A stretch of DNA of 32,000 nucleotides from NCBI GenBank assembly GCA_963706795.1, contig OY970170.1:810001-842000 (forward strand). Reading direction: 5' to 3'. Each line of letters opens with the position of its first letter. Position 1 is the stretch's first letter. Shown here piece by piece: positions 1-32,000 of this stretch. The notes below the pieces were generated by a model that was not told the DNA's origin, did not search any database, and worked only from the letters and a program-made list of their open reading frames with translations. The stretch comes from Candidatus Saccharimonadota bacterium (GTDB taxonomy: Bacteria > Patescibacteriota > Gracilibacteria > BD1-5 > UBA2023). The position numbers and the translations under genes are program-made.

Positions 1-1
1 A

Positions 2-3000
2 ACAACGAGTGCTGCGACAGCAAACTCAGTAAAAACTCTCTGGGATAGTATCGTCGGCAAACTTACAGGAAGCGGAACCGTGAATTATATTCCAAAATTT
101 AACTCGACTGGATCAGTTGCAAACTCACAGATCTTTGATGACGGAACCTATGTTGGAGTCGGAACGCCAACACCTACCGAAAAATTCGAAGTCGCTGGAA
201 ATATCAAGCTCTCAGGAGGAGTACCTACCTACCGCATTACCAATCTCGCAAGCCCCATTGGTAATGATGATGCTGCGAATAAGGGGTATGTAGATACCAA
301 GGTTTCTGCAGCGGGAAGTGCAGTCTCAAACAGCTATCTCTCAAACGGATCCTACTATTCAGAAGGAGGATCGCCATATTTTTGTAAGCTCAACACACTC
401 GCAGGAACGGTCCAAAAGATCACTCCAGTCAATCAGAATCAACTCTGTGATACTGCGTCAAATCTCTATTGTAATGCAGGTCTCTGTAATGCTTCGGCAA
501 GTACTATTGCCTCTATCCGCAGTAGCAATCAGCTCGTAAGTGCGAAAGATGACAAGTCATGTTCGGTTAATAACGGGCAGGTCTACTGCTGGGGATATAC
601 TGGAAATGGTCAGAAATATCTCGGTCTCTCGCTTGCGGGTGTAAATGACAGTGGAAACGGACATACATGTGCACTTCTCTGAAATGGTCAGATCAAGTGT
701 TGGGGAACCAATACTTCTGGTCAGCTTGGGAATGGTACAAATTCAGCCTCGTCTATTCCAGTTTCGGTAAGTGGTATCTCAAATGCTATCAAGGTGGTAA
801 CAGGAAGCTCGATGTACAGCACCGCCAATGGTATGAGCTGTGCGCTCCTTGCTGATGGAACAATCAAGTGTTGGGGAAATAACGCAGTTGGCCAGCTCGG
901 CGATACAACTACGACCAATCGAAATACTCCCGTGAGCGTTTCGGGTATCTCAAATGCAATCGATATCGCCATCGGAAATCCAAATGCATCAGCAAGTGCG
1001 ACGGTTTGTGCTGTACTCTCAACAGGTGGAGTAAAGTGCTGGGGATACGGAGGAAATGGTCAGCTCTGAAATGCTGCAAGCTCAAATAGTGCTACACCAG
1101 TAACAGTAAGTAGTCTCACAAATGCACTCCGTATTTATGCATCTGGAGTAGCGGATACCACAAATGGAACAATGTGTGCTCTCATTTCAGACGGTACGAT
1201 AAAGTGCTGGGGTACGCTTCCAGGTGCGAATAGTGCAACGGCTGTGTCTGGTATTACGAATGCAGTTGATCTCTCGATTAGTAACTCGAATGGAAGTTCA
1301 TCTTTTGCTTGTGCAGTCCTCGCAACTGGTTCGATCAAGTGTTGGGGAACAAATGGTTACGGGCAGCTCTGAGATGGAACACAAACAAACTCAGCCACTC
1401 CTGTAACGGTTGCTGGTATCTCAAATGCGCTCAAGGTCTATACCTCTATGAGTGCTGCAGGTACAGCCTATGCCTATGCCTGTGCGCTCCTTGCAGATGG
1501 TACCATCAAATGTTGGGGAAATGAAGTAAGTGGACAATTTGGAGATGGAACAGCCAGTGCTCTCAGACTCACGCCAGTAACAGTAAATGGTATCACGAAT
1601 GCAATTGATCTCTCAATTGCTCAAACTTCTGGATCTGATGGATCATCATTTGCCTGTGCGACACTCGCAAATGGTCAGGTAAAATGTTGGGGAGCTGCTA
1701 GCGTAAATCAGCTTGGATATGCCTCTACGACAACCGCAACGTCGCCAGTAACTGTACAGGGGATTTTTACTGCTCAAAAAGTATTCGTAACAGGAAATTC
1801 ATCATCATCGACAGTTTCACAATGATATGCCTGTGCTATCCTTGCAGAAGGTGGTATCTCATGTTGGGGACAAAATTCTGACGGTCAGCTCGGAGATAAT
1901 ACAACTGCTAACAAGACCACTGCTACACCGGTGTATTCTGCGAATGGTCTCTATTATACGGGTATTGGAAACCTCACTGCTGATAAGATGAGTCCAGAAC
2001 TCCAGGGTGGATTTACGGCAGCGACAGGAGTTGCCGCGGGTTCATTTCATACATGTGCAATCGATAGTGGAGTTGTAAAATGTTGGGGAACCAACGCCGA
2101 AGGTCAGCTCGGTAATGGTACAACTACTAACTCAACTGCACCAGTTACCGTCACCGGTATCTCCAATGCGAAGCTCATTGCTTCTGGATATATGCATACA
2201 TGTGCAATCCTCACGGATTCGACTGTTCGATGTTGGGGGCTTAATACCGAAGGTCAGCTCGGTAATGGTACTACTACAACCTCTTCGAGTCCTGTAACAG
2301 TTACTGGTATATCAACCGCCGTTGAAATCTCAGCGAGTGATTATGGTACATGTGCGGTTCTCGCAGATGGTACGACAAAGTGTTGGGGGCTCAATACTAA
2401 GGGGCAACTCGGACTTGGTGCTCTTGGTGCTGCAATGAGTAGTTCACCGACAACAGCTTCTGGTGTTACAAATGCAACAAAGATTGCGTCAGGTGCAGAC
2501 CATACATGTATCGTCACAGGAAGTGGTGCTGTGCAGTGTTGGGGTGTCGGAACCTATGGTCAGCTCGGAACAAGTCTCGCAGCGGGATATACCTACACAC
2601 CTACAACGATCTCCGGTATCTCTACCGCGAGTCGTGTCGGAGCGGGCGCAAATCATACGTGCGCCGTCCTCTCTGATGGAACTGCAAAGTGTTGGGGGCT
2701 CAACTCTAATTCACAACTTTCGTCTTCGAGCTACTTCTCAACCAATGTACCAACTATCTCTTTTGTGGGAGCAAGCCTCTTGGCAATGGCTGGAGGAAAC
2801 AATCACAGCTGTACCATCACGACTGACCTTTGAAATGTGAGCTGTACAGGAGGAAACAATCACGGACAAGTAGGAAATAGTTCGGCTGTGGCTTCTAGTA
2901 AGCAGACAGCGATCACATATCCAACGGGTATTGATCCTGCAGCGAGTACGTATTCTCTTGCACTCTGTGAAACCCGAGACGCATATAATGGAAATCTCTG

Positions 3001-3316
3001 AGGCGTTGAATGAGCGAATGGACTCTGTGCTTCGCAGTGTGGTTCTGGATATAAATTTGCGAGAGTTTCTGAGCTTGCAAACTTCAATTCATCGACAGAT
3101 TCGAGTACGGCTTCATTGTTTTATTGGGTGGATGGTGGTGCGATACAGACAAGTGGACCAAGTTCCATAGGTACCTGTTCACAATGGACGAGTTCACTTA
3201 CCGCACTCTATGGATATACTGTCAATTATACGAGCTCAACAAACAATAGGGTAGTCGGTTGAAACACGTCATGTAACAATCAAAAACCACTCCTCTGTGT
3301 CCGAGGCGTCCGTTAA
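2..3316 (+). CDS. Giant RCC1-repeat (beta-propeller) surface/secreted protein, 5'-partial, with a tail-fibre-like N-terminal region and a Cys-containing DUF1554/endostatin-like C-terminal domain
   Basis: Frame 2 is open from base 2 to TAA 3314-3316 once the eight in-frame TGAs (680, 1067, 1370, 1823, 2831, 2999, 3011, 3260) are read as sense. This joins track ORFs 80-682, 794-1069, 1172-1372, 1448-1825 and 1931-2833. There are about 15 copies of the RCC1 signature CAxLxDGxxKCWGxNxxGQLG. The N-terminus (SGTVNYIPKFNSTG..., DAANKGYVD) resembles tail-fibre/adhesin stalk motifs. The C-terminus (YNGNL-G-GVE-G-ANGLC ... CNNQKPLLCV) resembles the DUF1554/endostatin pattern. Confidence 0.85.
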
Positions 3317-3331
3317 TCATTTGCGTTCTTC

Positions 3332-3355
3332 AAGCCTCAGAATATTCTGAGGCTT
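3332..3355 (+). terminator. Rho-independent terminator-like hairpin after the RCC1 gene
   Basis: Perfect 10-bp stem AAGCCTCAGA / TCTGAGGCTT with a 4-nt loop ATAT, 16 nt after the stop codon, followed by a T-containing tail. Confidence 0.6.
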
Positions 3356-3381
3356 GATTGCTCTTTCATCCTCATTTTCAC

Positions 3382-4446
3382 ATGAAACACATCACACAAC
3401 ACCTCGATAAAAAATACATTCCGTGGATTGCATGAGCGCTTTTTGTACTCGCTATTATTGGGCTATATATGGTAGGTGGGCCTCGTGATACAGGAGATAC
3501 AATGACTACAGGTGTGACTGAACAAAATATCCAAAAACCTTCGCCATATCCGACGATTATGACATTGGTATCAAATGAATATCGTAATGATGAGTTCTTT
3601 GTGAGCTGTGAAACTGAGCGTGTAAATGCATGTATTAAGGCGCATGTAACAGAGACATTTGTCGTGACAGGTCCGTTTGTCGACCAGATGAATCTGCTTC
3701 TCCAAAAAAATCTCCAAAATGAGCAACTCGATAATTGTGTGAGTGATAGTGTAAGTGCCTGCTCGGATATGGCTATCAAAAATAAGATGCAAAAGACTCC
3801 GTCTGAGGATGGTTGTCGGTCATATATAGATCCTGCAATTCGCAAAAATTGTTATGATGATCTCTATCCAAAACTCGCACTTCAAAATGACGATATTCGT
3901 CTCTGTGATAAGCTTACTGATATATTCCATGTAAACGGCTGTCAGGATGCATATAACACCCATAAGGCTGTAAAAACCAAGGATATCTCATGGTGTATGC
4001 GTCTTTCGGTGGATTATGCACAAGAGAATTGTAAGAGAAGTTTTGCTCTTGGTGTTGCTCTTGATAGTGGGGATGTCACCTCATGCACGAAGTACTCAGA
4101 TCCACCCGTTGTTCCAGAATGTGTAAAGAATTTTATTACACAGAAGGTCTTTACCTTAGATGCGAGCAACTGTAAAAAGATTGATGATTACGCTTCATAT
4201 TTCGCAAATAAAACTGATCTTGAGTCTCTCTATATCGACTGTGCGGCACAGGCAACTTCGACACGTCTCATGGAACTCGTACGTGACGGTATGAAAAATA
4301 CTGCAAAGATCGATGAATTCCGCGCGATTTGTAATGATCTCACCAATACAAAGGCCAAGACAATCTGTCTACGAAGCCTCGATGATGCTATCGCTGTAGC
4401 ACAAAAAAATACAAATCCTGCACCCGCAACTCCCAAAACTCCGTAA
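3382..4446 (+). CDS. Membrane-anchored Cys-rich hypothetical protein
   Basis: ATG 3382 is in frame with track ORF 3469-4446 through one TGA (3433-3435). The N-terminus MKHITQHLDKKYIPWIA-G-ALFVLAIIGLYMV forms a TM anchor. Cys pairs recur about 20 residues apart (NCYDD...LCDKL, GCQDA...WCMRL, NCKRS...SCTKY, ECVKN...NCKKI). The tail is Pro/Thr-rich (NPAPATPKTP). Confidence 0.7.
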
Positions 4447-4448
4447 AT

Positions 4449-5024
4449 ATGGATAAATACCTTACAGCTTTTAAATCCCTTCCGACATCCCACAAGATGA
4501 TGCTGGGAGGGATTTTGCTTGCTTGCTTTTGAGTATTTTTGTTTTTTAGGGGATGTACGCCACAAGTGGCTTCTGAGGATTTGAGTCGCTATACAATGCT
4601 CGTCAAAGATGTTGATGGAACCTCGATGGAACCTCTCATCAAAAACGGATCAAAAATCCTGCTCGCAACCGACTACTACAAAGACAAAAAAGTGGCAAAA
4701 CGATGAGATATCGTCGCATATGACTATCCTTGAAATACTCACCCGCTCATCAAAATCATTAAAGCAACAAGCGAAGACACTGTTGCTATCGATCAAAATG
4801 AACAAGATCTCATTATCAATGGTGTGCCTCTCCAAAATTCAGCCGGTCGGTACTATCGCTTTTCACAGCAGGAGCTGAGGATGCTTGGGCTCTATGTCAA
4901 AGATGGACATATTCCGCCTGAGAGCTATCTCATTTTTGGGGACAATGTCATGAATAGCATAGATTCACGCAAATTTGGTGCTGTTTCTCTCGAGAATTTT
5001 AAGGGAAGATTTTTTATCCAATAG
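4449..5024 (+). CDS. lepB: Signal peptidase I (S26 family)
   Basis: Frame 3 is open from ATG 4449 to TAG 5022-5024 with three in-frame TGAs. There is an N-terminal TM segment, the catalytic-Ser box GTSMEPLIKNGS, KR-(TGA 4704-4706)-DIVAY matching the conserved RGD(I/V)V box, IKIIKA, and a C-terminal GDNVMNSIDSRKFGAV box. Confidence 0.9.
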
Positions 5025-5135
5025 GTTCTCCGTCTCTTTCTCAACACATTCTGACCAATCGACAAGCAGTCTGGATTTGATTAAGCGCGAAGTATTCCGA
5101 TACTTTTGTCGATTTGTATATCTTCTCTCCTTACT

Positions 5136-5435
5136 ATGTTCAACCCGAGTTCACTCAGCAAAAAACAACAGATCGTCATTGGAATATGGCTTGTATTCAG
5201 TGTCCTCTATGTCATCTATGATATCTGGACCGGCTTTAAGGTAGGTATCCTCGAAAACTCATACACCGCCGGTAAGACTGACACAGCACGCGCGCTCATC
5301 GAACAGGCTGAAAACCCTGACTGTAAGCCATTCAACGTGTATGTTGGAAGCAAAAAGGTCGACCTCATCAATATTCGATGTCTTCAGCCAAATGGCGCAA
5401 ATACTCAGCCGGTAGCACCTGCAACACCAAAATAG
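5136..5435 (+). CDS. Small membrane-anchored hypothetical protein
   Basis: ATG 5136 lies within track ORF 5106-5435. There is a TM segment IVIGIWLVFSVLYVIYDIW, a small two-Cys ectodomain, and the C-terminal tail PVAPATPK. Confidence 0.55.
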   Translation: MFNPSSLSKKQQIVIGIWLVFSVLYVIYDIWTGFKVGILENSYTAGKTDTARALIEQAENPDCKPFNVYVGSKKVDLINIRCLQPNGANTQPVAPATPK

Positions 5436-5444
5436 TCTGAAAGA

Positions 5445-5894
5445 CTAGTAAGTTCCACGAATGAGTTCGCGCACTTCGCCTTTGATGACTTGTTTTTTGA
5501 CGGGAAGTGTATCACTCTTGTCTACATAGAAGAGCTGTGTGTAGACGGTGCCTGCAAATGAGCCGGTATTTGATACCCATTCGCCTCGGCGGTCAATATA
5601 CTTGTATTGTTCAGTGAGCGCGCCTGTCATGATTGTAAAACGATTGTTGGCAGTATCTTTGTAGAGAGCAAAAATCCCTTTTTCGGTCACACTGGAAGTA
5701 TCGATTTTACGTACCGCATTGATGCCATTGTTTTGCAAGATATAGAGCATCTCATTGCGTGCATAGGTATCTTCGTTTTCGTAGTGTGCTGAGATGATAC
5801 GCGCCATACTTCCGATGACTATGGCGATGATGAGGGCTCAGACAATGACACTGACGAGCGTTTCTCCGCGAGTATCGAGGTGGATGCGATTCAT
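5445..5894 (-). CDS. Pilin/pseudopilin-like protein with an atypical N-terminal motif
   Basis: Minus-strand ATG at 5894 joins through one TGA (5838-5840) to track ORF 5445-5807. The N-terminus MNRIHLDTRGETLVSVIV-G-ALIIAIVIG resembles a prepilin leader plus hydrophobic helix, but reads G-ETLVS rather than G-FTLxE. Confidence 0.45.
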
Positions 5895-5957
5895 ATTCAC
5901 AGAAAAAACGATAAAATGTGTCTCGTGACATAGGGTACTGATTTTTTTTAAAAAAAC

Positions 5958-6605
5958 ATGACAAATCGCTCGTTCGTTTCGAAGACCAGCCAAAAAGGAT
6001 TTACTATTGTCGAAATCATCATCTCGCTCGCTATTGCAGCCCTTGTGATCGTATGAGTTTCGTTTTTTGTTTCGCGTGTGAATTCTGATATCGAGAGTAC
6101 AAAAAATCGTACTCAGGTCCATATCGACATCACTGCTTTCATCGAAAAAATGAATTTTATCCGCACAAATTTCTCAAGCGGAAGCGTGGTCGTGAGTGGT
6201 ACTGATCAATATAATGTCGTACTCTTCACAAATACTGGTGGGACGAGCGGAGCATTAATCGGCGTGGTAGATGCAGATAATACGAATGCGAGCGGAGCGA
6301 CATTTCTTGATCCATCGAGTGCCTTTGGTACATACGGCAACAAAGTGCTTGGGATTACGGAGCTCACAAAATCGCAAGTGCAGGCCATCGTAACATCCAC
6401 TGGCGCAGTATATACGATACCTTTCCGTGCAAATAAGATATACTCTGCTCTTCCGGTCATGGATTTTGTGGCAAATACGTATAATTCTGGCACTCTTTTA
6501 GAGATTGACACCAATGTCTACGAAAAATACCTCGAGCCAGCAAAATGAACATTGGTGAGTCGTGTAAATACGAGTGATATCCTTCCTTTCCATCTTATTT
6601 TTTAG
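5958..6605 (+). CDS. Type IV pilin-like protein (prepilin-type N-terminal cleavage/methylation motif)
   Basis: ATG 5958. The N-terminus MTNRSFVSKTSQKGFTIVEIIISLAIAALVIV matches the KG|FT(L/I)(I/V)E prepilin motif. It is in frame with track ORF 6078-6548 through TGA 6054-6056 and continues past TGA 6546-6548 to TAG 6603-6605. Confidence 0.8.
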
Positions 6606-7802
6606 ATGAAAAATCCCTGATCGCGCGGTAGTATTTTTATATATGCGATTTTGCTTGCGAATTTTGCACTCATTGTCGCGTATATCATCTTTTCGAGTGC
6701 TCAAGAACTCGTCGAAAATCGACGTTATTCCGAACTTGGGGCAAAACTCTCCAAAAACATTGAAGAAAAAGCAGACTCTGCCTTTGATTACGCATCCTCT
6801 CTCAATAACAATGGAAGCGGTTTTACGGACACAAAAACCTGTCCTTCTGTCTCTATGAGCGGATCTGCTAGCAGCAGTACCTATACTGAGACGATCGTCA
6901 CTTCTCCATTTTTTGATGGCACATCCTATAGCTGCTCGGGTGCAAGTACAGGTTTCCCATGAAAGACGCTCAAATTGACTTATAATCCTGCGTACTCGTC
7001 ATTTTCGGGTGTAAGTTTTTTAAATATTCAAACGCTTCTTACTGGTACGAGCACGCTTACTGCGACACTTCCAGATACCGATGCGACCGTTGTTACGATG
7101 AGTAATACTGGTGCGCTGTCGGGTATTGATGCGAACGCAAATTCGGACGATTGTAGATATTCTTCGACAGGTACTTTGGCTTATCCAGACAACAAGATGG
7201 ATGATGATGACCTTGCGCGCAAGGTCATGTATGGCTATGTCCGAAATAATTCCGGTTGGCGTCTCGTGTATTGGAATACACCGACTGTGACCAGTTATAT
7301 CCATAAAAATCTCAATAATACTGGCTCGCTTGCACTTTTCCCTGATAGCTCGGTCTATGCATCTATCTACCTCGATGCGGATGCACCATTTTCGATAAAA
7401 ATCGTCGAGTTTGATAGCGGGAGTTATCTTAAAACCAAGGATCTCAGACCACAAAGTGTCCTCGAAAAAACCTTTACAGGAGGCCAGATCGGATATCTCC
7501 AAAATGATCTCAGCTTTTTTTCCGGCTCGACCAATACGCTCAAATTTGATCTAAAAAGCCACAATTATGGCATATTTCTCTCTGGCACAGGTGCTGATGG
7601 ATCGTTTTTAAGATATCAATTTTCAATGAAGGACCCAAGCGGAACACCTTTCTACATAAATGCGCTCGATGATTCTGATGCAAACGTCCTCAAATACCTC
7701 GGTAATGACATTATTATCGATAGCGAAAACCACTTCTCAAGCAAGGAATACGAAGTCACACGAGAGACATGGCATGTCGGATCGAATAGCTGTGCGAGAT
7801 AG
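6606..7802 (+). CDS. Large pilus-associated (PilX/minor-pilin-like) hypothetical protein
   Basis: ATG 6606 directly abuts the pilin stop. It joins track ORFs 6651-6962 and 6975-7802 through TGAs at 6618 and 6960. The N-terminus MKNP-G-SRGSIFIYAILLANFALIVAYIIF is like the RGS + hydrophobic-helix starts of PilX/ComGG-type minor pilins. The remainder is a Ser/Thr-rich ectodomain. Confidence 0.55.
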
Positions 7803-7831
7803 CCTTTGTAGTCCGAAAAAACTCAAAAAAC

Positions 7832-7860
7832 TTGATAACGAACTCTGGATACGATAGAAT
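7832..7860 (+). promoter_or_regulatory. Sigma-70-like promoter candidate upstream of the cNMP-binding gene
   Basis: TTGATA (7832-7837), a 17-nt spacer, then TAGAAT (7855-7860), about 68 nt upstream of ATG 7928. Pattern match only. Confidence 0.35.
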
Positions 7861-7927
7861 TTTTTTAATCATTTTAGACGGTCTCCGACGAATAATATTC
7901 CTTTTTCTATTGTCTCAATATCCCCCT

Positions 7928-8359
7928 ATGAATCAGGCAGCCATGCTCGAGGTATTATCCTCGTCCCCCGCATTTCGTAAAGGAAGTGCGTGACTCCTGG
8001 AGTCGATTTGTCGCGACTCAAGCATCAAAGAATTCAAAATAAAAACCGAAATCATGCGCGAAGGTGCGGGTCCAGGCGAAGAATGATATATCATCCTCGA
8101 GGGTTCCGCTGATGTATTCATCTGAGGTGAACATGTGACCACTCTTCGTCGTGGAGAAGTCTTTGGAGAATATGCGCCGATTTTTAGACACAATCGCACG
8201 GCCACTATCATCACGAATACCGCCCTTAAATGTCTTGTTCTCGACAAAAGAAGCCTCCTCCAACTTATTGGTCACGGCGCTGGTCTCAATAGTATCATCT
8301 TCCGACGAATCGACGAGAACCGCAAAAACAATCGTGGTATCTTTAAAAATCACTCATAA
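7928..8359 (+). CDS. Stand-alone cyclic-nucleotide-binding (cNMP/Crp-like) domain protein
   Basis: ATG 7928 to TAA 8357-8359 with three in-frame TGAs. The motif string F..G..IMREG..GEE-G-YIILEGSADVFI-G-GEHVTTLRRGEVFGEYA...RHNRTATIITNTALKCLVLDK fits the cNMP-binding beta-barrel (FGE...R(T/S)A phosphate-binding cassette). No DNA-binding or other output domain is attached. Confidence 0.75.
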
Positions 8360-8393
8360 AAACATCCAAGCCTATAGGCTTGGATGTTTTTTT
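8358..8393. terminator. Bidirectional A/T-flanked terminator hairpin between convergent genes
   Basis: AAAAACATCCAAGCC-TATA-GGCTTGGATGTTTTT. The 12-bp GC-containing stem has an A-run before it and a T-run after it, so either strand yields a stem followed by a U-tract. It overlaps the last codons of the minus-strand glycosyltransferase. Confidence 0.7.
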
Positions 8394-9610
8394 AATGAGA
8401 TCAGGATCTTGAGCGAATCGATGTGTTCTATACTCAGGGCAATAGTCGCTGCATGCTTGGCTGCAATAAGTCCGTCATAAATTTTAATATACTCCGCAAT
8501 AATTTTTCATGATCGAAATGCTTCTGAAGTAACCACTGCCGCAGCTGCCATGAGGATGCGCTTACTCTGGTTATGGATAATCTCATCTATTCTCACTTGC
8601 ATCTCTTCGAGCGAATCAACAATAAAGCCATTTACCCCATTTTTGATAATCTCAGGTACGACTCAAAAAGCAAAAACGATGGGAATGAGGCCCTGCGACA
8701 TCGCTTCAATAAGACTCAGACAAAATCCCTCATACATGGAAGCATTGAGATAAATATCTCCATAGTGCTTTTGGAGCAATTTTGGAATCTTTTCTTTTGC
8801 GACACTCAGATGCGTATCCGTACCGACTATCTGATTAAAGAAGCGCTGATATTCTGCAGTTTTGTGACACATTCCAATAATGACCTTGTGGGCATTTGGA
8901 TACTTCCTAAAAATATAAATAAGCCTGAGGAGTCATTTGAGTTTTACGGTGAACTCGTCATTTCAGAGACGTCCAAGATAGACGAGATGTGCCATCTCTT
9001 TTACCTGACTTCTTCGGGTATTTACAAACCAATAGTCCTCAATCGCATTGTGGATGAGGTGGATTTTATTCCGTGGAACATCATGCTTAATGAGCTCGAG
9101 TCTGACTTTTTCGGAGGTGGCGATGACGGCATCACTCTTCTTGGCTACATATATCTCGATCTTTGAGATATCCTTTAGGGGCTTGAGTGGATCAATGCTT
9201 GGGGATATAATGCCTGCCACATGTAATTCTTGCAGGATAGTTGCGAGTTCTGGATGTTCTTTTTTGAGCGCATTTGCAGAAGGAACTGCCGCTAAAAAAC
9301 CCGCTGTGGTCGATCCAAAATGCGAGATAATAGGGATTCCCGCACCTATAAAGGCGAGTGGCGTGTAGGTCGTACCTTGGATAATATCGTAGTGCTTATT
9401 TGTGTCCTGACGCTTAATGAGCGAATGAAAAAAGAGAATATTTGCAATGCCGGCGAGTTCCTTGGAGAGCAGATCAATGCTTTCTTCGGGATAGAGCTTG
9501 TCTACCTCATAGCCGCTTTGCTCGAGACTCTCGATAATAGTCTCATTTATATAGTGGGCTCCTGTTTTAAATTTCTTTTCTGTGTGAATGAATAAGATAT
9601 TTTTGCTCAT
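8372..9610 (-). CDS. Glycosyltransferase, GT4/GT-B family
   Basis: Minus-strand ATG at 9610. Track ORFs 8963-9610 and 8663-8872 plus intervening segments are joined by four TGAs (8963, 8933, 8663, 8507), ending at TAG 8372-8374. It carries the GT-B C-terminal signature ...YLNASMYEGFCLSLIEAMSQGLIPIV... (the E-x-F-G/EAMA-type box) and LVYLGRL-G-. Confidence 0.8.
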
Positions 9611-9820
9611 GATCGGTATTTAAAGAATTAAATACTTTCATTTTTACAATTGAAAAGTCGCAGGATAGGAGCATCCTCAGGAAACAACAAAAGTGCGGAG
9701 AAAGAATTTACGAACGTCTGCCGTCACTGTTTCGTCTTGAGAAAGCATGTCATTTTACGTCTAAACGGTCTTTCTGCAACTCGCTTCTGTCTGCGTATAT
9801 TTGCCAACTATTTATCCTAT

Positions 9821-10966
9821 ATGACCACTTCCGCACGTCCGCTGATCGGCTTGTCCGGCCTTAGGCTGATTGCTTGTTTAGGCATTGTTTTGTATCATTT
9901 AAATCAACTCAGGCCCACAGAGCATCTTGCACCCTGGAATTGGGATCACTATCAATTTATCGGTATGCTGCCGGTGATCGTAAGTTTTTTCTTCATCCTG
10001 TCTGCGGTGTCGAATTCGATGGGATTTTGGCGAAATATTTTCTTGAGCGAAGCGGTTCCAAATACTGGCAGGCTCTTTGTGGATCGATTGTTTAGGATTG
10101 CTCCTGCGTATTACGTAGCACTCTTGGCAAGTTTTGGATTGGTTTTAGCAATGCAATGAACGACGTCAGATATGTTCGTACGTATGCTTGCTTGAGTTAC
10201 GTTTTTATCATGGATATCGCCAGTGACATTTTTTCCAGTCGATATTAATGGGCCACTTTGGTATATCGCGTTCGATATGATGGGTGCGATTTTAGTCTAT
10301 AGCGTAATGTCGATCGCAGTTCGTATTCCAAAGATATGGATTGCACCGTTTTTAATAGGGATTGTTGGACTTCTTTTGCTTGTGCATCTCTGGTTTGTTG
10401 GACTCCATTTTCCAAAGATGGAAGGCATTATGTCAGTGTGGTTTCCGCTCTATAATCCATTCATTTTTGGACTGCATTTTATGTTTGGTATCCTCATAAG
10501 TGCGGGATTAGTACTCCAAGAAAAGTATCAGACAAGAAATCTACTGGGATATGATGTTGGATTTTTAATCGTATGCGGACTCACGATTTGGAGTCTGTGG
10601 TATCTACGTGATGTATGAGATTTTGAATATTCATTTTTGAATACGCCATACCATTTTCCATGGATGACAGGACTTATTGCACTTGGTATTTTTCTTGTGC
10701 CTTCTACGAGGTTTGCTGGGAGGTGGCTCGATTGTAATTTTTGTAAGGTCCTTGCTCCACTCACATATGCGGTGTATCTCTGGCATAAAGTGGTGATATA
10801 TATTCTTGGACTCTTCCTCTTTGGTTCGCACGAAATTCTCCCAATGTCACAGTGGTGGATACTCGTGTGCCTCGCGATTCCTCTTTCGTTTGGTATCTCA
10901 TGGATCAGCCATCACACGGTCGAAATACCAATTGTTCGACTTTGGAAATCTCGCAAAAGCTCATAA
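9821..10966 (+). CDS. Acyltransferase family 3 (O-acyltransferase-like) integral membrane protein
   Basis: ATG 9821 (MTTSARPLIGLSGLRLIACLGIVLYH fits the acyltransferase-3 start). It joins track ORFs 9650-10159, 10223-10618 and 10637-10966 through three in-frame TGAs, including 10157 and 10616. About 10 hydrophobic segments. Confidence 0.75.
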
Positions 10967-10999
10967 AAAAACATCTCCCATTTTGGGAGATGTTTTTTT
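10965..10999. terminator. Bidirectional A/T-flanked terminator hairpin
   Basis: AAAAAACATCTCCC-ATTTT-GGGAGATGTTTTTTT lies between the acyltransferase stop (10964-10966) and the stop of the convergent minus-strand gene (11008-11010). Confidence 0.75.
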
Positions 11000-11007
11000 A
11001 TCTAACA

Positions 11008-12186
11008 CTACGCCTTTTTGTAATTTGCGCAGAGCGTAAGAATCAAAGCACCAAATGCAAATGGTACTGCGATAAAGTCTATACCACTGATCACTGCCAA
11101 GAAGAGTGCAAGGAGTACGAATACCCCCCATTTTTGCCAAGTAGCAGCAAGATTTGGTGCAAATCTTGCTAGAATCAGCTTATAAAATACTACGAGCACC
11201 ACGAGTTTTGCAAAGACAAAACTAAAGATATATGTCATAAGCCCCAACAATCCTACAGGAATCCCTACGATCGTAATGAAACTCAAGATGATCACAAATG
11301 GCATGAGTAAGAAGTAGAGTACCCCGTACAAGAAACTCTTTCCTGGTGCTTCCTTAAGAAGCGTTGCAGCGCGTCCAAAGAACTTACCAAAGAGCCAGAG
11401 AAGTAGTCCGCCAAGAATTACGAGCGAGAAAAATCGATATATGACATAGGCGGTAACCATTCAGTAGAGCCAAGTCTTTTCTGTGTCGATCTTTGGTCCA
11501 AAAGTGGTAACGGCTCATTTGTAGTCAACCTTTCCGACTGCGATTTTTTCGAGATCTTTAATACGTTCTTTTGAGTAGTAGGTGAGTGTACCATTGATTT
11601 TTGCTTTTGGACCGATATAGATATTTTTTGGGTCCTCGATGTGAATGGTAGCATCTTTTTCGATGGTTCCATTGATGTCGAGATGTTCAGCATAGATATC
11701 CGTCTTTCATTTGACCGTTCCATCAATCACAATACGACTACCGGCTACACCAAGGTCTTTTCCGACCTGTACATCCTTGCTAATGCGGATGCTTCCACCT
11801 GCGATCATGAGATCGCCAGAGCCACTATTTTCAACCGAAATATTTCCTCCAGCAATACGTGTGTCGCCACGAACGAGACTTCGGATAATGATATCGCCAC
11901 CAGCCACAAGCAGATCATGTCCAAATATTCCACTCGTCTCAATGCGACCGCCGGTAATGACGGCATTATCTCAGACATTTCCAGTGATGTTGATCTCTCC
12001 GCCAGCAGCATAGAGGTCACCAGAAGTATTGGCATTGATATCGAGTTTTCCGGCTGTTACATAGGCGTTATCCTCGATATTTTTGTCGACGCGGATTTGA
12101 TCCTGACCATCGATTGCCACATATGCCGATAGGGCACTTGGCACGAGCATGAGTAGCAAAGCGCATCATGCGAGATATTTTTTCAT
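11008..12186 (-). CDS. Secreted bactofilin-like (polymer-forming cytoskeletal-type) beta-helical repeat protein with a C-terminal multi-TM domain
   Basis: Minus-strand ATG at 12186 (MKKYLA-G-CALLLMLVPSALSA signal peptide). Track ORFs 11971-12159, 11707-11907 and 11008-11460 share one frame and are joined by five TGAs. Degenerate repeats are GDLYAAGGEINITGNV / GHDLLVAGGDIIIRSLVRGDTRIAGGNISV / GDLMIAGGSIRI. The C-terminal 150 aa holds about 4 TM helices. Confidence 0.7.
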
Positions 12187-12234
12187 AAAAAAGAATTAAA
12201 TTCAGAACTTCATATACTTGGATGGAACGAATGC

Positions 12235-12279
12235 AAAAAAGTTTCAAAGTCGATTTTCTATATTCGTTGAAACTTTTTT
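12235..12279. promoter_or_regulatory. 13-bp perfect inverted repeat in a divergent intergenic region, containing an ECF-like TGAAAC -35 element
   Basis: AAAAAAGTTTCAA (12235-12247) and TTGAAACTTTTTT (12267-12279) are separated by 19 nt. On the + strand, TGAAAC (12268-12273) is followed after 16 nt by GTATCT (12290-12295), about 30 nt before the sigma-factor ATG at 12325. Confidence 0.4.
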
Positions 12280-12324
12280 GAAATGAGATGTATCTAAGGA
12301 GAAGCATCACTTCCAGAACTCAGA

Positions 12325-12891
12325 ATGAATGAACAGGACGCAATACTCATAGACGGATATCTTGCAGGTGATGCGAGGGCTTTTGATATGCTCATTACGC
12401 CTCACCTCCAAAAGATCTTTGCGATCTGCTTCCGTATCTGCCAGGACGAAGACGATGCACACGATATCACACAGGAAGTCTGTATAAAGATCATGAAATA
12501 TCTTCCGTGATTTGAGCGCAAGTCAGCCTTTACTACCTGGATATACCGGATCGCTTACACAGAATCTCTTCAGTTTCTCAGATCTAAAAAAGAATACATC
12601 GACCTCGAGGTTATTGCACCATATTTAGGTATCTCAGATGAACATGATATTGATAAACAAGATACCGAAATCCTTGTCCGGAAATCGATAGAGCAGCTCT
12701 CCGAAATAGACCGAAGCATCGTACTCTTCTTTTACTACGACGAACTTAAGATCCGTGAAATCGCCGAAATCATGGACATCAATGAAAATACTATCAAAAC
12801 CCGACTTTCTCGAGCAAAATCCTTCTTAAAAGCTCACCTCGAACCACTATGAAATACCTCATCCAAAGTCTCTACCAAGAGCCAAAAATAG
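12325..12891 (+). CDS. ECF-type sigma-70 family RNA polymerase sigma factor
   Basis: ATG 12325. Region 2 motif DAHDITQEVCIKIMKYLP-G-FERKSAFTTWIYRIAYTESLQFLR and region 4 motif LSEIDRSIVLFFYYDELKIREIAEIMDINENTIKTRLSRAKSFLK are present. Under code 25 the TGA of the ATGA junction (12850-12852) is read through, and the ORF ends at TAG 12889-12891. Confidence 0.85.
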
Positions 12892-13211
12892 ATACCGCTC
12901 GCGTGCTCAAGAATGTTGCACTTCGTACACAAAAAAAGACTGATGCGCTCTATTGGATTACGCTCGTCAATCTCATTTTGGGCTTTCTGCTTTTTGTGAG
13001 TTTTGTGACCTTTTTAGTGGCACTCAATATTGCATTTATGCCGGTTGTTTTTGGTACGTATGCAGCATTCGGATGACTGCTATTTGTGATCGTCGATATT
13101 GCGGTTGCAACGGGTATATTTGTGCTGGAACATGCTAATATGGTCTTTCCACTGGTCACTCTGGTGGCACTGGTGCAGCTTGCGTTTTTATCAACTCGAC
13201 GCGAAAGTTAG
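12849..13211 (+). CDS. Small multi-TM membrane protein, possible anti-sigma partner
   Basis: ATG 12849 sits in an ATGA overlap with the sigma gene. Track ORF 12849-13076 extends through TGA 13074-13076 to TAG 13209-13211. There are three or four hydrophobic helices. The anti-sigma role is inferred from position only. Confidence 0.55.
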
Positions 13212-15277
13212 CTCATATCCCGCATACTGAGTCCGATCTTGCCAGTAACTTTATCGATGCTCACGATTCGGACTTTGACCTTTTCGCCGACTTGTACGAA
13301 ATCCATTGGATTGGATACAAATCTATCTGCGATCTGTGAAACATGCACGAGTCCGTCACTCTTGAGGCCAATATCCACAAATGCTCCAAAAGCGACCACA
13401 TTGCGAATAGTTCCGGTGACGATATCTCATTCTTTGAGTTCCTCTGCGGAGCGTTTTTTATCGACTGCGGTATGGCTTGAGTGCTTGCGAGGATCTTCGC
13501 CGATAGCCGCGTAGGATTCACGAATAAATTCAATTGTTGACACCTGAGTATCAGGGTAGAGCTCTTGCAGAGTTAGGAGATGATCCTTAAAATTTTCTGG
13601 GGTTATTTTTTGATCGATGACGTATCTCGCAAGTGCGTATTGCTCTGGATGGATATTGGTATTGTCGAAGGGTTCAGAGCTCTCAGGAATTCGTAAAAAT
13701 CCGATTGATTGTTCGTAGGCCTTTTCGGAGAGGACCTTTTGAAGCTGTTTTCTGGATTTGTATGGTCGGTGCGCATAGACCTTTTTGGCAGTTCGTTTAT
13801 CAAATCCTGAGATATGATTTAGCACATAGACCGATGCGATATTCACATTTACGCCGACTTGATTGACCGTGTCTTCAACGGTAAATCCGAGACGTTCCTC
13901 GAGCTTTTTTTCGGCGATGTCGTGCTGGTACATACCAACTCCGATACTGCCAACTGGGATTTTAACGAGCTCGGAGAGTGGGTCGATATAGCGTCGTGCA
14001 ATCGAGATCGTGCCACGATCCGTCACATCGAGATCAGGGAATTCCTCCTGAGCAACTGGAGAAGCGCTGTAGACAGAGGCTCCAGATTCGTTGACTAAAA
14101 ACATAGGCGTGTCGATCACTTTTCGCACGAGTTCAACGGTTTCCTCGGAGCCAGTTCCGTTACCAATGGCGATGACTCATGGTTGGTATTTGGCATGGAG
14201 CGTCTTAAGAATTTCGAGCGCTTTTGCTTCTTCGTGAATAAAAATCTTACTAAATTCGAGAGGATTTCCGAGCTCATCGAGGATCACGATCTTACAGCCT
14301 GTTCTGTAGCCTGGATCGATCCCGAGGATTTTTTTACCATATTCGGGCTTGGTCATCAGGAGATTGCTGAGATTAGCCTGAAATGTTCGTATGGATTCGT
14401 CCTCGGCTTTTTCGGTGAGACCGTTGCGGAGCTCGGTTTCTACTGATTTAAAGAGCGCAGTATATCCTTTACTTACTGCTTCTTCGAGCTCTGCAATGAG
14501 TGATCCATGCGAAAAATGATGTTTGATAAGATCATATGACGCATCATCTTTCTCGATTTTAATATTTAAAATCTCAAGATTTTCTCCGCGATTGAGGGCG
14601 AGAGTTTGGTAAGGTTTGAGGCGAGAAACAATCGCCGAAAAATCAGCATAGATGGCAAATTTACGTACTTCTTCTCGGGTTTTATCATTGAGCTTTTCGA
14701 GCATTTTTTCGCTCTTCATTTTGGAGGCAATCATGCCGCGACCAAAGAGATAGGTGCGTTCAGTATCTCGCAAAATCGCGTTACCACTAATCTCTGCTGC
14801 AATGATTTCAATGGCTCATTCGATGATTTCCTCGCGAGGATAGAGATCGGTGAGATTTTTTGGGATTTCAAAAGCCCGATTTTTTTTGATCTCATCAGCC
14901 ACAATCTGGAATCCCTTTTCGATCGCGAGCATTGCTTTGGTTTTCTTTTTGAGTCGATAGGGCGCGTAGATGTCTTCGACTTCTTTTAGAGTTTTGGCAA
15001 GCTCAATATTGCGTTCGAGCTCGGGCGTAAGACTACCTTGCTCAGAGATGCCGGTGAGTGCAGTGACTTTGGCCTTATAGAGATTTTCTTCGCGCTTGCG
15101 GACATCGATGATGTCGCGGATTTGGTTTTCGTCGAGATCGCCGGTTCTCTCTTTTCGGTATCGGGCAATAAATGGCACGGTCGCTCATTCGGCCACGAGT
15201 TCGAGGACAGTTTGGATTTGGCGCGGTCGTATTTGGAGCTCTTTTTCGATGATGGCTTCGTAGTTTGGTTCTTGCAT
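13208..15277 (-). CDS. tex: Tex-like transcription accessory protein (YqgF/HhH/S1 domains)
   Basis: Minus-strand ATG at 15277. Track ORFs 14816-15178, 14177-14773, 13427-14128 and 13208-13399 share one frame and are joined by TGAs at 15185, 14816, 14177 and 13427. Motifs are VAE-G-ATVPFIARYRKERTGDLDE (Tex N-terminal signature), VIAIGNGTGSEE (YqgF-like), and a C-terminal S1 domain G-DIVTGTIRNVVAFGAFVDIGLKSDGLVHVSQ. Confidence 0.92.
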
Positions 15278-15439
15278 GGAGATTTTTTGATAGGGCGGGA
15301 TTATATCGGTTTCTCAGGATTTGGCATATAATCTTTGCCGAACTGACAGTAATTTTTAAGGGAAATTTTATTTTCCTGTCACATTTGTTTCCGAATGTCG
15401 TTCTAACATGTGAGGCTTCATACTTTTTCATTTCATAAC

Positions 15440-16009
15440 ATGATGCAGGACCGAGACATTGCACGATTGCAGAATGGAGATCTTGACGCATTTGGTGATC
15501 TCTATGAGCGATACGCAGACAAAATATATAGTTTTCTCTTCTACAAAACGTTTGATAAAGAAGTCGCTGAAGACCTCACGGCAGATACCTTTTTAAAGGC
15601 ATTCAAGAACCGTCAATCCTTCCATGGAAACACGGCCGCCGAATTTAGTTCTTGGCTCTATACGATCGCATACAATAATTCCGTTGATCATTTTAGAACC
15701 CATAAGCCCACCGATGAGATTGATGAGTCGGCAGAAGATCTTGGTTTTACCGAAGATACTGCAACTCAGATCGATGCGAAGTCGAAACTGGATGAGATTC
15801 TCTCATTCCTCGACACACTCGAAAAAGATCAAAAAGATATCATCATCATGCGACTTTGGGATGATCTTTCCTACCAGGAAATAGCGGAAATTACAGGGAA
15901 AACTCCCGATAACTGTCGCAAAATCGTATCACGAGTCCTTGCACAGATCCAGTCGAACATTACCTATATGTTTTTGTTCTGCATGGTTACCTATTACATC
16001 CAAAAATAA
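15440..16009 (+). CDS. ECF-type sigma-70 family RNA polymerase sigma factor (second copy)
   Basis: ATG 15440 lies within track ORF 15410-16009. Region 2 motif AEDLTADTFLKAFKNRQSF...FSSWLYTIAYNNSVDHFR and region 4 motif LEKDQKDIIIMRLWDDLSYQEIAEITGKTPDNCRKIVSRVL are present. No in-frame TGA. Confidence 0.85.
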   Translation: MMQDRDIARLQNGDLDAFGDLYERYADKIYSFLFYKTFDKEVAEDLTADTFLKAFKNRQSFHGNTAAEFSSWLYTIAYNNSVDHFRTHKPTDEIDESAEDLGFTEDTATQIDAKSKLDEILSFLDTLEKDQKDIIIMRLWDDLSYQEIAEITGKTPDNCRKIVSRVLAQIQSNITYMFLFCMVTYYIQK

Positions 16010-16013
16010 TCCT

Positions 16014-17618
16014 ATGAAAAAAAATCTCAAGCAGTTCCTCGAGGAACTCTACCAACTCGATCCAAGTCTTCAGGCGAAAGAAGAGCAGCTTCTTAAGATC
16101 CTTGATGAGATGCTCACAAATCGTCCAAATGCTCATTTTGATGAAGCGTTCAAGGCCGAACTTCATCGCAAGATTCGTGCCGAAATTTCCCTCGAAAAAG
16201 GACATATTCGTACCACTCATTGGAAAAATACACTCATCGGATTTTTTGCCGGAGCAGGAGGAGTTGCATTCGCAGCATTTGCGGTCTTCCAATTTGTAAA
16301 TCCACCTGCAGTTATTAATACTTCAACTGTTTCACCTCAGGCGATTTCGACCACTGCGCTTGCAGAAGTCGACTTTGGTTTTAAGGCTGAACAAAAACCA
16401 AATCAGGCATTCGGAGCTATCCGTTTTTCTGATCAGCCAACCTCAAAAGATGCTAAGGGACTCGAAGCAGGGAAATCTTCTGGCGGCGGAATGCGATATA
16501 CGGCAGTTGCCCCAACGGCAGCGCCTGCAGCAACGTCTCGTCCAAGTGGAGCTCCAGAAGCTACTTCGGTAACTCCAGCCACTGAGCCTGCAACACTCAA
16601 GATGTCGAGTACAGATAGCCGCATCGCAATGCCTCCATATGAGATGAAGACGTACAAATATATCTATTCAGGTTCTGGTCTCGTGATCAAGGATTCGGAA
16701 ATGAGTGTCTATCAGAAGCAAAAAAATACACTGACTTCTGCCGAAGCTCAGTCACTTCTCTCAAACTTTAAGGTTTCGAGTATTGACCTCAGTAAGTTTT
16801 CTGACCTCCTTGTAAATAGCATTGATCTCGCTGAAAACAAGCAATTCGGACATACAATCAATATGAATTTTGGAGAAGGGACTATGTTCATCTCTAAGAA
16901 CTGGACAAAGTGGCCACAGATCAATTGTCAGGATGATGCATGTTACAAAGCTAATCAGACAAAGCTCGCAGACGTTCCATCAGATGATGCATCTCTCGCT
17001 ATCGCAGCAAAATTCCTCAAGGATTACAAGCTCGATGTAAGTGCCTACGGCAAGCCATTCGTCAATAATGATTGGAAGAAACAATACGAAGCCGCAACTG
17101 ACAAGAGTACTGCTTACGTTCCAGATGCTGTAACGGTTATGTATCCACTCGTTATTGATGGTAAAACTGTTTACGAAGAATATGGTCAGGCAAAGGGAAT
17201 GACGCTCACTATCGACATTAAATCAGGAATTGTTTCTGATGTCAGTGGTATCGAAAAACTCAATTTTGCTTCATCGAAGTATTCAGTTGAGACGGACTTC
17301 AAAAAGATTCTCGAGGTTGCATCAAAGGGAGGACGAAATGGATTTAGCTTCCCATACCCAATTGCTTCTACAGATGACACAACAAAGGTAACAACTATCG
17401 ATGTAAAGCTTGGTGAACCAACAATGTCATTCACACACATCTACGAATACAAGGATGGAGAAAGTAACGAATACATCGTACCAGCACTTATCTTCCCAGT
17501 TACTCAGACTCCAAAGGAAGGGGAATATTTCTCAGACAAGATTATTGTTCCGATCGTAAAGGACTTCTTTGAGAGTAAAAATCCTCCGATTATGTACAAA
17601 GAAGCAATCGCTCAATAA
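16014..17618 (+). CDS. Single-pass membrane protein with a large extracytoplasmic domain, possible anti-sigma factor
   Basis: ATG 16014 (MKKNLKQFLEELYQLDPSL...) lies 5 nt after the sigma stop, within track ORF 15939-17618. It has a cytoplasmic helical N-terminus, the TM segment LIGFFAGAGGVAFAAFAVFQFV, an Ala/Pro/Thr/Ser-rich linker and a ~330-aa ectodomain. No in-frame TGA. The role is inferred from position and topology. Confidence 0.6.
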   Translation: MKKNLKQFLEELYQLDPSLQAKEEQLLKILDEMLTNRPNAHFDEAFKAELHRKIRAEISLEKGHIRTTHWKNTLIGFFAGAGGVAFAAFAVFQFVNPPAVINTSTVSPQAISTTALAEVDFGFKAEQKPNQAFGAIRFSDQPTSKDAKGLEAGKSSGGGMRYTAVAPTAAPAATSRPSGAPEATSVTPATEPATLKMSSTDSRIAMPPYEMKTYKYIYSGSGLVIKDSEMSVYQKQKNTLTSAEAQSLLSNFKVSSIDLSKFSDLLVNSIDLAENKQFGHTINMNFGEGTMFISKNWTKWPQINCQDDACYKANQTKLADVPSDDASLAIAAKFLKDYKLDVSAYGKPFVNNDWKKQYEAATDKSTAYVPDAVTVMYPLVIDGKTVYEEYGQAKGMTLTIDIKSGIVSDVSGIEKLNFASSKYSVETDFKKILEVASKGGRNGFSFPYPIASTDDTTKVTTIDVKLGEPTMSFTHIYEYKDGESNEYIVPALIFPVTQTPKEGEYFSDKIIVPIVKDFFESKNPPIMYKEAIAQ

Positions 17619-17641
17619 TTTAATTTCCGTAATTCCCAAAT

Positions 17642-18508
17642 ATGAAAAAATCGATAGTTCTCGCGTTCGCACTCCTTGCGAGCGCGCTCCTCTCTCACAC
17701 TTCGTTTGCAGCTGATGCACCAAAGGTCTGTACGCTCGAATACGCTCCTGTGTGTGGCGTAGATGGCAAAACCTATGGTAACCAATGTGGTGCCGATGCA
17801 GCAAGCGTAAAGGTCGACTACAAAGGTGAATGCAAGGCTCCAACTAAAATGTGTACTCGTGAATATATTCCCGTATGTGGCATCGACGGCAAAACCTACG
17901 GCAATAGCTGTACTGCAGAAGCTGCAAACACCAAAGTAGACTACAAAGGTGAATGTAAAGCAGTCACTCTTCCAGCTGGATTTAAGAACGGAAGCCCATT
18001 CGTAACTCGTTGGCAGCGTAATATCATCCAATTTTATGCGATCAATCACTTCTCTTCGATCACTACAAACGGTGATATTACTGGTGCAAAGATCCATATA
18101 GCTAAAGCATTCTGGGAGTATCCAACTGCGAGCTCGCCTCAGTCGCTCGTCATCGCCTATATCGCCAATAAGCAGTCATATGAAGAATCCTTCATGGCTT
18201 CACTCAGTGGTAAAAAGATCTCTATCTTGCCAGTAGTCTCCAAGGCGACACCATTCACTCTTAAAAAGGGTGAGAAGGCCTACATCGCAAGTAAACAATT
18301 AACGGTCGAACTCACGGATCTTGCAGACTCTCGCTGTCCCGCGAACGTCCAGTGTGTCTGGGCAGGGGAAGCTACTCTCCAGATCAAGTTCACCCGAGGT
18401 ACTGAAATTCTCGAAGGAAAAAATCTCCTCAAGGCATTCGGTCTCGAACTCGAAGTAAAAAAGAGTGATTACAAAACCGAAGCTACGTTCTCTATCAAGA
18501 GCGAATAA
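17642..18508 (+). CDS. Secreted protein with two tandem Kazal-type protease-inhibitor-like domains and an uncharacterised C-terminal domain
   Basis: Signal peptide MKKSIVLAFALLASALLSHTSFA. The two repeats are CTLEYAPVCGVDGKTYGNQCGADAASVKVDYKGEC and CTREYIPVCGIDGKTYGNSCTAEAANTKVDYKGEC, which carry the Kazal core (Y/x)xPVCGxDGKTYxNxC....G.C. The C-terminal ~190 aa include DSRCPANVQCVWAGEATL. Confidence 0.8.
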   Translation: MKKSIVLAFALLASALLSHTSFAADAPKVCTLEYAPVCGVDGKTYGNQCGADAASVKVDYKGECKAPTKMCTREYIPVCGIDGKTYGNSCTAEAANTKVDYKGECKAVTLPAGFKNGSPFVTRWQRNIIQFYAINHFSSITTNGDITGAKIHIAKAFWEYPTASSPQSLVIAYIANKQSYEESFMASLSGKKISILPVVSKATPFTLKKGEKAYIASKQLTVELTDLADSRCPANVQCVWAGEATLQIKFTRGTEILEGKNLLKAFGLELEVKKSDYKTEATFSIKSE

Positions 18509-18509
18509 T

Positions 18510-18539
18510 AAAAAAATCGAGCAAATGCTCGATTTTTTT
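18510..18539. terminator. Bidirectional A/T-flanked terminator hairpin
   Basis: AAAAAAATCGAGC-AAAT-GCTCGATTTTTTT lies between the Kazal gene stop (18506-18508) and the convergent pirin stop (18551-18553). Confidence 0.75.
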
Positions 18540-18550
18540 ATGGCTCCAGA

Positions 18551-19420
18551 TTATTCTGTGAGTCCCATTTTTCAGGCCTTAAGATCCTTAAATGCTTGCA
18601 TAATTTCCTCGTGGGTATTCATCACGAATGGTCCGTATTGTGCGATCGGCTCATCAAGTGGCTGTCCGGCCATGATGAGTACCTTTGCGGCTCCGTCTGC
18701 ACTGATGACGATGTTGCTGCCATCTTTTGAGAGATAGGCCATATCGCCATTTGCGAGAACTTTTCCATCTGCGGTTTTCACTGATCACTCTACAACGAGC
18801 ATCATTGTGTTATAGCCTTCGGTGCTTTTTATCTCGAGTGATCCGGCTTGATCAAATCGTACGTCATAGAGCTCAACCGGACTAAAGGTCGTTGCAGCTC
18901 ACTTCGTACCATTAAAATTACCAGCGATGACGCGGACTTTTCAGCTATCGAATGCAACCTCAGGAATACTCTGGCGCGTGAGTGCTTGGTATTTTGGGGT
19001 AGTCATCTTGTGCGACTTTGGGAGATTGACCCAGAGTTGGACGGCGTGTTGTGTTCCACCCATTCGAGCGAATTCTGCAGTCATGAACTCATTATGGAGA
19101 AGTCCACTTCCGGCAGTCATCCACTGGACTTCGTCATATCCAATAACGCCTCAGTTTCCGGCGGTGTCCTGGTGTTCTACTTCTCCAGAATACACGATCG
19201 TGACCGTCTCAAATCCACGATGTGGATGAAATCCAACTCCTGGACGATGATCACTTGGATCAATCTTCCATGGCGCGTTGTAGTCGAGCATGAGGAATGG
19301 GCTCGTGTCATTATTCATTTCACGACCATAGCCTGGAATATATTGTGATACACGAAATCCGTCACCAACCATGTGTTGTCCGGTTGGATGCTCGATATGT
19401 GTGATGTGTTTTGTCGTCAT
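18551..19420 (-). CDS. Pirin family (bicupin) protein
   Basis: Minus-strand ATG at 19420. Track ORFs 19151-19420 and 18572-18781 are joined with the intervening frame by five TGAs (19151, 18941, 18899, 18785, 18572), ending at TAA 18551-18553. Motifs are [38 protein letters not shown] and [26 protein letters not shown]. Confidence 0.88.
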
Positions 19421-19441
19421 AATTACGTTTTAGTGTCTGGT

Positions 19442-20044
19442 TTATGCGAGATAGGTATCTATCTCGGCTTTGATTTTTTCGGTATTTGCAGGGAGATTTG
19501 TGGCATCTGCATTTACACCCTGGAGTGAGAATGTCTTGATATTCATGATCCCAACAAACTGGAGTAGTTTTGTGAGGTGTGGAGTCACGAGGTCGTAGGC
19601 ATCATATGGAGCTGAGGTATAGCTTCCTCCGCTTGCCCAAATAATGGTAGCTTTTTGGATTTTAGTAACGAGTCCTTCGTAGCCGTTTGCTCCGATTTTA
19701 AAAGTTACATTTACCTTGATGATGAGATCAAAATATGCCTTGAGCACTGCAGGAACTCCAAAATTCCACATAGGAGTTGAGATAACAATCTCATCTGCCG
19801 AAACGAGTTGATCAATGAATTTTTGTTGTGCATCAGCAATCTTTTTGTCTGTATCCGTGAGTGATTCGTAGGTTGCAAATCCGTAGTTATAAGCAATCAT
19901 CTGTTCGCTCATATAGGGGACAAAGGAAGTTGTAAGATCTAATTCCTCAACTTCGCCTTGGAGTTTTGAAGTGAAGTACTTACCAATTTCGAGAGACTTT
20001 GATCGACTTCCACGTGGCGATGCGATTATGTGAAGTGTTTTCAT
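19442..20044 (-). CDS. azoR: FMN-dependent NADH-azoreductase / flavodoxin-like quinone reductase
   Basis: ATG at 20044 (MKTLHIIASPRGSRSKS...) lies within track ORF 19442-20101. Motifs are ADEIVISTPMWNFGVPAVLKAYFDLI, TFKIGANGYEGLV and KATIIWASGGSY. No in-frame TGA. Confidence 0.75.
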   Translation of the reverse strand: MKTLHIIASPRGSRSKSLEIGKYFTSKLQGEVEELDLTTSFVPYMSEQMIAYNYGFATYESLTDTDKKIADAQQKFIDQLVSADEIVISTPMWNFGVPAVLKAYFDLIIKVNVTFKIGANGYEGLVTKIQKATIIWASGGSYTSAPYDAYDLVTPHLTKLLQFVGIMNIKTFSLQGVNADATNLPANTEKIKAEIDTYLA

Positions 20045-20131
20045 AGTTATTGTTTTAAAATTAAAGTGAGTATACTTTAGCAAGTAATTTAGTATATTCA
20101 AATCTCAAGCAGTTACTAAAAAACAACCAAT

Positions 20132-20446
20132 ATGTCCGAAACAAACAAACCCTGCGCCGTCCTTAACATTTTCGTCCTTCTTTCAAAGCGATGGACGTTT
20201 CTTATTATCAAAAGCCTCTCCGAATGAGCGGATACGTTCTCAGATATTAGCCGTTCACGTCCAGGAATCAGTTCTCGAATTCTCTCTGAGCGCCTCAAAG
20301 AACTCGAAGTCGAAGGCTTCATAAGTCGCGATGTCATCTCACTTCAGCCCATTAAAATTCGCTACAGTTTGACCGAAAAATGACATTCCTTTGGGACGTG
20401 CATGGAGTCGCTCGCTACTTGGCAGAAGCAATGGTGAACAAAATAA
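20132..20446 (+). CDS. HxlR-family winged-helix transcriptional regulator
   Basis: ATG 20132 to TAA 20444-20446 with three in-frame TGAs. The sequence CAVLNIFVLLSKRWTFLIIKSLSE-G-ADTFSDISRSRPGISSRILSERLKELEVEGFISRDV...IRYSLTEK-G- fits the HxlR pattern, with TGA 20381-20383 on the conserved LTEKG glycine. It is divergent from the azoR-pirin pair. Confidence 0.85.
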
Positions 20447-20475
20447 AAATACCCCGCTCGAGCGGGGTATTTTTA
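20447..20475. terminator. Bidirectional palindromic terminator hairpin
   Basis: AAAATACCCCGCTCGAGCGGGGTATTTTTA is a perfect palindrome centred on CTCGAG and flanked by A/T runs. It lies between the HxlR stop and the stop (20473-20475) of the convergent 623-aa gene. Confidence 0.75.
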
Positions 20476-22344
20476 TGCAGTAATTTCATCAGCAGTTTTA
20501 GCGAGTGTATTTCCGTGTTTTTCGTAGAGTGCGTGGTAGTTTTCGACAAACGCGCGATTTGTCTCGTCTTTTGGGAGGAAATATTTCCCATGCTTCACCA
20601 CATGTTCTCCGAGGAAAACCGAAGCATCTTCTTTTGCGAGGTATCGATCAACGAGGTCTTCATAGCGCTCAATATAGAGATCTCATAGTTTCTTAAAGGT
20701 CTCTTCGTTGTAATTGAGTACGATCTGGCCTTGTTCATTAAAGCTGATCATTCCAGAATCACGCAAGAGTTCAAGATGGATGAGTCATTCGACGTAGTAG
20801 GGCACAGCTGCGTCGACCTTCATCCAGTCAATTGTTCGGATAATGCGACTCACATGAATCACGATCAGTTCGCGTTGTATCTTTGGATCTGGATTTAAGA
20901 AAAATGCAACGAATCCCCCAGCAGTTGCTTTCCATTCTTCTACATTTTGGAAATTACCACTTTTGTTCATAGTGATTTCCGTGTCGTTATCGAGCCAGAG
21001 AGTGTGACCAAACTCATGTCCGTGAGTCATGACATCATTGATTTCGTAGAACGCAGTCGGATCCTCTGCATGGAGAATTGCTTCTCGCTCTTGCAGGAGG
21101 GAAGCCTCTGTGACTAATTGCTTTGCGAGCGTGAGCCGTCCAGCCTTATACATCTCATGCACATGTTTCAAGAATGAAAATATCTTGATCCCATGAGACT
21201 TCTTTACAACCGTATCATTTGGTACCACCTGTGCAGCAGGAAGTCCTGTCATATCTGCTCCATAGTACGTAGCTGGTGCAGTGACATAGAGATAAGATCG
21301 AGCAAGATTTTCGATCGAAGTAATGCTCACCGGATGATCCTTCGTGAGGCCTTTTTTTGTAGCGATATTCTCAAACATAGAGACTATGTTTGCTTTTACA
21401 TGTGATGAGAAGAGCTGCTTGCTCTCGAGACGCATACTCCATTGGAGTGCTACAGCATTGCGATATATATCTTCGTATGCTTCAAGCGGATGAGACGGCT
21501 GAAAAGGCCCAGTAATTGCCATCCACTTACGATCAACTTCTGCCCATCGCTCGACGAGTTTATCGGTATCTGTTTCCGTAAAGGCATTCTGAATGGCTGT
21601 GAAGTATTCGATATACGCCACCTTTTGGTCGTAGATATCATCCTCTAAGACGAGAAGTTTGCTTATGCAGTCAGCAGTTGTTCGCTGAATTGCTCAAACT
21701 TCCTGAGGGAAAGCCTCAGAATATGCTTTTTTCTCATAGCCGCCTTCAGTTTTTACAAGTGCCGAATACGAGCGATCTGCTTGCTCGCCTCCGTGCCCCT
21801 TATCAAAGAGATTATTTGCTGTGAGGTGATCAATAACTGCTCACATATCACTCTTAAAAAGTTTATCGAGTTCAGCATTTACCCCGAGGACAATGTGGTT
21901 ATTCCATTTTTTATGAAACTCATTCATCACGAGGCCAATATTGTGTACTCCTTTAAAGAGCTCAAGATAGTAGGGCGTGAGGAGATTTTCAGATTCGATC
22001 TTGGCAATAAGCTCGGCGTGCAAATTGCTGTGGTGCTCGGCTGTAAAATTAAATGCCTTCTCAATAATCGCATTTTTAGTTTCTGTAGCTACGTCCTTAT
22101 GCTCATTAAAATGATTCTGCAGAGGATCATCCCGCAAACTCGTGAGACGTATGTAGGCAATATATCGTGTCTTGTCATTTTTCTCTAGACCAACTGCATC
22201 TAAAAAGACATTGAGGAAATCCTGCTCTGGCCCAGCTTTGTCGATGCCAACATTGAGCGCATGGAGCTGTTTTTCGCGTTCATCGATATGTTTTTGAATC
22301 TTGCCGATACTTCCTTCCATCTCGGCTGCAGTTAGTGGGCCCAT
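20473..22344 (-). CDS. Hypothetical 623-aa protein with an HEXXH zinc-metallopeptidase-like motif
   Basis: Minus-strand ATG at 22344. Track ORFs 21841-22344 and 20785-21621 share a frame and are joined with flanking segments by TGAs at 21841, 21694, 20785 and 20683, ending at TAA 20473-20475. The motif is VMTHGHEFGHTLWLD, with Glu-Glu (NVEEWKAT) about 22 residues after the second His. Family assignment (M3-like?) is uncertain. Confidence 0.6.
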
Positions 22345-22559
22345 GGGAAGCTATATAAGAATTACAAATTCGAAGAAGTATAGGCAGATCGATCGCGCAC
22401 TCAAATGAATTCACTCTTATTTTTAATAAACAGTCGACAAAGGCTAATTATACCTTAAACTTTTCACCTTCTTCGCAAGAAGACAGTCCCACATTTCATG
22501 AGCATTTCCTTGGATTTTTTTGAGGTCTGCTCTGATTACTTTTCTAAACTTGATAGCCT

Positions 22560-25346
22560 ATGCGAATTTCTTCCATTGCATCCATCCTCCTATCATTCCT
22601 CCTTCCATTTTCTACATTTGCTGTCGGCATTCAGGGGTCTTCGACCGCCTCAGGTGACTGGGGAAGCGGATTTTGCCAAAAAATCTCACTCGCCAATACC
22701 GAAAGCACTTCTCAAAGTTGGTCTGAGATTCGTTTTACGCTCAAAAATGCCAAGATTACAAACTCTTGGAATGGAGTATTTACATCGGCCAATGATGTCT
22801 ATACCATCAAACCCGTCGCCTGGAATAATCCCATCGCTGCAGGTCAGTCGATCGATATTGGATACTGTGGAGAAGGTTCCGGCCGTCCTATAGATATCGA
22901 TGTAGTTGGTGGTTCGTCTTCTACAAATCCTACAACTCCTCCAGTTATTCGTCCTGCACCAGTACATCTCGTCAAGGACGCACTTACTCTCGATGCTACC
23001 GTCAATGACTGGCAAACAGGGTACTGCCGTACAATCACACTCAAAAATACTGGTACAGCTGCACTCTCAAATTGGAAATTTGCATTCGACAGTACTGCCA
23101 CCATGAATCTCTGGTCAGGGAAAGTTACTAAAGCAGGTAATACTGTTACTGTGACTCCCGAAGCTTGGAATGGAAGTATTACCCCAAATGGAGTTGTTGA
23201 GCTCGGATTTTGTGCCGATGGTACGACATCCGACTCTAATTGGAATCTCCTCGGAAGTGACTCAGGTCCTATTATCCCAACTCCCACTCCCACAAATGGA
23301 AGCTGTGGTGCTGACAATGGGAAAGCACTGAGTAATACTCCTGTAAATCTCTGTAGCGCAGGCTCGGCGACTAATGTTTCTGGCAATGGTCCATGGGCAT
23401 GGTCATGTCTCGGACAGAATGGAGGCTCTAATGCTTCGTGTTCTGCGACAAAATCAGTGACTCCACCAAATCCAGTCAATGGATCATGTGGATCAGACAA
23501 CGGCAAGACGCTCGACACACCACCAACTGCACTCTGTATTGCAGGTACAGCATCTAATGTATCAGGAAACGGACCATGGTCATGGTCATGTAATGGTCAG
23601 AATGGTGGATCAAGTGCAACATGTGCCGCAAATAAGTCTCAGGTAACACCTCCAAATAACAGCGGAGCACTCATCTACACGATCGATGCTAACAAAAACC
23701 GCTCAGCTATTAGTCCATATATCTACGGACGCAATTTTGGAGATGGAAATACTGAAAACTTCGATGCGATGCGTCTCGGAGGAAATCGTCTCACAGGTTA
23801 CAACTGGGAAAACAATGCCTCAAATGCCGGTTCTGACTGGAATCATTCAAGTGACAGCTATCTCGGTGACAGCAATGTTCCAGGGAAGACCGTTACTGAT
23901 TTCCATGACAAAAATCGGAGTCTCGGCGTGGCATACTCACTCGTGACTATGCCAATGGCTGGCTATGTAGCTCGCGACAAGAACGGAACAGTCAACCAAA
24001 ACGAAACCGCTCCATCAAATCGATGGGATGATGTAGTGGTTGCAAAAAATAGTGCATTTTCGCTCACGCCAAATCTCACAGACGGACATGTCTACAGCGA
24101 TGAATTCATCAATTTCCTCGTAAATAAATACGGCAAAGCCAACACCGCAACCGGTATCAAAGGCTACGCACTCGACAATGAACCAGCTCTTTGGACATCC
24201 ACTCATTCACGACTTCATCCAAATAAGGTCACAGTCTCCGAGATGATTACCCGCAGTACTGCACTCTCCAAGGCAATCAAAGCCGTCGATGCTACTGCCG
24301 AAATCTTTGGTGCGGTTACCTATGGATTTGGAGAACACTACAATCTCCAAGATGCTCCGGATTGGTCAAATTACTCATCGACATACGCAACGTATATCGA
24401 TGCCTTCCTTGCAAATCTCAAATCTGCAAGCGATACTCAGGGGAAGCGTCTTCTCGACGTTCTTGATATCCACTGGTATCCAGAAGCACAGGGAACAACT
24501 CTTGCTGGTAACAAAGTCCGCATCCTCGAAAATAACTCGGATCCTGATGTGGCTCGCGCTCGAATGCAGGCACCACGATCACTCTGGGATCCAACATATC
24601 GCGAAGACAGCTGGATCGGACAGTGGTATGCAAGTACTGCGTTCCCACTCATTCCAAAGCTCAAGGCTTCGATCGATCGCTACTACCCAGGAACGAAGCT
24701 CGCCATCACCGAATTTGATTACGGAGGAAATAACCATATCTCAGGTGGTATTGCCACAGCTGATGTCCTCGGTATCTATGGGAAGTACGGAGTATATTTC
24801 TCAAGCTATTGGGGAAATGTAGATGGATATGTTTCAAGCGCCTACAAACTCTACCGCAATGTTGATGGAGCAAATACAACATTCGGAGATACTGAAATCG
24901 ACGCGACAAATCCTGATATCGAAAATACCTCTATCTACGCCTCTACTGAGGGCGCTGGTGGTAAGGCTCACGTCATTCTCATCAACAAGAAAAATACACC
25001 AGTAAACATCCATCTCAATCTTGCGAATATCACGGCAAACAAGGCTGATGTCTACGGATTTGATGCTACAAATACAGCTATTACTAAGCGAGCCTCGGTA
25101 AATGTGGGTGCAAACGGACTGGATTATACTCTTCCTGCGCTCACTGCGGTTCACCTTATTTTTGCTGGTACTTCTACAACTGTTGCACCGACAACGATTG
25201 CGCCAAAGGTTACTACGACTACCGTCCCAGTGACACAGACTACCAAGACAGTTACTCCCGCGGCAGTGATTACTCCCGCAGTAACCACTGTGAAAAAACC
25301 GGTTAAAAAGGTTATTATCAAAAAACCAAAGGTAGTGAAGCCATAA
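22560..25346 (+). CDS. Secreted glycoside hydrolase family 44 (endoglucanase/xyloglucanase-type) with two N-terminal CBM2-like modules, two Cys-rich ~61-aa repeats and a Thr/Pro/Lys-rich tail
   Basis: Intact 928-aa track ORF with signal peptide MRISSIASILLSFLLPFSTFA. CBM2-like pattern: GDWGSGFCQKISLAN...W...F.L....ITNSWNG...WNNPIAAGQSIDIGYCG, and a second copy NDWQTGYCRTITLKN.... GH44-like catalytic strings: MRLGGNRLTGYNWENNASNAGSDWNHSSD, YALDNEPALWTSTHSRLHP, LDVLDIHWYPEA, LAITEFDYGG. No in-frame TGA. Confidence 0.85.
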   Translation: MRISSIASILLSFLLPFSTFAVGIQGSSTASGDWGSGFCQKISLANTESTSQSWSEIRFTLKNAKITNSWNGVFTSANDVYTIKPVAWNNPIAAGQSIDIGYCGEGSGRPIDIDVVGGSSSTNPTTPPVIRPAPVHLVKDALTLDATVNDWQTGYCRTITLKNTGTAALSNWKFAFDSTATMNLWSGKVTKAGNTVTVTPEAWNGSITPNGVVELGFCADGTTSDSNWNLLGSDSGPIIPTPTPTNGSCGADNGKALSNTPVNLCSAGSATNVSGNGPWAWSCLGQNGGSNASCSATKSVTPPNPVNGSCGSDNGKTLDTPPTALCIAGTASNVSGNGPWSWSCNGQNGGSSATCAANKSQVTPPNNSGALIYTIDANKNRSAISPYIYGRNFGDGNTENFDAMRLGGNRLTGYNWENNASNAGSDWNHSSDSYLGDSNVPGKTVTDFHDKNRSLGVAYSLVTMPMAGYVARDKNGTVNQNETAPSNRWDDVVVAKNSAFSLTPNLTDGHVYSDEFINFLVNKYGKANTATGIKGYALDNEPALWTSTHSRLHPNKVTVSEMITRSTALSKAIKAVDATAEIFGAVTYGFGEHYNLQDAPDWSNYSSTYATYIDAFLANLKSASDTQGKRLLDVLDIHWYPEAQGTTLAGNKVRILENNSDPDVARARMQAPRSLWDPTYREDSWIGQWYASTAFPLIPKLKASIDRYYPGTKLAITEFDYGGNNHISGGIATADVLGIYGKYGVYFSSYWGNVDGYVSSAYKLYRNVDGANTTFGDTEIDATNPDIENTSIYASTEGAGGKAHVILINKKNTPVNIHLNLANITANKADVYGFDATNTAITKRASVNVGANGLDYTLPALTAVHLIFAGTSTTVAPTTIAPKVTTTTVPVTQTTKTVTPAAVITPAVTTVKKPVKKVIIKKPKVVKP

Positions 25347-25355
25347 AGGAACTAT

Positions 25356-25402
25356 AAAAAATCCCCTCCGAAACTCGCAAGAGTGAAGGAGGGGATTTTT
25401 TA
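25356..25402. terminator. Bidirectional terminator hairpin shared by GH44 and the convergent PRTase-like gene
   Basis: AAAAAATCCCCTCC (25356-25369) pairs with GGAGGGGATTTTTT (25388-25401) around an 18-nt loop that holds an inner ACTC/GAGT stem, with an A-run upstream and a T-run downstream. Confidence 0.7.
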
Positions 25403-25471
25403 TTTGGGTTCTTCTTCGTCTTGAGAATATTTTGTAGTGAATATCTTATAGAGTCGATTTCAAGTAATGGT

Positions 25472-26296
25472 TCACATGAGCTCTTTGTATCGTGCCTTTT
25501 CTTTATTTACGATAGTTTTGTGTGAGTAGGTGCCTGCTCGAGCAATGATATCGAGTTTTTGTTCGTCAGTAAGCGACGATTTGTACTTACTCAGGTCTAT
25601 GTTTGCACGACAGACGAATACAAAAATCTGACTGTAGTAACCAGTGGATTCTGCGAGTTTTCGCAGATCATCAAGCGTCTCACCACTGTGTGTATTGTCA
25701 TCAAAAATGAGTAGCCAGTTCTTCTTTTTGATCTTTTCTTTAATTTCTCCTTCGATGGTAGTGTCGCGTAATACTTCAGAAAATGGATAGTCTGTGAGTT
25801 CCGAAAAATTGTTCGCATTTTCTACGTCATAGAGTGAGTACACGATATTTCCGCTATTGATAAGCACTTGTCCATTTTTTATCACATGTGTGAAGCTTTG
25901 CTTGGCGAAGAGTCCCGTGAGCGTTCCACCATAATTCACGCCCATGATATGTAACACGTGTTCTAGAGGGTTATAACCAGCTTCTATTATTGTATTGAGC
26001 GCGTTCTGACCTGTTCGCATCATGACAAGTGGATCGTTTTCTTCCCTATAGAGACGAATGAGTTTTTTATAAGCGATACCCTTAATGATTTCTGCATCAG
26101 CTTTTTTTACTTTTGGTGCTGAACCATAGTTATCGATCAGCCGGAGAAGTGCGCGTAGTAACTCTAGTCCATCGCTCAAATCTGCACGCATGGAAGGATC
26201 TTTTCCTGCAGTGACTTCAGCGATGTCATTAGGGAGATCTCCAATGATTTTTATATAGGCTGCTGATTTTTTTCAAATGAGAATGTCCGTATACAT
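25472..26296 (-). CDS. Phosphoribosyltransferase (type I PRT)-like domain protein
   Basis: Track ORF 25472-26191 extended to the first in-frame ATG (26296); the start is uncertain, and the frame stays open up to the TAA at 26426-26428. The PRPP-loop-like signature is NWLLIFDDNTHSGETLDDL (hydrophobic x4-DD-x-x-x-SG-x-T), with an upstream IMGVNYGGTLTGLFA. Confidence 0.65.
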
Positions 26297-26425
26297 TTCT
26301 GTATAACTATCGAGTAGCGTTGTTAATCATTGATTACCTTTAAAACCAATCAGTTGTTTCTGTAGCTCTTTGAATTTTTTGAATGCTTCTGGGACTTTGT
26401 TTTTTATCTGTTGGACGTGAACATT

Positions 26426-27547
26426 TTTAAATACCAGACTTCATTTGTACTCAGGATTGAGGAATTGTTCGCTGTACATAATCTGCGAAGTATTCTGCAA
26501 AAATGCGAGCATATTTATTTTTGCATCAAGAAGTCCAAGCAAGAGTTTTTGCATGGATTTTGGTAAATTCGTCTGAACATTCTGATTGATAATCTCATTG
26601 ATATCAATCCCAAATACGGCTCTTGCATAGGTTATGGAGCTATTTTCTCTTCCAATAAACTCTATAAAATGTAAGGCTGCATCATAGATCTCACGATGAG
26701 CTCATCTTGCAATAACATTTTTTAGATTACTCGCAATGTAATACAAATGCTCCAAAACACCGATCACCTGCGGAACATATTCGGTCTGAAATGCATCTAG
26801 TTTTGGGTGACCAATAAAGTTTGCAGGAGCGTCAGCACGCTCTTTGATATGCTGCATTCTTTTAGGGGAAAGAGTCTGAATAAGCGTATCAATAAATTTT
26901 GAATCTTTGTCGATAATCTCATTCATAAGCGATCACATAACCTGCGTGCTGTGGCACTTTAAATGCTGATCAATCGAATTATAGTGCTTTAAAAAATCGG
27001 TAATGAACTCATCTGTCTCTACGTCGATAACCTTATAAGAATTGACCGACTGAGATCGATTAATTTCCGCAATACTCACGCTCGGGAAAAGAAAATAGTA
27101 TTTTTCATTTCTAAATATGAGCTTTAAAGATTTTTCTTTGCTGAGACTAGACTTTAGATAACCAAAATCATCTATAAATTCTGTCATATATTGCTGAAGG
27201 AATCCTTCATCCATGATTGATCAGCCGTTTTTTGGATCAAGGATATACATGAGCTTCTCGAGTTCTGCTAAGTCATCCTTATTAAAACTGATGGCACCAT
27301 CCACATAAAAATATTCTTTAAGCACCTCACGAATATCAGGCTCAAGAAATATTTTGTCTATCTCTGATTTCTTCTCAAGTATACGTTCCAGTCGTTCTTG
27401 GATATTTAAGTGTGAATGCGCCTGCTTGGATTGTTCATATCTTTGAATATATTTTTCCGACATAAGATCGGATGCCATAAAAATATCTTCTGCACCAAGA
27501 GGCCTTCCATCATCTGTTCCATTGATCACTACACTATAATTTTTCAT
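26426..27547 (-). CDS. Hypothetical 373-aa protein with no recognisable motif
   Basis: Minus-strand ATG at 27547. Track ORFs 27221-27547, 26933-27214 and 26702-26926 share a frame and are joined by TGAs at 27221, 26933, 26702 and 26450. It ends at TAA 26426-26428. The ATG is 1 nt after the upstream DUF2809 stop. Confidence 0.65.
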
Positions 27548-27548
27548 A

Positions 27549-27917
27549 CTATTTTTTCGTTATAGAATCCAACCCCACACATGCAACTCCACCAACTACA
27601 TACGCCACCAAATCCATCAGATCAAATGTTGAGCCAAAAATAATCATGATCCATCTGTGCTCACTGAGTCATAATATTTGAGCCACATGCATGCCCTGAG
27701 CGCATTCCAAAATAATTCCAATTATCACGCATCCCATCGCGATTTTCCAGGCTTCATATCGGATAAAAGTCCGGAAAAGACTATAGAGAAGTATGATGGC
27801 GAATACGTCTCATAAAAATGGCCTAACAATGCTATCATGTACAAAAACTGCTATACAAATTTCGAGCAGCAGGAGACTTAAAAACCCCATGAAATAACGT
27901 ATATCAAAGTGTTTCAT
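27549..27917 (-). CDS. DUF2809-like small integral membrane protein
   Basis: Not in the ORF track because two TGAs break it. Minus-strand ATG at 27917 to TAG 27549-27551. The sequence is MKHFDIRYFMGFLSLLLLEICIAVFVHDSIVRPFL-G-DVFAIILLYSLF ... LECAQG ... IFGSTFDLMDLVAYVVGG. The IVRPxxGD, E..Q and GxTFDxxDLxAY strings match my recollection of DUF2809. Confidence 0.6.
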
Positions 27918-27926
27918 GGGGTTTTT
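27880..27926. terminator. 15-bp perfect hairpin, terminator-like, that encloses the DUF2809 start codon
   Basis: AAAAACCCCATGAAA (27880-27894) pairs with TTTCATGGGGTTTTT (27912-27926) around a 17-nt loop. On the minus-strand mRNA the 5' arm contains AUG 27917-27915 and the 3' arm contains the second in-frame AUG, followed by a U-run. It lies 16 nt downstream of the HD-GYP stop. Confidence 0.6.
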
Positions 27927-27941
27927 AGATTGGTGAGAGGA

Positions 27942-28610
27942 TTATTTTTTCATGTCCAGTTCGATAATTTCTGGAAGGCACATATCGAACGCTTCTACGC
28001 ATTCTGGGCAGAACATTTTGCCACTATTGAGATGCATAAAATCCATGGTCGCATCAATATCGACGGATGGTTTATATATTCTCTTTTCTCGCAGGGCATC
28101 AAATACATCCGCAATACTTACAATCCGAGAGGCTTGCGAGATTTCCAAACCTTTTAGTCACTGTGGATAACCAGTGCCATCATATTTTTCGTGATGCGTA
28201 CGAGCGACATCAGCTGCGTATTTTATGATTGGCCATTTAGCAATGAGTGTATCACTTTCGAGAATACGGGCTCATTTTTCGGAATGCTCTTCCATGATTT
28301 TTTGCTCATCAGGATCAAGTCTTCCATTTTTGCGGAGTATCGCATCGGGAATGGCTATTTTGCCGATATCATGAAGCGCAGCAGCAATTCAAAGTGCGGC
28401 ATTTATTTCGCTACACAGTCCGAGCACCTTTCAGATTTTCATGGCGATAACACTCACGCGTGTCGCATGAGATCCAGTATCGCTATCACGATACTCCATA
28501 GTGACCATGAGTGTGTGCAATACGGCCTCGCGTAGTTTTTTAGAAGATTGACTCTCTTGCTCGAGCTTCCGAGTAAGTAGGGATCAGCGTAATTCATTCA
28601 GAGCCAGCAT
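27942..28610 (-). CDS. Stand-alone HD-GYP domain phosphodiesterase
   Basis: Minus-strand ATG at 28610. Track ORF 27942-28148 extends upstream through five TGAs (28158, 28272, 28389, 28431, 28584). Motifs are YRDSDTGSHATRVS, AAALHDIGKIAIPDAILRKNGRL, HHEKYDGTGYPQ-(TGA 28158-28160)-LKG (the HHExxDGxGYPxGL signature) and IADVFDALREKRIYK. Confidence 0.88.
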
Positions 28611-28679
28611 ATAAGAAAGGTGAGATTTGCTTCAGAAAAAGCCATTCTCATTATCTTAATGGAGAATATTAATTATTTA

Positions 28680-29123
28680 TTAATTCTCTTGAATGTTTTT
28701 TGAAGTCACCTTGCGCATATCTGCCAAAATAGATGCTGTGACGTCTTGCGGAAGCTCTTCCTTTGCAAAAGGGGAGTAGTTGCCTGTTGGACGAGGATCA
28801 GTAAAAATATGGTCGCAGTATTTAATAGATGCATTTCGTCGTGGAATGAGATGCACATGGAGATGATTCCAGTCATTTCAAAAAATCGCGATATTCTCGC
28901 GGTCAAATGGCGCTACTTGGTTCAGATTCTTCTTCCAATTTGGAATAATGACATCAAAGAGCTCATCTCGTTCGCTTGGCGTCATGTCGGTCGCAAAATC
29001 AGCATCTTCTCTCACGGCTGCTGCATAACAGCGACCAAGATAGGGTGATTGGTTTTGCTGGAGATAGAGATTCCAGTGAGTATAACGCGCAATCAAATAT
29101 GCTTCGTAGGGATCGTTGAACAT
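28680..29123 (-). CDS. HIT (histidine triad) family protein
   Basis: Minus-strand ATG at 29123. Track ORF 28878-29123 continues through TGA 28878-28880 to TAA 28680-28682. The histidine-triad motif is NDWNHLHVHLIPRR (HxHxHxx). Confidence 0.75.
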
Positions 29124-29196
29124 GAATTCTAGACAACAAATATGCTATTTTGAATGTATCCCGAATCCTATTTTTGCATAAAAATTAATCAAAAAA

Positions 29197-29610
29197 CTAC
29201 TTTCTCTCACGTGCTTCTCGTGTAAGCAGTTTGTTAATAGCTATACGTGTAAATTCTTTTGCTTGTTCTTCATGCTCTGGGTTGATTTTGTGTGGTGACA
29301 TTGGAGCAGTGAATTGGCCTCCAACAGATTCAATTAAATCAGTCAAATGCTTTGATCCTACTGTAGTTCATACAAGCCATTGTACCATTCCCGAAATCAG
29401 CTCAGCCTCCCGCGCAGATGTCGTAGCTCCGAGAATATTATCGAGTGCAACGCGAGGTTCACCTTGTCCTCTGAGATAGAGCATCTTGAGCCATCTGTCA
29501 GCAACAGCACGCTCGAGAGAATCTTCTTCTAAAACTCGCGCTTGTGTTTTTCTATTTCAAAGATGCGCAGTGATAGGATAGCCGGATCCTGGCTTATTGG
29601 GGCTAGACAT
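29197..29610 (-). CDS. Hypothetical protein (137 aa)
   Basis: Not in the ORF track. Minus-strand ATG at 29610 to TAG 29197-29199, open with two in-frame TGAs. It starts MSSPNKPGSGYPITAHL-G-NRKTQARVLEEDSLERAV... and ends with the basic tail LLTREARERK. No motif recognised. Confidence 0.45.
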
Positions 29611-29782
29611 ATCGGTTTGTAAAAAAATGCTCCTTTTTGTCAAATCTATGAACTATTTATAGCATTTATGTTGTAAGTGTCAATGTATGAAAAATGGTTT
29701 TTGCGATCAAAAAAACGTATTGAGCTCACTTTGACAACATCGCTTTTTTGGCTACTGTGCGAGCAATAACACCGACAATCTC

Positions 29783-30187
29783 ATGTCCACAATTACTGTT
29801 CAAAATTTCCACGAGCACGAAATTACAAATGCTCTTGGCCTCAGTGTAGAAGCAAGAGAATTACAGCACGTTCTTGATAACACAAAGATGGACGCGCTCT
29901 CTGTGATTACTGGGTACCAAATCCAGTCTTACCGACAAGTAGAGCAAAATACTGAATCTGTACGTGAAGCATTTTCAGAGCAAATTACCCAAATTCTCAA
30001 AGATCAGCCAGGATTAATGGTGGCAAACGAAGAGCTCCAGTCTTCATATCAACGAGCCATTCGTGCTTTGCTCAAGAGCAGTTTTGCGACTGAGCGCAAC
30101 TGGGTGATTCGTCTGCTTTGGAACCAATTTAATGGAGTAAAGCCACCAGAGAAGACACTCTGAAATATCATCATTATGAATCTCTAG
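29783..30187 (+). CDS. Hypothetical protein (134 aa)
   Basis: Track ORF 29783-30163 extended through TGA 30161-30163 to TAG 30185-30187. Predicted to be helical. No motif recognised. Confidence 0.5.
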
Positions 30188-30196
30188 TAGGATTGT

Positions 30197-30616
30197 CTAA
30201 AACTTTACAATCTCTACAAGATCGTGGCAGACTTTTTGCTCAATGCCCGCTGTATCTAAAATCCCAAAAGTTCACACAAAGTGGACTTTATTTTTTTGTG
30301 TGTAACCAGAAGTCACGAGATCAATATTGATTCGGCCGTAGCGCTTGTCGTCATGGTGGTACCAAAAGACGCAGTTTACAATCATCTGCTCGCCAAGCTC
30401 AGTATCTGTGAGTCGTATCTTGATGTTCGTGTTTCCAGGAATCGCAGAATCCACAACAAAATGCTTGGTCTGTATCGCTTCGAATGTTTCTTCGAGTTTG
30501 TCGATAAGCTTTGCAAGTTCTGCCTTAAAATTTCAGGCGAACATGACTTTTGACTTGATGGGCGCGACGCGCATGTCGCCCATATTGAGGGCATATTTGA
30601 GGAGATTTGGCGCCAT
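30197..30616 (-). CDS. Hypothetical protein (139 aa)
   Basis: Minus-strand ATG at 30616. The frame includes track ORF 30272-30454 and passes TGAs at 30533 and 30272 to TAG 30197-30199. The start is uncertain, since the frame is open up to 30706. No confident motif. Confidence 0.45.
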
Positions 30617-30650
30617 TCTTGGTGTAAGATGAGAGAGGTTGAATACTGCT

Positions 30651-31163
30651 TTAAGCCAAGCTTTTAATCCACTTAGTCAGGCCTTCTTCGCTGAGCTCGA
30701 GTCTATTTAAAAAATCCTTGTCCATAATACTGAGTCCTATAACTTTGGAGTGTTTCTCTAAAAAAGAATCATGATCCTGGATAAGCTCGGGAAGTCTTTT
30801 GAGAGATTCGGTGTAGCCTTTTGCTTCATAGAGTTCTCTAAGAAGGGTCTCGCTCAGATCGAGACTGATTACAAATATGCGATAGTTGTGGGGCTCCAGC
30901 CATCATTGCATTTTAGCCCATTCACGATCGACACTGGCATCAAAAATAAAGGACTTTTTGGACTCAATAAGTTCGAGGCAGCGGGCATTTCGCCGAGAAA
31001 TATACTCATCCTCTCTGAATTCACGAAAATCTTCTATAATTTCGGATCGCAGAGCATCGTTATTAAAAATCGGAAGTCCGAATTTGTAGCTCAAATAGGT
31101 TGCAATGGGAGTCTTCGAACTTCCAATGCATCCGGCGAATGTTACGCAGATAGGAGTATTCAT
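30651..31163 (-). CDS. Small P-loop NTPase/kinase-like protein with a deviant Walker A
   Basis: Track ORF 30903-31163 extended through TGA 30903-30905 to TAA 30651-30653. The N-terminus MNTPICVTFAGCIGSSKTPIATYL resembles a Walker A loop, but reads GxxGxSKT rather than GxxxxGK(S/T). There is a later hydrophobic-strand-plus-Asp element (SFIFDAS). Confidence 0.45.
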
Positions 31164-31209
31164 GCATGAGAGCTTACTTTAATGACACTCTTTTTCAAGT
31201 ATCTCAGAA

Positions 31210-32000
31210 CTACCTCACTTCGTATCCCAAATTGCCTCCTATTCTTTCGCGGATATCAAAATACATGGCATTGATTTCTTCATTGGTCAGGGTTCTCTCA
31301 ATGGAACGGAATACGATTTTGATACTGAGAGATTTTTTGTCGGATCAGAATTTTGCGTCGTCTTCGTAAATGTCGGTGATTTTTACTTCTTCGATGAGAT
31401 CATCGCCTATGTCGCGGATTACTCAGGTTATGGCAAAGAAATTGGATTCGGTATCGCGAGTAAGCTCGAATTCTCCGGACTTCTCTTCTTCTTTGGTGTC
31501 TTTTTGAAATTGCGATTTGGGGACAATCATAGAGATTTCTTTGTAGACAGGAGGGAATGAACTGACTTCTTTGTAGGGCTCAAAATTGCCCCATTGTTTG
31601 GTAATGCGTGCGTCTTCGCTCCAGAAAATACGGATGTCTGAGATCTCCTTCATTGCCATTGCGAGCCGCTCGAGTCCAAATCAAAACGCCCAGCCGTTAT
31701 ATTTTGCTGGATCGACGCTGAGCTTTTCGAGGACAGTTGGGTGGATGACGCCTGCTCCAGTGACTTCGAGCCATTTGCCGCGATAGAGAACTTCTACCTC
31801 GAGACTGTCGGTTGTATATGGGAACGAATCTTCATTAAATCGGTATTCGATATTCTCACCAAATAGCGCTTTGATCGTATTTGCAAGAACCTCTTTGAGG
31901 GTCGATCCATCAATGATTTCTTGGTTTTTTTCACAGATACGAAATCCATCAATCTGATGGAAACATTCATGATGACTCTTATCGAGCTCATCAACACGAT
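31210..32000 (-). CDS. pheS: Phenylalanyl-tRNA synthetase, catalytic alpha-type core fused to a C-terminal FDX-ACB-like anticodon-binding domain (N-terminus outside the window)
   Basis: The minus-strand frame is open from the window edge to TAG 31210-31212 with TGAs at 31681, 31423 and 31345. Motifs are HHECFHQIDGF (motif 2 region), FPYTTDSLEVEV...WLEVTGAGVIHPTVL, and GWAF-(TGA 31681-31683)-FGLERLAMAMKEISDIRIFWSEDARITKQW (motif 3). These are followed by SSFPPVYKEISMIVP ... F-G-SDKKSLSIKIVFRSIERTLTNEEI. Confidence 0.85.

Follow-up and report, generated by a model that had tools for sequence, protein, structure and literature searches.

The question raised by this locus, a 32,000-nucleotide stretch of DNA (hereafter, the window), is what the TGA codon means within its genes. 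A sequence-only reading had claimed that TGA specifies glycine (genetic code 25) across the window, that same-frame ORF fragments are parted only by TGA, and that ORFs called with the standard code are fragmented as a result.

Open reading frames with TGA as a sense codon

When TAA and TAG were taken as the sole stops, the window contained 29 genes (30 with the pilin-like gene at 5445-5894 on the minus strand) at a coding density of 93% (Table 1). In-frame TGA occurred 76 times in 9,940 codons and was carried by 24 of the 29 genes, a recount close to the earlier figure of about 73 in about 8,060 codons. Seventeen of the 29 genes terminated at TAA and 12 at TAG, and TGA was not required as a stop anywhere. 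The lack of internal TAA or TAG follows from the ORF definition itself, which excludes both, and the uniform gene ends are likewise partly a product of this definition; yet the domain ends match the ORF ends. The share of the window in ORFs of at least 150 amino acids was 59% under the standard code versus 98% with TGA as sense, bearing out the claimed fragmentation, while freeing TAG or TAA instead gave 75% or 73%, respectively. The same test left ORF coverage nearly unaltered in control contigs of standard code.

Pfam domains spanned the TGAs unbroken, as did NCBIfam domains; in the DUF7897/CiaB protein, profile positions 6-594 of 595 were matched across four TGAs, and five, four and five TGAs lay inside the two Pirin cupin domains, the Tex domains and HD_5, respectively. 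One could suppose that the code is standard and that the TGAs are nonsense mutations in pseudogenes or sequencing or assembly errors, as might be suggested by gene prediction for the 1.27-Mb NCBI/ENA contig, where P0018 halts at the TGA. However, all 76 interruptions were TGA and none TAA or TAG (P ~1e-23 if they were random nonsense codons; TGA makes up about half of the stop triplets over six frames), and the interrupted genes had no frameshifts. In addition, an independent assembly (Logan, ERR12037365) was identical to the window over 11,554 bp, and orthologues from more than 20 other genomes had TGA at glycine columns. Damaged genes are thus an exceedingly improbable explanation. The further claim that every standard-code annotation would be wrong was overstated, as the five genes free of TGA are called identically under any code.

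Table 1. Genes of the window with their in-frame TGA codons. L003 denotes the locus supplying the orthologue; PDB entries are given by code.
Product	Coordinates	Strand	Basis	In-frame TGA	Remarks
RCC1-repeat surface protein, truncated at its 5' end by the window edge	2..3316	+	Pfam WD40_RLD/RCC1, E = 8e-162	8: 680, 1067, 1370, 1823, 2831, 2999, 3011, 3260	
Hypothetical Cys-rich membrane-anchored protein	3358..4446	+	ORF between TAA/TAG	1: 3433	No family match
Signal peptidase I (S26)	4449..5024	+	Pfam Peptidase_S26, E = 1e-20	4530, 4704, 4731	4704: Gly in E. coli and S. aureus enzymes (RGDIV), Phe in 4me8
Pilin-like protein	5445..5894	-	RGETLVSVIV prepilin motif; L003 orthologue, 60% identity	1: 5838-5840	Gly in L003 orthologue
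N-terminal-methylation (type IV pilin-like) protein	5958..6605	+	Pfam N_methyl	6054, 6546	Both Gly in L003 orthologue
Hypothetical secreted or pilus-associated protein	6606..7802	+	L003 orthologue, 59% identity	6618, 6960	6960: Gly in L003 orthologue
cNMP-binding domain protein	7832..8359	+	Pfam cNMP_binding	7991, 8084, 8123	
Group 1 glycosyltransferase (GT4)	8372..9610	-	Pfam Glycos_transf_1	8963, 8933, 8663, 8507	8663: conserved Gly of GG(I/V)PE in 4/4 structures shown
Acyltransferase_3 membrane protein	9650..10966	+	Pfam Acyl_transf_3	10157, 10193, 10616	Gly in L003 opposite 2/3
Polymer-forming (bactofilin-like repeat) membrane protein	11008..12186	-	Weak FapA/Bactofilin matches	5	
ECF sigma factor 'a'	12325..12891	+	Pfam Sigma70_r2 and r4_2	12508, 12850	12850: shares ATGA with ATG of next gene
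Small membrane protein, possible anti-sigma	12849..13211	+	ORF only	1: 13074	
Tex transcription accessory protein	13208..15277	-	Pfam Tex domains	15185, 14816, 14177, 13427	15185, 13427: Gly in 2oce
ECF sigma factor 'b'	15410..16009	+	Pfam	0	
Membrane-anchored extracytoplasmic protein, anti-sigma-like position	16014..17618	+		0	
Secreted protein, two Kazal domains	17642..18508	+	Pfam Kazal_1/2	0	
Pirin	18551..19420	-		19151, 18941, 18899, 18785, 18572	5/5 Gly in both 7te5 and L003 orthologue
Flavodoxin-like fold NAD(P)H oxidoreductase	19442..20044	-	Pfam Flavodoxin_2, E = 2e-38	0	
HxlR-family regulator	20132..20446	+		20225, 20381, 20435	20225: Gly in YodB and 1yyv; 20381: Gly in 5/5 structures shown
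CiaB-family protein (DUF7897)	20473..22344	-	Pfam DUF7897, E = 6e-163, one stretch; NCBIfam invasion_CiaB, 575 bits (cut-off 250)	4	
Secreted GH44 glycoside hydrolase, two CBM2 domains	22560..25346	+	Pfam	0	
Large hypothetical protein	25400..27547	-	ORF; 687 aa call on Logan contig	8	
DUF2809 membrane protein	27549..27917	-	Pfam DUF2809, E = 5e-17	2	
HD-GYP (HD_5) phosphodiesterase	27942..28610	-		28584, 28431, 28389, 28272, 28158	28158: GYPxG Gly in 3/4 structures; 28272: Gly in 2/4
Hypothetical protein	28680..29123	-	Called on Logan contig	1	
Hypothetical protein	29197..29643	-	Called on Logan contig	2	
Hypothetical protein	29687..30187	+	Logan contig call, later start	2	
Hypothetical protein	30197..30616	-	Called on Logan contig	2	
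Hypothetical P-loop-like protein	30651..31163	-	Called on Logan contig	1	
Single-chain PheRS-like ligase (class II core + FDX-ACB), N-terminus beyond window	31210..31998	-		31681, 31423, 31345	31681: Gly of GWAFG(L/F)GLERL in three human mitochondrial PheRS entries with alignments shown

The residue at TGA positions

The best homologues of solved structure, all from standard-code organisms, had glycine at 13 of the 24 aligned TGAs (P = 2.7e-9 against a 7.5% glycine background) and tryptophan at none. The glycine matches included the invariant glycine of PheRS motif 3, Tex EG(S/A)TVPFIARYRKE, five Pirin positions, GYPxG of HD-GYP and LTEKG of HxlR. The other 11 TGAs faced D, K, E, A, F, R or V, in columns that are variable or gapped; conservation was incomplete for GGN columns too. 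In the RCC1-repeat gene, the GQLG glycine stood at the site matching TGAs 1067 and 1370 in 9 of the 11 other repeats, confirming the claim that paralogous repeats encode GQLG with GGN where these two have TGA. All seven positions that the sequence-only reading had used as anchors (1067, 1370, 4704, 15185-15187, 20381, 28158-28160 and 31681-31683) were exact.

Gracilibacteria orthologues, compared at the DNA level, placed 115 residues opposite the window TGAs: glycine in 56 cases, TGA in 32 and tryptophan in none. Glycine or TGA made up 75% of the residues opposite window TGA codons, compared with 81% for GGN codons and 0% for TGG. Conversely, the 228 TGAs in the orthologues faced a window glycine in 139 cases and a tryptophan in none. 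Scoring the residue at TGA columns, a check that the earlier reading had proposed, put glycine first by maximum likelihood, with the next residue more than 120 ln units behind. TGA and GGN swapped readily and fast between related Gracilibacteria species; among Tex orthologues, TGA alone ranged from 1 to 29 while the sum of TGA and GGN stayed at ~37-51. In 24-25 Gracilibacteria Tex orthologues, three of the four TGA columns were purely glycine or TGA, and the fourth (14177) was Asp or Glu in most. The three TGA positions of the cNMP-binding gene are variable, since the orthologue columns there read G/A, E and D/H. Together, the structural homologues, the Gracilibacteria orthologues and the RCC1 repeats support the assignment of TGA to glycine. 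Two TGAs lie near C-termini (HxlR codon 102 and sigma 'a' codon 176, the latter overlapping the ATG of the next gene), where a residual stop function may persist.

Genetic code 4, used by Mycoplasmatales and several insect endosymbionts, reads UGA as tryptophan. It predicts the same ORF structure as code 25, and the automatic call on the Logan contig of the same organism rendered the TGAs as Trp (P0121). Table 4 systems (Mycoplasmatales, Hodgkinia, Zinderia and others) share the sense meaning of UGA and a presumed loss of RF2, but the amino acid differs. Tryptophan was absent from all three sets of TGA columns, whereas 83% of TGG columns in the orthologue comparison were tryptophan; it is also implausible at the invariant glycine of PheRS motif 3 or in GYPxG, and the relatives are Gracilibacteria rather than Mycoplasmatales. 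Code 4 is thus very unlikely. Selenocysteine insertion or programmed read-through under an otherwise standard code would also have in-frame UGA translated, and many bacteria do use UGA for Sec. However, the 76 sites are spread over 24 unrelated genes, genome-wide and context-free, at glycine rather than Cys/Sec columns: cysteine was never opposite TGA in PDB homologues and only once among the 228 orthologue TGAs, and no Rfam family, SECIS included, matched within the window. Such recoding is hardly credible here.

Lineage and relation to known codes

Glycine-encoding UGA reportedly defines table 25, the Candidate Division SR1 and Gracilibacteria code (Campbell 2013, Rinke 2013, Hanke 2014). 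The window shows no essential difference from it: most genes carry in-frame UGA, at glycine columns, the stops are UAA and UAG only, and the DNA belongs to the Gracilibacteria/BD1-5 lineage and comes from a small contig of 1.27 Mb. Its GC content of 43% lies towards the high end of the published range of 0.21-0.53. The best Tex relatives, at 56-76% identity, were Candidatus Gracilibacteria genomes, nearly all of the closest carrying the recoding signature; the exception (L002, GC 0.55) had one TGA in Tex and a slight signature. In line with the earlier assignment to Gracilibacteria or Absconditabacteria, the Tex matches and the TGA signature support placement in BD1-5 / Absconditabacterales (GTDB class JAEDAM01).

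An Absconditabacteria code in which CGA and CGG additionally mean Trp is said to have been described by Shulgina & Eddy 2021. Such an extended code merits consideration because this sister lineage shares the UGA reassignment and because Codetta predicted CGG as Trp for some Gracilibacteria (PMC8629427). In the window, however, CGA was frequent (84 codons, 84 per 10,000), and both CGA and CGG (17 codons) fell on invariant arginines in FIARYRKE of Tex, GLERL of PheRS and R162 of HD-GYP; the nearest relatives, moreover, carry the Gracilibacteria label. Since CGA and CGG still mean arginine, the code is plain code 25, and we regard the extended code as very unlikely.

The hallmark tRNA of code 25 combines the anticodon UCA with the glycine identity elements G1:C72, C2:G71, G3:C70 and U73. 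No tRNA gene of any kind was found in the window, in the 10 kb past its end, or in the loci L001 and L065, and tRNA(UCA) was not found in 25 related loci; the stretch of DNA examined, which is part of the genome, contained neither prfB nor prfA. Published work leads one to expect a tRNA-Gly(UCA) in a code 25 lineage (PMC8629427), reports prfB as missing from every BD1-5 genome then available (PMC6851277) and confirms UGA as glycine by proteomics (PMC4032931). Because the standard code occurs in some genomes that carry the Gracilibacteria label at NCBI (PMC8629427), the window called for direct evidence, which was obtained.

TGA usage and consequences for protein predictions

In keeping with a GC content that is high within the published range, TGA contributes only about 10% of the window's glycine codons, compared with 50-80% in the low-GC relatives examined. 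The TGA share of glycine codons rose as genomic GC fell, which suggests that mutational bias mainly sets TGA frequency, with some genes avoiding TGA.

In two species, TGA was wholly avoided in the GH44 gene and the ECF sigma/Kazal cluster. None of the 84 glycine codons of GH44 was TGA (P = 9e-5), and its sole other relatives (at most 52% identity) lie on standard-code contigs. ECF sigma 'b' had no TGA in either the window gene or the L003 orthologue, and the same held for glycine codons of the adjoining 16014-17618 gene (0/30; L003, 0/27) and the Kazal gene (0/19; L003, 0/24). The flavodoxin-like gene had none in 12.

Taken together, the window is very probably chromosomal DNA of a BD1-5 / Gracilibacteria bacterium (GTDB class JAEDAM01, Patescibacteria) with code 25. 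UGA serves as a fifth glycine codon, every window gene ends at UAA or UAG, and CGA and CGG retain their arginine meaning. By analogy with published work on the lineage, a dedicated tRNA-Gly with anticodon UCA would decode UGA, release factor 2 would have been lost, and RF1 alone would terminate at UAA and UAG. Table 25 is a known alternative code and glycine-encoding UGA is already known, so the claim, though correct, is nothing unusual in this lineage. In practice it matters because the protein predictions publicly available for this organism are truncated or mistranslated: public versions of the PheRS-like protein, for example, either end at TGA 31681 or carry Trp there.

UGA is a sense codon for glycine

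When TGA was taken off the stop set, the six-frame sum of ORFs of at least 100 aa in the window (32,000 bases, 43% GC) rose from 38 kb under the standard code to 83 kb, versus 54 and 60 kb when TAG or TAA was freed instead, and the share of the window lying under ORFs of at least 150 aa rose from 59% to 98%. Standard-code control contigs displayed a shift of only a few percent when TGA was freed. Taking the longest non-overlapping frames between TAA and TAG stops as the gene set, we obtained 29 genes (30 with a pilin-like gene counted) at a coding density of 93%, terminated by 17 TAA and 12 TAG codons and carrying 76 in-frame TGAs in 9,940 codons. The anchor codons on which the sequence-only reading had based its claim were each found where it had placed them, in the peptide context that it had described. 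Single-stretch Pfam or NCBIfam matches spanned TGAs in the genes for RCC1 repeats, signal peptidase S26, GT4, Acyl_transf_3, two ECF sigma factors, Tex, Pirin, HxlR, HD-GYP, DUF2809 and a PheRS-like ligase, and the CiaB/DUF7897 match over TGAs covered profile positions 6–594 of 595. If the interruptions were random nonsense codons, the chance that all 76 would be TGA is about 1e-23. An independent assembly of run ERR12037365 (Logan) matched the window without a single difference over 11,554 bases, so the TGAs do not stem from sequencing error. The interruptions are exclusively TGA, recur unchanged in the independent assembly and are conserved in relatives, which excludes both pseudogenes and sequencing errors as an explanation.

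The amino acid inserted at TGA was addressed by three lines of evidence, none of which depends on a chosen translation table. Window proteins were compared with solved homologues from standard-code organisms; counting the best homologue per protein, 13 of the 24 aligned TGAs lay opposite Gly and none opposite Trp (P = 2.7e-9 against a 7.5% Gly background; individual sites are listed in the table). A comparison at the DNA level used a scan for the Tex protein with one genome per species, which yielded 25 loci (≤76% identity, nearly all titled Candidatus Gracilibacteria or Patescibacteria) that were translated with TGA as its own symbol. Opposite the window TGAs, the orthologues had G 56 times, TGA 32 times, D 20 times (in one variable column) and W never; of the 228 orthologue TGAs, 139 lay opposite Gly in the window. 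The Gly-or-TGA share was 75% in TGA columns, 81% in GGN columns and 0% in TGG columns, and the maximum-likelihood meaning of TGA was Gly, more than 120 ln units ahead of Asp. The number of TGAs per Tex orthologue ranged from 1 to 29, with the sum of TGA and GGN steady near 37–51. Finally, among the paralogous RCC1 repeats of the window, two read GQL-TGA and nine of the 11 others read GQLG with a GGN codon. Together, these results show that UGA encodes Gly and that only UAA and UAG terminate, as the sequence-only reading had proposed. A code 4 assignment, under which UGA would be Trp, is excluded, since Trp never occurred in a TGA column. Selenocysteine insertion at UGA is likewise excluded: the sites are too numerous and of the wrong kind, and an Rfam scan of the window returned no match.

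We also considered C-terminal TGAs as relic stops. TGA occurred within the last 15 codons of four genes versus about three expected and was thus not enriched there. In ECF sigma 'a', the TGA at codon 176 shares bases with the start codon of a small membrane protein encoded downstream (ATGA). In standard-code bacteria, sigma and anti-sigma genes classically overlap in this way, stop codon on start codon. Here the sigma frame goes on for 12 codons past this point, to a TAG, and the TGA may be left over from an earlier stop codon.

Features of the window and the TGA codons discussed in the text (window coordinates)
Gene or feature	Position	TGA codon	Observation
RCC1 protein	2-3316		TGA-depleted; 8/146 Gly codons
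Signal peptidase		4704	Opposite Gly in E. coli and S. aureus enzymes
Pilin-like gene	5445-5894		Thirtieth gene when counted
GT4		8663	Opposite Gly of GG(I/V)PE
ECF sigma 'a' / small membrane protein overlap	12849-12852	Codon 176	ATGA
Tex		15185, 13427	Opposite Gly
Tex		14177	Opposite Glu
Tex		14816	In gapped region
ECF sigma 'b', 534-aa membrane protein and Kazal-domain protein	15410-18508		TGA-free; 0/54 Gly codons; adjacent genes
Kazal-domain protein	17642-18508		Two Kazal-type domains
Pirin			5/5 TGAs opposite Gly in 7te5
Flavodoxin-fold protein	19442-20044		TGA-free
HxlR		20225, 20381	Opposite Gly
CiaB-like protein	20473-22344		DUF7897
GH44+CBM2	22560-25346		TGA-free; 0/84 Gly codons, P = 9e-5
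HD-GYP		28158	Gly of GYPxG in 3/4 structures
HD-GYP		28272	Gly in 2/4 structures
PheRS-like ligase	31210-31998	31681	Opposite Gly of GWAFGLGLERL

Lineage, code variant and decoding

A published screen of alternative codes reports a further reassignment of CGA and CGG to Trp in Absconditabacteria, and a possible one of CGG in some Gracilibacteria (PMC8629427). In the window, CGA (84 codons) and CGG (17 codons) were found on invariant arginines, namely those of FIARYRKE in Tex and GLERL in PheRS and R162 of HD-GYP, which contradicts the extended Absconditabacteria code and excludes it; the window therefore uses plain table 25. Users of code 25 in GTDB fall in class JAEDAM01, orders BD1-5 and Absconditabacterales (gTranslate preprint). 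Nearly all of the Tex loci from other genomes (L003–L026) gave the same signature of recoding: ORFs covered far less of them under the standard code than with TGA as sense. The window is one more case of a well-described, already known code in its known lineage.

Two of these loci carry unexpected titles. A contig titled as a Bdellovibrio sp. MAG (JANOJH010000729.1) encoded a Gracilibacteria-like Tex with 8 in-frame TGAs, at an ORF coverage of 0.41 under the standard code versus 0.96 with TGA as sense, and a 920-kb contig titled Candidatus Peribacteria (CAZZNY010000001.1) encoded one with 10 in-frame TGAs (0.29 versus 0.90). Both contigs are probably mis-binned or mislabelled, and these two reference-genome contigs are now flagged as TGA-recoded in spite of their labels.

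Across the loci L002–L026, the TGA share of Gly codons followed GC content, from 3% at a GC of 0.55 to 50–80% at a GC of 0.24–0.27, as estimated with a crude, self-trained gene caller whose output may contain a few false ORFs. These high shares at low GC indicate that UGA is the main glycine codon in the low-GC relatives. With regard to Leu codons, CTC made up 449 of 858 in the whole window, a bias toward one codon that is unusually strong for a genome of 43% GC.

According to the literature, UGA would be read by a tRNA-Gly(UCA) (PMC8629427). The glycine meaning of UGA has been confirmed by proteomics (PMC4032931), and prfB is missing and prfA present in all BD1-5 genomes examined (PMC6851277). 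ARAGORN found no tRNA gene in the window or in two further contigs, one carrying the full PheRS-like gene (L001) and one running to 10 kb past the window end (L065), and no tRNA with anticodon UCA in the 25 Gracilibacteria loci, where only Asn, Leu and Lys tRNAs were detected.

The PheRS-like ligase and public annotation

The PheRS-like gene, which runs off the window end, was recovered in full from contig L001 (10764–12023, minus strand, 419 aa). It encodes a single chain with a class II catalytic core and an FDX-ACB domain, as in mitochondrial monomeric PheRS, and was the only PheRS-like gene seen. Its best PDB matches were human mitochondrial PheRS, and its best NCBIfam match was 'PheS-related mystery ligase SrmL' at 219 bits, below the cut-off of 300. 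More than 100 similar proteins came from Gracilibacteria-type contigs. In the literature collection searched, no relevant paper turned up on a single-chain PheRS of the mitochondrial type in bacteria.

Public versions of this protein are both in error. The entry from the 1.27-Mb NCBI/ENA contig is a 262-aa stub ending ...GWAF, right before the TGA at 31681-31683. The entry from the Logan assembly covers the whole protein, yet each of its three TGA sites is rendered as Trp, as under code 4, so that motif 3, whose glycine is invariant, appears as GWAFWFGLERL. The sequence-only reading had held that every standard-code annotation of the contig would be wrong; this was overstated, as five genes lack TGA, but its practical point is real, as the PheRS-like entries demonstrate. 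As the biology is familiar in this lineage, the value of the assignment is practical: table 25 is obligatory for annotating the contig, and the errors of such public entries pass into any homology search, domain statistic or structure prediction built on them.

Gene order and uneven use of TGA

Gene order was partly kept (5445-19420 and 22560-25346) between the window and a syntenic contig of a different species (JBMOJK010000002.1, Deming_bin.574), whose proteins are 50–74% identical to those of the window. The common order comprised the pilin-like, cNMP-binding, Acyl_transf_3, Tex, sigma 'b', membrane protein, Kazal, Pirin and GH44 genes, whereas the window had GT4, a bactofilin-like protein and sigma 'a' as extra genes among them and flavodoxin-fold, HxlR and CiaB genes between Pirin and GH44. 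The CiaB-like protein scored 575 bits against a cut-off of 250 with NCBIfam 'invasion protein CiaB', the Campylobacter invasion antigen family. The Kazal gene, directly 3′ of the ECF sigma factor and membrane protein genes, encodes a secreted protein with two Kazal-type serine protease inhibitor domains, a domain known mostly from animals. The GH44 gene encodes a secreted endoglucanase-type enzyme with two CBM2 domains, here in a CPR bacterium.

TGA made up 10.5% of Gly codons overall and was over-dispersed across genes (simulation P = 0.0005), with five genes free of it and the RCC1 gene depleted (table). The orthologues of sigma 'b', the 534-aa membrane protein, the Kazal protein and GH44 (a fragment) on the syntenic contig were also TGA-free. 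In the other genes common to both, one TGA position was shared versus 0.96 expected among 22 TGA-bearing columns; TGA positions are therefore statistically independent between the two species, indicating that synonymous turnover is saturated. The absence of TGA from 55 conserved Gly columns of the four genes had a probability of P = 2e-5. Neither gene GC content, strand nor GGA availability fits as a cause of the TGA-free genes.

All 34 metagenome relatives found for GH44 were at ≤52% identity and on standard-code contigs, making it plausible that this gene was gained from outside the lineage. A recent, not-yet-ameliorated transfer is nevertheless unlikely, given the TGA-free orthologue in the second species and the independence of TGA positions in other genes, and foreign ancestry alone leaves the continued avoidance of TGA unexplained. 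Other Gracilibacteria loci also had TGA-depleted outliers, among them a Zn-type alcohol dehydrogenase, triosephosphate isomerase, aldehyde dehydrogenase and chemoreceptor-like protein, named by reading sequences rather than by family search. The pattern resembles gene-specific avoidance of UGA-Gly. Expression level, secretion or gene transfer are candidate drivers of this uneven use. A bolder proposal, to which we give little credence, is that selection holds the sigma 'b'/membrane protein/Kazal cluster and GH44 free of UGA and keeps it scarce in the RCC1 gene; the second species, in which the cluster and GH44 likewise lack UGA, is here about 55–68% identical at the protein level. In that case UGA decoding would be costly or conditional in Gracilibacteria and the UGA content of a gene would be a gene-level signal of expression or robustness, not a neutral synonym. 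If this were true, candidate causes would include a limiting tRNA-Gly(UCA), misreading, and vulnerability to stress or anticodon attack.

What the first reader, a model, noticed from the sequence alone, without database searches (positions are those of the whole stretch)
25472..28610. Tightly packed minus-strand cassette HD-GYP / DUF2809 membrane protein / unknown 373-aa protein / PRTase-like protein, a candidate uncharacterised nucleotide-centred system
Four co-oriented genes are bounded by strong bidirectional hairpins (25356-25402 at the 3' end) and by a promoter-sized gap at 28611-28679. The DUF2809 stop and the next ATG are 1 nt apart. The combination is a cyclic-dinucleotide phosphodiesterase, a small membrane protein, a protein with no recognisable motif, and a protein with a PRPP-loop-like signature (LLIFDDNTHSGETL) but a long non-canonical N-terminal extension. 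It does not match any operon I know from nucleotide salvage. PRTase-like and cyclic-nucleotide-degrading domains both recur in anti-phage and signalling systems. That link is suggestive only. I see no canonical defence hallmark here (no cyclase, nuclease, TIR or SIR2 domain, and no reverse transcriptase).
Basis: inference. Interest (0 to 1): 0.6.

Follow-up and report, generated by a model that had tools for sequence, protein, structure and literature searches.

The report
Orphan phosphoribosyltransferase-like gene, not a cassette
The supposed four-gene cassette is three unrelated neighbours, and its two "last genes" are one 715-residue protein of a rare, unnamed, horizontally scattered family that ends in a phosphoribosyltransferase-type fold and may be a single-gene anti-phage or nucleotide-targeting enzyme.

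Summary
The genome reads TGA as glycine. Under that code the minus strand at 25400-28610 holds three genes, not four: an HD-GYP phosphodiesterase (27942-28610), a DUF2809 membrane protein (27549-27917), and one 715-aa ORF (25400-27547). Full-length relatives of 700-735 aa confirm a single gene.

The 715-aa protein matches no Pfam, NCBIfam or PADLOC model. Only 43 relatives turned up among 1.84 billion representative proteins. A confident AlphaFold model shows a type I phosphoribosyltransferase fold at residues 504-692, with an invariant PRPP-type loop. The roughly 500-residue helical N-terminal part matches no solved fold.

None of 21 homologous loci shares a neighbour, so the cassette is not conserved. 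The family is very patchy: two copies here, none in 430 related genomes, and one of 301 Pseudomonas genomes. Four of 13 loci with usable flanks lie beside known defence systems.

Best guess, at modest confidence: a stand-alone accessory enzyme that targets PRPP or nucleotides, possibly in defence. The scan had noted the paralogue before, without follow-up.

The parts
25352..25403 (.). Two-way terminator hairpin shared by the convergent GH44 gene (+) and the 715-aa gene (-). It begins at the TAA stop of the 715-aa gene.
   Evidence: dG -28.4 (minus strand) and -31.7 (plus strand) kcal/mol, z -7.3 and -6.1. None of 200 shuffles folded as well.
25400..27547 (-). Single 715-aa gene (P0001) with 8 sense TGA codons. 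It belongs to a rare, unnamed family of about 700-735 aa.
   Evidence: Searches show an open frame under table 25. Searches show full-length homologues at 34-44% identity, with Gly369/692/696 encoded by TGA and falling on Gly columns invariant in the six-sequence alignment. Searches found no significant family match.
26039..27547 (-). N-terminal region, residues 1-503. It has a small beta element at about residues 80-176 with invariant residues in the VDGAI, FR..YYF and S.N motifs. Long helical bundles follow, carrying a conserved LGLLDAKIN.LAF.QN motif.
25472..26038 (-). C-terminal domain with a type I phosphoribosyltransferase fold, residues 504-692.
25676..25714 (-). PRPP-type loop LLIFDDNTHSGET, residues 612-624. 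It is the expected binding site for a 5-phosphoribosyl group.
   Evidence: D616, D617, N618 and T624 are invariant in 29 sequences. hhalign puts the loop in register with the PRPP loops of Pseudomonas Hpt and Apt.
27549..27917 (-). DUF2809 membrane protein (P0002, 122 aa) of the Skillet-DUF2809 branch of the Lipocone superfamily. It is a neighbour and not a conserved partner.
   Evidence: PF10990 at 7.6e-19. The sequence shows ExxQ and DxxD motifs as described in PMC12419801. Searches show it is not linked to the family elsewhere.
27880..27926 (-). Hairpin of about 16 base pairs followed by a U-run. It lies between the HD-GYP stop and DUF2809 and covers the DUF2809 start codon. It looks like a terminator for HD-GYP.
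   Evidence: dG -20.4 kcal/mol, z -4.9, and 0 of 200 shuffles as good.
27942..28610 (-). Stand-alone HD-GYP phosphodiesterase (P0003, 222 aa). It is the only HD_5 gene in a genome that has three GGDEF genes.
   Evidence: HD_5 at 3.3e-32, with HDIGK and HHEKYDGTGYPQGL motifs. Searches give the genome-wide counts.

Best explanation
The locus holds three juxtaposed genes, not a four-gene system.

HD-GYP is an ordinary cyclic-di-GMP phosphodiesterase. It is the only one in a genome that has three GGDEF cyclase genes. DUF2809 is a Lipocone-type membrane enzyme of the envelope.

The third gene is the interesting part. It is one 715-aa protein of a rare accessory family that spreads horizontally and functions as a self-contained gene. 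Its C-terminal 190 residues form a type I phosphoribosyltransferase fold with an intact binding loop for a 5-phosphoribosyl group, and a conserved loop that the model leaves disordered. Its roughly 500-residue N-terminal part is a helical structure with no recognisable relative.

My inference is that the C-terminal domain binds and turns over PRPP or a nucleotide, and that the N-terminal part gates it. The gene would then act in conflict with phages by disturbing the nucleotide supply of an infected cell, as the PRTase effectors ShosT and Retron-Eco11 do.

Shown: the gene structure, the fold, the conserved loop, the rarity and patchiness of the family, the lack of conserved partners, and some neighbourhoods rich in defence genes. 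Inferred: catalysis, the substrate, the gating, and the defence role.
For: Gene structure.

Fold and loop:
- AlphaFold model with pLDDT 84 and pTM 0.89.
- PRPP loop invariant and in register with Hpt and Apt.
- Invariant Y570/S571/Y573/D574/N577 fall in a stretch with pLDDT below 50, as expected for the mobile catalytic loop of PRTs.

Accessory and patchy distribution:
- 43 relatives among 1.84e9 representative proteins.
- None in 400 genomes of the phylum or in 30 close relatives, including the same genus.
- 1 of 301 genomes of the Pseudomonas genus.
- Also present in Raoultella and Serratia, always named "hypothetical protein".
- GC is 37% against 43% for the window.

Stand-alone gene: no shared neighbour in 21 loci, and the paralogue is bracketed by hairpins.

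Defence neighbours:
- The own paralogue lies beside type I HsdR and a CBASS cyclase with a 2TM effector.
- The P. fluorescens copy lies beside Azaca ZacABC.
- L014 has Dsr1/SIR2 435 bp downstream.
- L006 lies near type I R and S subunits.
- L011 lies beside a transposase.

Precedent for PRTase effectors that deplete PRPP or disturb purine pools: PMC12746101 and PMC11961720.
Against: - Only 4 of about 13 loci with usable flanks have a recognised defence system within 5 kb.
- The window copy itself sits among a cellulase, a HIT-like gene and small unknown genes.
- No match in PADLOC, in phages, in plasmids or in viral contigs.
- No background rate was computed for the defence association.
- At sequence level the link to PRTs rests on about 30 aligned columns, with hhalign E 0.03-0.08.
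- The PPi-loop position (VNYGG) has no basic residue, and the best single structural match is PyrR, which is also a regulator. A non-catalytic binding role is therefore possible.
- No experiment exists for any member of the family.
Confidence: 0.4

Rival explanations
1. Accessory metabolic enzyme. The protein is a true phosphoribosyltransferase or PRPP-using enzyme that salvages or modifies an unusual base or small molecule, and has nothing to do with phages.
For: - Most contexts are not defence-related: prolyl peptidase, aminoacyl-tRNA synthetase, ABC transporter, AAA ATPase and others.
- The host genome has no Pribosyltran match above the Pfam cut-off, so the two copies could fill a gap in salvage.
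- The gene is well adapted to the host code, with 8 sense TGA codons.
Against: - It was not found in 430 related genomes that have the same reduced metabolism.
- It is present in a Pseudomonas that already has 11 canonical PRT genes.
- A conserved extra region of 500 residues is unlike any salvage PRT.
- No metabolic partner gene is conserved.
Confidence: 0.25
2. Non-catalytic sensor. The PRT-fold domain only binds PRPP, a nucleotide or (p)ppGpp, as in PurR, and the helical part passes the signal to an unknown target.
For: - The PPi loop lacks a basic residue.
- The position equivalent to the HGPRT catalytic Asp varies between Asn, His, Ser and Cys.
Against: - No DNA- or RNA-binding domain was detected.
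- Many charged residues around the presumed site are invariant: R498, R501, E502, E503 and D574 in all 29 sequences, R647 nearly so.
- The conserved disordered loop looks more like an enzyme.
Confidence: 0.15
3. HD-GYP, DUF2809 and the PRT-like protein work together as one system centred on cyclic nucleotides or nucleotides.
For: - The genes are co-oriented, and DUF2809 and the 715-aa gene are 1 nt apart.
- There is no obvious room for a separate promoter between HD-GYP and DUF2809.
- Both HD-GYP and the 715-aa gene are missing from all 30 relatives searched.
- Nucleotide-handling genes lie near some homologues: HD_4 plus NUDIX in L006, and GGDEF-EAL in L004 and L023.
Against: - No HD-GYP or DUF2809 lies next to any of the 20 other homologues.
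- A terminator-like hairpin separates HD-GYP from DUF2809.
- DUF2809 has a different neighbour in the same genus.
- Three GGDEF genes elsewhere in the genome explain HD-GYP by themselves.
- The paralogue is monocistronic.
Confidence: 0.07

Closest known systems
ShosT, the toxin of the ShosTA anti-phage system (PMC11961720)
   Same: Both carry a C-terminal PRT-fold domain with PRPP loops and an unusually long flexible loop. ShosT is a defence-island protein that binds PRPP and disturbs purine metabolism, and it showed no activity with the common purines.
   Different: ShosT has an N-terminal pyrophosphatase domain with a Rossmann fold and needs the DprA-like antitoxin ShosA. Here the N-terminus is about 500 residues of helices of unknown fold, no partner gene is conserved, and no PADLOC model (the library of known defence proteins searched here) matches.
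PRTase-like effector of type III-A3 retrons, Retron-Eco11 (PMC12746101)
   Same: A PRT-fold effector that lowers PRPP when triggered and causes abortive infection. Its PRPP loop is essential.
   Different: It needs a reverse transcriptase and an ncRNA, and it carries a winged-helix domain and the motif Gx14PNNxP. None of these is present here: there is no RT among the neighbours, no Rfam match, and the motif is absent from all 29 family members.
Type I phosphoribosyltransferases and PyrR (for example M. tuberculosis PyrR 1w30 and T. cruzi HGXPRT 8fwy)
   Different: Identity is 10-15%. There is no match to Pfam Pribosyltran. The protein is four times as long. The PPi loop reads VNYGG, without Arg or Lys. 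The family is not housekeeping, being rare and patchy.
OpnC of the Ophion system (bioRxiv 10.1101/2025.09.30.679545)
   Same: A PRTase-domain protein required for anti-phage defence.
   Different: Ophion is a three-gene system that also has a radical-SAM enzyme and a PHP enzyme. Neither is next to any homologue examined here.

Membership tests
Type I phosphoribosyltransferase superfamily (Pfam PF00156 Pribosyltran) | Sequence match to the Pribosyltran profile above the gathering score | tested here: not met
   One search lists no PF00156 match even at E up to 1. In one search the Pseudomonas homologue is not among the 11 PF00156 matches in its genome. The profile of the family finds no PRT in the PDB sequences at E up to 10.
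Type I phosphoribosyltransferase superfamily (Pfam PF00156 Pribosyltran) | Core fold of a parallel beta-sheet flanked by helices | tested here: met
Type I phosphoribosyltransferase superfamily (Pfam PF00156 Pribosyltran) | PRPP loop: a hydrophobic strand, two acidic residues, then x-x-x-[ST]-G-x-[ST] | tested here: met
   The loop reads LLIFDDNTHSGET. D616, D617, N618 and T624 are invariant in 29 sequences. hhalign places the loop on the PRPP loops of Hpt and Apt.
Type I phosphoribosyltransferase superfamily (Pfam PF00156 Pribosyltran) | Transfer of phosphoribosyl from PRPP to an acceptor | not testable with these tools
   This needs an enzyme assay.
ShosTA (ShosT toxin) | ShosT profile match, N-terminal pyrophosphatase domain, and adjacent DprA-like ShosA | tested here: not met
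   PADLOC gave no match for P0001 at E up to 1, nor for the Pseudomonas homologue at E up to 0.001. The N-terminal part is helical. No DprA-like gene was seen among the neighbours that were scanned, and no neighbour recurs across loci.
Retron type III PRTase effector | Adjacent reverse transcriptase and msr/msd RNA, plus the Gx14PNNxP motif | tested here: not met
   No RT domain among the window neighbours. No Rfam match above threshold at 25000-29500. The motif is absent in 29 of 29 members.
Defence-island gene (guilt by association) | Most family members lie next to known defence systems, above the background rate | tested here: inconclusive
   4 of about 13 loci with usable flanks qualify: CBASS plus type I RM, Azaca, Dsr1, and type I RM. 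No background rate was computed. The window copy is not in an island.
HD-GYP phosphodiesterases (for P0003) | HD_5 profile match with HD and HHExxDGxGYP motifs | tested here: met
   PF13487 at 3.3e-32. One search shows HDIGK and HHEKYDGTGYPQGL. The glycine right after GYPQ, a conserved Gly of the motif as I know it, is encoded by TGA.
Skillet-DUF2809 Lipocone family (for P0002) | PF10990 match, an ExxQ motif in helix 3, and an Asp three residues before the helix-4 Asp | tested here: met
   7.6e-19. One search shows ECAQ and DLMD. The criteria come from PMC12419801.

The most novel reading that the evidence does not exclude
The 700-735-aa family is a new single-gene anti-phage system. A previously undescribed helical sensor domain would hold a divergent phosphoribosyltransferase-fold enzyme in check until infection, when the enzyme would consume PRPP or nucleotides. 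The system would be shared between bacteria that read TGA as glycine and standard-code Proteobacteria.
Probability: 0.3. Interest if true: 0.65.

Novelty: new variant of a known kind. Interest (0 to 1): 0.45.

Why it matters
PRT-fold effectors are an emerging theme in bacterial immunity (ShosT, type III retrons, Ophion). All known ones need partner genes and are recognisable by sequence. This family would add a stand-alone form with a new regulatory domain that current defence finders and Pfam cannot see. It occurs in culturable Raoultella, Serratia and Pseudomonas, so it can be tested directly.

The case also shows how a one-base reading slip, together with an alternative genetic code, created a gene cassette that does not exist.

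Tried and rejected
Searches that found nothing useful for the 715-aa protein:
- Pfam, NCBIfam and PADLOC gave no significant match.
- A PDB sequence search with the family profile gave only noise.
- tblastn against phage and plasmid records found no match, and the viral-contig scan found no relative.
With the Serratia homologue it gave only unnamed clusters, plus one lead at 0.87 to a cluster that is 43% Pribosyltran.
- Accession numbers of family members appear in no paper held.
- Rfam matched only the two hairpins, below threshold.
- The simple terminator scan missed both hairpins because their loops exceed its limit.

I therefore could not see the contexts of the Raoultella and Serratia copies or of several long metagenome contigs.
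PADLOC annotation of the 95 extra neighbours is therefore known only as the 25 most frequent families.

Rejected ideas:
- A retron effector: no RT, no ncRNA, no motif.
- ShosTA: no antitoxin, a different N-terminus.
- A housekeeping PRT.
- TGA read as Trp: the TGA positions fall on conserved Gly.
Full report
**Genetic code and gene structure.** Under table 11 the minus strand between 25.4 and 28.6 kb breaks into short pieces. Under table 25 (TGA = Gly) it gives three clean ORFs: 27942-28610 (222 aa), 27549-27917 (122 aa) and 25400-27547 (715 aa). The code is supported directly. In the 715-aa protein, three TGA codons (residues 369, 692 and 696) fall on glycine columns that are invariant in the alignment of the six full-length sequences. 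In the HD-GYP protein a TGA encodes the glycine right after GYPQ, which I know as a conserved Gly of that motif.

A sister note from the same reader (e1-2766253) states this. Counting from the ATG at 27547, codon 374 occupies 26428-26426 and reads AAA. The TAA is one base out of frame, in GTA TTT AAA. The true stop is TAA at 25400-25402, followed directly by the terminator hairpin. Relatives of 699-734 aa align from end to end. There are three genes, not four.

**The other two genes.**
- P0003 is a stand-alone HD-GYP domain protein (HD_5 3.3e-32) with HDIGK and HHEKYDGTGYPQGL motifs. It is the only HD_5 gene in the 1.27-Mb genome, which has three GGDEF genes elsewhere. Turnover of c-di-GMP explains it without help from its neighbours.
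- P0002 is DUF2809 (7.6e-19). A 2025 analysis places this family in the Skillet branch of the Lipocone superfamily. It predicts membrane enzymes that act on lipid head groups in isoprenoid-lipid and exopolysaccharide pathways (PMC12419801). P0002 carries the ExxQ and DxxD motifs described there.
- A hairpin of about 16 bp with a U-run (27880-27926, dG -20.4 kcal/mol, z -4.9) lies between the HD-GYP stop and DUF2809 and covers the DUF2809 start codon. It looks like a terminator for HD-GYP.
- DUF2809 and the 715-aa gene are 1 nt apart and are probably co-transcribed.

**The 715-aa protein.** No Pfam, NCBIfam or PADLOC model matches it significantly. An exhaustive HMMER search of 1.84 billion representative proteins found 43 relatives. 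Three of these are table-11 fragments of this very gene. Named members are all "hypothetical protein", from Raoultella and Serratia.

The loop LLIFDDNTHSGET has the classic pattern of a PRPP loop. D616, D617, N618 and T624 are invariant across 29 sequences. hhalign puts the loop in register with the PRPP loops of Pseudomonas Hpt and Apt, but over only about 30 columns (E 0.03-0.08).

Invariant Y570, S571, Y573, D574 and N577 lie in a segment with pLDDT below 50. That is what the mobile catalytic loop of PRTs would look like in a model. This last point is inference.

Several PRT alignments begin at model residues 81-84. This hints that the small beta element at residues 80-176 may complete the PRT "hood", with the helices as a large insertion. 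The tool reports only the first and last aligned residue, so this remains a hint.

**Is it a cassette?** I collected 21 loci with a homologue: the window, the paralogue in the same genome, four genome contigs and 15 metagenome contigs.
- All-against-all BLASTP of the neighbours within 8 kb found no family shared across loci, apart from duplicate contigs and chance pairs.
- No HD-GYP or DUF2809 lies next to any other member.
- The paralogue (44% identity, 409 kb further along the chromosome) is bracketed by strong hairpins (z -6.3 and -4.4).
- In the same-genus genome (91% complete), DUF2809 lies beside the homologue of window ORF 30197-30616. Neither the 715-aa family nor HD-GYP was found there.
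- Local gene order around the GH44 gene is also rearranged in that genome.

**Distribution.** The family was not found in 400 sampled genomes of the phylum or in 30 close relatives. It was found in 1 of 301 sampled genomes of the genus that holds the P. fluorescens carrier. A quick maximum-likelihood tree places the window copy with its paralogue and other TGA-recoded lineages (SH-aLRT 88), apart from a proteobacterial clade (97). The gene has 37% GC against 43% for the window, and it uses TGA for 8 of its 39 glycines. It is therefore long adapted to this code. It is an old accessory gene, not a recent import.

**Neighbourhoods.**
- The paralogue lies next to GNAT, type I HsdR and a CBASS cyclase with a 2TM effector. 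Earlier notes of this scan had seen this as well (e1-2766398, e1-2925945, e1-2766389).
- The P. fluorescens PS858 copy lies 0.6 kb upstream of a complete Azaca system (ZacA 1.5e-86, ZacB 3e-108, ZacC 2e-251).
- A near-identical metagenome copy (L017) has a different large gene in that position.
- L014 has Dsr1/SIR2 435 bp downstream.
- L006 lies near type I R and S subunits.
- L011 lies beside a transposase.

The remaining loci, including the window itself, show ordinary or unknown genes. About 4 of 13 usable loci is suggestive. I computed no background rate, so I rate the association as inconclusive.

**Mechanism.** Known PRT-fold defence effectors act on the nucleotide supply. ShosT binds PRPP and disturbs purine metabolism (PMC11961720). 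The Retron-Eco11 effector lowers PRPP by about half when triggered (PMC12746101). OpnC is needed in Ophion (bioRxiv 10.1101/2025.09.30.679545).

By analogy I propose that this family's C-terminal domain binds and consumes PRPP or a nucleotide, and that the conserved N-terminal part controls it. It is not a member of those systems:
- No PADLOC match.
- No RT and no ncRNA.
- No Gx14PNNxP motif.
- No antitoxin-like partner.

The main rivals are an accessory metabolic enzyme and a non-catalytic nucleotide sensor. On the first, the host genome has no Pribosyltran match above the Pfam cut-off, yet 430 relatives lack the family. On the second, PyrR is the top structural match, and the PPi loop VNYGG has no basic residue.

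**Verdict.** The cassette interpretation fails. What remains is a real, uncharacterised, rare family with a divergent PRT fold and an unrecognised large domain.

Noticed in passing
window 27880-27926: A hairpin of about 16 bp with a U-run covers the DUF2809 start codon. Its 3' arm contains a second in-frame AUG (codon 10). The same-genus homologue aligns from residue 4, so the first AUG is probably the real start. The hairpin could act both as the HD-GYP terminator and as a block on DUF2809 translation.
   Followed up: partly
G000 whole genome; L029:964-1707: The 1.27-Mb genome has no Pribosyltran (PF00156) match above the Pfam cut-off. The best is a 247-aa ORF that weakly resembles PRPP synthetase or OPRT (21.9 bits). 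The apparent lack of canonical salvage PRTs deserves a proper metabolic check.
   Followed up: partly
window 18551-25346 versus G401 contigs C4 and C23 (L054, L055): In the same-genus genome the GH44 gene lies in tandem between the DUF7897 gene and the homologue of window ORF 18551-19420. In this genome it lies on the other side of DUF7897 and is inverted. The region to the right of DUF7897 is therefore rearranged within the genus.
   Followed up: partly
L023:9551-10510: A 319-aa ORF begins like a GntR/UTRA-type regulator. Its last ~150 residues match only residues 560-713 of the family, so it is probably a truncated remnant. It lies 477 bp from a GGDEF-EAL gene.
   Followed up: no
L006:9737-11440: A low-GC, TGA-recoded Patescibacteria genome has a short form of the family (567 aa) that lacks roughly residues 195-330 of the helical region. 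An HD_4 gene, a NUDIX gene and an unknown 215-aa gene lie upstream, and type I restriction genes are nearby. In the genome search the gene appears as two adjacent matches.
   Followed up: partly
L004:12115-18865 versus L017:2543-8472: Two nearly identical homologues (branch lengths about 0.04-0.05) have different downstream cargo. One has the Azaca system. The other has a 1400-aa protein with no Pfam match. This looks like a variable hot spot next to the gene.
   Followed up: no
L004:8492-9109: A 205-aa P-loop protein that weakly resembles thymidylate kinase (5e-8) lies 0.7 kb upstream of the Pseudomonas homologue. It was not seen next to other members.
   Followed up: no

What the first reader, a model, noticed from the sequence alone, without database searches (positions are those of the whole stretch)
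31210..32000. Single-chain, mitochondrial-type PheRS architecture with no adjacent pheT
After class II motif 3 (GWAFGFGLERLAMAM...DIRIFWSEDARITKQW), the ORF does not stop as bacterial PheS does. It continues for about 130 aa: SSFPPVYKEISMIVP ... GVIRDIGDDLIEEVKITDIYEDDAKFGSDKKSLSIKIVFRSIERTLTNEEI. That pattern (SxxPxxxxDIS..., then a ferredoxin-like K-S-x-x-(I/L)-x-(I/F/Y)-x-S-x-ERTL segment) is how I recall the FDX-ACB anticodon-binding domain. In canonical bacteria this domain sits at the C-terminus of PheT. In mitochondrial FARS2 it is fused directly to the catalytic core. The motif 3 to DIRLFW-xxDxRF-xxQ(F/W) stretch also resembles my recollection of FARS2. The gene downstream is a small P-loop protein, not pheT. 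A monomeric PheRS in a free bacterial lineage would bear on the origin of the mitochondrial enzyme and on genome streamlining in CPR.
Basis: partly seen in the sequence, partly recalled or inferred. Interest (0 to 1): 0.7.

Follow-up and report, generated by a model that had tools for sequence, protein, structure and literature searches.

The report
Second, mitochondrial-type PheRS in Gracilibacteria
A Gracilibacterium that reads UGA as glycine encodes a one-chain phenylalanyl-tRNA synthetase built like the human mitochondrial enzyme, but related genomes also keep an ordinary PheS, so it is most likely an extra copy and not a slimmed-down replacement.

Summary
On the minus strand (31213-31998, stop TAG 31210-12) lies the C-terminal 262 aa of a 419-aa protein; I recovered the rest from an identical contig. 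It is open only under code 25 (3 in-frame TGA, one at the invariant Gly of motif 3). It has a PheS-type class II core (Pfam 196 bits) fused to an FDX-ACB anticodon-binding domain (63 bits). A confident model of a 76%-identical relative superposes on human mitochondrial PheRS over the whole chain (TM 0.72). No pheT is adjacent.

The same recoded lineages (Gracilibacteria, Absconditabacteria) also carry a canonical PheS that passes NCBI's pheS cut-off. In two independent assemblies it sits back to back with the single-chain gene. A Gracilibacteria protein annotated pheT is reported in a proteomics table. So this is most likely an additional FARS2-like paralogue, not genome streamlining.

No curated model claims the family (SrmL 219/300, pheS_mito 179/258, pheS 164/237). 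In an NJ tree it groups with other bacterial single-chain proteins and SrmL, sister to the eukaryotic clade.

I could not check pheS or pheT in this genome itself, and I saw no pheT sequence in any recoded lineage.

The parts
31213..32000 (-). Coding sequence for the C-terminal 262 aa (residues 158-419) of a 419-aa FARS2-like single-chain PheRS homologue. The gene continues to the equivalent of window position 32469.
   Evidence: Code-25 translation. The full gene was recovered from L058, which is 100% identical over 11,554 bp.
31210..31212 (-). Stop codon TAG
31591..31998 (-). C-terminal part of the class IIc catalytic core (Pfam tRNA-synt_2d), including motif 2, the Phe-pocket strand FPYTTDS, GAGVIHP, motif 3 and the FARS2-type DIRIFWSEDARITKQW tail
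   Evidence: Pfam 126 bits on the fragment and 196 bits on the full length. Alignment to PheS and FARS2.
31942..31998 (-). Class II motif 2 region, (Y)RVDELDKSHHECFHQIDGF. HHECFHQ is the family-specific signature.
31651..31695 (-). Class II motif 3, GWAFGFGLERLAMAM. The specificity Ala is retained, and the second Gly is encoded by TGA.
31213..31563 (-). FDX-ACB (ferredoxin-fold anticodon-binding, B8-type) domain. It carries a family-specific insertion of about 20-25 aa (31444-31518) that is absent from FARS2 and from the divergent recoded copy P0122.
   Evidence: Pfam 62.8-64.2 bits against a cut-off of 31.1. Alignment. Fold model of a 76%-identical homologue.
31681..31683 (-). In-frame TGA read as Gly (motif 3). 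Two more are at 31423-31425 and 31345-31347.
30651..31163 (-). Context only: the downstream 170-aa orphan with a Walker-A-like GCIGSSKT. It is not pheT and is not conserved next to the gene in other genomes.
   Evidence: No Pfam or PADLOC hit. Neighbourhood comparison.

Best explanation
The gene encodes a FARS2-like class IIc aminoacyl-tRNA synthetase. It has a PheS-type catalytic module with all three class II motifs, no PheS N-terminal coiled coil, and a hinge-linked C-terminal FDX-ACB anticodon-binding domain. It belongs to a tightly conserved family found in the UGA=Gly Patescibacteria (Gracilibacteria, Absconditabacteria/SR1). It exists alongside the lineage's canonical alpha-beta PheRS and does not replace it. 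Proposed mechanism, by analogy with human mitochondrial PheRS: (1) the core binds Phe and ATP and forms Phe-AMP; (2) the FDX-ACB domain swings from the closed position on the core to an open one and reads the tRNA-Phe anticodon; (3) Phe is transferred to A76. With no B3/B4 domain there is no cis-editing. Shown here: the architecture, the fold, conservation of the motifs and pocket, coexistence with a canonical PheS in related genomes, and distinctness from every curated family. Inferred: catalytic activity, Phe and tRNA-Phe specificity, the monomeric state, and that this genome also has pheS/pheT. Why two enzymes are kept is unknown.
For: Domains pass their cut-offs. The best PDB sequence hit is human mtPheRS across both domains, E 1.5e-31. 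The AF2 model of P0002 (76% identical) has pLDDT 91 and pTM 0.86. Its top Foldseek hit is 3cmq, TM 0.72/0.73 over the whole chain, closer to the closed form than to the tRNA-bound 3tup (TMq 0.52). The family has 120 or more 90%-identity clusters at 58% identity or above, each 400-458 aa with PF01409+PF03147. Mean column identity is 65%, with invariant motif 1 (LLRPHT), motif 2 (YRVD..D..HHECF.Q.D) and motif 3 residues. The pocket Ala of motif 3 is kept, and the FHQ(I/L)D variant is also seen in eukaryotic FARS2-type sequences. A canonical PheS is widespread in the same lineages and passes TIGR00468. It sits back to back with the single-chain gene in L019 and, independently, in L057. Alpha alone is inactive, so a beta partner is expected (PMC3275996). 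A 'pheT' row for a 43% GC Gracilibacteria bin appears in PMC11452946 supplement 2. In the NJ tree the recoded canonical PheS sits among bacterial PheS, far from the single-chain family.
Against: I saw no pheT sequence from any recoded lineage. pheT is not next to canonical pheS in four contexts, including a closed genome. A DNA pattern requiring TGA at the Gly of PheT's E-x-G-Q-P-[LM]-H-x-F-D motif found only 9 chance matches in JGI metagenomes. The 'pheT' in the literature is an automatic KEGG label with no sequence. Physical co-occurrence is shown for only one species-level lineage (25% GC), whereas the window organism has 43% GC, and its own pheS/pheT could not be examined. The pocket has Tyr where PheS and FARS2 have Phe (FPYT against FPFT). 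The best NCBIfam match is a family whose own curators call its function a mystery.
Confidence: 0.6

Rival explanations
1. One reading: it is the only PheRS of this organism, a monomeric enzyme that replaced the alpha-beta heterotetramer during CPR genome reduction, at least in the window's 43% GC lineage.
For: The motifs are intact and the family is strongly conserved. The fold is FARS2-like. There is no pheT or pheS within the window or the 2.9 kb beyond it. No recoded pheT sequence was recovered by any search.
Against: A canonical PheS that passes the equivalog cut-off is widespread in the same clades and is physically linked to the single-chain gene in L019 and L057. A conserved alpha subunit implies a beta subunit (PMC3275996). 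A pheT-annotated protein is reported from a 43% GC Gracilibacteria bin. Only 32 kb of a ~1.27 Mb genome was visible.
Confidence: 0.12
2. It is not a translational synthetase. Instead it is a 'mystery ligase' like its nearest curated relative SrmL. It would use the PheS-type core and an RNA-binding domain for another job, for example supplying an aminoacyl-tRNA or aminoacyl-adenylate to a linked pathway.
For: The top NCBIfam hit is SrmL (219 bits). The SrmL clade is the sister group within the bacterial assemblage, with 86% bootstrap. In sub-lineages the gene heads co-directional blocks of radical-SAM genes, or MurA-like/epimerase genes, or LD-carboxypeptidase/ATP-grasp genes. The pocket has an F-to-Y change.
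Against: It scores well below the SrmL cut-off of 300. True SrmL (P0176, 402 bits) sits in a reverse-transcriptase/PLD operon that no recoded locus resembles. The downstream blocks differ between sub-lineages and are absent in the window. An anticodon-binding domain and a Phe-type pocket argue for tRNA-Phe charging. There are no PADLOC hits.
Confidence: 0.15
3. It is one subunit of a heteromeric enzyme and not a monomer. Its partner would be the canonical PheS, with this chain standing in for a missing PheT by supplying a class II core and the B8 domain. In one sub-lineage the partner would be the degenerate beta-like protein encoded immediately downstream (f3).
For: pheS and the single-chain gene are divergently adjacent in L019 and L057. 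No pheT sequence was seen in any recoded lineage. The f3 protein (634-653 aa) directly follows the gene in L013, L020, L026, L029 and L052. It gives collinear weak hits to the PheS core (27 bits, above the cut-off), to B5 (4 of 4 members, best E 3e-5) and to the PheT catalytic-like module (3 of 4), and it ends where B8 would start.
Against: f3 occurs only in that sub-lineage among the loci held and is absent from the window. hhalign probability to E. coli PheT is only 7.6%, and the f3 structure model failed at pLDDT 39. A structural stand-in for beta would not need the fully conserved catalytic motifs seen here. The predicted fold closes on itself as in monomeric FARS2.
Confidence: 0.1
4. It is an artefact: a pseudogene, a contaminant eukaryotic fragment, or a mis-assembly.
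For: The ORF is interrupted under the standard code.
Against: The TGAs sit at conserved Gly positions, and the whole window needs code 25. The identical sequence occurs in an independent Logan assembly. There are hundreds of conserved relatives on recoded contigs.
Confidence: 0.01

Closest known systems
Mitochondrial phenylalanyl-tRNA synthetase (human FARS2; PDB 3cmq, 3tup; NCBIfam TIGR00469)
   Same: One chain with a PheS-type catalytic module and a C-terminal FDX-ACB (B8-type) domain. No coiled-coil arm and no editing domain. It shares the GWAFGxGxERLAM and PDIRxFW..D.RF..QF signatures. The whole-chain fold match is TM 0.72. Together they form a 100%-bootstrap clade with all single-chain proteins.
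   Different: It is bacterial and encoded with UGA=Gly. It scores 179 bits against the 258 cut-off. It has a conserved N-terminal extension of about 50 aa and an insertion of about 20-25 aa in the FDX-ACB domain. Its pocket reads FPYT where FARS2 has FPFT. It coexists with a canonical PheS instead of being the compartment's only PheRS. In the tree it falls in the bacterial sister group, not inside the eukaryotic clade.
PheS-related mystery ligase SrmL (NCBIfam NF051887)
   Same: A bacterial protein with the same two-domain architecture. It is the best-scoring curated model (219 bits) and the sister clade in the tree (86% for the joint bacterial assemblage).
   Different: It is below the 300-bit cut-off. 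A true SrmL (P0176, 402 bits) is about 350-380 aa and heads an operon with two ~740-aa orphans, a reverse transcriptase and a PLD-family protein. No such context is seen here.
Canonical bacterial PheS (TIGR00468), including the lineage's own copy (e.g. P0384 of Ca. Absconditicoccus praedator)
   Same: A homologous class IIc catalytic core, about 35-40% identical to E. coli PheS over the core.
   Different: Canonical PheS has the PF02912 coiled-coil arm, lacks FDX-ACB, needs PheT, and in the recoded lineages carries a four-Cys insertion (CPICKGKGCxLCK). The window protein scores 164 bits against the 237 cut-off.
Bacterial PheT (TIGR00472), domain B8
   Same: The C-terminal 80-117 aa align to the last domain of PheT (47-63 bits on pheT_bact positions ~719-798).
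   Different: It has none of B1-B7: no tRNA_bind, B3_4 or B5 domain, and no catalytic-like module.
Unnamed bacterial single-chain relatives (Oligoflexia MAG protein MBX7144632.1 = P0125; P0123; P0128)
   Same: They are the nearest non-recoded relatives (84% bootstrap with the recoded family). They have the same architecture and are solitary genes without an adjacent pheT.
   Different: They use the standard code, come from larger genomes, lack the FDX-ACB insertion, and are annotated only as hypothetical proteins.

Membership tests
Mitochondrial-type single-chain PheRS (FARS2 / TIGR00469) | PheS-type class II catalytic core with motifs 1-3 | tested here: met
   PF01409 196.2 bits. The motifs align with PheS and FARS2.
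Mitochondrial-type single-chain PheRS (FARS2 / TIGR00469) | FDX-ACB anticodon-binding domain fused to the C-terminus of the same chain | tested here: met
   PF03147 62.8 bits against a cut-off of 31.1, residues 303-419
Mitochondrial-type single-chain PheRS (FARS2 / TIGR00469) | No PheS N-terminal coiled-coil arm and no editing (B3/B4) domain | tested here: met
   No PF02912, PF03483 or PF03484 hit at E<=1
Mitochondrial-type single-chain PheRS (FARS2 / TIGR00469) | Whole-chain fold like 3cmq | tested here: met
   Model of the 76%-identical homologue P0002: pLDDT 91, TM 0.72/0.73 to 3cmq, E 1.4e-30. The window protein itself was not modelled.
Mitochondrial-type single-chain PheRS (FARS2 / TIGR00469) | Curated equivalog score of at least 258.35 bits | tested here: not met
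   178.7 bits for the full length, and 147-199 bits for eight relatives
Mitochondrial-type single-chain PheRS (FARS2 / TIGR00469) | Falls inside the eukaryotic/organellar clade | tested here: not met
   NJ tree: it sits in a bacterial assemblage (86%) that is sister to the eukaryote-containing clade (67%). This is an approximate method.
Mitochondrial-type single-chain PheRS (FARS2 / TIGR00469) | Active as a monomer in Phe-tRNA-Phe synthesis | not testable with these tools
   This needs biochemistry.
Mitochondrial-type single-chain PheRS (FARS2 / TIGR00469) | Is the only PheRS of its compartment or cell | tested here: inconclusive
   Not met in relatives: a canonical PheS is co-located in L019 and L057 and is widespread in the lineage. 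The window's own genome could not be scanned.
SrmL, PheS-related mystery ligase (NF051887) | Curated equivalog score of at least 300 bits | tested here: not met
   219.1 bits. Relatives score 190-233 bits. A true member, P0176, scores 402 bits.
SrmL, PheS-related mystery ligase (NF051887) | Operon context seen for a true member (reverse transcriptase and PLD-family genes downstream). This rests on one locus only and is not a curated criterion. | tested here: not met
   L055 context compared with 34 recoded loci and the window
Canonical bacterial PheS alpha subunit (TIGR00468) | Curated equivalog score of at least 237.45 bits | tested here: not met
   163.5 bits. The lineage's canonical PheS scores 243-262 bits.
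Canonical bacterial PheS alpha subunit (TIGR00468) | N-terminal Phe_tRNA-synt_N coiled coil (PF02912) | tested here: not met
   No hit
Bacterial PheT beta subunit (TIGR00472) | B3_4 editing domain, B5 domain and catalytic-like module | tested here: not met
   Only the terminal FDX-ACB region aligns (47 bits against a cut-off of 403)

The most novel reading that the evidence does not exclude
The UGA=Gly lineages have no conventional PheT at all. Their PheRS would be rebuilt from a canonical PheS plus this alpha-derived second chain, which brings the anticodon-binding B8 domain. In one sub-lineage a third, degenerate beta-like protein would join them. That would be a fourth architectural form of PheRS. 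It would also explain the back-to-back pheS/single-chain gene pair and my failure to find any recoded pheT.
Probability: 0.08. Interest if true: 0.85.

Novelty: new variant of a known kind. Interest (0 to 1): 0.5.

Why it matters
PheRS is taught as having three forms: bacterial (alpha-beta)2, archaeal/eukaryotic (alpha-beta)2 and the mitochondrial monomer. The monomer has been described as the only monomeric class II-core synthetase and as a late chimera of the bacterial alpha core and beta B8 domain (PMC3275996). Here the same chimera is a large, conserved family in free-living or episymbiotic bacteria. It has further bacterial relatives in Oligoflexia and in the SrmL family, and together these form the sister group of the organellar enzymes. 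That makes a bacterial origin of the FARS2 architecture testable with proper phylogenetics, with horizontal transfer from eukaryotes as the alternative. It also raises a concrete question: why would genome-reduced bacteria pay for two PheRS-type systems? On the practical side, these proteins are annotated as 'hypothetical' or 'PheS alpha chain'. Pipelines that count pheS as a single-copy marker in Gracilibacteria and Absconditabacteria could be confused by the paralogue. The genome-streamlining story that prompted the finding is not supported.

Tried and rejected
- **Literature.** No paper in the library links PheRS with Gracilibacteria, SR1 or CPR, or describes a bacterial monomeric PheRS. 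The supplements of PMC8406219 are not held, and those of PMC8080830 have no hits.
- **Finding pheT by synteny.** It is not adjacent to canonical pheS in L019, L038 (closed A. praedator genome), L039 or L049-51.
- **Finding pheT by a TGA-at-Gly DNA pattern in JGI metagenomes.** This gave 9 matches, none PheT-like, close to my own rough estimate of about 7 chance matches. It is a weak negative, because a divergent motif would be missed.
- **tblastn of E. coli PheT on 0.83 Mb of fetched loci.** It found only FDX-ACB hits and the weak f3 hits.
- **Contigs of 84,505 and 84,508 bp.** I suspected they were one replicon carrying both genes, but they are different organisms (26% against 32% GC).
- **Third large protein search, with the f3 profile.** It was swamped by low-complexity words and returned 3 hits, so it says nothing about f3's distribution.
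- **AF2 model of f3.** It is unusable (pLDDT 39), so no fold search was run on it.
- **The ~348-aa 'pheS_mito' metagenomic proteins.** I first took them for bacterial. Several named ones are eukaryotic (Vitrella, a fern, a locust), so I make no claim about the unnamed ones.
- **P0128.** Its apparent lack of FDX-ACB looks like a frameshifted C-terminus.
- **Identifying the 1.27 Mb parent record.** Both exact look-ups failed.
- **A defence-system role.** There are no PADLOC hits for the protein, its neighbours, SrmL or f3.
- **A change of amino-acid specificity inferred from FHQID.** Rejected, because the same Asp occurs in eukaryotic FARS2-type sequences.
Full report
**What is in the sequence.**
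The feature is on the minus strand. Reading 31998 down to 31213 gives 262 codons followed by TAG at 31210-31212. The ORF runs off the window end, so the N-terminus is missing. Under the standard bacterial code it is cut by three TGAs, at 31681-83, 31423-25 and 31345-47. The first lies at the invariant glycine of class II motif 3 (GWAF-TGA-FGLERL). That assumption is justified. Across the window, ORFs of at least 150 aa sum to 20,365 residues when TGA is sense, against 7,687 under code 11. The closest relatives come from Gracilibacteria MAGs and from the 2012 'uncultured bacterium (gcode 4)' records.

**Recovering the whole gene.**
A window protein with no in-frame TGA (the GH44/CBM2 protein, 22560-25346) was found by exact look-up on a 23-kb Logan contig, L058. 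L058 is 100% identical to the window over 11,554 bp and extends 2.9 kb past it. The complete gene is 419 aa with an ATG start, equivalent to window 31210..32469. Upstream are three small orphans and a DKNYY protein, with no pheS or pheT. A cluster look-up shows a 262-aa version of this protein on a 1,267,896-bp NCBI/ENA contig. The window is therefore probably the last 32 kb of a nearly complete genome that was linearised inside this gene. I could not fetch that record.

**Domain and fold tests.**
- Pfam on the full protein gives tRNA-synt_2d at 196.2 bits (residues 49-293) and FDX-ACB at 62.8 bits (303-419; cut-off 31.1). The PheS N-terminal coiled coil, B3_4 and B5 give no hit.
- The best sequence match among solved structures is human mitochondrial PheRS, E 1.5e-31, spanning both domains. 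Bacterial PheS chains match only the core.
- An AlphaFold model of the 76%-identical relative P0002, built on a 25-sequence alignment, is confident (pLDDT 91.1, pTM 0.86).
- Its best structural match is 3cmq, at TM 0.72/0.73 over the whole chain. It is closer to that closed form than to the tRNA-bound open form 3tup (TMq 0.52). Bacterial alpha subunits cover only half of it.

The observation, and the architectural half of the interpretation, are therefore confirmed.

**The family.**
The large protein database holds 2,319 hits at E<=1e-10. The best 120 are 58-82% identical. The full-length ones are 400-458 aa, and nearly all carry PF01409+PF03147. They are named 'hypothetical protein', 'FDX-ACB domain...' or 'phenylalanyl-tRNA synthetase alpha chain'. 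In an alignment of 25 members, mean column identity is 65%, and motif 1 (LLRPHT), motif 2 (YRVD..D..HHECF.Q.D) and motif 3 are invariant. A scan of species-representative genomes with the family motifs returned 31 loci. All are labelled Gracilibacteria, SR1/Absconditabacteria, uncultured bacterium or (doubtfully) Peribacteria. All are consistent with UGA recoding, including a 56% GC member that uses TGA sparsely. No curated NCBIfam model claims the protein:

| NCBIfam model | Score (bits) | Cut-off (bits) |
|---|---|---|
| SrmL, 'PheS-related mystery ligase' | 219 | 300 |
| pheS_mito | 179 | 258 |
| pheS | 164 | 237 |

These are, and eight relatives behave the same way.

**The key counter-evidence.**
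I probed all fetched loci with E. coli PheS and PheT. One Gracilibacteria contig (L019, 25% GC) carries a second, much stronger PheS hit right beside the single-chain gene. It is a 341-aa protein with 17 in-frame TGAs, so it belongs to the same recoded organism. It is transcribed divergently from the 446-aa single-chain gene. An independent Logan assembly (L057) shows the same pair, with Pfam PF02912+PF01409 next to PF01409+PF03147.

Searching with this canonical PheS returned 120 relatives at 53-100% identity. Most are 338-343 aa, and nearly all carry PF02912+PF01409. The named ones are called 'phenylalanine--tRNA ligase subunit alpha' from Gracilibacteria, Absconditabacterales, Ca. Vampirococcus lugosii and the closed 1.13-Mb genome of Ca. 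Absconditicoccus praedator. They pass NCBI's pheS equivalog cut-off, at 243-262 bits against 237, and match bacterial alpha subunits end to end. Isolated alpha subunits are inactive (PMC3275996), so a conserved PheS implies a beta partner.

A metaproteogenomic study of Gracilibacteria lists a detected protein auto-annotated 'FARSB, pheT'. It comes from a bin named Bacteria2_43_8, the '43' apparently denoting 43% GC, the same GC as this window (PMC11452946 supplement 2). That is a label without a sequence. The single-chain protein would more likely be labelled as an alpha chain, as JGI does, so I take the row as supporting evidence and not proof.

**What I could not show.**
I never saw a pheT sequence from a recoded lineage.
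- pheT is not next to canonical pheS in four contexts.
- It is never next to the single-chain gene in 34 loci.
- A DNA pattern demanding TGA at the conserved Gly of the PheT B3/B4 motif found only nine chance matches in JGI metagenomes.

I also could not scan the window's own genome. The conclusion that this is an extra paralogue therefore rests on phylogenetic bracketing and not on this genome.

**Active site.**
In an alignment with E. coli PheS, the lineage's PheS, other single-chain proteins and human FARS2, the family has the FARS2-type signatures (GWAFGxGxERLAM; PDIRxFW..D.RF..QF; C-terminus ...LR). It keeps the motif 3 alanine that sizes the Phe pocket (this role is from my own knowledge of E. 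coli PheS Ala294). Its FHQID, in place of FHQxE, also occurs in eukaryotic FARS2-type sequences. The one family-specific pocket change is FPYT for FPFT. The FDX-ACB domain carries an insertion of about 20-25 aa that is absent from FARS2 and from the divergent recoded copy P0122. Nothing argues against phenylalanine and tRNA-Phe as substrates, but specificity remains inferred.

**Relatives outside the lineage.**
An exhaustive profile search of 1.84 billion representatives found 6,707 hits. Single-chain core+FDX-ACB proteins are common among them. Many that pass the pheS_mito cut-off are eukaryotic where a name exists (Vitrella, a fern, a locust), so the unnamed ones cannot be assumed to be bacterial. 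The securely bacterial ones are:
- An Oligoflexia MAG protein (P0125), a solitary gene among metabolic genes.
- P0128, in a context with LytTR two-component, GH92 and AraC genes.
- True SrmL (P0176, 402 bits), which heads an operon with two ~740-aa orphans, a reverse transcriptase and a PLD-family protein.

A neighbour-joining tree of the catalytic core (196 columns, 100 bootstraps, archaeal/cytosolic alpha chains as outgroup) gives the following support:

| Grouping | Bootstrap |
|---|---|
| All single-chain proteins | 100% |
| Bacterial assemblage (SrmL clade + P0125/P0128/P0123 + recoded family) | 86% |
| Recoded family + P0123/P0125/P0128 | 84% |
| Eukaryote-containing clade | 67% |

The lineage's canonical PheS sits far away, among bacterial PheS. 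This is a rough method. It shows the window protein is not a recent eukaryotic import nested among mitochondrial sequences, but it cannot settle the direction of any ancient transfer.

**A side discovery relevant to mechanism.**
In one sub-lineage (L013, L020, L026, L029, L052-54) the single-chain gene is followed directly by a 634-653-aa orphan, 'f3'. E. coli PheT without its FDX-ACB domain gives weak hits inside it. Pfam gives collinear weak matches:
- The PheS core at ~109-247 (27 bits, above the 19.8 cut-off).
- B5 at ~395-455 (4 of 4 members, best E 3e-5).
- The PheT catalytic-like module at the extreme C-terminus (3 of 4 members).

The protein ends where B8 would begin. A PDB profile search agrees. 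However, hhalign gives only 7.6% probability and the structure model failed. f3 is absent from the window and from the other held loci. It suggests that in some genomes the 'single chain' may work with a degenerate beta-like partner. That keeps a heteromer reading alive at low probability.

**Verdict.**
The architecture is real, and for bacteria it is undescribed in the literature I could search. The 'streamlined sole PheRS' reading is not supported. The most likely reading is a second, FARS2-like PheRS paralogue alongside a canonical enzyme, with an unknown division of labour. Confidence is limited by the unseen pheT and by having only 32 kb of the genome.

Noticed in passing
L019 8626-9651 (-) and 9890-11230 (+); L057 5669-6694 (-) and 6933-8273 (+): A canonical pheS and the single-chain PheS+FDX-ACB gene are divergently adjacent, about 240 bp apart, in one low-GC Gracilibacteria lineage. 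This is seen in two independent assemblies, so the two genes may be co-regulated from a shared intergenic region.
   Followed up: partly
L052 11399-13333; L020 10213-12174; L026 11324-13228; L029 13694-15616; L013 11264-13198: The 'f3' orphan, 634-653 aa, lies immediately downstream of the single-chain gene. It gives weak collinear hits to the PheS core, the B5 domain and the PheT catalytic-like module, and it ends where the FDX-ACB domain would start. It may be a degenerate beta-like subunit.
   Followed up: partly
L055 605-11741: True SrmL (P0176, 402 bits on NF051887) heads a co-directional operon with two ~740-aa orphans, a reverse transcriptase (RVT_1), a 564-aa orphan, a PLDc_2 protein and a flavoprotein. 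This looks like a defence island, but PADLOC 2.0 has no match.
   Followed up: partly
P0384, P0285, P0399 (alignment): The canonical PheS of the recoded lineages carries a four-Cys insertion (CPICKGKGCxLCK), a putative zinc ribbon, in the catalytic domain. Its motif 3 reads G(M/L)TR where E. coli has GMER.
   Followed up: no
L002, L014, L017, L019, L031, L057 (downstream of the single-chain gene): Three to four radical-SAM genes lie co-directionally downstream. One is a ~650-aa radical-SAM/SPASM-like fusion with a methyltransferase. Other sub-lineages instead have a MurA-like/epimerase block, or a dCTP-deaminase/LD-carboxypeptidase/ATP-grasp block.
   Followed up: partly
window 15440-18508 and 22560-25346: Four genes have no in-frame TGA in 1,939 codons: an ECF-type sigma factor, a 534-aa protein, a Kazal-domain protein and the 928-aa GH44+CBM2 glycoside hydrolase. 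The confidently assigned neighbouring genes have roughly one TGA per 60-170 codons. These four may be recent acquisitions from standard-code organisms.
   Followed up: no
window 17642-18508 (+): A secreted 288-aa protein has two Kazal-type serine-protease-inhibitor domains (64 bits). This domain is uncommon in bacteria.
   Followed up: no
window 2-3451, both strands: Two very long antisense-overlapping ORFs (1,104 aa on + and 1,150 aa on -) are open under code 25. The minus-strand translation is Cys/Arg/Ser/Thr-rich and looks non-genuine, so the real gene is probably on the plus strand and repeat-rich.
   Followed up: no
window 20473-22344 (-), 13208-15277 (-), 27942-28610 (-): Ordinary neighbours: a DUF7897 protein (548 bits), a Tex-like transcription accessory protein and an HD-domain (HD_5) protein. 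No tRNA gene occurs anywhere in the window.
   Followed up: yes
window end (32000): The 262-aa truncated product is on record from a 1,267,896-bp NCBI/ENA contig. The window therefore appears to be the end of a near-complete genome that was linearised inside this gene, and public annotation of that record will show a truncated protein.
   Followed up: partly
L001-L031 record titles: Many recoded contigs carrying this family are labelled 'uncultured Candidatus Peribacteria bacterium' in ENA TPA assemblies. One of them is the contig of the 2012 ACD 'gcode 4' protein P0008. The Peribacteria label looks like a taxonomy-mapping artefact.
   Followed up: no
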